A program made the translations under genes and the position numbers. Under the pieces are notes generated by a model. It saw only the letters and a program-made list of their open reading frames with translations. It searched no databases and was not told the origin of the DNA. Of a stretch of DNA of 64,000 nucleotides, positions 1 to 64,000 are shown one piece after another (the first letter of the stretch is position 1; every line of letters starts with the position of its first letter). Origin of the DNA: an uncultured Verrucomicrobiae bacterium (GTDB lineage Bacteria; Verrucomicrobiota; Verrucomicrobiia; Chthoniobacterales; UBA10450); assembly GCA_963726745.1 (NCBI GenBank), contig CAVSDR010000005.1, positions 96,001 through 160,000 of the forward strand. Reading direction: 5' to 3'.

Positions 1-762
1 TCGGGCAACGAGGTCGTGGCCGCGGCGACGATTCCGCCGGTAGGCGCGTAGGTCAGCCCCTTGAGCGTGATCAACGAGCGCGTGACTGCTTCCCGCCATT
101 CGCCCTGGTGGCCGCAACGCGCGGCCCACTCGGTCCAATAGCTTTCGGTTTCGCGCAGCGCGTGCTCGGGATGGACCCGTCGCGGCGGCGCTTCGTAGGA
201 GCGATACCAGGTGAGGACAAAAGGGACGCGCTCACCCGCTTTCACGGTGAACTCGGCGACCGTGCTCAAGTTTTCCCCGCGCGTTTTCACCTCGGTGTGC
301 AGCAGGAGCGCGTTCGGCCCGCCGATCGCTTCCAGCCCGCCGTGATGCCGGCGGACCCACGGGACGATTTGCCCGTAGTCGAAACGGATGAGCAGCTCCG
401 TGGTCATTTTCACCTCGCCGCGCAGTCCTTCGACGATCCGGACAATGTCGGGGTTTGTCCCGCGTGGCGGCATGAAGTCGATCACCCGCACCGCACCCTC
501 GGCGGTCTCGAATTCCGTTTCGAGAATGAGCGTCTCGGGACGGTAGCGGCGGGATTTGCGCGGTGACTTTGCCAGCAGGATGCAACTTCCAGCAGCCGTC
601 TTTTTTCGTCCCGAGGAGCGCCGCGAAACACGAGGGCGAATCGAAGCGCGGGAAGCAGAGCCAATCGATCGAGCCGTCGCGGCTGACGAGCGCGCCCGAC
701 TGGGTGTCGCTGAGAAAGGCGTAATCTTCGATCGGCGGTTGGAGGTCGTCAGATGCGTGCAC
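1..762 (-). CDS. Glycoside hydrolase family 15 (glucoamylase/trehalase-like), 3' partial, frameshift near 560
   Basis: N-terminus IEDYAFLSDTQSGALVSRDGSIDWLCFPRFDSPSCFAALLG. After a frame change it continues RRYRPETLILETEFET...VIDFMPPR...RSLITLKGLTYAPTGGIVAAATTSLP and runs off the window edge. GTG start at 762 is inferred. Confidence 0.85.
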
Positions 763-811
763 GCTTCCGAAGATGACCGCGAGGCGCACGTCGTCCACCC
801 TTGAAAACGCC

Positions 812-1390
812 ATGCCGACACGCCGCCGCCAAATTCACCCGGAGCACCTCTTCGCTCTGCGCGACCGCTATGTCCGGCTCGCGGGCGAAATTGTCTCCGC
901 GGTGGCGGAGAATCACCCGGACCCGCAAAAAAACGACCACGTTTGGATCAATCTGCGCGCGGGTGCAGCTGGTGAACTGCAAATTTCCGTGAGCACCGCT
1001 TCGCGGCCAAGCGCCGTCGCGGGTTTCGATCCGCGCGTGCGCCTGGCAATTTTGCCGTCGACTTGGCGGGTGCTGCCGCCGCCGGGCGTCGCGCTGGCGG
1101 AAGGACTGGATTACCGCGCGCTCACGGCCACCAATCCGGAGCTGCGTTTCGTCGCGCAGTCGCGGCCGGAGTTGGAAAAGTTGCTGCTCGAAAAAGCGCG
1201 GAGCGCGATTTTCGCCGAGGCCTGGGGAGAATTTTATCTGCGGGGACATCCCGGGGTGCACCAAATCCACAGCCGGCGCGCGAGCTCGGCGGTCCCGCGC
1301 GACCTCGTCGGCCAGGACGGCGCGCTGCAGTTTTACTTCCCGGAAAATCGGCGCGAGCTGCTCCTGTTTCAGTTTGCCGGCCAACTGTGA
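812..1390 (+). CDS. Hypothetical protein, DUF2278/YukJ-like
   Basis: C-terminal GVHQIHS...QDGALQFYF...LLLFQFAGQ resembles the GIHDIH...DGAL...FxxQ pattern of DUF2278. ATG at 812. Confidence 0.5.
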   Translation: MPTRRRQIHPEHLFALRDRYVRLAGEIVSAVAENHPDPQKNDHVWINLRAGAAGELQISVSTASRPSAVAGFDPRVRLAILPSTWRVLPPPGVALAEGLDYRALTATNPELRFVAQSRPELEKLLLEKARSAIFAEAWGEFYLRGHPGVHQIHSRRASSAVPRDLVGQDGALQFYFPENRRELLLFQFAGQL

Positions 1391-1395
1391 CCGGC

Positions 1396-2094
1396 TCAGG
1401 AAATGGCGCGCGCGATCAGGTAGGCCGCGGTCGCCGCGAGGCCGCCGATGAGCGCCGTCTGGAAGGCGCTCTTGATCTTCGAGACGCCGGTGAAACGGCC
1501 TTTGACGAAGCCGAAAACAAGCAGCGCGATCAGGGTCACGAGGGCGGAGAACGGGAGCGCCGCGCGCGCATCGGTCTCGAGCAGGTAGGGCAGGAGCGGA
1601 ATGGTGCCGCCGACGATGTAGGCGCCGGCGATCGTGAGCGCGCTTTGCAAGGCGCGGCCTGGCTCCGGTTTCTCCAGGCCGAGCTCGAAGCGCATCATGA
1701 AATCGACCCACGCCTCCGGCCGCCGGCTGAGCGCCTCCACCACCGGCGCAGCTTCGGCACTCGTTAGGCCGTAGGTCATGAAAACTTCCGCGACCTCGGC
1801 CTTTTCGACCTCGGCCTTCTCGACCACTTCCTGCCGCTCGCGCGCCAGTTCGCTCGCGTAGTGCTCGGCTTCGCTGCGCGCGGCGAGGAATCCGCCCAGG
1901 CCCATCGCGATCGAGCCGGCGGCGATCTCGGCAAAGCCAGCCGTGATCACCAGACGCGAGGACGCGATCGCGCCGGTGAGCCCGGCGGCGAGCGCGAACG
2001 GCACCGTGAGGCCATCGGCCATGCCGATGACGACGTCGCGCACGCTCGGGCCGGCGGTGAAATGCTGTTCGAGATGCGGCGTGGTGGAACTCAT
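1396..2094 (-). CDS. VIT1/CCC1 family iron/manganese transporter
   Basis: RDVVIGMADGLTVPFALAAG, AEIAAGSIAMGLGGFLA, Glu-rich cytosolic domain, multiple TM helices. Confidence 0.93.
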   Translation of the reverse strand: MSSTTPHLEQHFTAGPSVRDVVIGMADGLTVPFALAAGLTGAIASSRLVITAGFAEIAAGSIAMGLGGFLAARSEAEHYASELARERQEVVEKAEVEKAEVAEVFMTYGLTSAEAAPVVEALSRRPEAWVDFMMRFELGLEKPEPGRALQSALTIAGAYIVGGTIPLLPYLLETDARAALPFSALVTLIALLVFGFVKGRFTGVSKIKSAFQTALIGGLAATAAYLIARAIS

Positions 2095-3228
2095 GGCACA
2101 GGGGATTCGTTTGCGAGGCCGAGCGCGGCCTCTGCGTTGCGGGCAAAGCGCAGGCCGCGGAGGCGCGGGGCTGCGGGGAAGTTTTTCGCGAGCGCGAGGA
2201 ATTGGAATTTCATCCCGAGGAATCCCGGATGCAGCAGGGTTTGCAGACCGCGGGTGAGCGCCGGGTCGCTTGCGACCTTTTCATCGAGCAGGCCGGTGAG
2301 GAAATGATGCTGGTCGGTGAAACCGGCGAGCGCGCAGCCGTGCGCCAACGCCTGCTCCGCCAGGCTGGTCCACTCGACATGCGCGGTGAGATCGGCGCGG
2401 CCGGGATGCGCCAGCGGATCAGGCAGCACTTTGTGGCCGGCGTAACTTTGGAGCGTGCCGCGCGTGCGGTGGGGCGCGTAGAAGTCGGCGCGCGGGAAGC
2501 CGTAATCCGCCACCAAGACCACGCCTTGCGTGAGAATCTTGGACAGCGACTCGATCCAACGCAGCGCCGCCAGGTTGACCTCGGTCTCGTAGCCGGCGGG
2601 AAGCGGCTGCGGGATGAGCTCGAGCCGCGCGGCCAGCGCAGCATTCGTTAGGGGAAGATCGACGAATTCGCCCGCGGCATCGACGCCGCGTTCGCGCCAT
2701 TCCGTGCCGGTCCAGCGGACGAGGTGGACCGGGAAAGCATCGAGCAGTTCGTTCGAAAAATGCACCCCGCGGAAAGGCTCCTCGAGCGTTTCCTGCCAGG
2801 TGATCTTGCTGGCTAATTCCCGCAGCCGCGTCTGCTGCCGCGCGCGCAGGACCGCGAAGGGCTCGACAATTCGGTAGCGCAGCGCGGCGAAAAACTCCGG
2901 CCACTCCTGCGCCGCGGCCCGCAGCGCATCGTGCGCAAAGGCGCCGTCGTGCGCCCCTTGTTCCACGATCGTGAAATCGGTCGGCCGCTCGAGTAGTTCC
3001 CAGATGTCGGCGAACTGCGCCGCCAGCAGCCGCCCGAAGACCGGGCCCACGCTCACGCTCGTGAAGTAATCGCCCCCCCGCCCCACGCGTGCGCGCCCGG
3101 AGCTGTAGTAGCCGTGTTCCGGATGGTACAGAGCCGTCGCCATGTAGTCGGCAAACGGGAGCGCGCCGCCGCGCTGCGCGATCTCCGCCGCGAGGGAGGC
3201 CCGCAGCGCGGGCTCGGCGTTTTGCCAT
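2091..3228 (-). CDS. SAM-dependent methyltransferase, MidA/NDUFAF7 family
   Basis: FADYMATALYHPEHGYY, GDYFTSVSV, SNELLDAFP, ADLTAHV motifs. Likely ATG at 3228 with a 1-nt indel in the T run at about 3220; the ORF-track start is 3251. Confidence 0.88.
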
Positions 3229-3299
3229 TTGGATTTTCGGGGGAGTTGCACCTAAGTTGCGCGCGGCCCCACAGTTTCCCTCTCCGGACTTCACCCGCA

Positions 3300-5813
3300 A
3301 TGTCAGTCTCTTTCCCGCCGCGCCGTCAGCGCGACGAGTATGTCGAATACCGGCCGCCCTGGTATGCCCGGCCGCACTTCTACGTGCCTGCGGGCGTGCT
3401 TCTCGCGCTGCTCGTGGGCGCGGTGATTTATCTCTTTGTGCTCACGGCCGACCTCACTCGGCAGGCCGAGGCGTATGACTTGAAGGAGCTGGACCAGATG
3501 GAATCAGCCAGCGTGATCGTGGACCGGAACGACAAGATTTTCGGCCAGATCTACGTGGAGAATCGCGAGACCGTGCCCTATGACCAGCTCCCGCGCGACC
3601 TGGTGAACGCAGTCGTGGCGATGGAGGACAACAAGTTCTACCAACACAGCGGCTATGACTTGATGGGGATCATTCGCGCGGCCTTGAAGAACTTCACCGC
3701 CGGCCACGTGCGCCAGGGTGCCAGCACCATCACCCAGCAGCTGGCGCGCAATACTTTTGAACTCAAGGAGCGCACCTTCCGCCGGAAATTCGTGGAGCTT
3801 TTCCTGGCGCGCCGGATCGAGGACGCGATCGGCAAACAAAAGATCATGGAGCTTTACCTCAACCGGATTTACTTCGGCGCCGGGCTCTATGGTGCGGAGG
3901 CGGCGGCGCGCGGCTACTTTGGGAAACCCGCGCGCGAAATGACGCTGGCGGAAAGCGCTACGCTCGCCGGCTTGATCAAGAGCCCAAACCGGCTCTCGCC
4001 CTGGACAGACAAGGAAGCTTCGCGCGAGTCGCGCAACGTCGCGCTTTCGCGCATGCGCGACCTGGGGTTTATCTCCGCGGAGAAAATGGCGGCGGCGCAA
4101 GCGGAGCCGGTCGTGACCGGGAGCCGGCAAAGCGCGCAGGGCCAGACCTACGCGGTGGAATATATCCGCCAGCAGGTGATCGCGGCGGTCGGCTGGGACA
4201 AGGCGATGAACGAAGGCTATCGCATCCGCACGACGATCGATGCCGACCTGCAGCAGACCGCGGAGGAATCGCTCCGGCGCCATCTCGCGGAGGTCGAGCG
4301 CACCCCGGGTTACAAGCACGAGACCTACGAAAGCTACGCGGCGCATTTCAAGGTCGCGAAGTCGAAAGGCCAGCAGGGCAAGGAGCCGACACCGGAGTAT
4401 CTCCAGGGCGCGGTGATCGCGCTGGATAACAAAACGGGCGGCATTCTCGCGCTCGTGGGCGGGCGCGATTTCGAGCACAGCCAATACGATCGCGCGCTCC
4501 AGGCGCGACGCCCGGCGGGCACGGCCTTCACGCCTTTCATGTATGCGGCCGCGTTCGAGAAAGGGCTCTACCCCGGCACGGTGGTGCAGGATTCCGCGCT
4601 GGATAATCGCGTGGTTATGATCGGCGGCACTACCGGCATCCTGGGCGAGTGGGGCCCGGAGAATCCCGAGAACCGCTACGAAGGCGCGATGACCGCACGC
4701 GAGGCGCTGGCTAAATCGAAAAACGGCGCGGCCGTGCGGCTCGGCTTGCAGATCGGGGTGGACCCGGTTTTGCAGTTGGTGAAGGCGGCCGGGATCAAGT
4801 CGCCCATGCGTCCTTACCCGGCGACTTTCCTCGGCAGCAGTGAAGTGACGCTGGCCGAACTGGCCCTGGCGTACACCAGTTTCCCGAACGGCGGCACGCG
4901 GCCGAACACGCCCTTCATCCTCGAGCGAATCGAGGAAAAAGACGGCACCGTCGTCTGGCAATCGCGGCACGACAGCCGGCCGCTCCCAGTGATGAAAAGC
5001 GCGACCGCCTTCGAAGTGCATTCGTGCCTGGTTGACGCGCTCGAGAAAGGGACCGGAGCGGCTGCGCGCACGCGGCTCGGGCTGGCGCAATTTCCCGCCG
5101 CGGGGAAGACCGGCACGGCCTACGATTTCACTGAGGCGCTTTTCGCGGGTTACGACAGCAGCGTCACCTGCGCGGTCCGCGCCGGCTTCGACAAGCCGCA
5201 GCAAATCTTCCGCGGCGCCTTCGGCAACCTGGTCGCGCTTCCGGTGTGGGTGGACGTAATGAACGCCGCGGCCCGGCAATATCCCGCAAAGGAACTCGCG
5301 CAGCCGGCCGACGTTTTGACGGTCGAGATCTGCTCGAAAAGCGGCCTGCTCGCGACCGACAAGTGCGGCGAGTTCGCCTATCGCGAGCTGGCCACGAAAG
5401 AACAGATGCCGACTGAACCTTGCAACGTGCACGGCGACGCGCGCACGCGCATTGTCCGCGACCTGCCGGAAGCCGGGGTGCCGCGCGCCGAGCTCGCGGT
5501 CGATACCTCTCAGGTTCACCCGGTGGCGGTGAAAGCGCCGACTCTCCTGGCCGACAATGATCCTTACAACGCGGTCCATTCCACCGTGAAACCGCCGAAG
5601 CCCGAAGGTGCTGAGGACGAGGTCAAGGCGGCGCTGCCGGTGACCAGGGAAGACAAGCTCAAGGCGGCGGAACCGAGCCCGAGCGAGGAGACGGACGAGC
5701 CGGTTTTGCGCGCGCAGCCGGTAGACCCGGCGGACCAGGCGGAGCCGACGCCAGCGGGCGAAGAACCGATTCGGCGCGCCGTTCCGGTGCCGCCGCGGCG
5801 TCGTGGCGCCTAA
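3300..5813 (+). CDS. Class A penicillin-binding protein (PBP1A family transglycosylase/transpeptidase)
   Basis: N-terminal TM; GT51 motifs EDNKFYQHSG, GASTITQQL, RK..E, YLNRIYFG; SKN and KTG motifs. The SxxK motif reads GTAFTP, so the transpeptidase site may be degenerate. Confidence 0.9.
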   Translation: MSVSFPPRRQRDEYVEYRPPWYARPHFYVPAGVLLALLVGAVIYLFVLTADLTRQAEAYDLKELDQMESASVIVDRNDKIFGQIYVENRETVPYDQLPRDLVNAVVAMEDNKFYQHSGYDLMGIIRAALKNFTAGHVRQGASTITQQLARNTFELKERTFRRKFVELFLARRIEDAIGKQKIMELYLNRIYFGAGLYGAEAAARGYFGKPAREMTLAESATLAGLIKSPNRLSPWTDKEASRESRNVALSRMRDLGFISAEKMAAAQAEPVVTGSRQSAQGQTYAVEYIRQQVIAAVGWDKAMNEGYRIRTTIDADLQQTAEESLRRHLAEVERTPGYKHETYESYAAHFKVAKSKGQQGKEPTPEYLQGAVIALDNKTGGILALVGGRDFEHSQYDRALQARRPAGTAFTPFMYAAAFEKGLYPGTVVQDSALDNRVVMIGGTTGILGEWGPENPENRYEGAMTAREALAKSKNGAAVRLGLQIGVDPVLQLVKAAGIKSPMRPYPATFLGSSEVTLAELALAYTSFPNGGTRPNTPFILERIEEKDGTVVWQSRHDSRPLPVMKSATAFEVHSCLVDALEKGTGAAARTRLGLAQFPAAGKTGTAYDFTEALFAGYDSSVTCAVRAGFDKPQQIFRGAFGNLVALPVWVDVMNAAARQYPAKELAQPADVLTVEICSKSGLLATDKCGEFAYRELATKEQMPTEPCNVHGDARTRIVRDLPEAGVPRAELAVDTSQVHPVAVKAPTLLADNDPYNAVHSTVKPPKPEGAEDEVKAALPVTREDKLKAAEPSPSEETDEPVLRAQPVDPADQAEPTPAGEEPIRRAVPVPPRRRGA

Positions 5814-5816
5814 CGA

Positions 5817-6809
5817 ATGGCCTTCCGGCTCTCGGTCTTGAATCCCGGCGGGCGCGACCCGGACCAGGATTTTGCCGGCACGCTCGCGGGCCCGGAGGCG
5901 CCGGGCCACGCGCCGGTGAATTTTCACGCCTACGCGGCCTGCACCGGCGGGGGTTTTCTGCGGGAAACAGCCAGCGCTTTGACCGCGCGGCAGCCGGTGC
6001 TCCTGCTCCTGCGCGGCGACTTCCGGGAAGCGCAGCGCGCGCTCGCGAAGCTGCAAGCCGCCGGCCTGAAAGTGGCGGTCTCGCTCAAGGAAACGGGGCT
6101 GCACCAGATCGCCGCGCAATTGGCCAATCGCGGGCGGCTCCGGCGCTTTCTCGAGCTGGTCCGCGCAGCCGATGGCTGCCTCGCGCCCACGCCGGAGGCG
6201 GCGGATATTTATCGTTCACTCCGCGGAAGCGGCGGCGGCGTGGCCTTCATCCCGACGCCTTACCCGCTCGAGGAAGCGCGCTGGGATTTCTCACGGCCGG
6301 TGGCGGAGCGGCAGGGAATTTTTCTCGGCACGCGCGAGTGGGACGTGCCTTCGCGGAACCACTTTGCCGCGCTCGCGCTTGCCCGGTCGCTCGAGGTGCC
6401 GGTGACGGTTTACGATTTCGCCGGGCGCAAGGGGAAGCACTTGTTAGGCGAATTAGGCGGCAACTTCCGCGTGCTCACGAAACGCGGGTCGTATGCCGAC
6501 TATCTCCGGGTGGTCGCGCAGCACCGGATCGTCCTGCAAATGGACACCAGCTTTGTTCCCGGACAGGTCGCGGGCGATGCGCTCCTTTGCCGCGTTCCCT
6601 GCGTCGGCGGGAATGGCGCGATCGACCGGCTGGGGCACCCGGAGACGTGCGGCGCCGGGCGTTCCGGCGATGAGCTGCGCGCTATTGCGCAAACGCTCCT
6701 GACGGATGACGCGGCCTACGGGGCGGCGGTAACGAAGTTGTCGGCTAACGAGCGGTTGGGCTTCAACGCCGTGGCGGGTGAGCTCGAGAAATTCTACGCC
6801 GCGCTCTAA
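5817..6809 (+). CDS. Glycosyltransferase-like (GT-B fold) hypothetical protein
   Basis: C-terminal VPGQVAGDALLCRVPCVGG resembles the GT4 nucleotide-sugar-binding segment; 3 nt downstream of PBP1A. Confidence 0.55.
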   Translation: MAFRLSVLNPGGRDPDQDFAGTLAGPEAPGHAPVNFHAYAACTGGGFLRETASALTARQPVLLLLRGDFREAQRALAKLQAAGLKVAVSLKETGLHQIAAQLANRGRLRRFLELVRAADGCLAPTPEAADIYRSLRGSGGGVAFIPTPYPLEEARWDFSRPVAERQGIFLGTREWDVPSRNHFAALALARSLEVPVTVYDFAGRKGKHLLGELGGNFRVLTKRGSYADYLRVVAQHRIVLQMDTSFVPGQVAGDALLCRVPCVGGNGAIDRLGHPETCGAGRSGDELRAIAQTLLTDDAAYGAAVTKLSANERLGFNAVAGELEKFYAAL

Positions 6810-7963
6810 CGCGTCACTGCATCGCTTCGAAGTAAATTTCCTCGAGCCGCCGGACCTGGCGATTGCTGCGCGAAATTTTCCTGCACCGCCTGCGCTCCAC
6901 CCTCCGCGAGGCGGGTCAGGCGCTCGGGATTAGCCGCGGCGGCCAGGAGCTCGCTCGCCAGTGCCGCGTGATCGCGTTCGGCCACCAAGATCCCGCTGAC
7001 GTCATGCTCGACCGCCTCCGGAATCCCGCCGTGCCTGGTCGCGAAAACCGGCAGCCCGCTGGCCATCGCCTCGAGCATCGCGTTCGGCACGCCTTCCTGG
7101 TTACCGTCGGCCGCGGTCTCGCTGGGGTGGAGGAAAAGGTGCGCGCGTTCGAAGAGTGCGCGCAGCGGCTGGAAGCCGGGAAAATGCACCCGCCCGGCCA
7201 CGCCCAACTCGCTGGCTAATTCCCGCAGCTCCGCCAGCATCGGCCCGTCGCCCGCGATGGTGAACTCGGCTTGCGGATACGTTTTCGAAAATTCGGCAAA
7301 GGCGCGCAGGCTGGTGCGCAGGCCTTTCTTGGAAATGAGCCGGCAAGCCTGGAGCAATTGCCAGCGACCATCGCGCGGCCACGCGCGCGCGTGGAATGGA
7401 AATTCCTCCAGCGGAATGCCGGTGCGCTGGAGGCGAATCTTCGCTTCCGGGCAGCCCAGCCTAACGAGAGCTTCGGCGAGCGATTGCGAACGCACGAGCA
7501 CAAGCCGCGCAGCCGCGAGCATCTCCGCGGTCGCGCGGCGGTAGGCCGGCTTGTCGAGATCGACACCGACATCGGCGCCATGAAAGGAAACCACGCTCGG
7601 CCGTTCCCACCTTTTCAGCAGCGGGAGCAGGTGCACCGCGATGTGGCCGAAGTAAACATGCAGCAGGCGGGCGTCGGTTTCCCGCAACACCGCGAGCAAG
7701 CGCTCCTGCTCCCCGCGCGAGATTTGCCAGGGCGTGTCGCGCAGTTGCCGATACCAAATGCGCCGGAGGAATTGCGTGCGCGGCCGCGGGACGATCCGCA
7801 GGTCGGCGAAGGGGAAGCGCGCGGCCTCCTCGCGTTTCCGCGTGAGCACGAACGGCCGGACGCGCTCGAGCGCGGTGATTTGCCGGTAGATGTGGAGCAT
7901 CTCCGGCTTGAGGAAGGTCGCGCAATAGGAAGCGACGACTGGCCGTTCGTCGCGCGCGTTCAT
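6806..7963 (-). CDS. Glycosyltransferase family 4 (WcaL-like); probable frameshift near 6860, true stop probably at 6814
   Basis: VSFHGAD, RLISKKG, HPSETAADGNQEGVPNAMLEAMASGLPVFATRHGGIPE. The alternative frame ends VRRLEEIYFEAMQ*. Confidence 0.9.
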   Translation of the reverse strand: MNARDERPVVASYCATFLKPEMLHIYRQITALERVRPFVLTRKREEAARFPFADLRIVPRPRTQFLRRIWYRQLRDTPWQISRGEQERLLAVLRETDARLLHVYFGHIAVHLLPLLKRWERPSVVSFHGADVGVDLDKPAYRRATAEMLAAARLVLVRSQSLAEALVRLGCPEAKIRLQRTGIPLEEFPFHARAWPRDGRWQLLQACRLISKKGLRTSLRAFAEFSKTYPQAEFTIAGDGPMLAELRELASELGVAGRVHFPGFQPLRALFERAHLFLHPSETAADGNQEGVPNAMLEAMASGLPVFATRHGGIPEAVEHDVSGILVAERDHAALASELLAAAANPERLTRLAEGGAQAVQENFAQQSPGPAARGNLLRSDAVTR

Positions 7964-7973
7964 CGCGCCGGGC

Positions 7974-8282
7974 TTACCAGACGATCCCGACGAGGATGAT
8001 GCCGGTGACGCGCGAGGGATTCGTCGGATCGAAGGTCACGGTGTCCTGCGGGGCGGCGTAATATTTCTGCGGTGCACGCGGGTTGAGCATCTGCACCGGG
8101 TTGCCGCGCGCGGCACGAGGAAGGGCGCCGATGACGCCGCGGCGCTGCAGCGGGATGTCCCGTTGTGAGCTGCGCTCCTCGGCCCGGGCGCGATTGATCG
8201 GCGCGCGGAAATTTTGGCCCTGGGCGGCGGCGCTGCCGAGACCGGCGGCGAGGAGAAAGGCGGCGAGGAAAAGTGTTTTCAT
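7974..8282 (-). CDS. Small secreted hypothetical protein
   Basis: Signal peptide MKTLFLAAFLLAAGLGSAAA; ends VTGIILVGIVW. Confidence 0.7.
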   Translation of the reverse strand: MKTLFLAAFLLAAGLGSAAAQGQNFRAPINRARAEERSSQRDIPLQRRGVIGALPRAARGNPVQMLNPRAPQKYYAAPQDTVTFDPTNPSRVTGIILVGIVW

Positions 8283-8357
8283 AGGTCGTGCAGGTGACGC
8301 GAGACGGCGACGCAAGTTCTTGCCGCTCGATTCGCTCCGGCGCAGTCTTACGCGGCG

Positions 8358-9329
8358 ATGGACTATCTTGAAAAGGGGAAACGCGTCCTGGAGATGGAAA
8401 TCTTCGAGCTCCAGCGGCTGCGCGAGCGGCTCGATGGCGCGTTCGTGCGCGCGGTGGAGCTGATCAAAAGCGCGGTGGAAGCGCGTGGGAAAGTGGTCGT
8501 GCTCGGCGTGGGCAAGAGCGGGCATGTAGGCAGCAAGATCGCCGCGACCCTGACCAGCACCGGCTCCCCCGCGGTGGTGCTCGATTCGCTCAACGCGATG
8601 CATGGCGACCTCGGGATGGTGGCCGATGGCGACGTCGTCCTGGCGCTGAGCGCAAGCGGCGAGACCGAGGAGCTGCTCCGGATTTTGCCAGCGCTTTCAC
8701 GCTTCCAAGTGCAGATCATTGCGCTCTGCGGCGGCCGGGAATCGACCCTGGCGAAGAACTGCGACGTCTTCCTCGACGTGAATATCGAGCAGGAAGCCTG
8801 TCCCTTAAACCTCGCGCCGACCTCGAGCACGACGGTGATGCTCGCGCTGGGCGACGCGCTCGCGATGGTGCTGCTGGAGGCGCGCGGTTTCCAAAAGGAA
8901 GACTTTGCGCGTTTTCATCCGGGCGGGATGATCGGCCGCAGCCTGCTCGTGCGCGTGCACCAGATCATGCGTCCGCGCTCGGCCCTGGCGCTGGTGCCGG
9001 ACGATGCGCCGGTGCGGGTGGCGCTCAAGGCGATGACCGATGTGCGCGCGGGCGCGGCGGTGATCGCCGATGCCGCGGGGAAATTAGTCGGCATTTTCAC
9101 GCACGGCGACTTCGTGCGGCATTACCAGACCGACCCGCGAGTGGGCGAGCGCCTGGTGGCTGACCTGATGACGCTCCATCCAGTGACGGTGCAGCAGGAC
9201 CGGCTGGCAGTGGAAGTGTTGAACCTGCTCGAGCGCCATCGGATCGATGACCTCGTGGTGGTGGACGAAGCGGGCACGCCCGTCGGCCTGGTCGACTCGC
9301 AGGACCTGACCAAGCTGAAGTTGCTCTGA
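8358..9329 (+). CDS. kdsD: Arabinose-5-phosphate isomerase (KdsD/KpsF/GutQ; SIS + 2 CBS)
   Basis: GVGKSGHVG, HGDLG, EACPLNLAPTSSTT, FARFHPGG, C-terminal CBS pair. Confidence 0.93.
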   Translation: MDYLEKGKRVLEMEIFELQRLRERLDGAFVRAVELIKSAVEARGKVVVLGVGKSGHVGSKIAATLTSTGSPAVVLDSLNAMHGDLGMVADGDVVLALSASGETEELLRILPALSRFQVQIIALCGGRESTLAKNCDVFLDVNIEQEACPLNLAPTSSTTVMLALGDALAMVLLEARGFQKEDFARFHPGGMIGRSLLVRVHQIMRPRSALALVPDDAPVRVALKAMTDVRAGAAVIADAAGKLVGIFTHGDFVRHYQTDPRVGERLVADLMTLHPVTVQQDRLAVEVLNLLERHRIDDLVVVDEAGTPVGLVDSQDLTKLKLL

Positions 9330-9360
9330 TGGGCTGCCGGTTGTAAGACAGACGCTCTTT

Positions 9361-9918
9361 ATGGCAGCAGCGAACGACCTTCGAAAAGGACAGGCGATCA
9401 AATACAACGGCAACGTCGCGATCGTGCTCGATGTGCAGCACCGCACGCCGGGCAACTTGCGCGCCTTCGTCCAGGCGATCATCCGTTACATCAACACCGG
9501 CAAAAGCGCGGACGTGCGTTTCGGTTCGACCGACAAGATCGAGCTGGTGGATGTGAACCGGACGAACCTCGAGTTCTCCTACAAGGACGGGACCGGCTAC
9601 CATTTCATGGATCCGAGCAGCTACGAGACGATCACCCTGCAGGAGAGCCTGCTCGGCGAGGCGAAGGATTACCTGGTGGAAAATCTCTCCGTGGAAGTGC
9701 TCTACACTGAGGGCAAGGCGGTGCAGGTGGACCTGCCGTCGTCGGTGCACTTGAAGGTGGTGGAAGCGCCTGAGGGCGTGCGCGGCGATACCGCCTCGAA
9801 TGTGACCAAGCCGGCGGTGCTCGAGACCGGCAAGACGGTCAACGTCCCGCTCTTCATCAAGGAAGGCGAAGTGATCAAGATCGACACGCGCACCGGCAAC
9901 TACATGGGCCGCGCTTAA
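9361..9918 (+). CDS. efp: Translation elongation factor P
   Basis: HRTPGNLRAFVQ, PEGVRGDTA, LETGKTVNVPLFIKEGEVIKIDTRTG. Confidence 0.96.
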   Translation: MAAANDLRKGQAIKYNGNVAIVLDVQHRTPGNLRAFVQAIIRYINTGKSADVRFGSTDKIELVDVNRTNLEFSYKDGTGYHFMDPSSYETITLQESLLGEAKDYLVENLSVEVLYTEGKAVQVDLPSSVHLKVVEAPEGVRGDTASNVTKPAVLETGKTVNVPLFIKEGEVIKIDTRTGNYMGRA

Positions 9919-9948
9919 CCGGCGCGCATCCGCAGCTTTTCCCCGAGC

Positions 9949-10779
9949 ATGGAACCTCGCGCGCGACGCTCCGCTGGTGGGAAAAAACCGAGCGGCTCGC
10001 GGGTTAAGATCGCTCCCTACGTCGTTCCCACGCGGCGCCCGCCGGCCGGCCGCGCGCCCATCCCGGTGATGGTGCCAACTCGCTGGGTAAAATTTGTCAT
10101 CGCGCTCCTTTTCCTGCCGTTTGCCGCCATCCTCACGCAGACGTTTTTCACCGTCTTCACCCGCGCGACGGTCACGCAGCAGTTCTGGGCCGGGGAAGAA
10201 TTCTGGTTCTTCTCGTTAGGCGTCGTCTTGTGGCTGATCGCTTTCTTCGGCTTGCCGCGGCCGCTCACGGCTTATGTTTTCGGCCACGAACTGACCCACG
10301 CGATCTGGGTTTGGCTGATGGGCGGACGGGTCAGCCAATTCAAAGTCGGCCGCAGCGGCGGGCACATCGTGACCGACCGGAACAATTTCTGGATCTCGCT
10401 CGCGCCTTACTTTTTCCCGATCTACAGCATCCTCGCCCTCGCGCTTTACGGCGGGCTGAGCTTCTTCTTCCCAGTCCAGCCATACGGGAAGCTGCTCTAC
10501 GCGATCATCGGGATCACCTGGGCCTTCCACGCCACCTTTACGCTCTGGATGATTCCGAAGAGCCAGACTGACCTGACGCACAACGGCACCTTCTTCTCGC
10601 TCGTGCTCATCTACGTGATGAATCTGCTTCTCCTGAGCGTGATGTTGATCGTCGCTTCGCCGCAAATCGGCGTGGGCGACTTCGCGATGGAGGTGGGGGA
10701 AAACGCCGATCGCGTCCTCGGTTTCTTCGGGCACTGGTTCGATCGCTTCGCGCGCGGGTATAACCCGGTGACGCGCTAG
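9949..10779 (+). CDS. Membrane protein with HExxH motif (peptidase M50-like)
   Basis: Several TM helices, GHELTHA and ISLAPYFFP motifs. Confidence 0.65.
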   Translation: MEPRARRSAGGKKPSGSRVKIAPYVVPTRRPPAGRAPIPVMVPTRWVKFVIALLFLPFAAILTQTFFTVFTRATVTQQFWAGEEFWFFSLGVVLWLIAFFGLPRPLTAYVFGHELTHAIWVWLMGGRVSQFKVGRSGGHIVTDRNNFWISLAPYFFPIYSILALALYGGLSFFFPVQPYGKLLYAIIGITWAFHATFTLWMIPKSQTDLTHNGTFFSLVLIYVMNLLLLSVMLIVASPQIGVGDFAMEVGENADRVLGFFGHWFDRFARGYNPVTR

Positions 10780-13634
10780 CCGACGGTGTAAACCGCGAAC
10801 GGCAGCGTCGCCAAAGCGTCGGCTAATTTTAGCCGCCCGCCTTCCGCGGTGAGTTCGCGCCCGGTGAAAAGCTCGCGCGCCTGCTGCGCCGCGGCTGGCA
10901 GCTCCACCGCGGTTTCCTGCCAGGCCTCGCCGAGTGGCGGAAAACCAACCCGCGAACTCAAGCGCGGAACCACCACCACGATCCATTGCTGGCCCTCTTC
11001 GCGCGCAAAGGCGACGACCGACTCCGCGTGCGTGCCCATGACCTGGAGCGGCACGTAGCTGTGCGAACGGAAGAGCGCCGGATGCTCGCGCCGGAAATGC
11101 AGCAGCTTCTGGATGACGTAAAGCTTGATCCGACCATCGGGCCACGCGCCTAACAAGTCCTCGGGCGCGGCTTCCTTGACCTCCGCGAGCAGCTCACGGC
11201 GTTTCCCGTAATCGACCGGCCGGCGATTGTCGGGATCAACCAGCGAATCGTCCCAAAGCTCAGTCCCTTGGTAGATGTCCGGCACGCCCGGCGCGGTCAG
11301 TTTCAAGATCACCTGCGTGAGCGAATTCACCGCCCCGAGCTTCGCGATTTCCTCCGCCAGCGGCAGGAACGCGGGCACGAAACGGTTCTTCACGCCTGGC
11401 TCAAGAAGGCCGGCGATGAACTTCTTCACCGCCTCGTTCCACTCCTCGTTAGGCTGGATCCAACTGGTGTTCACCTTGGCCTCGTTCATCGCCTTGGCCA
11501 TGTAAGCCTGGATGCGCTCGATGTATTCCGCGCTCGCTTCCGTGACCGGTTTGCCTAACGAGTCCACCGGCCAGGTGCCGAGGATCGTCTGGTAAAGGAG
11601 GTATTCCTCGTTCGCGTCGGGCGCGTCCGCTTCGTCGATCTTGGTCTTGTGCCGGCGATTGATCGTGCGCCAGCGCTGCAGGTGCGTGCGCCATTTATCC
11701 GGCACCTCGGAGAGCGCGATCATGCGCGCGCGCACGTCCTCGCTGCGCTTGGTGTCGTGCGTCGAGGTGGTGTTCATCGTCGAGGGCCAGTGCTCCGCGT
11801 AATGCCGGAGCTCCTCGTGGAATTTCTCCGGGGTGATCCCGAAGACCTGCGGCTCGCCGCCGACTTCGTTCAGCGCGGCCAGGCGGTTGAAGAGATAAAA
11901 CGCCGTGTCTTCCAAGCCCTTGGCCATGATCGGCCCGGTGGCCTGCTGGAACTTGAGCACGAAGTGCACGTGCGCGGCGCGCGCTTCGTCATCGAGATTC
12001 TCCGGGAAACGGAACGAGAGAATGTCGCGCAGGAAGTTGAAGACCGAGCCTTCGATGCCGGGGTTGCGCCGCTTGGCCGAGGCGATCGCGCGCTCGATCA
12101 CCGCGAGGTCTTCGTCGCTCACTTTTCCCTCGGGCGTGACGTAGGTCCGGTAGACCGGGAAGCAGGCGATCGTCTCGCGCACCGCGAGGCTGAGCTGGTC
12201 GAGCGTAAAGTCGCGGAACCAGCGGTTCTGTTCCGAAAGGCGGTCGAGTAAATTACCCAGCACTTTGACGTCGTTCGAAAGCGAAAGGCGCATGACCAGC
12301 CGCTTCTTCGCGTAAACCAGGTGCCCGAGGTGCATCGAGTGCCCGAGGAATTTCCGGAAGGTTTTCGTGATCGCCTGCTCCGCGCTCGGGTCGCACAGGA
12401 GGCTGTTCACGATCCGGCCAAAGTCGTAGCCAGTGGTGCCGTGCACCGGCCAATCGGTCGGCAAACGCTCCGGGCCGGAGAGGATTTTTTCGACCACGAG
12501 GTAAAGCGCGCGTCCGTCTTCCGGCAGCGCAATCCCGAGCGCCTCCGCGGAGCGCTGCTGCAGCTTCGCGAAATATTCCTTCGGCAGGTAAAGGCCGTCC
12601 GGGTGATCGATCCGCAAGCCGGTGACCGCCCCTTCCTTGACCAGCTCGAGCACGAGCTGGTGAGTCGCATCGAACACTTCCGGGAGCTCCATCCGGATGG
12701 CCGCGAGATCGTTGATGTCGAAGAAGCGGCGGTAGTTGATCTCCTCCGCGGCCACGCGCCAGAAGGCGAGCCGGTAAGCCTGGTCGTTCAGGAGCTCATC
12801 GAGCGCGTCAAAACTGCGGGCCTCGCCGGGTGTGCCGTTGATTTTAGCCAGCGCTTTCTCGATCGCCTCGCGCACGGGCGCGGCTTCGCTGCAACGCCGC
12901 TCGAGCCGGCGTTTGACGATCTCTTTTTCGCGGGCGCGAATGGCCACGCGCTCGGGATCGGTCTCGCTCCGGCGCGGGAGATTCTCCAGCGCGGTGATGA
13001 TGCTCTGGAACTCGGCGTAAAAGATCTCCTCCTTGTGCGGCTCCAGCTCTTCGAGCGCGAGATTGAGCACGTGCCGGTAAGTGCCGGGCGCGATCGGGAA
13101 TTGGTTCTCGAAGTAATGGAGGAAAAACGCGCCGCTGTCGTACTTCACCTGGAGCTCACCGCGCTCGAGCACGCGTCCGTATTGGTCGCCCAAAATAGGC
13201 AGCAGGACCTTGTCCCAGAGGTCCTGCTTCAGCGGCTTCCAGTCGATGTCGAAAAAGGGCGCGTAGGTCGAGCTCGGGCCGTTCTCGAGCACATCCATCC
13301 ACCATTGATTGAGCGGCTCGCCCACGCCCATGTGGTTCGGCACGAAGTCGAGCACCTGGCCCATCCCGCGCTCGCGCAGCGCGTCCACGAAGGCGTCGTA
13401 TTCCGCGCGTGTGCCGATGGCGGCGTTGAGCTTGTTGTGATCGGTGATGTCGTAGCCGTGCAGGCTCTCCGCGCGCGCCTGGAAGTAGGGCGAGGCGTAG
13501 CAATCGCTGATCCCGAGCTCGTCGAGATAGGGCACGATTTCGCGCGCCTGGTTGAAGGTGAAATGCCGGTTGAATTGCAACCGGTAGGTCGAGGTCGGGA
13601 TGCGCGGGTGTTCGGGATTCACGGAAGTAGGCAT
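10776..13634 (-). CDS. treY: Malto-oligosyltrehalose synthase (GH13)
   Basis: [68 protein letters not shown]. Confidence 0.96.
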
Positions 13635-13720
13635 GGTAGCACAGCCAATCGAGCGCGGCGCGCCGGCTGCGCGCACGAAAACCTCGTCAGCCACCGTGCG
13701 CTCGGGTAAGATCGCGCACC

Positions 13721-15358
13721 ATGAGATGCTTCCGCGGTGGCGTGGTTCTTGGGCTGGCCGCCCTGGCCATGCCCTCGCTGGCAGCCGAGGAGCACGCGGG
13801 CCACAGCTCGTTAGGCAAAGTAGATTTCCCGGTCAGCTGTTCGCCGGCGGCGCAGGAGGAGTTCACCCACGCGGTCTCGCTGCTCCATCACATGACCTAT
13901 CCGCAGGCGCGCGCGGCGTTTCAGCAAGCGATGAAAACCGACCCGTCCTGCGCGTTGGCGCAATGGGGCTTCGCGATGACGCTCTTCCAGCCGCTTTGGC
14001 CCACGCGCCCCAGCCCGGCAGCGCTGCAAGCTGGCTGGGAAGCGGTGCAAAAAGCACAGACGCTGGACGCGCCCACGGCCCGCGAGCGCGCCTTCATCGC
14101 GGCGGCGGCGGCGTTCTTCGAGGAACCGCAGGCGGACGATTATTGGGCGCGCATCCGCCGTTGGGAAGCAGCCATGGCGAAGGCCTACGCGGCCTTTCCG
14201 GAGGACGATGAAGTGGCTGCCTTTTATGCGCTGGCCCACCTGGCGACGGCGCCGGCCGACACCATCTCGCGCGAGCATGCCGATCGCGCGGCCGCGATTC
14301 TCCTGCGGCTCTACAGGAAGAATCCCGAGCATCCCGGCGCGATGCATTACCTGGTGCACGCAAACGACGTGCCCGGCCGCGAACGCGAGTCGCTCGAGAT
14401 CACGCGCCGCTACGAGTCGATCGCGCCCAACAACCCGCACGCGCTCCACATGCCCACGCATATCTACACGCGGCTGGGCGATTGGGACGGGGTGGTGCGG
14501 GGCAACTTGAAGGCGGCGGAAGCGGCGCTGGCCCACCCGGCGGGCGAGCGCCAGGAGTATGTCTGGGACGAGTTTGCCCACGCGATCGAATACCTGGTCT
14601 ACGCCGATCTGCAGAAAGGCGACGATGCCGCCGCGGCCGCGCAATTAAATCGGCTGCACGGGACGCCGCAACTCGAGCCGAGCTTCAAGACGGCGTTCCA
14701 TCTCGCCTCGACCCGGACGCGTTATGCGCTGGAGCGCCGGGATTGGGCCGAGGCCGCAAAGCTGGCCGCGCGTGAGCCCGCCGCGCTGCCGTGGGATCGC
14801 TATCCCTGGGCGGAAGCGATCGCGCGTTTCGGGCATGGCCTGGGCGCGGCGCATCTGGGCGAACTCGACGCGGCCAAGGCCGACATCGCGCGCTTGCGAG
14901 CGCTCGAAGAGGTGGCGAAAGCATCCGGCGAGGAACTCTTCCAGCGGCACATTCGCGTGGCCCGCCTGGAACTGGAAGGCTGGAGCGCGCAGGTCGCCGG
15001 CGAAGGCGAGCGCAGCCTCGCGCTCCTCCGGGAAGCCGCCGAGCTGGAAAGCGCCACGCCGAAACATCCGGTCACGCCCGGCCCGACGCTCCCGGCACAC
15101 GAGTTGTTAGGCGACTTGCTCCTGGAACAGGGCGCGCCGGCCGCGGCGGCGGCGGCTTACCAGCGTTCGCTCGAGCTTTACCCGCGCCGCCTGAACAGCC
15201 TCCTCGGGGCCGCACGCGCCTCCGCCGCGGCCGGCGATGGCGCCGCCGCGCGGAAATTTTACCAGCAACTTGTGGCCCTCGCCGGCCAGGGCACGCGCCG
15301 CGCGCCGCTCGCAGAAGCGGAAAAATTTCTCGCCGCAGGCGAAACCGCGTCTCGTTAG
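13721..15358 (+). CDS. Secreted TPR-repeat protein
   Basis: Signal peptide, LGKVDFPVSC, HPGAMHYLVHA, HALHMPTHIY, TPR-like helical repeats. Confidence 0.8.
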   Translation: MRCFRGGVVLGLAALAMPSLAAEEHAGHSSLGKVDFPVSCSPAAQEEFTHAVSLLHHMTYPQARAAFQQAMKTDPSCALAQWGFAMTLFQPLWPTRPSPAALQAGWEAVQKAQTLDAPTARERAFIAAAAAFFEEPQADDYWARIRRWEAAMAKAYAAFPEDDEVAAFYALAHLATAPADTISREHADRAAAILLRLYRKNPEHPGAMHYLVHANDVPGRERESLEITRRYESIAPNNPHALHMPTHIYTRLGDWDGVVRGNLKAAEAALAHPAGERQEYVWDEFAHAIEYLVYADLQKGDDAAAAAQLNRLHGTPQLEPSFKTAFHLASTRTRYALERRDWAEAAKLAAREPAALPWDRYPWAEAIARFGHGLGAAHLGELDAAKADIARLRALEEVAKASGEELFQRHIRVARLELEGWSAQVAGEGERSLALLREAAELESATPKHPVTPGPTLPAHELLGDLLLEQGAPAAAAAAYQRSLELYPRRLNSLLGAARASAAAGDGAAARKFYQQLVALAGQGTRRAPLAEAEKFLAAGETASR

Positions 15359-18300
15359 CCGCGCGTGCGCGCCTTGCGCCAGCGAGCGACCAGAAGCAGC
15401 GCCGTGCCCGCGACCGCGAGGGCCGCGGGAGCGGGCTCGGGGACGAGGAGAGTGTTGGCGGCGGAAGCGTTGAAGCCGAAGGAATCGCCCACCGTGGTCG
15501 CGGTCAGCGAAAGCGAAAATTGGAGATCAAGGGTGCCGTTTACGCCGGTCCCGATCGCGCCCAGGTCGACGACGGTGCCGTCGAAAAACGAGATCGCGCT
15601 GCTGAGCGTGGTGAAGCTTTGGTCGACCACCACAAGGTTCTCGCGCAGGACCTGGAGCGTGAGCGAATGGAAGCCGCCGCCGGTGAATTGCGGCGCGAAA
15701 AATCCGAGCTTGAGCTGGTGCTGCGCCGGAAGCTGCGCGAGGTCGATCGAGAAAGTGATCTCGCTGGCAAAAGTACGCGGCGCTCCCGAGCCATCGGCGG
15801 GATAACCGCCCGCGAGGAATAACTGCGCCAGCGTATCGGCGCCGAAGGGCCCGCCCGCGGCAGTGGGCAGGCCGGTGGCAAAGGCCGCGGCTTCGAGCTG
15901 GTTTGCGAGCATCGGTGAAGGCGCTGGCTGCCCCACGGCGGCGCGCGCTTCGGTTTCGCTGGTGCTCCCGACCGGCGCGCTCGCCACTGCCTGGATGGTG
16001 GTGATGGCGCCGCCGCTCGAACTCGCGCTGGAACTCGAGGTGCCGCTGCTGCCGGTGGCGCTGGCGTGGGCCAGGGCGCTGCCGCCTAACGAGTCGTTCC
16101 GCCCGGCGCCGCCCGTGGCGGTGGCGCTGGCGCTCACCTGTCCCAGGCCGGTGGCGCTGGCCTTCGCCGTGGCCGTGCCGCCGGCGCCGCTCGTGGTCAT
16201 GCTCCCGCCGCGCAAGCCCCCGAGCCCGCCGGTGGCGGTGGCCTTCGCGAACACCGCGCTGGCCTGGCCGCTGGCGATCGCAGTGGAATGGGCGCTGCCG
16301 CCGTTCCCGCCGTGGCCGGTGCCATCGGAGATCGAACCGCCCGCGCCGCCTTGTGCCACATCCTCCGCGCTCGCGCTGCTCGCACCGAGCGCGGTCGCGC
16401 TGGAAGTGCTGGTGCCGCTGCCACCCGCGCCGGCCTGGCTGTTGCTCGCACCGGAGACCATTCCGCCGGCGCCGCCCAGACCCATGCCAAAGGCCTGGAC
16501 CGCCTGCCCGTCGCCGGACGTCTGCGCGGTTGCGCTGGCCTCCCCGTCGCCCCCGTTTCCGCTATCAGATCCCAGGAAGGCGTTCCCGCCACTCCCGCCG
16601 CGCGCATTTGCATCGGCTCGGGCTGCGCCGCCGCTGTTCACGGAACTGGTGGTGGCAGTGCCGTTGGCTCCGCGACGCGAACTGCCGAGCGCCGCGCTGC
16701 GCATTCCGCCCGCGCCGCCAACGGCGAAAGTCTGGAGGTGGAGCAACCCACTGGTGTTCTTCGACCGGTTTAACGTGCTCTCCGCGGTCCCGCCGAAGCC
16801 CGCCGCGCCGGCCAAGGCGGAGCCGCCATTGCCGCCGGCGGCGACCTGGCTCAGGAGCACCGGGCCGGTGCTGTCGCCATCGAGCGCGTTGTTAATCGAG
16901 GCGGCGGCTCCGTGGCCCGCGGAGCCCATGCCGGAGGTGACACTGCCGCCGGTGCCGCCGGTTTGCGTGCCGCTGAGGTTCAGGGACGCGCCGCCGGTGG
17001 AAGTGGCGCTCACATTGCCGAGGACGGCCGTCGCCCCATCTCCCGCGGATGGTCCGTCGACGGTGTTGCCGCCCGCGCCGCCGGTGGCGGTGACGATGCC
17101 GGAGAGGGAAGAAGCGTTGTTGCTGGAAAGGGCGAGCGCCGCGGTTGCGCCCGCGCCGTGGGAGCCCGCCACATCCTGGCCCTCGCCGCCCGCGCCGCCC
17201 AAAGCGCTGACTATTCCGGTGAGCATTCCGCCAGCTGAGTTCGAGGCGGTGAGCGTGGAACTGGCCGCGCCCGCCTCTCCGGCCACGCTGCCCGCGCCTC
17301 GCGCCGCACCGCCGTCTCCGCCGGTTGCACTTTGCGTGAGCTGCAAGGCGCCCGCAGTCGCGCCGCTGACGGCATTGTGGATCGTGCTGCTGGCGCCGTT
17401 GCCGGCGGTGGCGCCAAAGTAGGCCGCGCCGCCCGCGCCGCCGATTTGGTTCGCGCTCGCGCTGACGTTGCCGCCGCCATTGGAATTTCCGCTCGCGCTC
17501 GCGTTCGCGCTGCCGCCCTGCCCGCCAAAGGTGCCGCCCCCGGCCGCCTGGCCGCCGCGGCCGCCCTCTGCGGTATTCGCGACCGTGACGTTCCCGCTGC
17601 CGGCCGTGCTGCCGGTGCCGCCGGCGGTCGCCTGCCCGCCCGCGCCTCCGCTGCCCTGGCCAGTGTCGACTGCGGCTACGCCGCCGCCGGTGCCGCCGGT
17701 GGCCGTGGTGGAAAGGGAGGCGAGGTTGCCGTCGGCCGTGACGGTGCCGGTGACGACGGCCTCGCCGCCGCTGCCGCCATGAGTGGTCGTCGCGCCGGTC
17801 GCGATCGCGCCGCCCAAGCCGCCGGTCGCGAGACCGATGGCGGCAGCGGGATTGCTCGCGCCACTGGCCGTGGCCATCGCGCTGCTGCTGGCCTTCCCGC
17901 CGGCGCCGCCATGGCTGCCGCCAAATCCTTGGCCGCCCATGCCGCCGTATGCCTCCGCATTGGCGCGGGCCAGGCCGGCGTCGTTGGTCGAGTTGGCGAT
18001 TGCGGTCGCCTGGCCGGCGGCGCTTGCGGTGCCGGTGCCGGAATGGAGTGCGCCGCCGTTACCGGAAGTGGCGGCGGTGTTAATCGTGAGCCCGGCAAAG
18101 CCGCTCAAGCCCGTTTGGCTGCGCGTGAGCGAGCTAAACGCGTCGCCGGCAGCGCCCGCGGCGGAATACCCCGCGCCGCCGGAACCGCCGCCGACGGTTT
18201 GGTTGAGCGTGACGCTTCCGCCACTGGCCGCGTGGCCATCGATGGCGTCGACTAAATGGACCGACGCGCCCTTGCCGCCCACGCCGCCGGGCGAGATCGC

Positions 18301-19035
18301 GTGGCCGCCGTTGCCGCCCTGGGCGGAGAGAATCACCAGGGCCTGACCTTCGGCCGCGCTGGAAGTGGCGGCGATCTCGCCAAGCGTAATGCCTGCGCCA
18401 TCGCCGCCGATGCCGCCGGGCGAATTGAGATCGCCCAGGACAGAGCCCCCGTTGCCTCCGGCGAGGGTGACATTCACGAGCGCGTGGCCCGCGCTGTTCA
18501 ACGCCGTCGCGCTGGCGGTAGCCGCGCCGCCGTGACCGCCGTTGCCGTTGGTCCCGGCGAGACCGGGCGATGATGCGCCGGCGCCCCCGCCGCCGCCATG
18601 GCCGCCAGCGCCGCCCACGGACTGAACGGTCGCCTGGGCGCCGCCAGCAAATGCTCCGCTGGTGCTGGCCGTGCCCGAGGCGGTTCCGCCATTGGCGCCA
18701 TTTCCGCCCATGCCGCCCCCGCCGCTCGGCGGAATGCCGCTGCCGCCATTTCCTCCGTTCCCGCCTTTGCCGCCGAAGGCGGTCGCGGAATTGCTCGAGT
18801 CGGCGGGATTATTTGCGGTCGCGTTTGCGTCTCCGCCCGGGGTGCCCGGGCCGCCGGCCATGCCGGTGCCGGGTCCGCCCGCCGTTCCATCCATGCCCGG
18901 CGGGCCGGTATCCACTACATCCGCGGCTCGGGCCGGGAGCAAAAAAAAGGCGCTGGCGAGAACCAGCGCAAAGGCTTGAACCGGACGCAGCGACGAACCG
19001 CGCCGGGGGGAACCGACAAGCTTCCGTGACAGCAT
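15355..19035 (-). CDS. Very Gly/Ala-rich repetitive surface protein with PEP-CTERM sorting signal
   Basis: Signal peptide ending LLPARA; about 1000 aa of GGxGGxGG tracts alternating with A/T/S-rich strands; C-terminus VPEPAPAALAVAGTALLLVARWRKARTRG. Confidence 0.85.
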   Translation of the reverse strand: MLSRKLVGSPRRGSSLRPVQAFALVLASAFFLLPARAADVVDTGPPGMDGTAGGPGTGMAGGPGTPGGDANATANNPADSSNSATAFGGKGGNGGNGGSGIPPSGGGGMGGNGANGGTASGTASTSGAFAGGAQATVQSVGGAGGHGGGGGAGASSPGLAGTNGNGGHGGAATASATALNSAGHALVNVTLAGGNGGSVLGDLNSPGGIGGDGAGITLGEIAATSSAAEGQALVILSAQGGNGGHAISPGGVGGKGASVHLVDAIDGHAASGGSVTLNQTVGGGSGGAGYSAAGAAGDAFSSLTRSQTGLSGFAGLTINTAATSGNGGALHSGTGTASAAGQATAIANSTNDAGLARANAEAYGGMGGQGFGGSHGGAGGKASSSAMATASGASNPAAAIGLATGGLGGAIATGATTTHGGSGGEAVVTGTVTADGNLASLSTTATGGTGGGVAAVDTGQGSGGAGGQATAGGTGSTAGSGNVTVANTAEGGRGGQAAGGGTFGGQGGSANASASGNSNGGGNVSASANQIGGAGGAAYFGATAGNGASSTIHNAVSGATAGALQLTQSATGGDGGAARGAGSVAGEAGAASSTLTASNSAGGMLTGIVSALGGAGGEGQDVAGSHGAGATAALALSSNNASSLSGIVTATGGAGGNTVDGPSAGDGATAVLGNVSATSTGGASLNLSGTQTGGTGGSVTSGMGSAGHGAAASINNALDGDSTGPVLLSQVAAGGNGGSALAGAAGFGGTAESTLNRSKNTSGLLHLQTFAVGGAGGMRSAALGSSRRGANGTATTSSVNSGGAARADANARGGSGGNAFLGSDSGNGGDGEASATAQTSGDGQAVQAFGMGLGGAGGMVSGASNSQAGAGGSGTSTSSATALGASSASAEDVAQGGAGGSISDGTGHGGNGGSAHSTAIASGQASAVFAKATATGGLGGLRGGSMTTSGAGGTATAKASATGLGQVSASATATGGAGRNDSLGGSALAHASATGSSGTSSSSASSSGGAITTIQAVASAPVGSTSETEARAAVGQPAPSPMLANQLEAAAFATGLPTAAGGPFGADTLAQLFLAGGYPADGSGAPRTFASEITFSIDLAQLPAQHQLKLGFFAPQFTGGGFHSLTLQVLRENLVVVDQSFTTLSSAISFFDGTVVDLGAIGTGVNGTLDLQFSLSLTATTVGDSFGFNASAANTLLVPEPAPAALAVAGTALLLVARWRKARTRG

Positions 19036-19141
19036 GATTGCCCTCCTGGTTTAGTGGCAGCCGGTTGCGATTTTAGGGAGCGCGCCGCGCGCTGGCAAGC
19101 CTCCGCTCGCTTTCTCCGGCGACGGCGGCTACTCCATCGGC

Positions 19142-19933
19142 ATGGCAATTGTCGGACGCGTGGCAAGCTTGTGGCGTTATCCTGTGAAGAGCATGCGCGG
19201 CGAGCAGATGCCGGAGCTTTTCGTGAGCTACGCCGGGGTTTACGGCGATCGCTTGTTCGCCTTCCTGAGCGCGGGAAATCCCGCCGGCTTTCCGTTCCTC
19301 ACCGGGCGCGATCAACCGCAGCTCCTGCGCTGTCGCGCGCGTTTCCGGCATCCGGAAAAAGCCGCGCGCCCGGTAAATCAACGCGCAGCCGAAGCGCTCT
19401 CGCCGATGATCAATCCGGTGACCGCAAGTGCAGCGGACTTGATGGTGGACGTAGAAACACCGGACGGGCAAACCTTCGCGATCGACGATCCGAAATTAGC
19501 CGACACTCTCTGCGCCGGGCTCGCGGAGAAGCACACGCTCACACTCCTGCGTTCCGACAAAGCGCTGACTGATTGCCGGCCGCTCTCGCTCTTCTCGCTT
19601 GGGACCGCGCGCCAGCTCGGCGACGAGGCCGGGATGGCGATCGATCCGCGCCGCTTCCGCGCGAATGTTTGCCTCGAGCTGGAGAGCGGCGCCGGCTTCG
19701 CTGAAGATCACTTCGTCGGCAAAAGCTTGCGCCTCGGGGCCAAGGTCATCGTCTCCGTGCTCGCGCGCGACGGCCGTTGCATGATGATCACGCTCGATCC
19801 CGATACCGCCGTGAAGACGCCGGCTATTTTAAAGCAAGTCGCGCAGGCGCACGAAGGCAAAGCCGGCGTCTACGGCGCCATCCTCGCCGAGGGCATCATC
19901 CGCCAGGGCGACCCGGTCGAGTTACTCGATTAA
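19142..19933 (+). CDS. MOSC domain protein
   Basis: LWRYPVKSMRGE, GDR, RRFRAN, RCMMIT, GVYG...G.IRQGD. Confidence 0.9.
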   Translation: MAIVGRVASLWRYPVKSMRGEQMPELFVSYAGVYGDRLFAFLSAGNPAGFPFLTGRDQPQLLRCRARFRHPEKAARPVNQRAAEALSPMINPVTASAADLMVDVETPDGQTFAIDDPKLADTLCAGLAEKHTLTLLRSDKALTDCRPLSLFSLGTARQLGDEAGMAIDPRRFRANVCLELESGAGFAEDHFVGKSLRLGAKVIVSVLARDGRCMMITLDPDTAVKTPAILKQVAQAHEGKAGVYGAILAEGIIRQGDPVELLD

Positions 19934-20298
19934 GCCGTCGCCTTGAGGCTTTCGCACTTCGCCTCATAGCGCTCGATCAAGGCAGTCAGCTTCGTCTGGA
20001 AGCCATCCTGCGCGCCGTAGACTTCGCCGATTGCATCGGAGAATTCCTTTTGCTTGAGCTCGTCCTCCACCTCGAGGGTCAAGCCGGCGAGCGTCTCGAT
20101 GTTGGCCCGCGAGTGGAACTCCATCTCCTTGAGCTTCGAGAGGACAGCGACGGATTTCTCCAGCTCGCCCGGAGCAGCCGCAGCCTGCGGGGCCTCTTCG
20201 GCGGCGTCGGTCTTAGCCTTCGGCTCCTCGGCGGCTTTCTCGTGTTCCTTTTCCTGGGCGACCTTCTTATCGTGCGCGACGTTTCGTGGATCTGACAT
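19930..20298 (-). CDS. Hypothetical helical/coiled-coil protein
   Basis: Charged helical ORF with GC-biased codon usage; ATG at 20298 preceded by GGAGAAGG. Confidence 0.7.
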   Translation of the reverse strand: MSDPRNVAHDKKVAQEKEHEKAAEEPKAKTDAAEEAPQAAAAPGELEKSVAVLSKLKEMEFHSRANIETLAGLTLEVEDELKQKEFSDAIGEVYGAQDGFQTKLTALIERYEAKCESLKATA

Positions 20299-20492
20299 CC
20301 TTCTCCATACACCGGTTAGCTCGCCCCCGCTTGGAAGAGTGGTCTGCCCGCGGGTGGGATCGCCGGGGCTTGTCGATTTCGATCGCCGCGCACGCACGCG
20401 AGGATCGAGGCCTTGCCGGAGACAAACTTGCGGTGTCTTCCGGCATTCCGCGGTGGACTTGTGAGCGGCGAACTTGCGTAATTCCACTTCAA

Positions 20493-21305
20493 ATGAGCAA
20501 TCCAAACAAAGCCCTCTGGGAGAAAGGCGACTTCACCCGCATCGCGGCGACCATGCGCGAGAGCGGGGCGGAATTGGTCCGGCGGATCGGGATCGGGAAA
20601 GGGGACAAAGTCCTCGAGCTCGGCTGCGGCGATGGCACCACCGCGATTCCCGCGGCGCAGCTCGGCGCGGAAGTTCTCGGCGTGGATATAGCCAGCAACC
20701 TGGTCGCCGCGGGCCACGCGCGCGCCGCCAAGCTGGGACTGGCAAATTGCCGCTTCCAGGAAGGCGATGCCTCGAAGCTCGACGGCCTGCCGGATGACAC
20801 CTTCGATTACGTCGTCAGCATCTTCGGCGCGATGTTCGCCCCGCGTCCGTTCGATGTCGCCAAGGAGATGGTCCGCGTAACCCGGCCCGGCGGGAAGATC
20901 GTCATGGGCAACTGGATTCCCGGCGACCCGACGTTGGTCGCGCAGATCCTTCGGATCAGCTCCGCCTACACCGCACCGCCGCCGGAAGGATTCGTTAGTC
21001 CGATGACCTGGGGCCTCGAGGAGCACGTGCGCGAGCGCTTTGCCGCGGCCGGCATCGCCCCGGAAAACATCTCCTTCATTCGCGAGTCGTTCACCTTCCG
21101 CTTCGACGGCCCGCCGGCCGGCTTGGTCGACGCCTTCAAGACCTACTACGGCCCAACGATGAACGCCTTCGAAGCCGCGGAAAAGAACGGCCGCGCCGCC
21201 GAGTTGCAGCGCGAGCTGGAGGAACTCTTCGTTAGCCAGAACCAGGCTAAGAATAATGCCACCGAAATCGCCGCCACTTTTCTACGAGTGACGGTGCAAC
21301 GGTAA
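20493..21305 (+). CDS. Class I SAM-dependent methyltransferase
   Basis: VLELGCGDG motif I, FDYVVSIFGAMFAP, RVTRPGG. Confidence 0.9.
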   Translation: MSNPNKALWEKGDFTRIAATMRESGAELVRRIGIGKGDKVLELGCGDGTTAIPAAQLGAEVLGVDIASNLVAAGHARAAKLGLANCRFQEGDASKLDGLPDDTFDYVVSIFGAMFAPRPFDVAKEMVRVTRPGGKIVMGNWIPGDPTLVAQILRISSAYTAPPPEGFVSPMTWGLEEHVRERFAAAGIAPENISFIRESFTFRFDGPPAGLVDAFKTYYGPTMNAFEAAEKNGRAAELQRELEELFVSQNQAKNNATEIAATFLRVTVQR

Positions 21306-21316
21306 CGGCGGCCCCG

Positions 21317-23027
21317 CTACATCCGCTCCGGGACTTCGATGCCTAACAAGTCGAGACCGCGCTGGAGAATGCGGGCGGTGAGGTGGCAGAGGGCGAGGCG
21401 GGTGCTGCGGGCGGGCTCGTCGGCCTTGAGGACCGGGCAGGCTTCGTAGAAGCCGTGGAAGTGGTTGGCTAATTCGAAAAGGTAATTAGCCAGCACATTG
21501 GGGCGGAAGTCGTTCAGGACCGTAGGGACGATCTCGGCGAATTGGCAGAGCTTCTTCGCGAGGACGATCTCCGCGGGCTCGGCTAACGAGAGGTTGTCGG
21601 CTATTTTTTCCGCGGCGCCGGCTTTGCGGAAGATCGACTGGATGCGGACGTAGGCGTTTTGCAGGTAGGGCGCGGTGTTCCCCTGGAAGGAGAGCATCCG
21701 GTCCCACGAGAAAACATAGTCGGTCATCCGATACTGCGAGAGGTCGGCATACTTGACCGCGCCCAGGCCGATGATGCGCGCCACCGCCTCGCGCTCCGCC
21801 GCGGGCAGCTCGGGATTTTTCTCGTCGACGATTTTTTGCGCGCGCGCCATCGCCTCGTCGAGCACGTCCTGCAGGGCGACGTTTTCGCCACTGCGGGTCT
21901 TCATCAATTTGCGGTCGTCGCCGAGGATGCTGCCGTGGGTGATGTGGCGGAAATCGGCGGTGAAACCTTCGCGCCGGGCGATCTCGAAGATCTGCCGGAA
22001 GTGCAACTGCTGGGGCGCGCCGGTCACGATCCAGATGGTGTCGCGCGCGAGATCGTGAATGCGGTAGTCGACCGTGGCGATGTCGGTGGTGGCGTAGTTA
22101 TAGCCGCCGTCGCGCTTCTGGATGATCGCCGGTTTGTCGGCGAGTTCCGGGATGTCGCGGAAGAAAACGCAGGTGGCGCCTTCGCTTTCCTCGGCCAGGC
22201 CAGCAGCCTTCAAACGCGCAACCACCCCGGCGAGGCGGTCGTTAAAGAAACTCTCGCCGCGCTGCATGTCGTAGCGGATCCCGAGGAGGCGATAAGCGCG
22301 GGCAAATTCGCCTAACGAGAGGTTCACGCACTCCTGCCAGATGGCAAAATTTTCCGGGTCGCCAGCCTGCAGCTTGACCAGCTCCGCCTTGCAGGCTTCG
22401 CGCACTGCGGGGTCGGCCGTGCCGCGTTCGTTCGTCTCCTTGTAGATGCGGACGAGCTCGGCAATCGGAGCACGGGCGAGCGCCTCGCGATCCAACAAGT
22501 TCTTCCAGCCCCAGACGACCATGCCGAACTGCGTGCCCCAGTCGCCGATGTGGTTGTCGCGGATGACGTCGTGCCCGAGGAACTCGGCGATGCGCGCAAG
22601 CGTGTCGCCCAGGACGATCGAGCGGATATGGCCGATGTGCATCGGCTTGGCCACGTTGGGCGAGCCGAAGTCGATCACGATCTTTTTCGGATGACTCGTT
22701 AGGGCAACGCCCAGGCGGTCGTCGCGGAGGAGGGCGCTGGCTTTCGCGGCCACGGCTTCGGGTTGGAGGGTAAAGTTAACGAAGCCGGCACCGGCGATGG
22801 TGGGCGGGCCGCAAAGGTCGGTCGACGGCCAGGCATCGACGATCTGCTGGGCGAGGGCGCGGGGGTTTTGCCCCAGCTTCTTCGCGAGCACGAGGGCGAC
22901 GTTGCTCTGGTAATCGCCGAAGCGCGGATCAGTCGCCGAGCGCGACCTCGGCGGCGTCGGTGGGAAGCCCAGCGGCGGTGAGGGTGCCGGCTAATTTTTG
23001 CGCGAGCTGCGCCTGAAAAGTTTCCAC
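21317..23027 (-). CDS. argS: Arginine--tRNA ligase (frameshift near 22940)
   Basis: SPNVAKPMHIGH, NHIGDWGTQFG, MKTRSG, GNTAPYLQNAYVRI, ends VPERM. The upstream frame gives METFQAQL... joining DPRFGDYQSN. Confidence 0.95.
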
Positions 23028-23030
23028 CGC

Positions 23031-23495
23031 CTACTTCTGTGGGCGGTCGCGGAAGATCGCGAGGATTTCTTCGGACGACTTCGCCTGCGCGAGGCTCTCG
23101 CGGGTGGCGCGGTCGTTCAGGAACTTGGCGATCGAGGCGAGCGTGCGCAGGTGCGTCTGGAATTGATTCTTCGGGACGACGAAGAGGACGACAAATTTAA
23201 CCGGCGCATTGTCGAGCGCGTCGAACTCAATTCCGCGGGTGGAGCGGCCGAAGGAGGCGACGACCTGGTCGATCCGGTCGGACGAGGCGTGGGGAATGGC
23301 GATGCCGAAGCCGATCCCGGTGCTCATGGTTTCCTCGCGTTGCTTGAGCGAGGCGAGGATGCTCTCGCGGTCGTCGCCCTTGATTTTGTCGAGGCTAACG
23401 AGCAGATCGATCAGTTCGACGATGGCGGGCCAGCGTTCGGTGGCCTGCATCTCCGGAATGATCTGCTCGGCAGATAGTAGGCTCGCCAAAGACAT
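23031..23495 (-). CDS. ptsN: PTS IIA-like nitrogen regulatory protein
   Basis: REETMSTGIGFGIAIPHA, GIEFDALDNAPV, HLRTLASIA. Confidence 0.88.
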   Translation of the reverse strand: MSLASLLSAEQIIPEMQATERWPAIVELIDLLVSLDKIKGDDRESILASLKQREETMSTGIGFGIAIPHASSDRIDQVVASFGRSTRGIEFDALDNAPVKFVVLFVVPKNQFQTHLRTLASIAKFLNDRATRESLAQAKSSEEILAIFRDRPQK

Positions 23496-23640
23496 GCTTT
23501 CCCGGGTTCGGGAGCGCCAACCTTAGCGGTCGCTCCCCGGATGACAAGTTTGCATTTGGCAGAGGAAACGGAGCGGGAAAATGCAGCCGCGCCGAGGCCG
23601 GTGGCGAAAGCGCGGAGGCTGCGATAACCTCTGGGCCCGA

Positions 23641-24909
23641 ATGCAGCGCGTCGCTTATTTTCTCTGTGGTTTGCTCCTGGCGGCGCCGCTCGCCGGCCGC
23701 GCCCAGACGCTCTACAGCGTGCGCGATCTCGGAACGCTGGGCGGCAGCACGAGCGCCGGGAATGCGCTCAACGCCGCCGGCCAGGTCGTCGGCAATGCGG
23801 CGATCGCGGAAGACACGGCCACGAATGGATTCCTCTCCGGCGCGAATGGGGCGCTCCCGTTGCAGAATCTCGGGACGCTCGGCGGACTGGAGAGCTTTGC
23901 GCAGGGGATCAACTCCAGCGGGCAGGTGGTGGGGAGCTCGATTCTCGCGGACGGGATTTCCTATCGCGCTTTTTGGCGGCCGGCGACTGGTGGGGCGCTG
24001 GTGAACCTGGGGACGCTGGGCGGCTCGCAAAGCTACGCCTACGGAGTGAACGGCGCGGGTGAAGTGGCTGGCTATTCTTTCCTGAGCGGCAACGGCGTAG
24101 CGCGGGCCTTCCTGAGCGCGCCGGGCGGCGGCGCGCTCCGGGCCCTGGGCACGCTGCCGGGCGGGACGAGCAGCTACGGGGTGGGAGTAAATGCGAGCGG
24201 GCAGGTGACGGGTTACTCGGGAACAACCAGCGGCTTCAATCATGCGTTCCTGAGCGAGGCAAGCGGCGGAGCTTTACGCGATCTCGGGACGCTCGGCGGG
24301 CGCTACAGTTTCGGGATGGCGGTGAACAACGCCGGCCAGGTGACCGGACGGTCGGAGCTGGCCTCGGTGGGCCAGCACGCTTTCCGGAGCGCGCCGGAGG
24401 GCGGGCCGCTGCTCGACTTGGGGACGCTGGGCGGCTTCTCGTCCTACGGGCTCGGGATCAATCGCGACGGCGCGGTCGTCGGTTATTCCTACTTGAGCGA
24501 CAACAGCACGACGCAGGCGTTTCTCTACACGACCGCGGAAGGGATGGTGAATTTAAACAGCCGTTTGGCGCCGGGGAGCGGCTGGGTCTTGCAGGAAGCG
24601 CGCGCGATCAACGACGCCGGGCAAATCACCGGCGTGGGAAAAATCGCGGGCGCCACGCGCGCCTTTTTGCTCACGCCCTTGATCGCGGAGCTGCGGATCA
24701 CCGCGATCACCCGGCTAACCAATGGCTGGATCGTGGTCGAAGGCCGGGGTGGCCCGAACCAAGTCTACGGCGTGGAAGCGGCGGCGCGGCCGCTGGGGCC
24801 GTGGACGCGGCGGGGAGATCTGCAGGCGAACGGCGAGGGCGTGTTGTTGTTCGAAGATCAGGCCGCGTCGGCGTTCGCGCAGCGGTTCTACCGACTCGTC
24901 TCACCATAA
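23641..24909 (+). CDS. Secreted HAF-repeat (beta-propeller) protein with RFYR-type C-terminal domain
   Basis: Signal peptide; about 7 repeats of DLGTLGG..S.A..IN..GQV.G.....HAF; C-terminus ...FED.....QRFYRLVSP. Confidence 0.88.
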   Translation: MQRVAYFLCGLLLAAPLAGRAQTLYSVRDLGTLGGSTSAGNALNAAGQVVGNAAIAEDTATNGFLSGANGALPLQNLGTLGGLESFAQGINSSGQVVGSSILADGISYRAFWRPATGGALVNLGTLGGSQSYAYGVNGAGEVAGYSFLSGNGVARAFLSAPGGGALRALGTLPGGTSSYGVGVNASGQVTGYSGTTSGFNHAFLSEASGGALRDLGTLGGRYSFGMAVNNAGQVTGRSELASVGQHAFRSAPEGGPLLDLGTLGGFSSYGLGINRDGAVVGYSYLSDNSTTQAFLYTTAEGMVNLNSRLAPGSGWVLQEARAINDAGQITGVGKIAGATRAFLLTPLIAELRITAITRLTNGWIVVEGRGGPNQVYGVEAAARPLGPWTRRGDLQANGEGVLLFEDQAASAFAQRFYRLVSP

Positions 24910-25090
24910 AAAAGATTACGCGACAGAAGAAATAAGATTGACGCCCGGCGGCCGTTTCTCTTTTCTCCCGCTCGGCGCTCGCTTGCTGAAGCCGCTGCCA
25001 AAGAGGCTTTTGGGCGCTCGCAGTCTTCGGATTTGCCGGTTGCAACAGGGCCTCTTGCCCTCGGATCTCAATCAATCGGACCAAATAAAA

Positions 25091-25786
25091 ATGCTTAAAA
25101 GAATCGTCGCAAACCTCATCGCGGTCACCGCGAGCCTGGCTCTGGCCGGGATCGTCTCAGCCCAAAATTTCACGGAAATCGGCGATGCCGGCCAAACTTT
25201 GGGCACCGCCCAGGCAACCGCGGCCAGCCCGGCGGTCGCAGGTATGCCTCTGGCCAGCATCACCGGATCACTCTTCTCGATCGGCGATGCGGACATCTTT
25301 GCCATCTACATCAACAGCCCGTCGACGTTCTCAGCGACCACGGTGAATGCGGTTACGACCACCGCCAACACCGACACGGCGCTGTTTCTTTTCGATTCCA
25401 CCGGCAAGGCGATCTACGCGAATGATGACGCCGCCGGCGGTCTCAGTGTTGGCTCCTCGCTCCCAGCGAACAATCCGCTCGGGCCGCAGGTCGTGGGCGT
25501 TTATTATCTCGCGATCAGCCTTTCGGGGAACGAGCCGGTGAATTTCGCGTCGCAGCTCATGTTCATGATGCCGACGACTTCCACCGACCTTCGCGGGCCA
25601 AATTCGCAGGCCACCGGCGGGCTCTTCGCCTTCGACGCGAATGGCGTCAACGCCACCGTGGGCGGGAATTACCGGATCGACCTCACCGGCGCGCAGACCT
25701 CGGCGGTGCCGGAACCGAGCACGGTCGCCCTGGCCGTCTTCGGCGCCCTCGGCTTGATCTCGCTGGTTAAAAAGCGCCGCGCCTAG
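25091..25786 (+). CDS. DVUA0089-like (PPC-like) protein with PEP-CTERM
   Basis: Signal peptide; E.GDAGQ, DADIFAI, DTALFLFDSTG..IYANDD, G.YYLAIS; VPEPST-TM-KKRRA. Confidence 0.85.
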   Translation: MLKRIVANLIAVTASLALAGIVSAQNFTEIGDAGQTLGTAQATAASPAVAGMPLASITGSLFSIGDADIFAIYINSPSTFSATTVNAVTTTANTDTALFLFDSTGKAIYANDDAAGGLSVGSSLPANNPLGPQVVGVYYLAISLSGNEPVNFASQLMFMMPTTSTDLRGPNSQATGGLFAFDANGVNATVGGNYRIDLTGAQTSAVPEPSTVALAVFGALGLISLVKKRRA

Positions 25787-25856
25787 ACCGGCTGGAATCA
25801 CCCTACTTATTTCGCGCCCGAACTTTCGTCGTCACTCACTCCGTCATCCAATAAAT

Positions 25857-28800
25857 ATGAAATTGAGCTCCCATCTGCGGCCTTTCCTCAAAGGCACCCT
25901 GTGCACTGCACTTGTCCTGGCTTCCGCAGCCAGCCTTCTCTACGCCAAGCCCGTCCCGTCGAATCTCGGTTACGGCCTGGATAAGCTGGTCGAAAGCAAA
26001 CTCGCCATCCAGCAGGCTGCAGCGCGCGGGCCTCGCGCCTTGGCCGCGGCCACGCGTTACAACGGCTACGCTACCGAAGAAGCGGCCAGCTACGCCGCAG
26101 AGGCGATCACCGAAGAATCCACCGGACGCGTCACGGTGGACATCACCCTGCGCGGGACGCGCAGCATGGACGACGTGACCGCGCAATTAGCCGCGCAGGT
26201 CCCTTCCTTTAGCGTCGTCGCCCGCGATGGCAGCTATCGCGGCGTCGGCATTATCGAGGCCTGGATCTCGGTCGAAGACGTCGCCACGGTGGCCAAGATG
26301 GAAGGCGTGCGCGCGGTCTTTCTCGCGCTCAAACCCCAGCTCGACAGCGTGATCGCGATCGATCCGCAATCCTACTCGCCCACGCGCATCGTGCCTGCGT
26401 TGCGCGAAGTGGCCCGCGCGACCAAGACGGTCGAGCCTTACGTCACGCCCGGCCAGGTCTTGAAGAAGATCGGCACCACCTTCGACCAAGGTGTCACCCA
26501 ACATCGGGTCGACAAAATCAACCAGCTCTATAACCCGAGCGCGCCGGTCAATTACGACGGCACTGGTATCTCCATCGGCGCGCTCTCCGATAGCTACAAT
26601 ACCCGCACGCTCGCACCGCATGCGGACACCGGGGTGGCGAACTTCGACCTCCCGGGCGCGGTCGGAAATCCGATCAACTCCCAGCCCGTCGTCGTCCTGA
26701 AGGACCAGGCCACGGCCGGGACCGACGAAGGTCGCGGTATGTTGGAAATCGTGCACAAGATGGCACCACGCGCCCGCCTGGCCTACGCCACCGGCGTGGA
26801 CGGCGAAGTCGCCTTTGCGAACTACGTGCGCGCCCTCGCCGGCTTGCCCGGTTTCACCTTCGATCCATCGATTCAGCAGGGCTTCAAGGCCGACGTGATC
26901 GTTGATGACATCAGCTACGGCGGGGAACCCTTTTACGGCGAAAGCATCATCGGCGGCGGCATCGACGACGTGGCCGCAGCCGGCGTCTCCTATTTCTCTT
27001 CCGCGGGCAACAACATCGGCACGAACGCCTATGAATCCTTCCTCCGGATCATCCCGGCAGACAGCAATGCGCTCGTGGGGACAAACATCAACCTCACCGG
27101 TGTGCCCACGAACCTCTACGCCGGCGGCTTCCATAACTTCAACCCGAACCCCGGCCAACAAGACATCGCCGCGCTTTGGAATATGCCAACCGGTTCGCCC
27201 GGCGCGACCGAGATGCAGTGGGACGATCCCTACGACATTCGCGACCCCATCTTGAACCAACCCGCAATCTACTCGAACAGCGGCACGATCGACAACACCA
27301 CCACGACGGTGAATTTCAACGACATCCCGGTCTTCAATCAAGGCGTCGGCTATGTGATCAACACCAAGGGCACCAGTGGCGACATCGATACGGTCGTGAT
27401 GTTGATCGACCCCGATGGAAACACAGTCGTGAACCAGGATACCGGCGTGGACGAAACGGTTTACTTCTACGCTCCCCGCAGCGGGCAATACCGGATCACG
27501 GTCGGCCGTTACTCTACCACAATCGGCAGCTTCACGATCACGATCAATACCACTCAGACCCCGGCGTCCGTCACGACCGACCTGAACCTGCTCGTCTTCC
27601 GCGCTGACACCGGGGCGTATCTCGGGACGAAGTCGCTTACGACCGACAACCTGGCGAACAACCGCCCAGTGGAACTTGGCAGCAGCAGCACGGTTAGCTC
27701 GCCTACGGGTCAAACCCAACTGCAGTTCGTGATCGCCCGGGCGAACAACCCCACCGCGCCGCAATTGCCCACCCGGGTGCGCATTTCCACCCGTGGAAAT
27801 GGCGCTGCGGGCATCGGACCGGCAGAGTATTTCTCCTATAACGCGACCACGACCAAAGGGCACGCCACTGCCAAGGGTGGCAATGGCGTCGCGGCTTACT
27901 CGCCCTTCCGCCCGAATGTGCCGGAAAGCTTCACCTCGCCCGGACCGGCCACGATCCTGTTCGACAAGAATGCCAACCGCCTCGCCGTACCGGACATCCG
28001 CCTGAATCCGACGGTGGCCGCAATCGACGCCGCGAACACGTCGTTCTTCGGCAGCGACACGAACCGGGACATCGATGTGAACCCGAACTTCTCCGGCACC
28101 AGTGCCGCGGCACCGCACGCAGCGGCGCTGGCTGGTCTGGTCTTGCAGGCGAAGGGCGGCTCGGGCTCGGTCACTCCCACGCAGATGCGCACCATGTTGC
28201 AGCGGAGCGCTTTCCCGCATGATCTCGATCCCTCTTATGCCTCAGGCACCGCGCGTGCGACCAATGGCGGCAAGATCACGATCACGATCAACAGTGACAA
28301 CAGCGCGAACGTAAACACCGGCCGGAACGACCCGAACTCGATCGCGGTCTCCTACGTGGGGCCGGGGTCGCTCGCGAGCCTGACCTTTAACCCGAGCGGC
28401 ACCGCGACCGACGGCGGCAACGTCACCGGGGGCAACAATGGCTACACCGATGACGCCGGGACCACCCCGCCGAACGGAACCATCACCTACTTCGCGAATT
28501 ACTTCCCGGGTCTGGTCTTCCTGCCGGCGACGAAGGGCTTCACTCTCGGCAACCTCACCGGGTTGACCGCGGGCGACATCACCGCTCCGACGAACGCTTC
28601 GCCTTACACCGGTTTCAGCAATCTCGCGCCGGCGCCGGCCAACGGCACCTCGCAGTTCTGGACCATGTCGCTCGGTTTCCCGACGGGGAATTTCACCGGC
28701 GGCAAAGTTCTGCGCTTCACCGTGGGTCGCGGCACCGCGCACGGCCCGCAGGTCTCGAATAGCACTGGGCCGACGGGCGGCAGTGTGCTCGACTTCCCGT

Positions 28801-28997
28801 TAGCCGATCTCTTTGGCGGCGGCGTCTTCATCCCGGAAGGCACGGTGGTGCAGGACGGCATGAAGTTTAGCGGCACGATCACCGGCGGCGGCGTCTTTGA
28901 AGGCAACATCCGCAACCGCATCGGCAGCGGCTACACCCCAGTCGACGGCTACGGAGTGATCAACATCGAGTCGGCCGTGAACCAGCCTCTGCCCTAA
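25857..28997 (+). CDS. Secreted subtilase-superfamily peptidase, S53-like (DEGRxM type) with inserted PPC domain
   Basis: IGALSDS, TDEGRGMLEIVH, VIVDDISY, YFSSAGN, FSGTSAAAPH, C-terminal GYGVINIESAV. Confidence 0.88.
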   Translation: MKLSSHLRPFLKGTLCTALVLASAASLLYAKPVPSNLGYGLDKLVESKLAIQQAAARGPRALAAATRYNGYATEEAASYAAEAITEESTGRVTVDITLRGTRSMDDVTAQLAAQVPSFSVVARDGSYRGVGIIEAWISVEDVATVAKMEGVRAVFLALKPQLDSVIAIDPQSYSPTRIVPALREVARATKTVEPYVTPGQVLKKIGTTFDQGVTQHRVDKINQLYNPSAPVNYDGTGISIGALSDSYNTRTLAPHADTGVANFDLPGAVGNPINSQPVVVLKDQATAGTDEGRGMLEIVHKMAPRARLAYATGVDGEVAFANYVRALAGLPGFTFDPSIQQGFKADVIVDDISYGGEPFYGESIIGGGIDDVAAAGVSYFSSAGNNIGTNAYESFLRIIPADSNALVGTNINLTGVPTNLYAGGFHNFNPNPGQQDIAALWNMPTGSPGATEMQWDDPYDIRDPILNQPAIYSNSGTIDNTTTTVNFNDIPVFNQGVGYVINTKGTSGDIDTVVMLIDPDGNTVVNQDTGVDETVYFYAPRSGQYRITVGRYSTTIGSFTITINTTQTPASVTTDLNLLVFRADTGAYLGTKSLTTDNLANNRPVELGSSSTVSSPTGQTQLQFVIARANNPTAPQLPTRVRISTRGNGAAGIGPAEYFSYNATTTKGHATAKGGNGVAAYSPFRPNVPESFTSPGPATILFDKNANRLAVPDIRLNPTVAAIDAANTSFFGSDTNRDIDVNPNFSGTSAAAPHAAALAGLVLQAKGGSGSVTPTQMRTMLQRSAFPHDLDPSYASGTARATNGGKITITINSDNSANVNTGRNDPNSIAVSYVGPGSLASLTFNPSGTATDGGNVTGGNNGYTDDAGTTPPNGTITYFANYFPGLVFLPATKGFTLGNLTGLTAGDITAPTNASPYTGFSNLAPAPANGTSQFWTMSLGFPTGNFTGGKVLRFTVGRGTAHGPQVSNSTGPTGGSVLDFPLADLFGGGVFIPEGTVVQDGMKFSGTITGGGVFEGNIRNRIGSGYTPVDGYGVINIESAVNQPLP

Positions 28998-29020
28998 CGA
29001 GCGGAGCAACGAGCGATCTT

Positions 29021-29060
29021 GCGCGGCAGGCCGGGAAACTGGCCTGCCGCGTTTGTTTTT
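29021..29060 (+). terminator. Rho-independent terminator
   Basis: GCGCGGCAGGCC / GGCCTGCCGCGT stem followed by TTGTTTTT. Confidence 0.8.
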
Positions 29061-29243
29061 AGACAGCAAGTTGTCGCCCGCGCGCACCCGCGGGAGAGGA
29101 CCGGCGCGACGCGAGGGAACTCGTTTCGAGAGGGCGCGAATAATGATTGACCGCCCCGATCTCAATCCGCAGGATCGCCGCTCTTCTGGCTCGCGCTGAG
29201 CCCTTTCCAACCCAACGATCCCACCCCGCCCGCATCCCCGTCT

Positions 29244-29945
29244 ATGGACTCACTCCGTTTCATCCGCCCGTTTCTTGGCCTCGCCAGCTGCCTGGCTCTC
29301 TCCGCCTCCGCGCTCCAGGCGCAGACCTACACTGAAACCGGCGACGCCGGTCAATCGCTCCCCAGCGCCCAGGCCACGGGCACGAGCAGCGGCAATCCCC
29401 TAACGACCATCTTCGGGACGCTGTCGAATGGCTCGGATGCCGACCTGTTCCTGATCATGATCACCTCGCCGACGATGTTCTCGGCCACGACGAACAATTC
29501 CCTGACGATCGCTTCGGGCCTGGATACGGCGCTCTTCCTTCTCAATAGTTCCGGCGCCGCGATCTACACGAATGACGACGCCAATGGCACCACGCTGCAA
29601 TCGACCTTGCCCGCTGGGAGCAGCTTCACCATGTCGCTCAGCCCGGGAATTTATTACCTCGGCATCAGCATTACCGGGAACGAGCCGGTTAACCTGAACA
29701 ACCAACTCCTGTTCGCCGGCTATCCCGGCGGCGATTCCACCGCCGTGCGCGGGCCGGCTGCCGGCATCAGCCCCCAGACGCTTTCCTCCTTCAACGGCGC
29801 GAATTCCTTTTCGCAATCCGGCGCCTATCGGATCGACCTGACCGCGACCGCCTCCGCCGTGCCGGAGCCCTCGGCCGTGGTCTTGAGCGTGGCCGGGATT
29901 CTCCTGCTCGCGGTCTTCCTGCGCCTGCGTCGTCAATCGGCCTAA
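29244..29945 (+). CDS. DVUA0089-like protein with PEP-CTERM (paralog of 25091..25786)
   Basis: ETGDAGQ, DADLFLI, DTALFLLNSSG..IYTNDD, GNEPVN, YRIDLT; VPEPS-TM-RLRRQSA. Confidence 0.85.
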   Translation: MDSLRFIRPFLGLASCLALSASALQAQTYTETGDAGQSLPSAQATGTSSGNPLTTIFGTLSNGSDADLFLIMITSPTMFSATTNNSLTIASGLDTALFLLNSSGAAIYTNDDANGTTLQSTLPAGSSFTMSLSPGIYYLGISITGNEPVNLNNQLLFAGYPGGDSTAVRGPAAGISPQTLSSFNGANSFSQSGAYRIDLTATASAVPEPSAVVLSVAGILLLAVFLRLRRQSA

Positions 29946-29966
29946 GTCCCTCACCTCCTCACTCAC

Positions 29967-32900
29967 ATGACATTTACCACTCCTTCCTTCCTTTGCTCCA
30001 CCCGGGTGGCCACCGCGATTCTGTGCGCTGGCTGGCTCGGCTACGCCGCCCCCGCTGGGGCCAAACCGGTGCCGGAAAATCTCGGCTACGGCATGGATAA
30101 ACTGGTCGAAAGCGACCTCGCGCTTAAAGCGGGCAGGAACCAGCGCGGCCTGCGCTTGTTCAACGGCTACGCCACCCAGGAAGCGGCTAACTACGCCGCG
30201 CGCGCCATCGCCTCAGAGGATGGCCGCTTCATGATCGACATCACACTCACCGGAAAAGTACCGGTCGAGAAATTGCAGGAGATGTTGCGCGCTAAATTCC
30301 CGTCGTTCGAAGTGACCGCGGTCGATCCGAGCTATCGCAAGGTTGGCATCATCGAAGGCTGGATCGCTGTCGAGGAAGCGGCCGCGCTGGCCGAGACCGC
30401 TGGTATCCGCGCCGTTTTCCTGGCTCTGCAACCGCAGTTGCACCGTGCCGCTGCGACCGGCGAGGCGATCCCTGCGCGTGGCGCGGTCAACGCCCCGCCA
30501 TCGACCAACCTGGCTTTGCTCGGGACGAAATTTCTCCAGGGCGTGACCCAACATCGCGTCGACAAAATCAGTCAGATCTACAACCCCTCCGCGCCGGTGA
30601 ACTACGACGGCACCGGGATCACCGTGGGCGTCATGTCGGATAGCTTCAACCGCCGGGCGGCCAACACCGCGACCAGCCCGAACTACCAGACCAACGTCAA
30701 CAACTACGACCTGCCGGGCCACCCGAGTAACCCGATCAACACCAACCCGATCATCGTCCTTGAGGACACCGTCGAGGCCAACTCCGACGAAGGCCGCGGG
30801 ATGTGCGAGATCGTTTACAAGATGGCGCCAAAATCGAAGATCGGTTTTGCCACCGCTTTCACCGGCGAAGTCGGCTTTGCCAACAACATCCGCGCGCTCT
30901 CCGGCAAGTTCCCCTCGGTGCCGAACACGCTGCCTGATTTCAAGGCCGACGTGATCGTGGACGACGTGAGCTACGGCGGCGAGCCCGTCTTTGCCGATGG
31001 CGGCGTGGTCATGAACGGCGTCGACGACGTCGCGGCCGTGGGCGTTTCCTACTTCTCTTCGGCGGCGAATTCCTACGGCGTCTCGGTTTACAATTCCGAC
31101 CTGCGGATGGTCGCGAATGGCAGCGGCAACACGGCCGCGACCAATGCCGCGCTCGTCGGGACCAACATCGACCTCTCCGGCGTGCCGACGAATCTCTACC
31201 AAGGTGGCTTCCACAATTTCAACCCGACCGGCGGACTCGACGTGGCCTGCCTTTGGAACATCGGCACCGCTGCCGGCATCGCGACCGAAATGCAGTGGGA
31301 CGACCCCTACGACACCTCCACGCCGGTGGTCAATGAACCCCCGATCTACACCAACAGCGGCACGATCTCCGGCGCCACGCCGGTGACCTTTACCGACATT
31401 CCGAATCTCAGCGCCGGCACGAAATACATCATCACCGAGACAGCCACCGGCGGCGGATTGGATGGCATCGTCTCGATCATCGACGACGCCACCGGGACGG
31501 TGATTGTCGACCAGGACACCGGCACCGACGAGGTGGTGACCTTCTTCCCCCCGACGACGGCCAAATACAACATCTCCGTGCGTCGTTACGGAACGACCAC
31601 CGGGACGTTTGACCTCAAGATCAACACCGCCAGCGGTTCGCCCTCGCTCTCGACCGATCTGAACCTGCTCGTCTTCCGTGCCGACACTGGCGCCTACATT
31701 GGGTCCAGCTCGCTCACGAGCAACAACTACGCGAACAACCGCCCGGTCGAGCTCGGCACGGTCGTTCGCCCCACCGGCCAGACTCAGGTGCAGTTTGTGA
31801 TCGCTCGCTCGAGCAACCCGATCGGCCCGCGGGCCGCGACCCGGGTGCGTTGCGGGACCGATGCGAACAGCAACTCGAGCAATGCCCCGGCGGAATATTT
31901 TGACTACAACTCGGCGGTGACCAAGGGCCACTCGATCGCGGCCGGCTGCAACGGCGTCGCGGCTTACGATGTCTTCCGGCCGAATGTTCCGCAGAGCTTC
32001 ACCTCGGGCGGGCCGGCGTTGATCTTCTTCGATCGGAATCAGAACCTGCTGTCCGCTCCCGAAGTGCGTCTTCAGCCGCGAATGGCGGCGGCCAACGGCT
32101 CGAACAGCACTTGGACCGGCAGCGACTCCGCGAATGACATCGACACCGGGAACGGCCAGTTCTACGGCACCAGCGCGGCAGCGCCGCACGCGGCCGCAGT
32201 CGCCGCGCTCGTCCTCCAGGCCAAGGGCGGCCCGGGTTCGGTCACGCCGTTGCAGATGCGCACGATGTTGCAAAACACCGCCTTCCCGCATGATCTCGAT
32301 CCCTACCGCGCGAGCGGTGTGGCCCGCGCGACGAATGGCGGCAAAGTCACCGTGACCGTCCGGAGCGACACCACCGCGGTGCAGAATCGCGGCCGCAACG
32401 ATCCCGATTCCTTCTCCATCAGCTACGTGGGGCCGAGTGCGATCACGTCGTTTAAATTCAATCCGAGCGGCCTTGCGTCCGAAGGCGGCGGCGTGACCAG
32501 CGGGCAGAACGGCGTCGACGCGAGCAATAACTATTTCTCGACCGTGACCCCGGGGCTGTATTTCACCACCGCCACGGCCGGGGGAGCGTTTGCTTTCACG
32601 CCGGGCGCCAGCACCGGTCTTCTCGCGTCGGATGCCACGGCGGCCCTGAGCAATCCAGCGCCGGCACCGGCCACGGTCACGGCCAGCCAGGGATTCACCC
32701 TCACGCTGTACTTTCGTCGCGGATAGCTTCACCGGCGGCGATGTCTTTCGCTTCACCATCGGCCGCGCCCTGGCGCGCGGACCGAACGTAGCCGCCACCG
32801 GCGGCGCGGTCCTGGCGCATTACAGCGCGGACCTCTTCGGCGGCGGCGTGCTCATCCCAGAGGGGACGATCATCTCTGATGGCATGCGCTTTAGCGGCAC

Positions 32901-33021
32901 GCTGGCGGATGGCTCCACCTTCGACGGTGTGATCCGCAATCGCATCGGGGCCGGCTTCTCGCAGCTCGATGGCTTCGGCTTTGTGAATGCGGAAGCCGCG
33001 GTCTACGCGCCTGTGCCCTAA
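29967..33021 (+). CDS. Secreted S53-like subtilase (paralog of 25857..28997); frameshift near 32712
   Basis: VGVMSDS, SDEGRGMCEIVY, FYGTSAAAPH. After the frame change it continues FTGGDVFRFTIGR...ADLFGGGV...GFGFVNAEAAVYAPVP*, matching the paralog. Confidence 0.85.
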
Positions 33022-33045
33022 AGAATCGGTCCAGGCAGAAATCGG

Positions 33046-33086
33046 AACGGCAGGCCCGGGTTTCCCGGCCTGCCGTTTTCTTTTTT
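33046..33086 (+). terminator. Rho-independent terminator
   Basis: AACGGCAGGCC / GGCCTGCCGTT stem then a T-rich tail; same stem core as the 29021 terminator. Confidence 0.8.
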
Positions 33087-33366
33087 CCCGGTCGCGAGCG
33101 CGGGGACAGGAAAAAATTAGCCGACATTCTCACCCTGAGCGGAACCCGGTGTGTGTGGTCTGGGCGCCCAGGGTTTTCGAATCGATTGAAGAGGCCTTTA
33201 CGATGGTAAATAACTTTTTCTCGAAAAAAGTGCTTGCCGGGTTGGAGCAGAATTCCTTACAACCCCGGTTCGCCTCGGTGACAAAAAAGTAATACGGAAC
33301 GTCTTCGTTCCTGCGCTTCTAAAGGCGGCAAACCACCAGTCCCTAAAAACCCCATCATCGACATCC

Positions 33367-36300
33367 ATGATTAAAACAAAAACCCTTCTGCCCTTGGCTG
33401 CCCTCGCAACAGCCGCCCTGGGTTCATTGTCCTTCGCCCTGGCGCAGGCACCTTCCGCTGCCCAGCCTGCCGCCGCCGCTCCCGTGGCAAGCACGGAGGC
33501 CTCCTCCGAAGGGGAGAACTTGCGGGCTTATTTCGTCGAGATGACGGCGCCCGCCGCCGCCGCCACTTTCTCTTCAAACTACCAACGCTATGCCGCGGAA
33601 TCGCGTCTCCTGCGCGGCAACGCCGCCGCCCGTGCGCAAGCCGCGACCGAGCGGGCTGCCTCCGAGGCGACCCAGCAGGCTTGGACGAACGAAAACGCGC
33701 AGCGGGCCTTGCTGAATAATCTTAGCGCTCCGGGTCTCGGTGTGAAGGTCCTCTATCGCGCGCAGACCGCTCTCAATGGCATCGCGGTGATGGCTCGCCC
33801 TGATCAGGTCGCGGCCCTCGAGAAACTTCCCGGCGTGCAGCGGGTCATCGAAGTGGTCCCGATGAAAATGGATGCGGTCAGCAGCCTCAACTTTGTGGGC
33901 ACGCGCAACTTCTGGAACACTTCAGGAATCAACGCCCACGGCGAAGGCGTCGGCGTAGGGGTGATCGATACCGGCATCGACTTCGTCCACACCGGCAACG
34001 CCGGCCCCGGCGGCAGCGGCTATGCGACCGGCGTCACCTCGGTTGGCGGCGGCACCCCCGCGACGACTTTCCCGACTTCGAAAGTGGTCTGGGGTTACGA
34101 CCTCGTGGGCGATGCCTACTCCGGCACAAACTCTCCCGTGCCCGACCCGAACCCGATGGACACGAACGGTCACGGCACCGCTTGCGCGAGCTTGATCGCC
34201 GGTTTCGGCGTGAACAGCGACGGCACCACCTACACCGGTTCCTACACTTCGGTCGTTCCCGATATTTCGACCCTTCGGATTTCGCCCGGCTTCGCCCCGC
34301 AGGCTTCCCTCTTCGCCTTCCGCGTCTTCGGCACCAGCGGCTCGACCAACGTCAGCTCGCAGGCGATCGACATCGCGACCGCGCTCCGTCTCTGGCAGCT
34401 CTCGCCTGATGGCACGGCGCTCCCGCCAGCCATCAGCAACCTGAGCCCCGCGGCGGTGGCACCTCCGCGCACCCCTGTGCTTTCGGTGATCAACATGTCC
34501 CTCGGCTCCGGCAACGGCCAGGCCTCGGCTTACAACGACGGCACCGTGGCGGTGCAGAATGCCGCCGCCGCCGGTCTCTCGATGATCATCTCGGCGGGTA
34601 ATTCCTATGACAACATCTACGTGGTCGGCAGCCCGAGTGTCGCCACCGGCTCCATTTCCGTAGCCGCGACCTTTAACGACAAGCAGCCTGGCGCCACGGC
34701 CAACGCGCCGGCCAATGGCAGCCAGCCGCCGCTGAACGTCGCCATGCAGATCGGCGCCGCCGCCGCCGCCATCACCAGCGCCCCGAACGACCTGCCCCCG
34801 ACCGCGGCGCGCTACGCCAATCCTCCTCTGGGCGACTTCCAGCACACTGCCGGCACCAGCCTCGCGGCCACGCTGACCGCTGCGCTCAAAAATGACGCAG
34901 GTGAACCTGTGACCGACGCGAGCGGCAATCCGATTGCCGGCGTTTCGAATCCTTATCCGGGCAAGGTCGTCCTGATCGATCGTGGCGTGGTCGGTTTCCA
35001 TCAGAAAGCTCTCGCCGCTGCCCGTGCGGGCGCTGCCGCGGTGGTCATCGTGAACAACCGTCCCGGTTCTGCCCCCGGCATGGCCGCAGCCGCCGGTTTC
35101 CCCGTGCTCTCGATTCCAGTCGTGAGCGTAACCGACGTGGATGGCGCTCTGATGAGCAATACCGGCGTGGCTAACGTCCCGCCCGCGCGTCCAGGCTTGA
35201 CTATCGGCCTGCAGCCGGAAAACCCGGCCAATGCCGATGAAGTTACCGGCTATTCCTCCCGCGGTCCGCGGCGGCTGGACAACCGGCTGAAGCCCGACAT
35301 GGCGGCGCCGGCCGAAAACGTGACCGTGAATGTCGCCACCACCGGTAACGGCGTGGGCAGCTTCAACGGCACCTCCTCCGCCGCTCCCCACGTCTCCGGC
35401 GCGATGACGTTGCTCCGGCAGTTGACCAATTCCGGCGGCACCACGCCGGCTTGGACGATGGAAGAGCTCAAGGCGTTGATTATGAACTCGGCCACGGGCA
35501 ATCCGCTCCTCGGTGGCGCCAATGGCACCATCCGCTACGGCCTCTCCCGCGTGGGCGTGGGTCGGTTGAACCTGGCCCCGGCCGGCGGCATGCCGACCGC
35601 AGTGGCGATGAGCACCGATGCCGACTTCCCGGTGAGCATTTCTTTCGGCTCCGTGGAAGTGCCGGTCGCGGAGACGGTCACGATCGACAAGACCTTCAAG
35701 GTGGTCGACAAGGGCCCGGTCCCGCTGTCGCAGAAAGGGGTCGCCTCCATGCGCACCTTTAACCTCTCATTCGACACCGTGAACGCGGTCCCCGGAGTCT
35801 CGTTCTCCTTCCCGGACGGCCCGACCATCGACGTCCCGGCTGGTGGCTCCGCCACCGCCCGCGTCCGCATTACCGCGGTCGGCAGCCTGCTGCGCCATGT
35901 GCGTGAAGCCGCGACTACGGCCACGCAGGTGTTTGCCCTCGGCCCTCCGGCCACGCTTCTGCCGCGCACCTTCCTCACGGAAGCAGGCGGCAACATCATC
36001 CTCACGGAATCGGGTGGAGCGGGGAATCAAATGCGCCTCTCGGTGCATGCCTTGCCGCGGCCGAACTCGAGCTTGAGCGTCACGCCGGCCTCGTTGGTGC
36101 TGCCGGCGACTTCCGCCTCGCAAGTCCTGACCTTTGCGGGCAACGGAATCGATACCGGCAACAACCTCGACACCGTGGCCAACTCGACCGCAGACATCAA
36201 ATCGCACGCCAAGGCGTTCGAGTTGCAATACGACAAGCCATCGGTGCAAAGCGATCCGCTCTTCAAGACGGCCGAGATCACGAAGGTGGGTGTGACCAGC

Positions 36301-37476
36301 GACTTTGCGCGCCGCACCCTTCCGTTCGATACCGCGACCACAAACAACCAGAGTGCGGTGGTGGTCTTCGCGGTCGCGACCGCGGCGGACTACAACACCC
36401 CGAGCAGCTCGGGGCCGGACATTCAGATCTTGGTCGACCGGAATGGGGACTTCGTGGAAGACATCACCGTGCGCAGCTTTGCCTGGAACGATCCCAGCCA
36501 GGGCACGGGCACGTTTGGCTCGAACATGTTCCTCAGCGTCACCAACCCCTTCGGGTCGGGCACGCTCACGACGACCGGATTCTTTACCAACATCCTCGTC
36601 GGCCGCGCGATGAACACGTTGAACAACAACACCATGATGTTGCCGGTTAATGCCCAGCGCCTCGGCCTCACGGCCGCGGCGTCGCGCATCAATTATAAGG
36701 TGAAAAGTTCGTTCTACTTTGGCACCTACAACTCGGAAACCCCGTGGATGACCTACGACCTGGCGAAGCCGGGCGTGGACGCCTCCGTGGCGGTGGCAAA
36801 CGAGCCCTTCGTCTTGAATGCCATCGGCGGCAGCAGCACTTCGGCCACGATCAACACCCCGCAATACAACGGGAACCGGTCGCTCGGCGTGATGATGCTC
36901 TATCCGTGGAATGCGCCGGCTAATCGCGTGCAAACCGTCCGCGCTCCGGCGCAGTTGCTCGAGGTGGTCTCGCGCCGTCCGGGTGCAGGCACGCCGGAAC
37001 GCGTCTTTTCACTCGCGAACCCTGTGGGCGTGGAGAGCCGTCGAGGGGCGAACTTCAACACCAGCGTGAACCCGAACACCGGCGACTACACGGTAGCTTT
37101 CCGGTTCAACAGCCCGGTTACGCAGGGCACATGCACCATCCAATCGGGTGTGGCCACCGTGGGAGCGATCACGTTTAACGGGAACGACATGATCGTGCCG
37201 CTTACCGGGGTGAACGACAAGCAACTCATCACCTTCAGCCTCACTGGCCTGGTCGACAACCAGGGCAATCCGCTGCCTAACTTGCAGCCGCAACTTGGGT
37301 TCCTTGTGGGCGACATCAATGGCGACGGCACGGTCGACGTCGGCGATTCCATTCTCGTCCGGAATGACGCCGGGAAAACCGCCGCGCAAGCGCCGGCTAG
37401 CGACGTAAACGGTGACGGCACCGTGAACTCTGGCGACGCCATCATCGTGCGCGGTGCCTCGGGGAACGCGTTCTAA
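33367..37476 (+). CDS. Secreted S8A subtilase (Vpr-like: I9 propeptide, PA domain) with C-terminal Ig-like module and dockerin
   Basis: GVIDTG, NGHGT, SAGN, YSSRGP..LKPD, NGTSSAAPHVSG; PA-like GKVVLIDRG; duplicated Ca-binding loops GDINGDGTVDVGD and SDVNGDGTVNSGD. Confidence 0.9.
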   Translation: MIKTKTLLPLAALATAALGSLSFALAQAPSAAQPAAAAPVASTEASSEGENLRAYFVEMTAPAAAATFSSNYQRYAAESRLLRGNAAARAQAATERAASEATQQAWTNENAQRALLNNLSAPGLGVKVLYRAQTALNGIAVMARPDQVAALEKLPGVQRVIEVVPMKMDAVSSLNFVGTRNFWNTSGINAHGEGVGVGVIDTGIDFVHTGNAGPGGSGYATGVTSVGGGTPATTFPTSKVVWGYDLVGDAYSGTNSPVPDPNPMDTNGHGTACASLIAGFGVNSDGTTYTGSYTSVVPDISTLRISPGFAPQASLFAFRVFGTSGSTNVSSQAIDIATALRLWQLSPDGTALPPAISNLSPAAVAPPRTPVLSVINMSLGSGNGQASAYNDGTVAVQNAAAAGLSMIISAGNSYDNIYVVGSPSVATGSISVAATFNDKQPGATANAPANGSQPPLNVAMQIGAAAAAITSAPNDLPPTAARYANPPLGDFQHTAGTSLAATLTAALKNDAGEPVTDASGNPIAGVSNPYPGKVVLIDRGVVGFHQKALAAARAGAAAVVIVNNRPGSAPGMAAAAGFPVLSIPVVSVTDVDGALMSNTGVANVPPARPGLTIGLQPENPANADEVTGYSSRGPRRLDNRLKPDMAAPAENVTVNVATTGNGVGSFNGTSSAAPHVSGAMTLLRQLTNSGGTTPAWTMEELKALIMNSATGNPLLGGANGTIRYGLSRVGVGRLNLAPAGGMPTAVAMSTDADFPVSISFGSVEVPVAETVTIDKTFKVVDKGPVPLSQKGVASMRTFNLSFDTVNAVPGVSFSFPDGPTIDVPAGGSATARVRITAVGSLLRHVREAATTATQVFALGPPATLLPRTFLTEAGGNIILTESGGAGNQMRLSVHALPRPNSSLSVTPASLVLPATSASQVLTFAGNGIDTGNNLDTVANSTADIKSHAKAFELQYDKPSVQSDPLFKTAEITKVGVTSDFARRTLPFDTATTNNQSAVVVFAVATAADYNTPSSSGPDIQILVDRNGDFVEDITVRSFAWNDPSQGTGTFGSNMFLSVTNPFGSGTLTTTGFFTNILVGRAMNTLNNNTMMLPVNAQRLGLTAAASRINYKVKSSFYFGTYNSETPWMTYDLAKPGVDASVAVANEPFVLNAIGGSSTSATINTPQYNGNRSLGVMMLYPWNAPANRVQTVRAPAQLLEVVSRRPGAGTPERVFSLANPVGVESRRGANFNTSVNPNTGDYTVAFRFNSPVTQGTCTIQSGVATVGAITFNGNDMIVPLTGVNDKQLITFSLTGLVDNQGNPLPNLQPQLGFLVGDINGDGTVDVGDSILVRNDAGKTAAQAPASDVNGDGTVNSGDAIIVRGASGNAF

Positions 37477-37502
37477 GCGGCGCCCAAAACGCAGTCTAAC
37501 GA

Positions 37503-37538
37503 GCGGCTCCAGCAGCGTTGCTGGAGCCGTTTTCGTTT
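37503..37538 (+). terminator. Rho-independent terminator
   Basis: CGGCTCCAGCA / TGCTGGAGCCG stem followed by TTTTCGTTT. Confidence 0.8.
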
Positions 37539-37686
37539 CTGAGGGGGGGGCGCTGGGGGTGCAAAGACGTCGATGACGAAAATATAATGACGGTTTCGCT
37601 GGGTCTTTATCGGGAAGACCAGTAACTAGTGCTCCGGCTGGCGCGTCACGCCACCATAAAAGCCCAACCTAGCAATACCTACGTCT

Positions 37687-40600
37687 ATGATTCCACGCTT
37701 CCGTCCTCTTCTCTCGCTGCGCCTCGTTGCGGCGGGGATTGTTTTCACTCTATCCGCAGGACTGGCTTCGGCCGTTCCGTGGGCACCAGGCGAACGCGAA
37801 GGGGATGAATTCCACGAAACCCCGGCGGAGAAGTTTGTCGAAAACCTCCCGGCAAGTGACGCGCTCCTCCCCGCGCCGCAGCCCAAGAGCGTGCCGGCTA
37901 TTTCTCGAGCGGTTCGCAAGACCAACCTCGTTAATTTGGACTGGACGGCGATCGGGCCGTTCCCGATTCCGAATGGCCAGACGATTGGACGCCAGGATCC
38001 GGTAAGCGGACGTGCGACTGCCATCGCGATCCATCCCACGAATGAAAACATCATGTATTTGGGCACGGCCCAAGGCGGTCTTTATCGGACGCTCGACGGC
38101 GGCGCGACCTGGACGCAATTGATGGACGCCGCCACCGCCGGCCCTGTGGGCACGCCTCTGGCCATCGGCGCGGTCACGATCGATCCCACCGACCCGACCA
38201 CGGTTATCGTCGGCACCGGCGAAGGAAACCTTTCCGCCGACAGTTATTTTGGCAGCGGCCTTTACACCGTCACCGGAGCGGATGGCTCCAACCCCGTGGT
38301 GAACGGCCCCTTCAACGCGTCCGCCGGTGAAACGGGCGTGGCCGCTGGCACCGATCTCTTTACGGGCCGCTCGATCGTGGCCATCGCGGTGGATCCGACG
38401 AACCACAACAACGTCTTCATCTCCACTTCTTCGGGTGTCGGCGGTATCCGGGGCACGGCCTATAGCGTCCTGCCTCGCCGCGGTCTCTATCGCTCCACGA
38501 ATCTCTTTTCTGCCTCACCTACCTGGACTCGTTTACAAATCACGGGCACGACGAGCACCAACACCATCTCCACCTCGCTGGTGATGGATCCGGCGAACGC
38601 GAATAACCTCGTGGTGGCCTATTACAGCCAGGCCGGGACCGACCCGACGGGTATTTACCGCACGACGAACGCGCTCGACCCTGTGCCCACCTTCACGCAG
38701 TCGCTCGCGCTGCCGAACTTCATCAACTGCAAGCTCGCCATCCAGCGCGCGACAGACGGCACCGTGACGGTCTACGCCACGGCCGACCAAAGCTCGGGCA
38801 CGCTCTACAAGTCGGTCAATGGCGGCGCGACCTTTGTGAACAAGCCGGGCGCCAATGGTTTCGCCGGCGGTCAGGGCTTCTACGATCTCTCCGTGGGCGT
38901 GGACCCAAACAACGCCAACAACGTGAGCGTGGGCGGCCAGGCGGGCCAAAACACCTTCAAGCGTTCCCAAGACGGAGCGAACACTTTCACTGTAGACACA
39001 GCTGGCACCTCCATCACTGTCGGGTTGCACGCGGACGTTCACGCGATCCGCTACGCTCCTTCGAACGGAAACGTGATCTATCACGCGAATGACGGTGGTG
39101 TTTGGCGCTCCGGGGACGGCGGCAGCAACTGGGTTTCGAAGAACACCGCTGGCCTCAGCGCGACGCAGTTTTCCGATCTCGCGATTCACCCGACGGACGC
39201 GAAATTTTCCATCGGCGGCACGCAAGACAACGGCACCGAGCAGCTCCGCGCAGACGGCACTTTCACCCGCGTCGACTTTGGCGACGGCGGCTTCTCCCTG
39301 ATCGACCAGAACGCCACCGACACGACCAACGTGGTGCAGTATCACACCTACTATAACCAGACGGCGAATCTGATCGGCACTGGTCGCATTCTCACCAACG
39401 CTTGCGCTTCTGAAGGCCAATGGAGCTTCCATGGCATTTACGGCGGCGCGGTTGACCCCACGCCGTATTGCGACGGCAGCACCGATACTTTTAACGGTAT
39501 CGCCCTCACGGACGCGACCAACTTTTACGCGCCGCAGGTCCTCGGGCCGGGCAATCCGAACACCTGGTATTTCGGCACCGATAAGCTCTACCGCTCGATC
39601 AATCGTGCGGATACGGCCACGGTCGCGAGCCAATTGCTCGACCAGACCACAGCAGGCACACCGCCGACGGGCACCCCGGTGAGCGCGATCGCGATCTCGC
39701 CGCAAGACGATAACGTTCGCCTGGTCGGCTTGAACAACGGCAAGATTTTCGCGACCACCATCGGCAGCCCGACGATGCTGCAGATCGCCGGCACCGGTGC
39801 GACCAATGGACCCACGAACACGCCAGCGGTGGCGGTGGGGCGCATCGCGATCGATCCGAACAACAAGAATGTCGCCTATTTCGCCTTCGGCGGCTACGGC
39901 ACCCCGGCCGCTCCGCTCTCGCATGTCTACAAAGTGACTAACCTCGACGCGTTGAGCGCCACCCCTCCCGGCGTGCTCGTCTTCACGGCCGTCTCTTCAG
40001 GCCTCCCGGATGTCCCGGCAAACGCCCTCGCGATTGATCCCCAGAGCGGGTCGAATAGCGCCAGTTCGAGCGACATTTATGTCGGCACCGACCTCGGCGT
40101 TTACAAAACCACCAACGGTGGCACCGGTTGGACCCGCTACGGCACCAGCATGCCGCGCGTGGCAGTCTTCGGATTGCAGATCCAGAATCCGAATCGCCTC
40201 ATCCGCGCAGCGACCCATGGTCGCGGCATGTATGACGCCTCCATCATCGCGTCGTCCCTGCAGGCGCCCGTGCTCTCCAGCGTGGTTTCGCGAAAGACCC
40301 ACGGCTCTGCCGGCACCTTCGACATCAACATGCCGCTTACCGGTCCTGCCGGCATCGAGCCGCGCAAGGGCGCGCAGGGCTTGAACACGCCGGGAGACTT
40401 CACCATCGTCTGCCGCTTCACCAATGCCATCTCCAGCCTGCAAGCTCAGGTGACCACGGGCACCGGCACGGTGAACAGCATCGTCTACCAAGGGAACGAT
40501 GTGATCGTAAACCTGACCGGCGTCACCGACGTCCAGGTCCTCACCTTAACCCTGAGCAATGTCACCGATTCCAACGGCAACACCTTGCTCTCTGCCTCGG

Positions 40601-40797
40601 TCAAGCTTGGGTTCAATATGGGAGATACCACCGGCAATGGAGTCGTCGACGTCGGCGACGCCGCGCAAACGAGAAATAATTCTGGTATTGCGACAACCAT
40701 CTCGAACTTCCGCACCGATGTGAATGTCGACGGCACGATCAACGGCGGCGACGTATTGATCGTCCGGCAGAAATCAGGCAACAGCATTATGCCTTGA
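37687..40797 (+). CDS. Secreted BNR/Asp-box beta-propeller protein with C-terminal Ig-like module and dockerin
   Basis: Repeats GLYRTLDGGATW, LYKSVNGGATF, VWRSGDGGSNW, VYKTTNGGTGW; ATHGRG; tail GDTTGNGVVDVGD...TDVNVDGTINGGD. Confidence 0.85.
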   Translation: MIPRFRPLLSLRLVAAGIVFTLSAGLASAVPWAPGEREGDEFHETPAEKFVENLPASDALLPAPQPKSVPAISRAVRKTNLVNLDWTAIGPFPIPNGQTIGRQDPVSGRATAIAIHPTNENIMYLGTAQGGLYRTLDGGATWTQLMDAATAGPVGTPLAIGAVTIDPTDPTTVIVGTGEGNLSADSYFGSGLYTVTGADGSNPVVNGPFNASAGETGVAAGTDLFTGRSIVAIAVDPTNHNNVFISTSSGVGGIRGTAYSVLPRRGLYRSTNLFSASPTWTRLQITGTTSTNTISTSLVMDPANANNLVVAYYSQAGTDPTGIYRTTNALDPVPTFTQSLALPNFINCKLAIQRATDGTVTVYATADQSSGTLYKSVNGGATFVNKPGANGFAGGQGFYDLSVGVDPNNANNVSVGGQAGQNTFKRSQDGANTFTVDTAGTSITVGLHADVHAIRYAPSNGNVIYHANDGGVWRSGDGGSNWVSKNTAGLSATQFSDLAIHPTDAKFSIGGTQDNGTEQLRADGTFTRVDFGDGGFSLIDQNATDTTNVVQYHTYYNQTANLIGTGRILTNACASEGQWSFHGIYGGAVDPTPYCDGSTDTFNGIALTDATNFYAPQVLGPGNPNTWYFGTDKLYRSINRADTATVASQLLDQTTAGTPPTGTPVSAIAISPQDDNVRLVGLNNGKIFATTIGSPTMLQIAGTGATNGPTNTPAVAVGRIAIDPNNKNVAYFAFGGYGTPAAPLSHVYKVTNLDALSATPPGVLVFTAVSSGLPDVPANALAIDPQSGSNSASSSDIYVGTDLGVYKTTNGGTGWTRYGTSMPRVAVFGLQIQNPNRLIRAATHGRGMYDASIIASSLQAPVLSSVVSRKTHGSAGTFDINMPLTGPAGIEPRKGAQGLNTPGDFTIVCRFTNAISSLQAQVTTGTGTVNSIVYQGNDVIVNLTGVTDVQVLTLTLSNVTDSNGNTLLSASVKLGFNMGDTTGNGVVDVGDAAQTRNNSGIATTISNFRTDVNVDGTINGGDVLIVRQKSGNSIMP

Positions 40798-40816
40798 TTT
40801 CGCCCAAATAAAGTCG

Positions 40817-40865
40817 AACCGGGTCGAGCCCGAAAAATATTATAAAATCGGGCTCGACATCGGTT
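40817..40865. promoter_or_regulatory. Intergenic inverted repeat with AT-rich loop
   Basis: GTCGAGCCCGA (40823-33), 14-nt loop AAAATATTATAAAA, TCGGGCTCGAC (40848-58); outer AACCG/CGGTT; no U-tract. Confidence 0.6.
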
Positions 40866-40913
40866 TAGCGAAATCCTAGAAAACTCGAAATCACTGCAAC
40901 CCCGCACGCACCC

Positions 40914-41591
40914 ATGAAAAAAACTCTCCTTCTTTCCGCTCTCGCTTTCGCGAGCGTCTGTCTCACTGCCGTATCCAGCTTCGCGCAAACCGCGTCGTTC
41001 GTTTATACCGGAGTACCCAGCGGGCCTTTGGCTCCGGGATCGTCCTTCACCATCGGCATCAGTGTGGTCTTCGCCGCCGGCGGCACCGTGACGGACGTCA
41101 ACGGCCTATCTTATTGGTTCGCCCAAACTAACCCAACGAGCAGCTATCCCTTCTCGATCACAAATCGCAATGTTGGCGCGAGTGCGTTCAATCAGCTCCA
41201 GACCCCTGGGTTGACTTATCCGCAGATCATCGATCCGATCAATCGCAACTCGAATGGCACAACCAACCAAACGGATTTGGGCGCTCTCTCGCAGGACCCT
41301 CAGGGCACTCCTGGCAATCGTAATGGCACCTTCTTCGTCGGGAATTTGACCTTCCAAATCTCCGGCACCGCCGCTGCGACAACTTACACCCTTGGGAACA
41401 CCAGCACCGGGACTCCTCCTGGGGTGGGTGGCCGCGTTTCCGTTGTGACCGACAGCAACGGCAACACTGCGCCGATCGCGTTCTCGCCTTTCAACGTCAC
41501 GGTCGTGCCAGAGCCGAGCACCTACGCGCTGCTCGCGTTTGCCGGCCTCGGCCTGGTTGTGGTGGCCTATCGCCGCCGCGCGAACGCCTAA
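40914..41591 (+). CDS. PEP-CTERM protein with putative cohesin-like beta-sandwich
   Basis: Signal peptide; LAPGSSFTIGISV..VNGLSYWF..GNLTFQISGTAAATTYTL..VTDSNG..FNVTV; VPEPSTYALL-TM-RRRANA. The cohesin call rests on pattern only. Confidence 0.75.
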   Translation: MKKTLLLSALAFASVCLTAVSSFAQTASFVYTGVPSGPLAPGSSFTIGISVVFAAGGTVTDVNGLSYWFAQTNPTSSYPFSITNRNVGASAFNQLQTPGLTYPQIIDPINRNSNGTTNQTDLGALSQDPQGTPGNRNGTFFVGNLTFQISGTAAATTYTLGNTSTGTPPGVGGRVSVVTDSNGNTAPIAFSPFNVTVVPEPSTYALLAFAGLGLVVVAYRRRANA

Positions 41592-41612
41592 GCGTTTAGC
41601 CAAGTTTCCAGC

Positions 41613-41647
41613 ACAGCCCCGGTAGTTCGTCTGCCGGGGCTGTCTTG
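41613..41647 (+). terminator. Terminator-like hairpin
   Basis: ACAGCCCCGGTAG / CTGCCGGGGCTGT stem with a weak U tail. Confidence 0.6.
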
Positions 41648-41667
41648 CGTACCGGCCCGAGCAGCGG

Positions 41668-41696
41668 TTGACGGCTTCGCTTCGCGCAGCCATATT
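41668..41696 (+). promoter_or_regulatory. Putative sigma-70 promoter of typA
   Basis: TTGACG-N17-CATATT, 30 nt upstream of the ATG. Confidence 0.5.
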
Positions 41697-41726
41697 CCGC
41701 GCCCCTCATTCGAGGGGACTCGTCTC

Positions 41727-43541
41727 ATGGATAAAATAAGAAACATCGCCATTATTGCACACGTCGACCACGGGAAGACCACCTTGGTTGATCAGTTGCT
41801 TCGTCAGTCCGGAACTTTCCGCTCCAACCAAAAAGTCGAGGAACGGATGATGGATTCCATGGATCTCGAGCGCGAGAAGGGGATCACCATTCGCGCCAAG
41901 AACGCCGCCTTCGAGTGGAACGGCTACCGCGTGAACATCGTCGACACACCTGGCCACGCCGACTTCGGCGGCGAAGTCGAGCGCATCATGAAGATGGTCG
42001 ATGGCGTCCTTCTGGTGGTTGATGCGCATGATGGTCCTCAGGCGCAGACGCGTTTCGTCCTCCGGAAGGCGCTCGAAAACAAGGTCAAACCGATCGTGGT
42101 GATCAACAAGATCGACCGCGAGAATGCCCGTCCGCACAAAGTGCTGGATATGGTTTTCGATCTTTTCGTTGAGCTCAAGGCCAACGATGAGCAGCTCGAT
42201 TTTCCGATCGTCTACGCGAGCGCGAAGAACGGCTTCGCCATGCGCGAAATTCACGAAAACAGCGAGGACATGACCGCGCTCTTCGAGACGATTATTCAGC
42301 ACGTCCCTCCGCCCACGATTTCCTCCGAGCCTTACTTGCAGATGCTCGTCTCTAATCTCGATTACAGCGATTATCTCGGCCGGATTGCCTTGGGCCGTAT
42401 CGTCAGTGGCCGCGTGGCTGTAGGCGACTCGATCGTTTGCATTCACCGCGACGGCCGCCGCGAACGCGCCAGCGTGACCGCGCTTTTCACTTTCTCGGGC
42501 ATGGGCCAGGTGGAAACGAAGAACGCCTCCGCCGGCGAGATCGTCGGGCTCACCGGATTCGAAGAAGTTTTCATCGGAGAGACCCTGACCGATCGCGAAG
42601 AGCGCACGCCGCTGCAGTTCGTCGACATCGATCCGCCGACCATCCGGATGCGCATCCTGGTGAACGACTCGCCGTTCGCTGGCCGCGAAGGCAAATACGT
42701 CACTGCCCGCCACGTGCGCGAGCGCCTCATCCGCGAAACCCGCGGCAATGTCTCGCTGCAGGTGAATGACACTGAGGCGGCCGGCGCTTTTGAAATCAAC
42801 GCCCGCGGCGAGATGCAGATCGCCATCCTGGTGGAACAAATGCGCCGCGAAGGCTACGAGGTCATGGTCTCGCGGCCGGAAGTCATCTTCCAACGCGACG
42901 ATCACGGCAACCTCCTCGAGCCCCTCGAGAATCTCTACGTCGAAGTCCCGAGCGACAAATTAGGCGACGTTTTGCAGTCGTTAGCCGGCCGCAAGGCCGA
43001 TGTGCAAAACATGGAGCACCACGCCACCCGCGTCTCTGTGGAAGCGATCATTCCCACCCGCGGCCTTATCGGTTTCGAGAGCGATTTGGTGAACTTGACC
43101 CGCGGCGAAGGCTTGATGAGCCATCTCTTCCGCGAATACGCCCCGTTCAAGGGCGAGATCGAAGGCCGCAACCGTGGCGTGCTTATTTCCATGGAAGCCG
43201 GCGTTAGCACCGCGTACGCGCTCAACAATATTCAGACGCGCGGCAAGCTCTTCATCGGGCCGCAGGAGGAGATCTACTCCGGCATGATCGTGGGCGAGAA
43301 CGCCCGCCCGGATGATCTCCCGGTGAACCCCTGCAAGGCAAAGCATCTCACAAACATGCGCAGTCAGGGCGACGGCAAAGGCATTCAATTGGAAGCTCCG
43401 CTGAAGATGTCGCTTGAGCGCGCGATCGAGTACATCAGCTCCGACGAATACGTCGAGGTCACGCCGAAATCGCTCCGCCTGCGCAAGCGCCTCCTGGATG
43501 CCACTGCGCGCAAGCGCGCCAGCAACGCTGTCGCCGCGTAA
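41727..43541 (+). CDS. typA: Translational GTPase TypA/BipA
   Basis: [66 protein letters not shown]. Confidence 0.97.
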
Positions 43542-43667
43542 TTTAGCCAGCAACTTGGTTCGTTAGGCGTCACTTGTTGCCGCCGGGGCGCCGAGCGACC
43601 ATGCGCAAACGGCACGACGCACTTAGCGTCGTGGCTCCAGCTGTTTGTCTCTCCCCCGCCAGCGGCG

Positions 43668-43696
43668 TTGACAGGCGCGGGCGCTTGCGTTTGAAT
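43668..43696 (+). promoter_or_regulatory. Putative sigma-70 promoter of yebC-rho
   Basis: TTGACA-N17-TTGAAT. Confidence 0.5.
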
Positions 43697-43807
43697 TTTC
43701 CCGTTCGTCTGCCGCTGCGAGAGCCATTCTCTCCCGCAGTTTTCGCTTCCGATTCTCCCCCGGGTGCAAGCTGGCGCGACTGACACCGTTTAAACGACAC
43801 GTTCGAC

Positions 43808-44563
43808 ATGGCAGGACACAGCAAGTGGTCCAAGGTAAAGCGCAGCAAAGGGGCCTTGGACGTGAAACGCGGCGCGCTCTTTAGCAAGCTGGCGAAGGAA
43901 ATCTCCATCGCCGCGCGCATGGGCGGCGGCGATCCTGCCGCCAATGTCCGCCTCCGCAGCGCCATTCTCTCGGCCCGCGCGCAGAGTATGCCGAACGACA
44001 ACATCGAGCGCGCGATCCGCCGTGGCACGGGCGAAGGCGAAGCCGCGGTGCACTACGACGAATTGGTCTACGAAGGCTATGCGCCCGGCGGTGTGGCTGT
44101 GCTCGTGGAAGCGGCGACCGATAACAAGAACCGCACGGCCGCGGACCTGCGCCTCATTTTTAGCAAAAATGAAGGCAACCTCGGCACCAGCGGCAGCGTT
44201 TCCTACATGTTCCACAAAAAAGGGCGCATCAGCGTGCCGCGAGCGGCCATTGCAGAGGAGCAGCTGTTCGAGCTGGCCCTGGAAGCCGGGGCGGAAGAGT
44301 TGACAACCGAAGAGGAGGCGTATGTTATCACCACTTCACCCGATCAGCTCTACGCTGTAGCTGAGGCGCTCCGACACGCGGGCGTCGCCATGGAAGGGCA
44401 GAAGTTTACTTTCATTCCCGATACGACAGTTCCTGTCGTCGACGAGGCCACCGCCCTCCAGGTATTGCGGTTGTGCGAAAGCCTCGAAGACGACGATGAC
44501 GTTCAGAACGTCTATTCCAATTTAGATATTTCCGACGAGTTGCTGGCGCGGTTGCCGGCTTAA
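43808..44563 (+). CDS. yebC: YebC/PmpR family protein
   Basis: MAGHSKW, YEGYAPGG, TDNKNRT, LEDDDDVQNVYSN. Confidence 0.96.
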   Translation: MAGHSKWSKVKRSKGALDVKRGALFSKLAKEISIAARMGGGDPAANVRLRSAILSARAQSMPNDNIERAIRRGTGEGEAAVHYDELVYEGYAPGGVAVLVEAATDNKNRTAADLRLIFSKNEGNLGTSGSVSYMFHKKGRISVPRAAIAEEQLFELALEAGAEELTTEEEAYVITTSPDQLYAVAEALRHAGVAMEGQKFTFIPDTTVPVVDEATALQVLRLCESLEDDDDVQNVYSNLDISDELLARLPA

Positions 44564-44632
44564 GAATTTCAGGACGCTGAGTCCGGATTTGCCCGACGTG
44601 TGTCGCGCGCCCGCCCCTCGGCCTGTTTGCAT

Positions 44633-46149
44633 ATGAACGAAGAATCACAGAATCAGTCCGAGGGCGCGAACCAAGTCCGCGCCGGCCCGTCGCCGCCGGC
44701 CTTCCCGCCGCGGCGCGCGTCCCCGCCGTGTCGCTGGCAATGCCGAGCGTCCTTCCGAAAACGTCGATGAACGCCGCGCCGCCGAGATGACCGCCGACCG
44801 CACCCGCGAGCAGCGCGAGCAGCGCGAGGGCGGGAGCCACGATTCTTCCGAGCCCGCGAATCGCGAAGGCGAAGGGCAAAGCTCCGCGCCTCCGCAGGGC
44901 GACCGCGAATTCCGCGAGCGCGACCGTGGCGGCGAGCGAAGCGATCACGAGGACCGTGATCGTCCGCGGGACCGAGAGCGCGATCGCTCCGAGCAACCGC
45001 ACGGCGGTGGCCAGGGGAACAACAACGGCCAGGACCTGCAGCGCGAGCCGGAGTTTGGCGAAGGCATCATCGAGATTTCCGGGAAAGGCTTTGGCTTCCT
45101 GCGCGACCCCAAGCGCAACTTCGTCCAGACGCCGCAGGACATTTTCGTCACACCGGAGATAGTGCGCCGTTTTAACCTGCGCGACGGCATGTGGGTCCAG
45201 GGTGAGACGCGCCGCGGCAATCGCGGGCCGCAGCTCATGCGCCTGAACAAGATCAACGACGACGAGCCGACGAAGTATCAGGAACTTCGCCCGTTCGAGG
45301 AGCTGACCACGATCAATCCGAACAAGCGGATCAAGCTCGAGACCGTGCCCGACCGCTTCACTACGCGCATCATGGACTTGATGACGCCGCTCGGCATGGG
45401 CCAGCGCGGGATCATTGTCGCCCCGCCGCGCACCGGCAAGACCACCCTCCTGCATCACATCGCCGATGCCGTGACCAAAAACCATCCGGAGATGAAATTG
45501 ATCATCTTGCTGGTTGATGAACGTCCCGAGGAAGTGACCGATTTCCGCCGCTCGTGCCCAGGCGCCGAGATCATGGCCAGCTCGAACGACAGCGACATCA
45601 AAAGCCACACGCGCATCGCCCAGCTCGCGATCGAGCGCGCCAAGCGCATGGTCGAGGCCGGCAAACACGTCTTCATTCTGCTCGATTCCATCACCCGCAC
45701 CGCGCGCGCGTTTAACAACGCCACCGGCGGCGGCGGTCGCACCATGAGCGGCGGCATCGACGCCCGCGCGATGGAAATCCCGCGAAAGATTTTCGCCGCC
45801 GCCCGCAATACCGAAGAAGCGGGTTCACTCACGATTGTCGCGACTGCGCTTGATCGAAACCGGCAGCCGCATGGACGAGCTCATTTTCCAAGAGTTCAAA
45901 GGCACCGGGAACATGGAGCTGGTGCTCGATCGCAAGATCAGCGATCAGCGCATTTACCCGGCAGTCGATATTTTCCTCTCCGGCACCCGTCGCGAAGAGC
46001 TGCTCCTGGAAGCCTGGGAGCTGGAGAAGATCAACCTGATTCGCCGCGGCCTCGCCGGTCACAAACCGGAGGAAGCAATCCAGCGCCTGCTCATGTTCGT
46101 GAAGAAATTCCCCACGAATACGCAGATGCTGAAAGAGATCCCGGGTTAA
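44633..46149 (+). CDS. rho: Transcription termination factor Rho (frameshifts near 44665 and 45851)
   Basis: GFGFLR, GMGQRGIIVAPPRTGKT, LVDERPEEVTD, LDSITR, GSLTIVATAL then frame change to IETGSRMDELIFQEFKGTGNMEL, SGTRREELL. The 5' start is inferred. Confidence 0.93.
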
Positions 46150-46154
46150 CCACC

Positions 46155-46682
46155 GTGCCGCGAAGAACTGGCGCGGAGGAAGTGGAGTGGGAGATCCTGC
46201 CTCCGGAAGAAAAAGGCCAGCGCGCCCGGGTGGAGCCGCTCTTCCGCTGGATCGCGTTCTTCATGGATGACTTCCTGCGCCTGCCCGGCACGAAGTTTCG
46301 CTTCGGTCTCGATCCGCTGATCGGCCTGATTCCTGGAATTGGCGACACCGGCTCCGCGCTCGTAAGCGCGTTCGCCCTTATTCAAGCCGTGCGCACTGGC
46401 ATCCCGAAGATCGTCCTCGCGCGCATGTCGATGAACATCCTGCTGAACGAAGTTATTGGGATCGTCCCCGTTTTAGGCGACGCCTTCTCTTTCTGGTTCA
46501 AGTCGAACGCGCGCAACCATGCGCTCCTGCAACAACACCTGCAGGCCCCGCGAAAGGCGCAGGCGAGCGATTGGTTTTTCGTCTTCGGTATTCTCCTCGC
46601 GTTGGTGGTCGTTGTCGGCGCCGGCCTTTTCGTCAGCCTGTGGCTCATCCAACAATTCCTGCGGCTCCTGACCGCTCGTTAG
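46155..46682 (+). CDS. DUF4112 family membrane protein
   Basis: MDDFLRLPGTKFRFGLDPLIGLIPGIGD, GIVPVLGD..FKSNARN. Confidence 0.85.
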   Translation: MPRRTGAEEVEWEILPPEEKGQRARVEPLFRWIAFFMDDFLRLPGTKFRFGLDPLIGLIPGIGDTGSALVSAFALIQAVRTGIPKIVLARMSMNILLNEVIGIVPVLGDAFSFWFKSNARNHALLQQHLQAPRKAQASDWFFVFGILLALVVVVGAGLFVSLWLIQQFLRLLTAR

Positions 46683-46701
46683 CCGTCACCTCCGCGGCTC
46701 T

Positions 46702-49419
46702 TCAGCTGCTTCGCGCCAATTGCCGCACGTAAAAGGCGTGGATGATTTCACGGGCGGCGCGGTATTCCTGGCCGAAAGCGTCGAGGCTCTTCTTTCCCAG
46801 GCGTCGGGCCAGGCGGCCTTGGGCCTCCTCGTCGGGCGGAAGTGTGGCGACGCTTTTGTGTTCCCAGCGACGGAGAACCGACTCGCAACGGCGGAGGAAA
46901 TCGTAGCTCCGCTGGAACATTTCCGCTTGATCGCGCGGGATCAGTTCGCCGTCGCGCAGACCGCGCACCGCCTCGGTGAAGCTGGGACTCCAGAGGCTGG
47001 CGCGCATCTGTAGCGCCTGGACGATGAACTCTGCTTCCACCATTCCGCCGAGCCCCGTCTTGTAGTCTAAAATTTCCGAGCCGCTGCCGCGATCGCGCCG
47101 CACGCGCTCGCGCATGGCCTCGATTTGCTCGAGCAAGTCGCTCCGCTGCCCGGTGGTGCGCCAGAGCTCCTTGGCCATGGCGATGAACTCCTCGCCGCGC
47201 GGCCCGCAGATCGCACGCGCGCGCGTGAGCGCCTGGATTTCCCACAGCTGCGCGCGCGTGCGGTAGTAGGTTTCGCAGGTGCCTAACGAGCACACGATCG
47301 GGCCTTTCTCGCCGTCCGGCCGGAGCCGGGCATCGAGCGCGTAGATCGAACCTTCCGCCGTCAGCTTGCCCATCTCGACGATTAATTCCTGCGTCGCCTT
47401 GGTATCGTTGCCGATGAAAAGGACGTCTAAATCCGCGCCGTAGCTCAGCTCCGCACCGCCAAATTTACCCAGCGCGATCACCGTGAGGTCGCCTTCCCTA
47501 ACGAGGAGTCGGTGCACGTAGCGCAGGCAGGCCTCGGCGAGCGCGGAGTGTTCCGCCTCGAGGTCGCGCACTTCGAGCAGACCGAGGATGTCGCGCACGG
47601 TGATGCGCAGCAATTGCGCCTGCCGGTAGATGCGCACGCCGTCCACGTTGCCGGCGGTTTCTAATGCGACCAGGTGGCGCGCGACGGTGCGGTTCGCATC
47701 GAGCACGCCAGGCCGGGTCACTTCCTCGAGCAGTTGCGGCCGGCGAATCAAAAGATCGGTCGCGAAGCGGCTGGCATCGATCGTCTTCACCAGCAGCTCG
47801 AGCAGGCGCGGGTTGGCCACGAGCAACTCAAACAGCAAGCTGCGCATGCCATACGCCTGCACGAACCGGAGGAATTGCGTGAGCGTGGCGTCTGGATCAG
47901 CCGCCTGCTCGAGCCACGCAAGCAGGGGCGTGCGCAGCTTCCGAAAAATCTGCCGGGTGCGCGGCGCCACGTGAAAGCTCCCGCGGCCTTGAGTCAATTC
48001 CTCGAAGGCCTTGGTAGCCGCGGCCTGGTCGCGAAAAACCTCGAGCCGCAAGGCGCTCTCCTGGTCGCGCGGACGGTGCGCAATCACGCGCACGAAAATC
48101 TCGCGCACGCGTTGCGTGTGGACCTGCAAGGCCTGGCCGAAAGCCGCCGCGTTCTCGAACCCGAGACTGCGCGCCAGCCGCAAGCGGGCTTCGCCTTCCT
48201 CGGGGACGGTGTGGGTTTGCTGCTCGGCCTCGATCTGCAGGCGATGCTCGACCCGGCGGAGAAAACGGTAAGCCTGGTCGAGATCGTGCGCTTCGCCACG
48301 CGGGAGCAATTCCAGCTCCGCCAGGCCAGGCAGCACTTTGAGCGTGCTTGTTTCCTGGAGGAAAGCGTTGCGCGCGCCGTGCAGGAGTTGCAGCGCCTGG
48401 ACGACGAACTCGATCTCGCGGATGCCGCCGGTGCCGAGCTTCACGTTTCGCCCGAGTTTGTCGTGCCCGACAATATCGCGCTCAATCCGGCGCTTGATCG
48501 CGGCGATCTCGTCGAGCAGCTCCGGCGTGGCGCTGCGTGGATAGACGAACGGCTGGTGCTCGCGCAGGAACTCGTAGGCTAATTCCTCGTCCCCGGCGAT
48601 CCCGCGGGCCTTGATCAAGGCAAGGCGCTCCCAGGTTTCGCCAAAGCCGGCGTAGTAATTCTCCAGGCTCTCGAGCGAGCGGGCGAGCGGACCCGCGGAA
48701 CCTTCCGGGCGCAGCCGCAGGTCCATGCGGAAGAGCGGACCGGCGGGCGAGTTGGCGGAGAAGGTCTCGAAAATCTTCGTGGCCAAACGCGAAAACCATT
48801 GGTGATAGCTGAGCGTGGGCGTGACCTGGCCTTCTTCGCTGTAGAGGAAAATGACGTCGATGTCGGAGCTATGATTAAGCTCGCGTCCGCCGAGTTTGCC
48901 CAGGCCGAGGACGGCAAATTGCGCCTTGGGCGAGCCCAACCGCGCACGCAATTCCGTGTCCCAATGCCGCAGCACTTCGGCCACACAAATCTCCGCGAGC
49001 TGCGAAAGCTCGCCGGTGGTTTCCTCCAGCGGCGCCGCGCCCGCGACTTCGCGCAGGGAAATGCGGAGCATCTCGCGCCCTTTCCAGAGGCGGAGCTCGC
49101 GGAAGTTATCCGCACCTAACGACACTTCGCCGCGCGGGAGATCGGCGCGCATCAGCCGGCGCGGTCGGGGCGCGGCGCAAACTTCGCTCAACCAGAGGAG
49201 CCAGGCCGGCTGCCTAACGAGTCGATTGGCGCAAACGCTGGAAACGGCCAGGAGATGGAGGAAAGCCTCGAGCCCGAGCGGGAAGTCCTCGAGCAACGGC
49301 TGGAGCGCGGGCGCGTCCGCGGGCCAGACTTCGTCGAGCCGGGTAAGGGCGCGCGCGACCTGGCCCGGCTGCAAAGTGCTGGCTGATTTTTCCCGAATCC
49401 AGACTGCGTCGAGGCCCAT
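46702..49419 (-). CDS. glnE: Bifunctional glutamine synthetase adenylyltransferase/deadenylylase
   Basis: Two NT domains: LGKLGGRELNHSSDID..DLRLRPEG and LGKFGGAELSYGADLD..DARLRPDG; NVKLGTGGIREIEF. Confidence 0.95.
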   Translation of the reverse strand: MGLDAVWIREKSASTLQPGQVARALTRLDEVWPADAPALQPLLEDFPLGLEAFLHLLAVSSVCANRLVRQPAWLLWLSEVCAAPRPRRLMRADLPRGEVSLGADNFRELRLWKGREMLRISLREVAGAAPLEETTGELSQLAEICVAEVLRHWDTELRARLGSPKAQFAVLGLGKLGGRELNHSSDIDVIFLYSEEGQVTPTLSYHQWFSRLATKIFETFSANSPAGPLFRMDLRLRPEGSAGPLARSLESLENYYAGFGETWERLALIKARGIAGDEELAYEFLREHQPFVYPRSATPELLDEIAAIKRRIERDIVGHDKLGRNVKLGTGGIREIEFVVQALQLLHGARNAFLQETSTLKVLPGLAELELLPRGEAHDLDQAYRFLRRVEHRLQIEAEQQTHTVPEEGEARLRLARSLGFENAAAFGQALQVHTQRVREIFVRVIAHRPRDQESALRLEVFRDQAAATKAFEELTQGRGSFHVAPRTRQIFRKLRTPLLAWLEQAADPDATLTQFLRFVQAYGMRSLLFELLVANPRLLELLVKTIDASRFATDLLIRRPQLLEEVTRPGVLDANRTVARHLVALETAGNVDGVRIYRQAQLLRITVRDILGLLEVRDLEAEHSALAEACLRYVHRLLVREGDLTVIALGKFGGAELSYGADLDVLFIGNDTKATQELIVEMGKLTAEGSIYALDARLRPDGEKGPIVCSLGTCETYYRTRAQLWEIQALTRARAICGPRGEEFIAMAKELWRTTGQRSDLLEQIEAMRERVRRDRGSGSEILDYKTGLGGMVEAEFIVQALQMRASLWSPSFTEAVRGLRDGELIPRDQAEMFQRSYDFLRRCESVLRRWEHKSVATLPPDEEAQGRLARRLGKKSLDAFGQEYRAAREIIHAFYVRQLARSS

Positions 49420-49450
49420 GCTGGCTAGATGGGCAGGGAGGCCGGCGGTT

Positions 49451-50281
49451 TCAGGATTGCGCGACGAGTTTTTCGCGCGCCTGCAGAAGGATGCGGCGTT
49501 CGCTGCGGGTGAGGCTCCCGAGCCCCTGGCGCGCGATCTTGTCGAGCAGTGGGTCGACTTCCGCGGAGATAAATTGCTCCGCATCCATCTGGCGCAGGCG
49601 CTCGTTTTTTTGCCGGCGCCGATGGAGCGCGCGCTGGAGCGGCGAGGGCCGGCCGAAGCCGAGCAGGTGCGCATAACAAAAACCGGCCGCGGCGCCGCCG
49701 AGGATCGCGCTGTGGAGCACGGTCGCGCTCCGGTCCACGAAGACCAGCGCAACGCCGAGCGCAGTCACGGCGTAGGCGAGATATTTCGCCTTCAGGCGCA
49801 CTGGGAAGACGAGGAAAACCAGCGCGGTGATTTCCAACTCCGGCAAGATGGTGGCGTAGGCCAGGACGACGGCGACCACTCCGCCCGAGGCCGCGAAGAG
49901 GACGGAGGAAGCGGGCATGAGCGCGAGATGCCCGAGTTCCCCGAGGAAGCCGCCGGCGAGGTAAAGAAAAAGAAAATGCCGCTGCCCGAGGATCGATTCC
50001 ACGTCGCGGCCGAGGAGGTAAAGCACCACCATGTTGCCGGCTAAATGCCACGGCCCGGCGTGAACGAAGGGGGCGGCAAAAAATTGCCAGGCGTAGGCGC
50101 TCTCCAGGCCGGCTTCGCTGAAGCCGAGGAACTCGCGGACGAAGCCGGGCTCGTAGGCGTCGAGGATCAGTTGCGCCCCGTAGACCGCGACGTTCAAGCC
50201 AATGATCGTGAGCAGGACGAGGCGCTGACGCTGGGTCCACGGCCGGGCGATGGACGACGATTTCCGGCCGGAAAGGCGCAT
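49451..50281 (-). CDS. Rhomboid-family intramembrane protein with C-terminal helical domain (DUF6576-like)
   Basis: WQFF..FVH....HLAGNM, AASG, HSAILGG; EVDPLLDKIARQGLGSLT..E. Confidence 0.85.
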   Translation of the reverse strand: MRLSGRKSSSIARPWTQRQRLVLLTIIGLNVAVYGAQLILDAYEPGFVREFLGFSEAGLESAYAWQFFAAPFVHAGPWHLAGNMVVLYLLGRDVESILGQRHFLFLYLAGGFLGELGHLALMPASSVLFAASGGVVAVVLAYATILPELEITALVFLVFPVRLKAKYLAYAVTALGVALVFVDRSATVLHSAILGGAAAGFCYAHLLGFGRPSPLQRALHRRRQKNERLRQMDAEQFISAEVDPLLDKIARQGLGSLTRSERRILLQAREKLVAQS

Positions 50282-50356
50282 GAGGCCGAGATTATCGCAA
50301 CGCCCCGGGATTGTCACTGGATGAAACGTGCGGCCGCGTCGCGGGCGAGAAATCCG

Positions 50357-51634
50357 CTAGGGCGCCGGGGCGTTCTTGAGGATTTTCAAGGCGCGTAAGA
50401 GGCCTTCGCTCACCAGTTCGTAGAGCGGGAAATCGACGAAGAGGATGAGGTATTGGCGGTATTCCATTGCGCAGAGGAAGGCGACCGCGCCGCCGAGAAT
50501 CCAGGCGCGTTGCCGGGTTACCGGCTGGATCACTTGCACCAAAAGGCCGAAGGCGAGGAGGCGCAGCGGCAGCTCCCACATGGTCGCGTAGCGCAGGTTC
50601 ATCCCGTATTTCAGGTTGCACATCACGAGGTAACTCGCGCCGATGAAGACCGCGACGAAGAGCTCCGGCTTCATCGCGCGGTTGAGCCGGAAAAGCGCGC
50701 CGATAGCCAGCAACATGACGATCGGACTCACGAGGGTGAGATCGACGATGTAGCGGTGCCATGGGCCATCGCCGGTCACGATTGCGTAGACCAGGTGATA
50801 ATTTTTGCTCACCGAGAGCTGGTAAGTCGTGAGCAAGGTCTCGACCCCACCGGCGAGGAAGAGCAATCCCACCACGCCCAGCAGTGGGCCGACGACCAGG
50901 CAGCCGAGCAGCTCGCGCGTGACCGTGCCCCACTCGAGCCAGCGATTGAGCACGATGATGGCGCCGAAGGCGATGAAGACGAAGGCGGCGTTCTCCTTCG
51001 TCAACACCATGCAGGCGAGGGCGAGCGCGAACGGCAGGAGCCAGCGCCAATCGCGCGGCGCCCGCAGGTTCTCCCAGAGCAGCCAGAGATTGAGGATCGC
51101 CCAAAAGGCGAAGAAGCCGTCGACCAGCGCATGCTGCGACATGTGAAGCTGCGTGGGCGCGAAGGCGATCAGCGCGCCCACGGCCAGCGCGGTCAGCGGA
51201 CCTTTTAAGCGCCAGGCAAAGAGCGTGCTCAGGAGCAGCAGGAGCACGCTAAAGAAGGAAGCTACATCGTGCAGTGCCTGCAGCACCTCGGTGCCGAAGA
51301 GCTGGTGCCAGCTGTAGGCCGCGAAGATGTAGAGAAAACGCATCGGCGGGAGGATGGAGCCAGTGAGCGTTTTCTGAACTTCGATGTAGCGATCGACGAT
51401 GCTGGAGTAGTTCGTGAGCCCCACGCGCACGAGGCTGTTCACGTAGCCTCGATAGAGGCTTTCATCGAAGCCTACGCCGTCGAAGGCGGGATTCGGGTGC
51501 ACCGCCGCGAGTGCGTGGAGCGCGCCCTCTTTCTCGAAGAGCGCCGCCGGGAGCCGCAGGAAAATGCCGGTCGCGAGGACGAGCGCGAGCGCGACGAAGA
51601 AGAGGCGGCGATGTCGGGCAGGCGGCGGCAGCAT
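50357..51634 (-). CDS. GT-C fold membrane glycosyltransferase (ArnT/PMT-like)
   Basis: TM1 followed by an FDE motif, PP, ALVDG, LTKE; many TM helices. Confidence 0.7.
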   Translation of the reverse strand: MLPPPARHRRLFFVALALVLATGIFLRLPAALFEKEGALHALAAVHPNPAFDGVGFDESLYRGYVNSLVRVGLTNYSSIVDRYIEVQKTLTGSILPPMRFLYIFAAYSWHQLFGTEVLQALHDVASFFSVLLLLLSTLFAWRLKGPLTALAVGALIAFAPTQLHMSQHALVDGFFAFWAILNLWLLWENLRAPRDWRWLLPFALALACMVLTKENAAFVFIAFGAIIVLNRWLEWGTVTRELLGCLVVGPLLGVVGLLFLAGGVETLLTTYQLSVSKNYHLVYAIVTGDGPWHRYIVDLTLVSPIVMLLAIGALFRLNRAMKPELFVAVFIGASYLVMCNLKYGMNLRYATMWELPLRLLAFGLLVQVIQPVTRQRAWILGGAVAFLCAMEYRQYLILFVDFPLYELVSEGLLRALKILKNAPAP

Positions 51635-51736
51635 GTGGGCAAGAATCTAGCAATTTGCGTGAAAGACAATGCGCCTTCCGAGGCCGGCGCACAGCCAGGC
51701 GGCGAGGAACACATCCTGCTTGGAAAAGAGTCGCCG

Positions 51737-53227
51737 ATGAAACCGCTCGCGCTTGCGCCCAAACCGCTGCCGCCGTCCCTCGAGGAGAGGCCGGCGCTAC
51801 GCGTGCTCCCGGCGCCGGTCCTGCCCACGTTGCTCGAACAGCATCTCGAAAAGCTGCGCGCCTTTTACGAAGCGGCGCCCACGCGTTTGCGCGCAGCCGG
51901 CCTTTTCTATCGTCAGCAGCTCGCGCAACGCTATCGCCATCTCATCCCGGAAGGCGCGAGCGTGCTCGAGATCGGCTGCGGCGCGGGTCATCTGCTCGAA
52001 TGCCTGCCGAATCGCGACGTGGTCGGGATCGATCTCTCGGCTACGCAAATCGCCGCGGCGCGCGCGCGGGTGGGCCATGGGGAATTTCACGTGATGGCGG
52101 GCGAGGAGTTGCAACTCGAGCGCACCTTCGACTTCGTGATCCTTTCGGAAACGGTCAACCAGGCGGCCGACGTCCAGCAGATGCTCGAGCGCATCCAGAC
52201 CGTCGCGCACGGGCGCACCAGGTTGCTGCTTAATTTTTACAGCGCGCTCTGGCGGCCGCTCCTCAGCCTCGGGACGGCGCTCGGTTTGCGCGCGGCGCAG
52301 CCAGCTTCGAATTGGCTCAGCTCGACCGACCTCCGCCATCTTCTCAGCCTCGCCGGCTGGGAAGTGATGAAGCAGCAGAGCGCCCTGCTCCTGCCGCTGC
52401 GCTGCCTCGGCCTGGAGAAAATAGCCAACCGTTTCTTCACTCCGCTGCTCGCGCCGTTTGCGCTCACGCACTTCCAGGTGGCGCGACCGCTGCCGAAACC
52501 GCTCGGCGAAAAAAGCGTCACCGTGGTCATCCCCGCGCGCAACGAAGCGGGCAACATCGAGGCTGCGGTCCGGCGCACGCCGCGGCTCGGGCGACACACG
52601 GAGATCATTTTCATCGAGGGGAATTCGACCGATCACACTTGGAGCGAGATCGAGCGCGTGGCTGCGGCTTATCCCGATTTAGACATCAAGACGATGCGCC
52701 AGACCGGCCGCGGGAAAGGCAACGCGGTCCGCGAAGCTTTCGATGCCGCCAGCGGCGAAGTGCTGATGATCCTCGATGCCGACCTGACGATGCCGCCGGA
52801 GGAGCTGCCGAAGTTTTACCAGGTGCTGGTGAGCGGACGGGCCGATTTCGCGAACGGCGTGCGCCTGGTCTATCCGATGGAAGAAAAGGCGATGCGCTTC
52901 TGCAATCTCTGCGCGAACAAGTTCTTCGGCGTCGCCTTTAGCTGGGCCCTCGGGCAGCCGATCAAGGACACGCTCTGCGGGACCAAGGCGCTGCTTAAAT
53001 CCGACTACGAACGGATCGCGGCTAACCGCGCGCACTTCGGCGAGTTCGATCCGTTTGGCGACTTCGACCTCATCTTCGGCGCGAACCATCTGCACCTGAA
53101 GATTGGCGACATTCCCATCCGCTACCGCGACCGGACCTACGGCGAAACCAACATCCGGCGCTGGAGCAGCGGGGTGCTCCTCTTGCGGATGCTTTTCCTG
53201 GCGGTCAGGAAGATCAAATTGGTCTAG
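51737..53227 (+). CDS. Fused class I methyltransferase + GT2 (DPM1-like polyprenyl-phosphate glycosyltransferase)
   Basis: VLEIGCGAG; VIPARNEAGNI, GKGNA, ILDADL, DTLCGTK, DPFGDFDL. Confidence 0.88.
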   Translation: MKPLALAPKPLPPSLEERPALRVLPAPVLPTLLEQHLEKLRAFYEAAPTRLRAAGLFYRQQLAQRYRHLIPEGASVLEIGCGAGHLLECLPNRDVVGIDLSATQIAAARARVGHGEFHVMAGEELQLERTFDFVILSETVNQAADVQQMLERIQTVAHGRTRLLLNFYSALWRPLLSLGTALGLRAAQPASNWLSSTDLRHLLSLAGWEVMKQQSALLLPLRCLGLEKIANRFFTPLLAPFALTHFQVARPLPKPLGEKSVTVVIPARNEAGNIEAAVRRTPRLGRHTEIIFIEGNSTDHTWSEIERVAAAYPDLDIKTMRQTGRGKGNAVREAFDAASGEVLMILDADLTMPPEELPKFYQVLVSGRADFANGVRLVYPMEEKAMRFCNLCANKFFGVAFSWALGQPIKDTLCGTKALLKSDYERIAANRAHFGEFDPFGDFDLIFGANHLHLKIGDIPIRYRDRTYGETNIRRWSSGVLLLRMLFLAVRKIKLV

Positions 53228-53256
53228 AGTCCCGCGCCGCTCGGCGGCTGGACCAG

Positions 53257-54830
53257 ATGTTCGGGCGCAAAAATTTCCCTCTTCTCGCGGCGGTGCTCGG
53301 CACCCTCGGCGCGGTCGCGCTGCAGATTTTCTTCGGCCTGCATGCGGGTGCCTTGTGGCGGGATGAGGTCACCAGCGTGGAGATCGCGAGCATGTCGAGC
53401 TGGGGCGAGACCTGGGACAATCTCGCGTTTGAGTCCTTCCCCGCGCTTTTCGTCGCGCTGCTTCGCTTCGTCGCGGGCGTGCCGCACGGCGCCAGCGATG
53501 CAGAGTTGCGGGTCTTCGGCGTGGTCATCGGGCTGCTCCTGCTCGCGCTGCTCTGGGTGAACGCGCGCTGGCTGCGCTTCGGTTTGCCGCTGCTTTCCCT
53601 CGCGCTGGTTGGTTTTAATCCCATGGTCGTGCGCTACGGCGATTCCATCCGCGCCTATGGCCTGGGCATGGTGGTGATCCTTTTCGCGCTGGGCGCCTTT
53701 TGGCGGCTCACGGAAAAGCTCTCGTTAGGCCGCGTGTTCTGCGCGCTCGCGGCCGCGCTCTTGAGCGTGCAATGCCTCTACTACAACGCCTTTCTCCTCG
53801 GGGCGATTTGCCTGGGCGCGGTCACGGTGGCACTGCGGCGGCGGGATTTCCGCACGGCGGGAACGGTGGTTGCGCTGGGCGCGCTCGCAGCGGTCTCGCT
53901 GCTGCCTTATCTCCCACGATCCACCGGGTGCAGGCGTGGAGTTTCATCTGGCAAACGCCGTTCAAGTGGTCGGCTATTTCCGCGAAGGCGGCAGAGACTT
54001 TCGGCGCGCCGCTCGGCGGCTTCGCCTGGGTTTGGCTGGCGCTGTTCTTCTTCTCGTTAGGCGCCGGGATCTGGGCGCTGGTGCGCCAGCCGGTGGAAGA
54101 CCGGACGCTCTTCGCCCTGGTGACGCTGGTCGCGGGGACGGCGGCTTACCTGGTCTTCCTGCGGATGCTGAGCTACCTCACGCAGCCGTGGTATTACATC
54201 GTCCTGCTGGCTTTTGCCGCAGTCTGCCTGGAGATGTTGCTCGCGGCGAACGTGCGGCCGGGAGTGCGCGCGCTTTTCCTGGTCGCATTTGCCGCGCTCG
54301 CTTTTCTCCCAGCGCTCAAGTCCCTCGGCGAACGTCAAACGAACATCGACCTGGTCGCGCAACGGCTGGAGGCAATGGCGGCAGCAGACGACCTGATCCT
54401 GGTAAACCCGTTTCCCTACGCGATCTCGCTGCAGTATTACTACCATGGTCGCGCCCGCGTGCGGACGATCCCGCCGATCGACGATTTGCGTTCCCATCGC
54501 GCCGATCTGCTGAAGACGCAGTTGATGGCGCAGACGCCGCTCGCGCCGATCTTCGCGCAAATCCAGGAGACGCTGCAGGGTGGCCACACCGTCTGGCTGG
54601 TGGGCGGGGTAAACTTTGTCCCGCCAAATCAGTCGCCGCTGTGGGCGCCGCCGGCAGGGGAACATCCGGATGCGAAGAGCGTGGCGCCGATTTACCGCGC
54701 GTGGAGCGAGCAAACCGCCTTCGTTTTGCAGCAGCGCGCGGCGACTTTTGAGCGCGTCCCGGTGCCGCTGGCGCAGCCCGTGATCCATTACGAAAACGTG
54801 GCCTTGAGTGCGTTTCGCGGCTGGAAGTAG
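53257..54830 (+). CDS. GT-C fold membrane glycosyltransferase-like protein (frameshift near 53920)
   Basis: LWRDE after TM1, RAYG motif, many TMs; continues in ORF 53700..54830. Confidence 0.7.
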
Positions 54831-57067
54831 CCGGCTAATTCACCGGCAGCGGCGTCCAATCGAAAGCCGGCGCCGCCGCTCGCTGCCGCTCGCCACCCGC
54901 GGCCGAGGGTCGCGAGGCCAATGAAGGCCAGCGCTCCCCAGCTGGCGATGAGGAGGGAGGGCATGCCGAGCGGCCGGAAGCGGAACTCAATGCGGTTCGC
55001 CCCGCGAGTCACGGGCACGGCGCGGAAGATGAAATTGGCGCCTTCCACCGGCTGCGCGACACCGTTGACCGTCGCCTGCCAGCTGCGCGACCAGCGATCG
55101 GTGACCATGACCCAGCCGTCGTCGGGCGCTTCGACCTCGAGGATCATTTTCTCCGGCGCATACTCCCGCACCACCGTCGGCACGCGGCTCGCGGCGGAAA
55201 CTTTCGCGGGATCGAACGGCACCGGCGTCTTCTCCTGGCCGAGCATCCCGGCGCGCGAATGCCGGATGATGACCGGCCGGTCCAATTGCAGCAGATCGAC
55301 CGTGTAGACGTTAAAGGTCTCGTTATCCGGCGGCAGCAGCGGCGCGTCCTTGCTGAACCAGGTGCGCTCCGCCCCGAGGGCCATGTCGCTGAACGGCGGC
55401 CATTTTGTGATCAGGTGATGGTAGTAATTCAGGAGCGGGGTGTAGTTCCACAGCTGCGGCTGGCGCGCGAGGACATTGGAATTTGCCTGCCCTTTCCCGA
55501 GCACGCGGTCAAACCGCGGCGCAAGCGAGGACACGTGCGCCTGCGGGGGATCGGCTTCCCAAGTGAAAACGGTCGCCTGCGAAAGGCGCGCGGTCGCGAG
55601 CAGATCGAGCACCGCGAGGAGCACGAAAATCCCTGGTGCGAGCGGCGCCCAGCGTTCGAAGTGGCGCGCCAGCGCCAGGCCCAGGAAGACCGGGCCGATC
55701 CAGACGATCACCAGGTGAGCTGTGGTGAGCGCGGCGTGCGGCAGTCCCACGAGGGCGATCGCGTTGACCGCCCCGAAGCCCACGAACGCGCAGACCGCCA
55801 GGAACAGCGCGAGAAATTGAAAGCCCTGGAGTGCGCGTGCGCCGGCCTTCCAGCGGGCGAGGTCGCGCGCCCCCAGGAGGGCGAGCGCCGACAGCAGGAA
55901 AATGAAATAGCCGCGCAGCATCGCGGAGTGCCGGAAGAAACGCGTTGGCGGGAGGAGATCGTACATCCAACCGCGCAGCGGGAGCGTACGCGACATCGCG
56001 CAGGCCAGCGCAAGGAGCGCAAGCGTCACGAGAAACCAGCGCCAGCCACGCTCGCCGCGATTGCCTAACGAGACCAAGGCCAGGAGCAGGGTGGCCGCGC
56101 CGGTGTAGAGGCTCAGGCAGGAGACGTCGGTGTAGCTCCAGAGTGACGGCTGCCGCATCTTCAGCTCGCCGTAGGCCGGACTCCCGAGAGTCACCAGGCT
56201 GCCCGGATGGAGCGCGTTCGACTCCAGCGCATATGGCCGGCTGATCGGCTCGCCGCGGTCGCTGTAGCCGCGGCCTTCCCACACCGCGCTGATCAGCGAA
56301 GGCGCGAGGATCACCGCACCGACGAGACCCACGACGAGCAAGCGCAGAAACGCGCGGGTGCAACGCGCGGCGGTCGGTTTTTCCAGCGAGAAAAGCGAAC
56401 GACCGACTGTCCACAAGCCGAGCAAGCCGGCGGTGCAGACGGTGAACGAGGGATAGCCCGCGAGCCCGGAAAGTCCCCAGAGCGCGCCCGCCTGGAGAGC
56501 CGGGAGCCAGCGAGAGGATTGCAGGGCCACATCCAGCCGCCAGAGGATCCACGGCAGGAGCGAGAAGGAATAGACCACGAGCGAGTGCTCCGCGTGCCCG
56601 GTGTAAAACCCGGAAAAGAGATACCCGAGCGCGACCACCAGCCCGCCCCAGACAGGCGCGCGCCAATGCCGCGCGAGCAGGAGCATGCCGAAACCGCCGG
56701 CTAACCAAATCAGCAGCCAGTAGGCGATGTAACCGCCCCCGCCCGGGCCGGTGAGCGCAGCCAGCAGGATCATATCGGGCGACAAGGCTCCGGCGCCGGC
56801 GATGGCGAAATCGGGCGAGCCGCCCGCGAGCCAGGGATTCCAGAAGAGCAAATGGCCCGCGCGCGCGCAGTCGGCCACGAGCGAATAATACGGCATGCCG
56901 AGGTCGTAGGCGTCCCATTGTTCGTGGCCCTGGCCGGTGAGCAACGGCCAGTTGGCCACCGCGAAGAGCGCGGTAAGGATCAAGGCCGCGTGCCGCCAGC
57001 GCATGCGGGAGGCGCCCGCGAGCCAGCCTTCGAGAATCGCGAGAAAGGAGGAAGCGGCAGCAGGCAT
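54788..57067 (-). CDS. YfhO-family membrane protein (GT-C)
   Basis: LFWNPWLAGGSP, multiple TMs, C-terminal WQATVNG..ANFIFRAVPV..G.NRIEFRFRP. Confidence 0.8.
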   Translation of the reverse strand: MPAAASSFLAILEGWLAGASRMRWRHAALILTALFAVANWPLLTGQGHEQWDAYDLGMPYYSLVADCARAGHLLFWNPWLAGGSPDFAIAGAGALSPDMILLAALTGPGGGGYIAYWLLIWLAGGFGMLLLARHWRAPVWGGLVVALGYLFSGFYTGHAEHSLVVYSFSLLPWILWRLDVALQSSRWLPALQAGALWGLSGLAGYPSFTVCTAGLLGLWTVGRSLFSLEKPTAARCTRAFLRLLVVGLVGAVILAPSLISAVWEGRGYSDRGEPISRPYALESNALHPGSLVTLGSPAYGELKMRQPSLWSYTDVSCLSLYTGAATLLLALVSLGNRGERGWRWFLVTLALLALACAMSRTLPLRGWMYDLLPPTRFFRHSAMLRGYFIFLLSALALLGARDLARWKAGARALQGFQFLALFLAVCAFVGFGAVNAIALVGLPHAALTTAHLVIVWIGPVFLGLALARHFERWAPLAPGIFVLLAVLDLLATARLSQATVFTWEADPPQAHVSSLAPRFDRVLGKGQANSNVLARQPQLWNYTPLLNYYHHLITKWPPFSDMALGAERTWFSKDAPLLPPDNETFNVYTVDLLQLDRPVIIRHSRAGMLGQEKTPVPFDPAKVSAASRVPTVVREYAPEKMILEVEAPDDGWVMVTDRWSRSWQATVNGVAQPVEGANFIFRAVPVTRGANRIEFRFRPLGMPSLLIASWGALAFIGLATLGRGWRAAASGGAGFRLDAAAGELAGYFQPRNALKATFS

Positions 57068-57078
57068 CAGGCAGTCGG

Positions 57079-58953
57079 CTAGAGCGCCGCCTCGATCGTC
57101 TTCTTCAGCTCAAGGAACTCCGGCTGCTCTGGCCGCGCGCGCAACGCCGGGGCCAGTTGCGCCTGCGCCCGCGCGTAATCGCCGAGTGCGGAATAGGCGC
57201 GCGCCATCAGGAAGTGCGTCTTCGGGTCATCGGGCGATTGCTCCTGCGCGCCCCGGAAAAATTTGATCGCCAATTCCCAGCGATTCTCGCCCAGGGCGAG
57301 CACGCCGAGATTATTCCAGGCGCCTTCGTGGGTCGGATCGAGGCGGAGGGTGGCGGCATACCACGGTTTCGCCTCCGCGGTGTGGCCTTGCTCGAGCTGG
57401 AGATTGCCGAGGGCGAAATTGATCTCTGCGTTGTCCGGCACGTAGGCGTAGGCCAGCTCGAGCTTCTCCTGGGCTAACGAGTAGTTCTTTCCCTGGAGCG
57501 CCTGCCAGCCGGAGTTGTAGGGATCGAGCGCCCAGAGCGAGGGATCGCCCCGGCGAATGGAGACGAAAGTGCAGGTGGCCACGAGGAGCGCCAAATAGAC
57601 GGCAAGCTCACGGAAGCGCGCGCGGCAGAGATTTTCCCAGAGCAGGTAGACCCCGAACGCAGCCAGCAACATCAACCCCGGGACGGCGGCCATGCGGTAG
57701 CGTTCGGTCACGAAAACCGTCAGGAGCGAGCCCAGGTGGAGCGCGATCGCGGCGATGACCCAGCGGGCTTCGCGCGCGCGCCTCGCCGCGAAGGGCAGGG
57801 CCGCGAGCGCGAGCGCGGCCACGAGGCCGAAGCGCAGACCCGGCGGCAGGATTCCCTGGAGGCGGAGGTTGGTGATGATGCTGAGGTCGTCGTATTGAAA
57901 GGCGTTCCAGAAGTTGGCGATCTTCGTGCCGACCAGCCGCAGCCAGGCGCCGGGATTCTCGCGGATGTAGGCGTTCGCCTTGGCCGACCAATATTTTGAA
58001 ACTTCCGCGCGCTGGAGCTTGTGCCCCACGCTCCGCTCGGCGGTCTTGATTGAATCGGAGAGCATTGCCTCCTGTCCGGCGTGCAGGCCGGGCGGCATCT
58101 TCGGGTAGCCATTGGCCACGGGGTTGTTGCCAATCCAGAAGTTCACCCCGCTGTGGGCCGAGAGCAGGACGGGCTCGTGCGCAACGAAGTAATTGTGCGC
58201 CCAGCACGGAAGGGTGCCGAGGCCGAGACCGGCCGCGAGCAAAACTGAGAGCACGGCCGCGCGGGTGAGTTCCACGCGATTGCGGCCGGCCCATTTAAAG
58301 AAAAGCGCGGCAATAAAAAGCGGCGCGAGGAAAAGCGTGGTGGCGATGCCCATGGCGGTGAAGCCGATGAGCAAACCAAAGAGGAAGACGACCGCGGGTC
58401 GCGGGGTCTCCTGGCGGCGCACGATCTGCCAGACGACGAACCAGAAGACAAAAATAGCCAGCGCTGTGGGCATGAGGATGGCCGCGTAAGCCTGCGCCGG
58501 GGCGTAGCAGGCCCAGCCGCCGGCGGCGAGCAGGCCGACGATCGTGCCGCGCTGCGTCCGGAGCTTTTCCCACGGAGTGACGGCCGTGCTTGCCCGCGGA
58601 GCGGCGAAGAGATGCGCGCCCAGGCGGAAGAGGATCACGGCCGTGCCGCTATCGGCGCAGCCTTGGAGGAACGCCGGGAAGAACGGGCTATAACCAAAAA
58701 CCTTGTAGAGCGCCGCGAGCAGATACGGGTAAAGCGGGAGCCCGTAGAAGGCCTGGTGATCGGTCCATTGGCCGTGGAGGATGCGCTGCGCCCAGTCGTT
58801 GTAGAAATGCATGTCGCCTTGGGCCGGCAGAAGGAAGGCCGAGGCGCTGAATTTCAAGAGTACAAGCAACCGCACGAGGAGCACGCCGGCAAACACGTAG
58901 GCCGATAGAGAGATGGTGCGCGGCAGCGCCGGGCGGAGAAGTCCCATGGCCAT
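57079..58953 (-). CDS. GT-C (PMT/GT39-like) membrane glycosyltransferase with C-terminal TPRs
   Basis: GDMHFYNDWA, PLYPYLL, GVNFWIGNNP, ERYR; TPRs (AWNNLGVL). The start could lie upstream, up to 59037. Confidence 0.8.
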   Translation of the reverse strand: MAMGLLRPALPRTISLSAYVFAGVLLVRLLVLLKFSASAFLLPAQGDMHFYNDWAQRILHGQWTDHQAFYGLPLYPYLLAALYKVFGYSPFFPAFLQGCADSGTAVILFRLGAHLFAAPRASTAVTPWEKLRTQRGTIVGLLAAGGWACYAPAQAYAAILMPTALAIFVFWFVVWQIVRRQETPRPAVVFLFGLLIGFTAMGIATTLFLAPLFIAALFFKWAGRNRVELTRAAVLSVLLAAGLGLGTLPCWAHNYFVAHEPVLLSAHSGVNFWIGNNPVANGYPKMPPGLHAGQEAMLSDSIKTAERSVGHKLQRAEVSKYWSAKANAYIRENPGAWLRLVGTKIANFWNAFQYDDLSIITNLRLQGILPPGLRFGLVAALALAALPFAARRAREARWVIAAIALHLGSLLTVFVTERYRMAAVPGLMLLAAFGVYLLWENLCRARFRELAVYLALLVATCTFVSIRRGDPSLWALDPYNSGWQALQGKNYSLAQEKLELAYAYVPDNAEINFALGNLQLEQGHTAEAKPWYAATLRLDPTHEGAWNNLGVLALGENRWELAIKFFRGAQEQSPDDPKTHFLMARAYSALGDYARAQAQLAPALRARPEQPEFLELKKTIEAAL

Positions 58954-59050
58954 TCTCTTTAGCAGTGCGCGGGCCGAGCGGGGAACTTCCTGCCTGGTGG
59001 CGGCGGAAATTTGCGGCCGCATTCCAGTAATTCTCATAAAGCTGGCCTGG

Positions 59051-59067
59051 TTGGCACCACCCCTGCT
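59051..59067 (+). promoter_or_regulatory. Putative sigma-54 (-24/-12) promoter of pilin 1
   Basis: TTGGCACCACCCCTGCT, with GG-N10-GC spacing. Confidence 0.65.
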
Positions 59068-59143
59068 TTTAACCCTCGCAACAATCGGCGGTTCTCGGAT
59101 CGCCGCTTCGAACTAAAAAACCAAACCAGAAAGAACCAGCAAG

Positions 59144-59542
59144 ATGTTAAACAAATTGAACAAGAATCGCGGGGGCTTCACCCTCGTGGAAATCATGATC
59201 GTGGTCGCGATTATCGCCCTCCTGGCGGCGATCGCCGTCCCCGGCTTCCTCCGTGCCCGCAAGCGCTCGCAGGCCAGCCGGATCATCAACGATCTGCGCC
59301 TGATCGACAGCGCGGTCGACCAGTATGCGATCGAAACCAACAAGACCTCGGGCGCGACCGTGCTCGTGGCCGATTGGACCAACTACCTGAAGAAAGGGAC
59401 CAACCTCTACGTGACCGGGGCGGACCTCTTCGGCAACACCTACGGCAACCAGGCCGTCGACAAACTCCCGAGCGTGCCCACGGCGACCAAGACCGCCCTC
59501 TCGGACGTGACCGACAACACCTTCTGGTCTCCGTACAACTAA
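59144..59542 (+). CDS. Type IV pilin (prepilin) 1
   Basis: Class III signal KNRGG|FTLVEIMIVVAIIALLAAIAVP, with G-1, F1 and E5. Confidence 0.92.
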   Translation: MLNKLNKNRGGFTLVEIMIVVAIIALLAAIAVPGFLRARKRSQASRIINDLRLIDSAVDQYAIETNKTSGATVLVADWTNYLKKGTNLYVTGADLFGNTYGNQAVDKLPSVPTATKTALSDVTDNTFWSPYN

Positions 59543-59560
59543 GCTAAGACCCTTCACCCA

Positions 59561-59593
59561 CCTGTCATCCCCGCACCCCGCGGGGGTGGCAGG
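59561..59593 (+). terminator. GC-rich stem-loop after pilin 1
   Basis: CCTGTCATCCCCGC-ACCCC-GCGGGGGTGGCAGG (with G:U pairs); no U-tract. Confidence 0.5.
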
Positions 59594-59608
59594 CAGTGAG
59601 TGGTTAAG

Positions 59609-61534
59609 CTAACGAGTTATCCGCATGCGACCGAGTGGAAGCGGCGGAGCCAGTAACGGAATCTCCGCCCCGGTCTTGGGCTGCCAGGTGGCACGCGACC
59701 GGTCCATGAAAAGAAGCTCGCCCTCAAATTCGCCGGGAGCGAGATCGGCTGGCGGATTAACCAACCATTTCTCTACATAAAGGCCTTCGCCCGCTTCCGG
59801 CGCGGCGAGTCCGCGCTGCAGGATGAAAGGCGGTCCGCCATTGCCTGGTCTTAGGCGAAGCACCATCCATGGGAAGACTTCCCGTTCCACACCGAATTGC
59901 CAGGTTAAGGTTAACTCGAGTGCTTCCCGTGATGAGAAATTAGCCGACGATTTCTCAATTTTGAGGAGCTTCGTTCCCGCGCCCATTTCGATTACCGAGA
60001 CGGCATTCTCCAGCGCGGGCGCGGCGCGCTTTTCCACCCGTCGCAGAAGCGTTAGCTCGTTCTGCGAGACGGATTCCCATTGCGCTTTGACCAGGAAATC
60101 GTGGAGCAATTCCTCGCTCGAGGGGAACGCTTCGCCGCGGGCTGTGCGCATGCGCGGATGGAAGTAACCCGACCCCGGATCGAAGGTCGCCTGGTCGCCG
60201 TAATCCAGGAGCACGTAATCGGTCGGCGGCGGTGGCTGGAAACGTTCACGGCTAAGGGTGCGCAGGCCTTTGAGAATGTAATGGAGCGAGTGCAGTCGCT
60301 CGCGCAGCGCCAAGTGAGTGAGGTAGGGAAGCGGCGCGACCACGCTCGCTTCCGCCGGGATCGCGCGCAGGAATTCCTCCTTCCGTAATCGATCCGCTCG
60401 GCCACCCGACCATTCCTGCGCCGTGCGCAGCATGCCCGCGGCCGGGCCGATCCAAAGTTGCCCAATGAGACAGGCGGCGAGAATTGCCGGCGGCAGCCAG
60501 CGTTGGCCCCGGCGAAAACCAGCCACCGCTTCGACCGTGGCCAGCCAACAAAGCGGCAAGAGCGGCGCGGCGTAATGAAAGAAAACCGTCCACTCCGACG
60601 AGCGCCAGGAAAGCAAGTGCTGCAGCAAAACAGGCAGCGCGATCAACAGCCAATGTGGCCGCAAGAGTGGCAGCGCCAGGAATGGGAGCAGCAGGGCCCA
60701 GAGCAAATTGCCGTGAGCTAACGAGTGGCCGAGCGCGCCCAGGGCGAGCTGAGGTTGCAGGATAAAATTGCGCAGGATCTCGCCGCCGGATGCACCCAAG
60801 CGATCGTAGAGTGCGAGGTAATCGATGTTCCCGGAGTTCAACGCCGGCGTGATCACCTTGCTGGAAAAAATAAACCAACCGAGCGCGCCCAGCATCGGCC
60901 AGGCATACCAGCGCAGCAGCTCGCGCCCTCCGCGTCGGCGCTCCCGCCAGGCCTCGACCACACAAAAAGCCGCCAATAACAGCGCCATGTTTTCCTTGCA
61001 GGCGAGCACCGCGGCGAACCAGCACCAGTAAGCGCCTACTCGTCGGCGCAGGCGCGCGTGCCACAGGAGCAAAAGGAAGGGAGCGGTCAGCGCTTCCGGG
61101 TGAAACTCGTGCAGCGCCACGTAACCCGTGGCCGGGATAAGCAGGAGGGCCAGCGCCAGCAGGACGCTCGCCGTTTCGCCTATGCCGGACCGGCGCGCGA
61201 TCCGGTAGCCGACAAGTCCCATCGAGGCGAGCCCGAGGTTTTGCAGGACCACAAAGGTCATCGGATGCGGGAAGAGGAAGAAGATCGGCGCGATAAGCAG
61301 AACGATCGGCTCCACGTGGTTGCCGAGCAGCGGGACGTATTGCACCGAGACCTCGAGGCGTCCGTGGATCAATTGCCAGAGCGCCTGCACGTAGTAGGCC
61401 AGGTCAAAGGTGCGATAGGCGAAACCGGCCCAGCGGGCCGCGGAAGTGGCGGTCCAGGCGAGGAAGCAAAGCAGCGCCACGCCTGCCACCAGCGTCGCGC
61501 CGCGGCCGTCGTTTCGCTCGCTCTCCCCGTGCAC
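59609..61534 (-). CDS. DUF2079-like membrane protein (GT-C fold, predicted glycosyltransferase)
   Basis: FDLAYYVQALW, LGNHVEPI, EFHPE, CKEN, FHYAAP; C-terminal soluble domain. Confidence 0.82.
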   Translation of the reverse strand: MHGESERNDGRGATLVAGVALLCFLAWTATSAARWAGFAYRTFDLAYYVQALWQLIHGRLEVSVQYVPLLGNHVEPIVLLIAPIFFLFPHPMTFVVLQNLGLASMGLVGYRIARRSGIGETASVLLALALLLIPATGYVALHEFHPEALTAPFLLLLWHARLRRRVGAYWCWFAAVLACKENMALLLAAFCVVEAWRERRRGGRELLRWYAWPMLGALGWFIFSSKVITPALNSGNIDYLALYDRLGASGGEILRNFILQPQLALGALGHSLAHGNLLWALLLPFLALPLLRPHWLLIALPVLLQHLLSWRSSEWTVFFHYAAPLLPLCWLATVEAVAGFRRGQRWLPPAILAACLIGQLWIGPAAGMLRTAQEWSGGRADRLRKEEFLRAIPAEASVVAPLPYLTHLALRERLHSLHYILKGLRTLSRERFQPPPPTDYVLLDYGDQATFDPGSGYFHPRMRTARGEAFPSSEELLHDFLVKAQWESVSQNELTLLRRVEKRAAPALENAVSVIEMGAGTKLLKIEKSSANFSSREALELTLTWQFGVEREVFPWMVLRLRPGNGGPPFILQRGLAAPEAGEGLYVEKWLVNPPADLAPGEFEGELLFMDRSRATWQPKTGAEIPLLAPPLPLGRMRITR

Positions 61535-61623
61535 GCACTCCGCTTAGCCCGCGCCTGTGCCGGGCACAAGCGCCGCCGCTCGCGGATGGCTCTTTGCAGC
61601 CTAACGAAAAATTCTTCGGAAGC

Positions 61624-61640
61624 GCGGCACCGCTCCTGCT
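61624..61640 (+). promoter_or_regulatory. Putative sigma-54 promoter of pilin 2
   Basis: GCGGCACCGCTCCTGCT, with GG-N10-GC spacing. Confidence 0.55.
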
Positions 61641-61721
61641 TTTAGCAAGACCTGTCAGTTCGTCCCACCCGGACGCAATCAAAAAACCAAACCAGAGCAG
61701 TAACCAGAAAGAACCAGCAAG

Positions 61722-62121
61722 ATGTTAAACAAATTGAACAAGAATCGCGGGGGCTTCACCCTCGTGGAAATCATGATCGTGGTCGCGATTATCGCCCTCC
61801 TGGCGGCGATCGCCGTCCCCGGCTTCCTCCGTGCCCGCAAGCGCTCGCAGGCCAGCCGGATCATCAACGATCTGCGCCTGATCGACAGCGCGGTCGACCA
61901 GTATGCGATCGAAACCAACAAGACCTCGGGCGCGACCGTGCTCGTGGCCGATTGGACCAACTACCTGAAGAAAGGGCACCAACCTCTACGTGACCGGGGC
62001 GGACCTCTTCGGCAACACCTACGGCAACCAGGCCGTCGACAAACTCCCGAGCGTGCCCACGGCGACCAAGACCGCCCTCTCGGACGTGACCGACAACACC
62101 TTCTGGTCTCCGTATAACTAA
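61722..62121 (+). CDS. Type IV pilin 2 (near-identical copy of pilin 1; +1 frameshift near 61978)
   Basis: Same protein as pilin 1 if AAAGGGCACC is corrected by one base. Confidence 0.85.
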
Positions 62122-62139
62122 GCCAAGACCCTTCACCCA

Positions 62140-62172
62140 CCTGTCATCCCCGCACCCCGCGGGGGTGGCAGG
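62140..62172 (+). terminator. GC-rich stem-loop after pilin 2
   Basis: Identical to 59561..59593. Confidence 0.5.
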
Positions 62173-62278
62173 CAGTGAGTGGTCAGCCTAAACCTAAACC
62201 AAAATAAAACAGCTGCTTCTCTGCCAGTGAACCTACCGGAACGCTGGTCCCGTTAACCCTACCGAAAGAACCAAACCA

Positions 62279-62683
62279 ATGCTAAACCAACTCTCTAAGA
62301 AAAGCCGCGCGGGTTTCACCCTCGTGGAAATCATGATCGTCGTGGCGATCATCGCCCTCCTCGCCGCCATCGCCGTGCCCGGCTTCCTGCGCGCCCGCAA
62401 GCGGTCCCAGGCCAGCAAGGTAATTAACGATCTGCGCATGATTGATTCCGCGATGGACCAGTATGCCATCGAAAAAGGCAAGAAGAGCGGCGACCCGATC
62501 GCGGTGGACGACTGGATCGCCTACGTGAAGAAGGACACCCAGCTCTACGCGACCGGCGCCGATTTGTTCGGTCACTCCTACGGCGACCAGACGGTCGACT
62601 CCCTGCCGAAAGTTCCGCAGGCGACCTATGACGCTCTTTCCGACGTGGCCGACACCTCCTTCTGGTCGCCCTTCAATCAGTAG
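62279..62683 (+). CDS. Type IV pilin 3 (diverged paralog)
   Basis: KSRAG|FTLVEIMIVVAIIALLAAIAVP; shares TGADLFG and FWSP with pilin 1. Confidence 0.92.
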   Translation: MLNQLSKKSRAGFTLVEIMIVVAIIALLAAIAVPGFLRARKRSQASKVINDLRMIDSAMDQYAIEKGKKSGDPIAVDDWIAYVKKDTQLYATGADLFGHSYGDQTVDSLPKVPQATYDALSDVADTSFWSPFNQ

Positions 62684-62775
62684 CCTTACTCGACTGTAAC
62701 TCCGGGAAGCGTCCTTTCGTCATCGTGCGGAAGGACGCTTTCTGCGCTTAAAAGCAGCTTCTTCGACTGGAACCC

Positions 62776-64000
62776 ATGGAAGCCACTCTTAGCTGGAAAA
62801 CTCTCCCTGCGCCCGAGTCTCTCCCGGACACGCGCGGCGCCCTTCTGCGTCATCCTTGTTTCCACGCCTTCCTTCTCTTGGTGGTCGGCTTTCTGGTTCG
62901 TCTGCCCGCGCTCCAGGGGACGCCACTCTGGGACGATGATTACCTTGTCGCGGAGAATCCTTTCATCCGCAGCCCGCTGCTTATTCCGGAAGCTTTCCGG
63001 CATTACCTTTTCCCGGATGGCTTCGGCTCGCATTACCGTCCGGTGCAAAACGTTTCCTTTGCGCTCGACTATTGGTTCTGGAACACCGACGCCTACGGCT
63101 TTCACCTGACCAATGTCCTGCTGCACCTAACGAGTGCAGTCTTTCTCTACCTGCTCCTGCGGCGTTTGCTTCCGGGCTTGGTCGGCCGCACTCACGGCGC
63201 CATGGTGGCTTTTGCGGTCGCGTTCCTTTGGGTGCTGCATCCGGTGCATAGCGCAGCGATCGATTACATCTCCGGGCGGGCGGATAGCCTGGCCTTTGCC
63301 TTCGCCAGCGGCGGCTGGCTGCTTTTCTTGCGGGCCGAGCAGGGCGCGGGGAGGCGCAAGGTTGCCGGCTATCTAGGCGCGGCCCTCTGCGGTTTGCTGG
63401 CGCTGGCCTCGCGCGAGAGCGCGCTCGTCTGGCTGGGAATTTTCCTCCTGCACACCTTCGCTTTTCGCGCCGGTCTTTCCTGGAAATGGAAAGCCACCTG
63501 CCTCGCCGCCTGCCTCGCGCTCGTGGCCGGTTACGCCGGCTTGCGCAGCCTCCCACAACGCCAGTCCGGCCCGCCCAAGTCCGAGCCCACGAGCGCGCCC
63601 GTGCGCGCCGTGCTTATGCTCCGCGCGCTGGGCGATTACGGGCGGCTGATGCTTTGCCCGACCACGCTCTACATGGAGCGGAGCGTGCTCGACCCGGAGA
63701 ATTACCTCAACACCCCGAGCTGGAGGAAGTCGGTCAAGACGGAATACCTCTCGTTAAGCGGAGCGCTCCTCCTGGCGGCTTTCGCGTTCGGTTGTGCCCG
63801 TCGCGGCGCCGGGCGCCAGCTGCGGGTCTTCGGCAGCGCCTGGTTTTTTGCCGGCTACCTGCCGGTTTCCAATTTGCTCGACTTGAACGCCAACGTCGCC
63901 GAGCACTGGCTTTACCTCCCGAGCGTCGGCTTTCTCCTCGTCCTCGCCGGCTGGGTTCTGGAGTTCTCTCCGCGTGGTCAGCGGGTCGCGGTCGTGGTTG
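62776..64000 (+). CDS. TMTC-like (DUF1736-type) GT-C protein mannosyltransferase homolog, 3' partial
   Basis: Own translation (absent from the ORF track because it has no stop): LWDDDYLVAENP, HYRPV, FHLTNVLLH, LHPVHSAAIDYISGRAD, SRESA, AEHWLYLPSVG. Confidence 0.8.
   Translation, partial: MEATLSWKTLPAPESLPDTRGALLRHPCFHAFLLLVVGFLVRLPALQGTPLWDDDYLVAENPFIRSPLLIPEAFRHYLFPDGFGSHYRPVQNVSFALDYWFWNTDAYGFHLTNVLLHLTSAVFLYLLLRRLLPGLVGRTHGAMVAFAVAFLWVLHPVHSAAIDYISGRADSLAFAFASGGWLLFLRAEQGAGRRKVAGYLGAALCGLLALASRESALVWLGIFLLHTFAFRAGLSWKWKATCLAACLALVAGYAGLRSLPQRQSGPPKSEPTSAPVRAVLMLRALGDYGRLMLCPTTLYMERSVLDPENYLNTPSWRKSVKTEYLSLSGALLLAAFAFGCARRGAGRQLRVFGSAWFFAGYLPVSNLLDLNANVAEHWLYLPSVGFLLVLAGWVLEFSPRGQRVAVVV

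Follow-up and report, generated by a model that had tools for sequence, protein, structure and literature searches.

Two unrelated DNA words, each repeated by the thousand in the genes of a soil Chthoniobacterales bacterium, appear to behave like the 'self' uptake tags of Neisseria and Haemophilus

The window, i.e., the whole stretch of 64,000 nt analysed here (positions 96,001-160,000 of contig CAVSDR010000005.1, assembly GCA_963726745.1, uncultured Verrucomicrobiae bacterium, UBA10450), carries among others a transglycosylase-transpeptidase gene, a Rho-domain gene, a DUF2079 gene and a block of secreted-protein genes. Its GC content is 64.5%, and not about 66% as given by an earlier, sequence-only reading. 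The source genome (G000; 3.41 Mb, 7 contigs, 95% complete, 3,184 called genes) displays several apparent frameshifts of the kind typical for long-read assemblies. Two words are dispersed in the window: word A, asymmetric, with the consensus GCCTAACGAG, the core CTAACGA and the extended form (G)(C)CTAACGA(G)(T)SSW, and word B, a separate 16-bp motif containing GGCTAATT. The features are as follows.

1761..63133, 21 on + and 14 on -: 35 dispersed copies of word A (exact count)
Word A copies, first half, starting at 1761, 2645, 5810, 6745, 7461, 10213, 11446, 11555, 13808, 15352, 16086, 20992, 21229, 21583, 22312, 22696 and 23395
Word A copies, second half, starting at 28994, 29400, 37496, 42978, 43560, 46676, 47283, 47498, 49116, 49214, 53722, 54054, 56065, 57474, 59609, 60718, 61601 and 63127
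5810..5816, +: word A copy, TAA stop of the transglycosylase-transpeptidase gene
15352..15358, -: word A copy, serving as the stop of both genes of a convergent pair (TAG on +, TAA on -)
28994..29000, +: word A copy, TAA stop of a secreted S8 peptidase gene
46676..46682, -: word A copy, TAG stop of the Rho-domain gene
59609..59615, +: word A copy, TAG stop of the minus-strand DUF2079 gene
23500..41700, +: block of genes for secreted proteins (S8 peptidases, dockerin, PEP-CTERM) in which both words are scarce, 3 word A and 5 strict word B copies in 18.2 kb
2803..2818, +: word B site of the AWSKYGYYGGCTAWWT type (a 'variant' of the heptamer in the earlier reading)
6451..6466, -: word B site (model posterior 1.0)
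7206..7221, +: word B site
10813..10828, +: word B site
19494..19509, -: word B site
21459..21474, +: word B site
22981..22996, +: word B site
48569..48584, +: word B site
54825..54840, +: word B site

The 35 positions and the strand split given by the sequence-only reading were all exact on recount, and the over-representation claimed there was borne out by 100 dinucleotide shuffles of the window, which yielded a mean of 3.21 copies and a maximum of 8. Genome-wide, 2,025 copies spread over all 7 contigs were counted against 136 and 194 expected from order-2 and order-3 Markov models, respectively, and the core is the top-ranked 7-mer of G000. The excess persisted under a codon-aware null, set beforehand as the refuting test: inside the called genes, 1,464 copies of the 7-mer and 972 copies of the 9-mer were found, against about 128 (11-fold) and 22 (45-fold) when synonymous codons were shuffled within each gene. 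The enrichment of word A in G000 is confirmed as real. As had been noticed from both strands and several frames of the window, word A occupies all four stop-free frames of genes, in both orientations.

The use of rare TTA/CTA codons also extended to the whole genome, where 668 of the 2,900 TTA codons sit in word A. Besides, word A supplies the stop of 326 of the 3,184 called genes and lies in 105 of the 371 places where convergent genes end close together. In the window, the earlier claim that the heptamer provides stops holds, with a count of six among called genes instead of five. The tripeptides PNE, PND and SLG are enriched over their reverses. Word A density falls to 0.15/kb in the genes of lowest GC3, against about 0.6 elsewhere, GC3 being only a proxy for acquisition. 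The heptamer had been described as nearly absent at 23.6-41.6 kb; copies are indeed few (3 between 23.5 and 41.7 kb versus about 11 predicted from the genome rate), in a region picked after the fact. Across G000, genes of the secreted-protein type carry both words at about half the genome density. A loose model had suggested that word B was normal where word A was missing, and this was dropped, strict word B being halved in the same genes.

Word B is an imperfect 16-bp palindrome of quasi-dyad shape and is nearly confined to G000. The proposal that GGCTAATT is a variant of word A did not survive: it belongs to a motif with its own 5' arm, its own distribution and its own spacing, with no cross-avoidance between the two words. 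Two short, nearly identical pieces of DNA cover one A site and one B site and differ at 2-3 positions (not shown). A third word, C, was found in other lineages.

Word A is the mark of a single soil Chthoniobacterales family, with 100 or more copies in 99 of its 111 genomes; it stayed at background in 298 genomes of the phylum outside the family. Copies per family genome range from 13 to 4,336, with an about 250-fold range in density, and the word was found in 28 genera, including fragmented assemblies. The artefact check proposed from the sequence alone did not refute the signal either, word A being abundant in relatives assembled in hundreds of contigs. Site conservation in orthologs, also proposed as a check, was observed: 25 of 31 residue-matched G000 sites are common to two relatives (G033 and G032), versus 27-30% for random 7-mers, and 14 of 19 family genomes retain one site in rpoB that contains a rare TTA codon. 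Since only 20 of 242 sites have a nearby gap, most arose by substitution. Residues under word A differ from motif-less orthologues in 48% of cases, against 12% in the flanks, and at well-conserved columns in 17% against 2.6%. Word A forces rare codons and amino-acid changes, and it persists across genera. The earlier description of an undescribed genome signature resembling uptake sequences is in line with this DNA-level conservation, the forced residue changes, the use of both orientations, the rarity in atypical genes and the family restriction. No paper describing words A, B, C or the spacing rule below was found in the literature. Two 14-mer scans of viral contigs of unspecified host returned 135 loci, of which 128 held the seed copy alone, with a maximum of 4 copies.

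Copies of the same word avoid each other within 200-300 bp, whereas different words do not. In G000, 110 A-A pairs closer than 200 bp were observed versus 247 expected, and in the family loci 115 versus 159; likewise, C-C pairs below 200 bp amounted to 44 versus 67, and B-B pairs below 300 bp to 98 versus 148. A-B pairs below 300 bp showed no avoidance (476 observed, 441 expected).

The closest known systems are the USS of Pasteurellaceae and the DUS of Neisseriaceae, described as about 1-2 thousand asymmetric 9-10-mers, mostly genic, placed at tolerant residues, rarer in atypical genes and biased to gene ends (PMC2817400, PMC2346458). Word A resembles these accounts in copy number, asymmetry, use of both orientations, mostly genic location, gene-end bias, position at poorly conserved residues and rarity in atypical genes. 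More than one word in a genome is also a shared trait, two uptake dialects being able to coexist according to PMC3630211. However, word A has no sequence likeness to them, nearly lacks inverted terminator pairs and shows a deficit of close pairs, whereas 23% of USS have a neighbour within 100 bp; the several words have no common core, and no ComP- or PpdA-like receptor was identified. The comparison with cyanobacterial HIP1 (GCGATCGC) made earlier turned out to be weak. Both are hyper-abundant, conserved within genes, family-level markers and accompanied by an orphan methyltransferase in the same clade, but word A is not a palindrome as the HIP1 octamer is, the methyltransferase also occurs in word-poor genomes, and, unlike for HIP1 with its 10-90 kb periodicity, a periodogram over 5-150 kb on two 1-Mb contigs, a different method from that of Xu et al., gave no period (p = 0.17 and 0.93 against gap permutation). 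Chi and KOPS are asymmetric, of high copy number and polarised by strand along replichores. Word A, an asymmetric 7-9-mer at high copy number, was distributed 698:728 relative to the local GC skew, which stood in for a mapped origin and terminus in this 7-contig assembly, and such polarity was rejected, as was the strand bias that had been proposed for checking.

Sequence-specific tagging of self DNA for uptake is, to our knowledge, established in only two proteobacterial families. The resemblance suggests, at about even chances, that molecular drive has spread the words as tags for sequence-biased uptake or recombination, each word having a reader of its own. Word A would be a DNA-level recognition tag spread as in Neisseriaceae and Pasteurellaceae: a reader specific for the sequence and acting during uptake or recombination would prefer kin fragments carrying it, and word-gaining alleles would therefore replace wordless ones until coding constraints halted the spread. 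If one copy per short fragment sufficed, same-word copies would space out over 200-300 bp. In agreement, Mora et al. report that a second USS within 100 bp brings no extra uptake and that drive is expected to give even spacing (PMC7811141). For words B and C, separate readers would act in an additive way, and this may be why different words do not avoid each other. If true, soil Chthoniobacterales would add a third, in which words of different ages coexist; this would reveal how such tags originate and how quickly they rewrite a proteome, would bear on gene exchange among widespread soil bacteria, and would make tagged DNA a handle for genetics and binning.

Most competence genes are present (comEC, dprA, comM, comF, pilins and secretins). 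Nevertheless, several observations count against an uptake function. In G000, the helix-hairpin-helix part of ComEA persists only as a remnant, and none of the 18 pilin-like starts is both intact and strongly basic (net charge -4 to +4 for intact ones), leaving no pilin receptor candidate by charge among intact pilin-like proteins. Words A, B and C do not share one core, as known dialects do; short-range avoidance, strong in G000, is weaker in relatives and was not seen in G032 and G036 chunks; among the 2,025 copies, only 5 inverted pairs of the terminator type lie within 30 bp; word A is not clearly depleted in the rRNA region (3 copies in 6.5 kb); and the tripeptides LVR and LTR show no enrichment over their reverses. 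Nor was a reader of word A found, integron integrase, orphan methyltransferase, ComEC and a nuclease-ComEA fusion all failing to track it. ComEC, near universal (106 of 111 family genomes) at any density from 13 to 4,336 copies, explains none of the variation and was rejected. The SNase-ComEA fusion was matched in 28 of 29 genomes with more than 1,200 copies and in 45 of 82 others, kin not being independent, but is not specific, as it also occurs in 5 of 10 outgroups.

A more elaborate form of the tag reading, which we consider rather unlikely, holds that this abundant family operates several self-recognition channels in parallel, each gained independently: word A as an old tag common to the family, and words B and C as tags private to lineages, together forming layered exchange barriers. 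The arrival of a new reader would in each case have led to B or C being inscribed at thousands of positions in genes, and tags would bar exchange at the family and lineage levels on fragments of a few hundred bases. Cassettes would bring word A along at no cost, since the integron attC sites of this order have an identical end.

Among the alternatives, a somewhat unlikely one is that each word is bound by an abundant cytoplasmic protein that organises the chromosome or protects DNA, weak selection at each site being effective in huge soil populations. The same conservation and spacing data fit, since a bound protein covering about 300 bp would make a second nearby site worthless. Close pairs have no orientation preference, quasi-dyad B would suit a homodimer, word density is unrelated to competence genes, and a nucleoid role has been argued for HIP1 by Xu et al. 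(PMC5861425). Against this, no candidate protein was found in the partly annotated proteome, the long-range period is missing, the density range within one family fits poorly with a structural role that the cell depends on, and changes forced in conserved residues need a strong force per site.

It is less probable that the word is a methylation-gated self mark, a family-core orphan methyltransferase modifying a base within it and a downstream step taking only marked DNA. Such an enzyme (beta-class, SPPY motif, C3:981251-982042 of G000) was detected in 33 of 36 relatives within the family, with identities of about 69-78%. Outside the family it turned up in 2 of 24 genomes of other families and, in the sample of the phylum, in 2 of 298 genomes; a neighbouring restriction enzyme was not seen in G000. 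Precedents exist: Campylobacter jejuni takes up only RAATTY-methylated DNA (PMC10046745), and HIP1 raises transformation when methylated (PMC13756078). The likeness to CtsM/RAATTY lies in the possible self-mark role of an orphan methyltransferase, although RAATTY is a short palindrome. The enzyme is also found in G107, which is poor in word A, and in G057, G051 (partial), G140 and G222, which are A-negative, and no residue cleanly splits high- from low-density loci, so it was rejected as a sufficient cause; its best solved relatives are distant (E about 1e-19), and one small enzyme leaves B and C unaccounted for. The 5mC methyltransferases, seen in 5 of 5 genomes, are patchy, some of them broken, and were rejected as well. 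Family-specific 4-6-mer biases gave no clear hint to a methyltransferase target.

The integron attC R' box has the consensus GTTRRRY. Because TCGTTAGGC is the exact crossover end of the order's attC sites, word A could be the target of an integron integrase or related tyrosine recombinase, spread by recombinase-primed allele exchange or cassette traffic, which we consider very unlikely. In families f5 and f6, attC arrays end in (C/G)TCGTTAGGC, an attC cluster lies at C6:737-745 kb of G000, and word C shares GATCTTG with many attC ends (noticed after the fact). However, attC ends make up only 10-12 of 2,025 word A copies, more than 99% lying inside housekeeping genes without the paired R''/L''/L'/R' boxes, and the sites are substitutions, not scars. 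No integron integrase above cut-off was found in G000 (95% complete) or G024, each with only two XerC/D-type genes, while many word-free outgroups have one. Word density with and without integrase is 158 and 147 per Mb (p = 0.64), and neither the integrase nor a stand-alone integrase domain tracks word A. Genomic integrase targets share just a GWT consensus, according to a preprint (bioRxiv 10.1101/2022.09.11.507474).

Least credible, and largely refuted for word A, is a bias of mutation or repair that depends on context, or an error in basecalling, that keeps making words without function: the apparent frameshifts of G000 and the near confinement of B to one assembly speak for it, but A spans many genera and fragmented assemblies, its core one-off variants are near expectation and not drained, stops within A or B are true gene ends in 84% and 80% of cases (84% for other stops), and a local bias would not give self-avoidance or cross-genus site sharing. 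Even under these alternatives, some force changed about a quarter of the TTA codons of G000 and supplied a tenth of its stops.

Of the other apparent words, GGAGTAG and GGAGTTG proved to be local repeats in coding sequence, and GGCTACAG a hairpin element located between genes.

All 35 copies of the heptamer CTAACGA/TCGTTAG reported in the window by the sequence-only reading proved exact in sequence and coordinate, with a split of 21 (+) to 14 (–), against 3.2 copies in shuffled sequence. Across the host assembly (3.41 Mb, 7 contigs, 95% complete), in which the window covers C5:96001-160000, the heptamer, core of what is hereafter called word A, occurs 2,025 times versus the 136–194 copies expected from Markov models of orders 2–3. 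The enrichment persisted under a codon-aware null shuffling synonymous codons within each gene, with 1,464 copies versus ~128 within called genes and, for GCCTAACGA, 972 versus ~22, the gene set (3,184 calls from a custom dicodon caller) being approximate because of frameshifts in the assembly. It amounted to 5- to 32-fold in every one of the four stop-free frames. The consensus reads (G)(C)CTAACGA(G)(T)SSW (~18 bits), and its one-off variants are near background at the core CTAAC and the last A, but frequent in the flanks and as a change of G8 to A. Gene ends fall within word A in 326 of the 3,184 calls. Where convergent genes end close together, it is present in 105 of 371 cases. These stops are true gene ends, since 32 of the 38 that could be tested lie within 10 residues of the gene end of a relative (84%), a share identical to that of other genes (84%).

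The idea of a genomic signature was also borne out by comparing pairs of orthologues (identity of 55% or more; 60–220 kb fetched per genome from 14 relatives). At positions with unchanged residues, two relatives, G033 and G032, share 13/18 and 12/13 sites, respectively, compared with 27–30% for random 7-mers, while no site is common to the host and the low-density G002 (0/8). One rpoB site (TCG TTA G, Ser-Leu-Gly) persists, despite its rare TTA codon, in 14 of 19 genomes of the soil Chthoniobacterales family marked by word A, and a second rpoB site is found in 5 of 20 genomes, each of high density. A gap near the site was observed in 20 of 242 comparisons, which is above the 2% background yet a small minority. 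In 19 multi-genome alignments, whose rows are kin, 48% of the residues under word A differ from the word-less consensus versus 12% in the flanks, and in columns at least 80% conserved these differences reach 17% versus 2.6%. Given this site sharing, the few gaps and the residue changes, a DNA-level force writes word A by substitution, at times overriding protein conservation. Density drops to 0.15/kb in the lowest 5% of genes by GC3 (atypical genes) and is halved in dockerin/PEP-CTERM genes, which accounts for the word-poor block in the window. In the host genome, word A showed neither polarity against GC skew (698:728) nor a 5–150 kb period.

Related genomes contain the motif as well, with 138–2,435 copies of GCCTAACGA in all 37 family genomes versus 1–35 in the 24 genomes that represent 15 further families of the same order. 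Over 111 family genomes (28 genera), its number ranges from 13 to 4,336 and is at least 100 in 99 of them, and SCTAACGAG has 0–35 copies in each of 298 non-family genomes sampled across the phylum. Ca. Udaeobacter is presumably a member of this family. GCCTAACGA also occurs in viral contigs L324 (4 copies) and L212 (3 copies), in 7.7 kb.

Once word A was masked in the host genome, an imperfect 16-bp palindrome, AWSKYGYYGGCTAWWT (word B), emerged, for which a mixture model gives ~5,000 sites, false positives probably included. Its strict form ANNNNGYYGGCTAW has 1,304 copies versus 65 for the reversed control, 963 being in genes versus ~43 after shuffling. Of 60 relatives, 58 show it at background level, the exceptions being G011 and G015, where it is enriched ~3-fold. 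No gap was found among 158 orthologue comparisons of word B. The examples of GGCTAATT, taken at first for a variant of the heptamer, are in fact word B sites. A third motif, WTGTCGATCTT (word C), dispersed on both strands and seen in loci around a family-core gene (e.g., L155, L144), reaches 400 copies or more in 26 of the 111 family genomes (e.g., G354, G390, G405, G356) and has 17 in the host. The maximum of 4,514 belongs to G354, beside 1,803 copies of word A; words A and C occur together in genus g24, and the A-poor G107 has 676 copies of word C. In two genomes of another family, f5 (chunks of G054 and G040; loci L086-L093, L024, L032), CTAAC/CTAACAT enrichment is clustered, not evenly spaced. 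Separately, intergenic REP-like hairpin elements bounded by CTGTAGCC...GGCTACAG recur every few kb in some lineages (L164, L167, L186, L187, L191, L195, L196).

Copies of one word tend to avoid each other. Pairs of word A closer than 200 bp number 110 versus 247 expected in the host and 115 versus 159 in family loci (1,088 copies), those of word C 44 versus 67, and strict word B pairs under 300 bp 98 versus 148. Different words show no such deficit (A-B under 300 bp, 476 versus 441 expected; C-A under 200 bp, 32 versus 21). For word A, it persists within genes (35 versus 81 expected under 150 bp), holds in every orientation and is larger than the one shown by 25 control 7-mers; it was not seen in the chunks of G032 and G036 taken alone. 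This rule suggests one saturable reader, a hypothetical recognising protein, per word.

Word A is real and, judged by its statistics, behaves like an uptake sequence, as a putative member of that class. The coding footprint of uptake sequences in the cited part of Findlay and Redfield (PMC2817400) is the same as here, and, according to Mora et al. (PMC7811141), drive on its own suffices to produce distributions of this kind, and uptake does not increase when another USS lies less than 100 bp away. Unlike in known uptake sequences, terminator pairs are missing, and the words are mutually unrelated, whereas dialects have a common core, one genome having two of them, in the portion of Frye et al. 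(PMC3630211) consulted. Among the matches listed, no literature was found on CTAACGA or on uptake sequences in Udaeobacter, Verrucomicrobia or Chthoniobacterales, subscription journals and supplements being outside the scope; the sole match for Verrucomicrobia and uptake concerns Pasteurellaceae and Neisseriae.

We give roughly even chances to a putative molecular drive, in which sequence-biased uptake or recombination would spread word copies. It is favored because genic copies born by substitution run to thousands in both orientations, with a coding cost, scarcity in foreign DNA and an effect that saturates within a fragment. To our knowledge, drive is the one described process that yields this whole package. 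An abundant cytoplasmic chromosome-binding protein occupying the words would fit the spacing equally well, but seems rather unlikely. Loci bearing on the search for a reader are the following.

Window 59144-59542, 61722-62121 and 62279-62683 (+): three tandem, near-identical type IV major-pilin-like genes
Locus L110:1498-2370 (–): example of a fusion of SNase-family nuclease and ComEA-type helix-hairpin-helix (SNase-HhH)
Host C4:17230-17874 and C2:230130-230290: SNase-HhH pieces, split or truncated
Host C3:981251-982042 (L114): orphan beta-class DNA methyltransferase; an HD-domain gene converges on it
Host C6:737800-744800: cluster of eight attC sites, the integron integrase not being found in the genome

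The host matches comEC, dprA, comM and comF by regular expression, ComEC being confirmed by Pfam, and has 18 pilin-like starts and three secretins. ComEC is found in 106 of 111 family genomes regardless of word A density. The family ComEA is the secreted SNase-HhH fusion, found in many Chthoniobacterales; 73 of the 111 family genomes and 5 of the 10 outgroups gave a match. Of this fusion, the host retains only the SNase portion, plus a remnant detached from it. Gating of the words by methylation is improbable: the orphan methyltransferase is core to the family (33/36 genomes; elsewhere 2/24 and 2/298), but also occurs in A-poor or A-free genomes. That the words are recombinase targets is very doubtful, for although attC sites of this order end in TCGTTAGGC, only 10–12 of the 2,025 copies are attC ends, the integrase is absent from the host and G024, and density does not differ between genomes with and without it. 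Neutral bias or artefact is scarcely credible. No reader was found among the competence, pilin, methyltransferase and integrase candidates examined. Unpublished genomes G001, G008, G030 and G035 are counted in the 37- plus 24-genome GCCTAACGA, strict word B, integrase, methyltransferase and integrase-density tallies, and unpublished G357 in the 111-genome tallies of GCCTAACGA, ComEC, SNase-HhH fusion and word C; pooled locus statistics (word C loci, spacing, residue alignments) may take in some unpublished genomes, and the conclusions are independent of such rows.

The pilin-like triplet flanks a DUF2079 membrane gene, with glycosyltransferase-like genes close by, and its middle copy (61722-62121) is frameshifted, through assembly error or as a pseudogene. 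A Rho-like open frame at window 44787-46682 (+) bears DUF4112 at its C terminus, either as a fusion or by a frameshift joining two genes. GTAC (0.15) and CTAG (0.27) are strongly under-represented throughout the host genome, and likewise in many, not all, genomes of the order.

Follow-up and report, generated by a model that had tools for sequence, protein, structure and literature searches.

Three ORFs lie on the + strand between positions 33367 and 41591 of the window, a 64,000-nucleotide stretch of the genome of an uncultured Chthoniobacterales bacterium. They encode a subtilase (33367..37476), a propeller protein (37687..40797) and a 225-aa protein with a PEP-CTERM sorting signal (40914..41591; hereafter the anchor protein), as listed in a first-pass annotation of the same DNA. 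All three have signal-peptide-like N-termini, judged by eye. The features are:

33367..37476, + strand: subtilase (S8), 1369 aa, with an I9 propeptide, a PA domain and, at the C-terminus, an X-dockerin tail; presumed cargo
36961..37308 (start approximate), + strand: Ig-like X module of the subtilase tail, placed by alignment A2, its fold taken from the paralogous tail
37309..37473, + strand: subtilase dockerin, two 12-residue Ca-loop repeats with a helix after each
37501..37540, + strand: terminator-like hairpin with T-rich tail, 14 pairs (8 G-C), between the subtilase and propeller genes
37687..40797, + strand: BNR/Asp-box (Vps10-like) propeller protein, 1036 aa, with C-terminal X-dockerin tail; presumed cargo
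40264..40617, + strand: Ig-like X module of the propeller tail (tail residues 1-118), in no Pfam or NCBIfam family
40618..40794, + strand: propeller protein dockerin, from Pfam and the tail model
40914..40985, + strand: signal-peptide-like N-terminus of the anchor protein (aa 1-24), from sequence, with helix 3-16 in the model
40986..41507, + strand: predicted cohesin-fold domain (aa 25-198), a sequence family outside Pfam and NCBIfam, single copy in the genome
41505..41588, + strand: PEP-CTERM sorting signal (VPEP motif, hydrophobic helix, basic tail)

The identities proposed earlier for the two large proteins hold. The subtilase matches the Pfam families Peptidase_S8 (E 3e-34), PA and Inhibitor_I9, and its triad motifs are intact (D201, H269, S670). 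The propeller protein has three Asp-box matches, a Sortilin-Vps10 Pfam match under the cut-off and one NCBIfam match, also below cut-off, labelled glycosylhydrolase. Both end in a dockerin that matches Pfam Dockerin_1 over the cut-off (subtilase, aa 1315-1361, E 8.5e-8; propeller protein, aa 979-1028, E 1.5e-5), followed by the stop and, as claimed, by no hydrophobic segment.

The 14-pair hairpin at 37501-37532, overlooked in the first-pass annotation, is the longest of 11 terminator-like sites (8.5 ± 3.1 in shuffles) and is a consensus match only. It suggests that transcription of the subtilase gene is separate from that of the other two genes, and a three-gene operon was accordingly set aside as unproven.

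The X-dockerin tail

Both large proteins end in a tail of ~175 aa, an Ig-like X module followed by a dockerin, that is common to 30 dockerin-bearing ORFs of the genome. The two neighbouring genes had been taken as the clients of the system; both are tagged, but they are not the only ones, ~30 tagged proteins being spread over the genome. The ~115-aa Ig-like module ahead of each dockerin and ~28 further ORFs with the same tail had gone unremarked.

In the model of the propeller tail (pLDDT 96.5, pTM 0.91), X module and dockerin are predicted to form a rigid unit. A wide fold search with this tail returned Ig-like domains as the best structural matches of the X module (Z 8.7 or less) and no dockerins, the list being taken up by matches to the Ig-like domain. 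By sequence, all 7 PDB hits of the propeller dockerin at E≤0.01 fall in dockerin-bearing chains or constructs, among them Doc0917 and the C. perfringens 2jnk/2ozn chain. The dockerins of both proteins (PF00404) are type I-like, built of two repeats of 22 residues in which a 12-residue D/N loop precedes a helix; the helices span residues 130-138 and 161-169 of the tail model. Across the 30 dockerins of the genome, 96% of Ca-ligand positions are D or N.

Positions 10, 11, 17, 18 and 22 are those that we take, from cellulosomal work, to be the recognition determinants of dockerins. Recognition residues are doubled in this genome, G11 and R17 each occurring in 57 of 60 repeats, including both repeats of the subtilase dockerin. 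As identical recognition residues recur in both repeats, comparative genomics predicts, at the sequence level, that these dockerins may bind in two orientations.

The tagged proteins are otherwise unrelated and probably secreted. Cargo types seen include the subtilase, an M12B metallopeptidase and large propellers; most tail ORFs scanned gave no catalytic match whatever, and no glycoside hydrolase Pfam family was found in the 29 of 31 that were scanned.

A predicted cohesin with a sorting signal

The anchor protein has the composition described earlier, with a signal-peptide-like start, a single domain and a PEP-CTERM tail. Its PEP-CTERM match (aa 198-222) is over the Pfam and TIGR02595 cut-offs, and the PEP motif, helix and basic tail, together with four exosortase matches in the genome and a signal peptide recognized by eye, are those of an exosortase substrate. 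There are also three secretin matches in the genome. Residue Q25 is nearly invariant.

The domain had been called cohesin-like from four strand motifs, all of which are present in its sequence, and the predicted structure agrees. In Foldseek, the model of the 225-aa protein (pLDDT 90.5) has as its best match the cohesin 2vo8 (E 2.5e-6). A wide structure search of 48,161 chains places cohesins at ranks 1-16 (Z 11.5 to 8.8), the top matches aligning 135-138 of 144 residues at rmsd 3.0-3.1, although the non-cohesin adhesin domain 9ifr also reaches Z 8.8. The model has the cohesin topology, an elongated beta-sandwich of ~140 residues, and we predict that the protein comprises one cohesin and a PEP-CTERM tail.

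The PF00963 cohesin profile has no match in the anchor protein, its genome or 5 other genomes. Among homologues of the domain, 1 of 120 matches it (E 0.044), with otherwise no sequence-level link to known cohesins, and a sequence search of the PDB gave nothing useful. This excludes filing the domain under PF00963 or types I-III, but not a cohesin fold; ruminococcal cohesins, in the parts of the literature consulted, are known to escape such profiles too. Residues G64, S66, W68, D121, G123, S176 and D180 are conserved and, judged from strand alternation, may lie on the docking face.

A PEP-CTERM signal stands directly behind 84 of 101 cohesin-family domains; the others have a different C-terminal domain or are fused to the tail. 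Natural tail-cohesin fusions in one chain occur in 5 of 146 representatives and at 2 loci. These fusions, which come from relatives, resemble adaptor scaffoldins and could chain, and the genome is 94.7% complete, both of which leave some room for a true cellulosome-like complex, in which multi-cohesin scaffoldins encoded elsewhere in the genome would gather enzymes for polysaccharide breakdown. We regard such a complex as extremely improbable: three profiles run over the genome gave only one cohesin-family domain (PF00963 none), two matched stretches occurred in just 2 of the 150 best representatives, neither of which proved on reading to hold tandem cohesins, and the cargo ORFs scanned are those without glycoside hydrolase families described above. 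With a single cohesin on each anchor and scaffoldins undetected, the original label of ‘cellulosome-like’ is too strong. A cellulosome was rejected on the genome profile scans and the same 29 of 31 tail ORFs, which yielded neither a scaffoldin nor a cellulase or hemicellulase; a more divergent cohesin is possible.

Association of tail and cohesin across relatives

An initial count over 151 genomes of the family gave 59 with cohesin and tail, none with cohesin only, 44 with tail only and 48 with neither; thus the tail is found in 103 genomes, including every one of the 59 with a cohesin. These counts overstate independence, since the genomes sampled are kin. Three tail-only genomes were later found to have a cohesin (G295, G216 and G253, the last with a frameshifted copy), while ~41 remain cohesin-negative; the divergent G216 cohesin as query had no match in 5 of the cohesin-negative genomes, in a search without a positive control. 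In a class sample of 201 genomes the cohesin domain occurs in 6, all tail-positive. For this sample the full-length alignment A1 was rejected as a query, its matches in 127 of 201 genomes being mostly via the PEP-CTERM tail, and the figure of 6 comes from the domain-only repeat. In family f12 the tail is present in 10 of 11 genomes, and at the 2 loci read it lies within long proteins; a cohesin was found in 0 of 11.

The gene order seen at the locus recurs in related genomes, a check that had been suggested with the original claim. For 49 of 97 cohesin domains, a same-strand tail ends no more than 900 nt upstream; among the other 28 PEP-CTERM-like ORFs in this genome the count is 0. The tail-then-cohesin cassette is present in 3 copies within 20 kb in G269, likewise in G301, and in two copies in G282. 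A PEP-CTERM protein after a tail gene in G143 was discarded as not of the cohesin family (hhalign probability 0.8%).

Dockerins adjacent to cohesins (n = 43) are symmetric between repeats at positions 9, 10, 11, 13, 17 and 20 (kappa 0.63-0.96; 0.72 at position 11 and 0.96 at position 17), with kappa at most 0.06 at positions 2, 4, 6, 8, 15, 16, 19 and 22. R17 occurs in 77 of 82 repeats from five genomes whose cohesins all belong to the clade of the anchor protein (20 of 22 if G000 is left out). Where a genome has cohesins of other kinds, the count is 1 of 80 repeats, or 7 of 86 if G132, tallied apart, is pooled. This contrast between cohesin clades holds within genera g1 and g133 and within genome G269. 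R17 also extends beyond the clade, G132 (6 of 6 repeats) and G216 having it with other cohesins, and two members of the clade adjoin K17 dockerins. Different cohesin subtypes thus appear, from sequence comparison, to pair with different dockerin classes. In 8 cohesin-bearing genomes, within-genome identity at positions 11 and 17 is 0.65-1.00 and symmetry 0.75-1.00; in three genomes without a detected cohesin these values are 0.19-0.25 and 0.10-0.36, with Ca ligands staying at 0.90-0.91. A mirror-tree comparison with cohesin distance gave rho 0.54 for the recognition positions, 0.53 for other dockerin positions and 0.34 for the X module, and so did not single out the recognition positions.

The patterns of co-occurrence, fusion and dockerin co-variation are all consistent with cognate partners. 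The alternative is that the partners do not bind, the X-dockerin being a self-sufficient Ca-binding or sorting tail and the PEP-CTERM protein a co-regulated, adhesin-like matrix protein that shares the cohesin beta-sandwich. In its favour, no cohesin was detected in family f12 or in ~41 of the 103 family genomes that carry the tail. It accords as well with the retention of Ca ligands in cohesin-negative genomes, the unspecific mirror-tree signal and the Z of 8.8 reached by non-cohesin folds; dockerins outside cellulosomes and cohesins without known function are also widespread, according to sources seen in part. We nevertheless consider it very unlikely, as it leaves unexplained the absence of cohesin-only genomes among the 151, the repeated cassettes and fusions, the confinement of tail adjacency to the PEP-CTERM family of the cohesin, the subtype-matched dockerins and the loss of recognition-residue uniformity where no cohesin was found.

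Proposed mechanism and relation to known systems

Some 30 dockerin tails in one genome, together with a predicted matching cohesin that carries a sorting tail, suggest that the cohesin likely clips tagged proteins to the cell envelope. We think it probable that the single cohesin, anchored in the envelope by exosortase, binds the dockerins of ~30 cargo proteins Ca-dependently as a one-to-one tether. By analogy, the partners would be exported by Sec, and exosortase would likely cleave the PEP-CTERM protein and anchor it in the envelope. The anchored cohesin would then bind the dockerin tails, presumably with Ca, of ~30 otherwise unrelated proteins, the neighbouring subtilase and propeller among them; that the pair is cognate is suggested by comparative genomics. 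Passage of the outer membrane may follow, possibly by a type II system, and then outer-surface display, again by analogy. Which proteins appear on the surface would be set by which tagged cargo the cell expresses, with no multi-enzyme scaffold.

The pairing evidence applies just as well to a bound pair with another job, namely retention in the periplasm or at the inner membrane, carriage through the outer membrane, or release into the extracellular matrix. The periplasm is presumably where the partners first meet, some cohesin-family members are those noted above without PEP-CTERM, and, in the portions of the literature available, PEP-CTERM proteins are tied to floc and EPS and type II passage is documented for GlyGly-CTERM and MYXO-CTERM proteins only. 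Such a role seems unlikely to us, since a subtilase, an M12B metallopeptidase and large propellers suit extracellular substrates and related sorting signals, in the same portions, end at the cell surface, although neither point is decisive. A further reading, which we put forward tentatively, is that the tail serves as a lineage-wide address label: cargo that lacks a membrane anchor of its own would clip to the exosortase-processed cohesin in the periplasm and ride it across the outer membrane, with several exclusive socket-plug classes per cell. One small adaptor would then export and display tens of proteins, giving Chthoniobacterales a separate protein-targeting route, with the orthogonal cohesin-dockerin pairs forming a natural library.

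If the surface tether is correct, it unites cohesin-dockerin coupling and exosortase sorting, two well-known systems whose combination we did not find described in the literature searched. It would give a concrete role to one PEP-CTERM protein family, most such families having none, and would explain the orphan dockerin tails of Chthoniobacterales relatives (103 of 151 family genomes) through a partner missed by profile searches. As the cohesin and tail modules are both small, the claim can be put to a direct test with no need for a culture. Subtype-matched pairs are candidate orthogonal tags for designer enzyme complexes and Gram-negative surface display.

The anchor protein resembles members of the PEP-CTERM/exosortase system in its tripartite signal over the cut-offs and the four exosortase genes. 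In the sources consulted in part, PEP-CTERM proteins are described as mostly non-enzymatic and floc- and EPS-linked; the predicted adaptor would differ in extending the signal to untagged enzymes, a role not found in those parts of the exosortase literature. Non-cellulolytic cohesin-dockerin complexes have been proposed from genomes, as described in the available sections, for the ‘planctosome’ of freshwater Planctomycetes (PMC6461901; a dockerin-tagged M12B peptidase), whose host belongs to the same PVC superphylum as this bacterium, for Ca. Stygibacter (PMC8542988; a dockerin-tagged S8 peptidase) and for ANME proteins (PMC9012536). Unlike here, those sections give large anchors (a lamin-tail domain, or a C-terminal domain on a multi-cohesin scaffoldin) and Pfam-detectable cohesins, and they contained no mention of a PEP-CTERM-anchored cohesin or of Chthoniobacterales.

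The tail is like type II XDoc modules, e.g., of C. thermocellum CipA (2b59_B, 5k39_B), in having an Ig-like module packed before a C-terminal dockerin, with weak Foldseek rows (E 0.03-0.05). The X module, however, more nearly resembles other Ig-like domains (3bc9, Z 8.7; CopC, Z 8.3) and tags cargo rather than a scaffoldin; the likeness is structural and does not imply homology of the X modules. We take the layout of C. thermocellum OlpA and OlpC to be a single cohesin plus SLH. Together with R. flavefaciens ScaE, these proteins offer a close parallel to the design predicted here, one cohesin with a surface anchor capturing dockerin proteins, and they are among the fold matches (OlpA 3ul4, Z 10.3; OlpC 4dh2, Z 10.6; ScaE 2zf9, Z 8.0). 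The anchoring proteins of cellulosome producers are, in the excerpts seen, from monoderms and held by SLH domains or sortase; here the anchor is a PEP-CTERM signal in a diderm, identity is 8-13%, and scaffoldin and cellulase were undetected. The best fold matches are C. perfringens 2vo8 and 2w1n (both Z 11.5) and C. acetobutylicum CohA2-Doc0917 (6kgc, Z 11.5), with A. fulgidus 2xdh at Z 9.4. In the C. perfringens glycoside hydrolases, whose cohesins are non-cellulosomal, the cohesin forms one module within a large enzyme, whereas here it is predicted to be a stand-alone sorted adaptor with ~30 clients.

Gene arrangement and the anchor protein

Three ORFs of the host genome (3.4 Mb, 94.7% complete) were found where the first-pass annotation had placed them:

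33367..37476, + strand: subtilase carrying the I9, S8 and PA domains (Pfam), its triad motifs intact (motif check)
37687..40797, + strand: BNR/Vps10-like propeller protein
40914..41591, + strand: 225-aa anchor protein, with PEP-CTERM as its sole match in Pfam and NCBIfam

The first two both end in a dockerin that scores over the Pfam cut-off and lack a hydrophobic segment at the C-terminus, as had been proposed. Named homologues belong to Chthoniobacterales, Ca. Udaeobacter and Verrucomicrobiota, which suggests the lineage of the host. Downstream of the subtilase gene lies a 14-pair hairpin followed by a T-rich tail; the propeller and anchor genes, separated by 116 nt, are therefore the only ones that plausibly share one transcript. 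Within that 116-nt gap, an inverted repeat of 11 bp without mismatches, its 14-nt spacer made up of A/T only (40823-40858), gave no terminator call on the + strand; it may act as a regulator site or as a hairpin that stabilises RNA.

Upstream (24722-33022), a second pairing occurs twice, in which a small PEP-CTERM gene precedes a large S8-family gene that lacks the dockerin tail; it may be another anchor-cargo or adaptor-protease pair:

24722-25786: small PEP-CTERM gene, similar by eye to that at 29244-29945
25857-28997: large S8-family gene
29244-29945: small PEP-CTERM gene
29967-33022: large S8-family gene

The listed frame of the last gene stops at 32726, and its likeness to the 25857 paralogue extends, in a different frame, as far as a stop near 33022; the frameshift, near 32715, is either real or an assembly error. 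The rho gene (44787-46149) is split by a frameshift near 45850, with its C-terminal part in ORF 45835-46149, which suggests indel errors in the assembly.

The anchor's 174-aa domain (residues 25-198) is present in a single copy in the host genome under three profiles, and no cohesin profile matches it. Its model, predicted from 120 homologues (pLDDT 90.5), nevertheless supports the cohesin fold suggested at first reading: cohesins rank first in Foldseek (best 2vo8, E 2.5e-6) and occupy ranks 1-16 in a structure search of 48,161 representative chains (Z from 11.5 down to 8.8); the best-ranked non-cohesin is the adhesin domain 9ifr (Z 8.8). The domain family comprises 692 clusters at 50% identity (E≤0.001), and a PEP-CTERM-like signal stands at the C-terminus of 110 of the 146 new representatives. 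Exosortase, assumed from the outset, has four matches in the host genome, and secretin three.

Some relatives end differently. Three cohesins (L041, L143 and L147, from G210, G301 and G282) and the homologue P0296 carry a ~72-residue C-terminal domain in place of PEP-CTERM, which may be a further domain used by verrucomicrobia for sorting or for a partner; a tyrosine-arginine motif close to the end of this domain was read in L041 and P0296, with L143 and L147 grouping with L041 at equal extension length. Outside the host's family, a divergent cohesin-like protein directly after a tail gene (L134, G049:C109:3164-5894) contains an acidic repeat of calcium-binding-like type and ends in another C-terminal domain, not in PEP-CTERM.

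The X-dockerin tail and its carriers

The dockerin forms the last third of a ~175-aa tail unit. The tail model is confident and compact (pLDDT 96.5, pTM 0.91), with an Ig-like sandwich (residues 1-118; best structural matches Z 8.7 and 8.3) and two helices. This layout resembles that of type II X-dockerin modules, with weak Foldseek matches to them (E 0.03-0.05).

The two neighbouring clients originally described are indeed dockerin-tailed, but presumed clients number about 30 across the genome: the tail profile finds 31 ORFs, of which 30 have a dockerin and one is a detached N-terminal fragment (PF00404 by itself finds 25). The count is approximate because several short tail ORFs without a signal peptide are probably frameshift fragments, given that rho and the neighbouring S8-family subtilase in the window are also frameshifted. 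A Pfam scan of 29 of the 31 ORFs found a single S8 protease, a single M12B metallopeptidase, an InhA-like MAM domain and several propellers (BNR, PD40, DUF5122, lactonase); glycoside hydrolases were absent, and for most of the ORFs there was no catalytic match.

Seven tail-bearing ORFs cluster within 25 kb elsewhere in the host genome (G000:C3:744541-769001), with two unrelated PEP-CTERM genes ~3-4 kb away. Five other genomes (G242, G260, G276, G289, G334) had 80-95 first-look tail candidates, only 23 per genome being scored, which suggests much larger cargo sets.

Co-occurrence and matching of cohesin and tail

Among 151 sampled family genomes, 59 have cohesin and tail, none cohesin alone, 44 tail alone and 48 neither (59/0/42/48 without two unpublished tail-only genomes, G332 and G346); the Fisher p of 7e-14 is overstated because the genomes are kin. 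In the class sample (n=201), the six genomes with a cohesin domain all fall within the 18 tail-positive ones. The proposed gene order recurs in these relatives: excluding matches at contig ends or covering <100 profile columns, 101 distinct cohesin domains were read, and a tail ends ≤900 nt upstream on the same strand in 49 of the 97 that had an upstream stretch of 1 kb or more. The other 28 PEP-CTERM-like ORFs in the host genome, collected by regex and including some false positives, have no tail within 900 nt, the nearest lying at 1221 nt. G269 and G301 each have three tandem copies of the tail-cohesin cassette within 20 kb, and tail and cohesin share one chain, in either order, in 5 of 146 representatives and two loci.

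The anchor falls in a cohesin clade with support of 100/98 (89 in a larger quick tree). Arginine at dockerin position 17 (R17) occurs in 77 of 82 repeats from five genomes whose cohesins all belong to this clade (20/22 without the host genome, which supplies 60) and in 1 of 80 from genomes with other cohesins, a tally that leaves one dockerin unparsed, keeps G132 apart and draws the other genomes' tails from top matches to the host's tail, a choice biased towards R. The same difference is seen within genus g1 (G000, G285 vs G303, G295, G322), within g133 (G246 vs G224) and inside G269, where clade-member cohesins adjoin G11/R17 dockerins, S11 and Q17 or E17 being found with the other cohesin and in five distant tails. 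In cellulosomal work, positions 10, 11, 17, 18 and 22 are the specificity positions.

In three genomes with no cohesin found (G203, G270, G320; two of one genus), within-genome conservation at positions 11 and 17 is 0.19-0.25 (filler 0.35-0.37) and two-repeat agreement is down to 0.10-0.36, with Ca ligands kept (0.90-0.91); host values are 0.90, 0.42, 0.93 and 0.96, respectively. Positions 9, 11 and 17 were picked post hoc, in the light of the analysis of 43 adjacent pairs given below.

Other observations count against pairing. About 41 of 103 tail-positive family genomes still have no detected cohesin. When five were re-examined with a broader profile on 3.5-kb loci around tail genes, two had a cohesin directly downstream (intact in G216, hhalign probability 94%; frameshifted in G253) and three did not, so some cohesins had been missed and other absences may be real. 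In family f12, 10 of 11 genomes carry the tail and none has a cohesin match. Two f12 loci (L135, G013; L141, G024) have the X-dockerin inside very long proteins with further domains after it, in open frames of up to about 6,700 aa. R17 also accompanies unrelated cohesins (G132, 6/6; G216; G310), and two clade-member cohesins adjoin K17 dockerins. In a mirror-tree type test on 43 adjacent pairs, cohesin distance correlated no better with recognition positions (rho 0.54) than with other dockerin positions (0.53); the X module of the same gene gave 0.34, below both.

Proposed display system and known relatives

We regard the system as a real, well-supported candidate. The best explanation, and a probable one, is an exosortase-sorted cohesin anchor that binds dockerin tails and displays the proteins bearing them on the envelope. 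Binding itself is very likely, judging from sequence comparison; outer-surface display, argued by analogy, is less sure. All three proteins would most likely be exported by Sec; exosortase would cut off the PEP-CTERM helix and anchor the cohesin, on which Ca-loaded dockerins would dock in one orientation or the other, with the X module steadying the dockerin and spacing the cargo. As each anchor carries a single cohesin and the clients number about 30, display would be one-to-one and governed by cargo expression. The site of pairing and the arrival of the complex at the outer surface are inferred from GlyGly-CTERM and MYXO-CTERM proteins, which require type II secretion. On the boldest reading, the cohesin may also carry cargo out, if pairing is periplasmic.

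The new element would be the coupling of cohesin-dockerin anchoring to exosortase sorting. Full-text literature with few subscription journals yielded no paper joining cohesin or dockerin with PEP-CTERM, or dockerin with Udaeobacter; dockerin and Chthoniobacter were co-mentioned only 1-2 times per paper, and cohesin and exosortase only in separate contexts. Genome-inferred diderm precedents are the planctosome (PMC6461901) and Ca. Stygibacter (PMC8542988). ANME archaea have many cohesin and dockerin domains (PMC9012536, PMC5244752), and their domain tables could list archaeosortase-sorted cohesins. The anchor domain is not assignable by sequence to cohesin types I-III. The label "cellulosome-like" does not fit: with one cohesin per anchor and no glycoside hydrolase in the scanned tail ORFs, this is not a cellulosome, and the anchor would instead work like OlpA/OlpC and ScaE, the single-cohesin anchors of monoderms.
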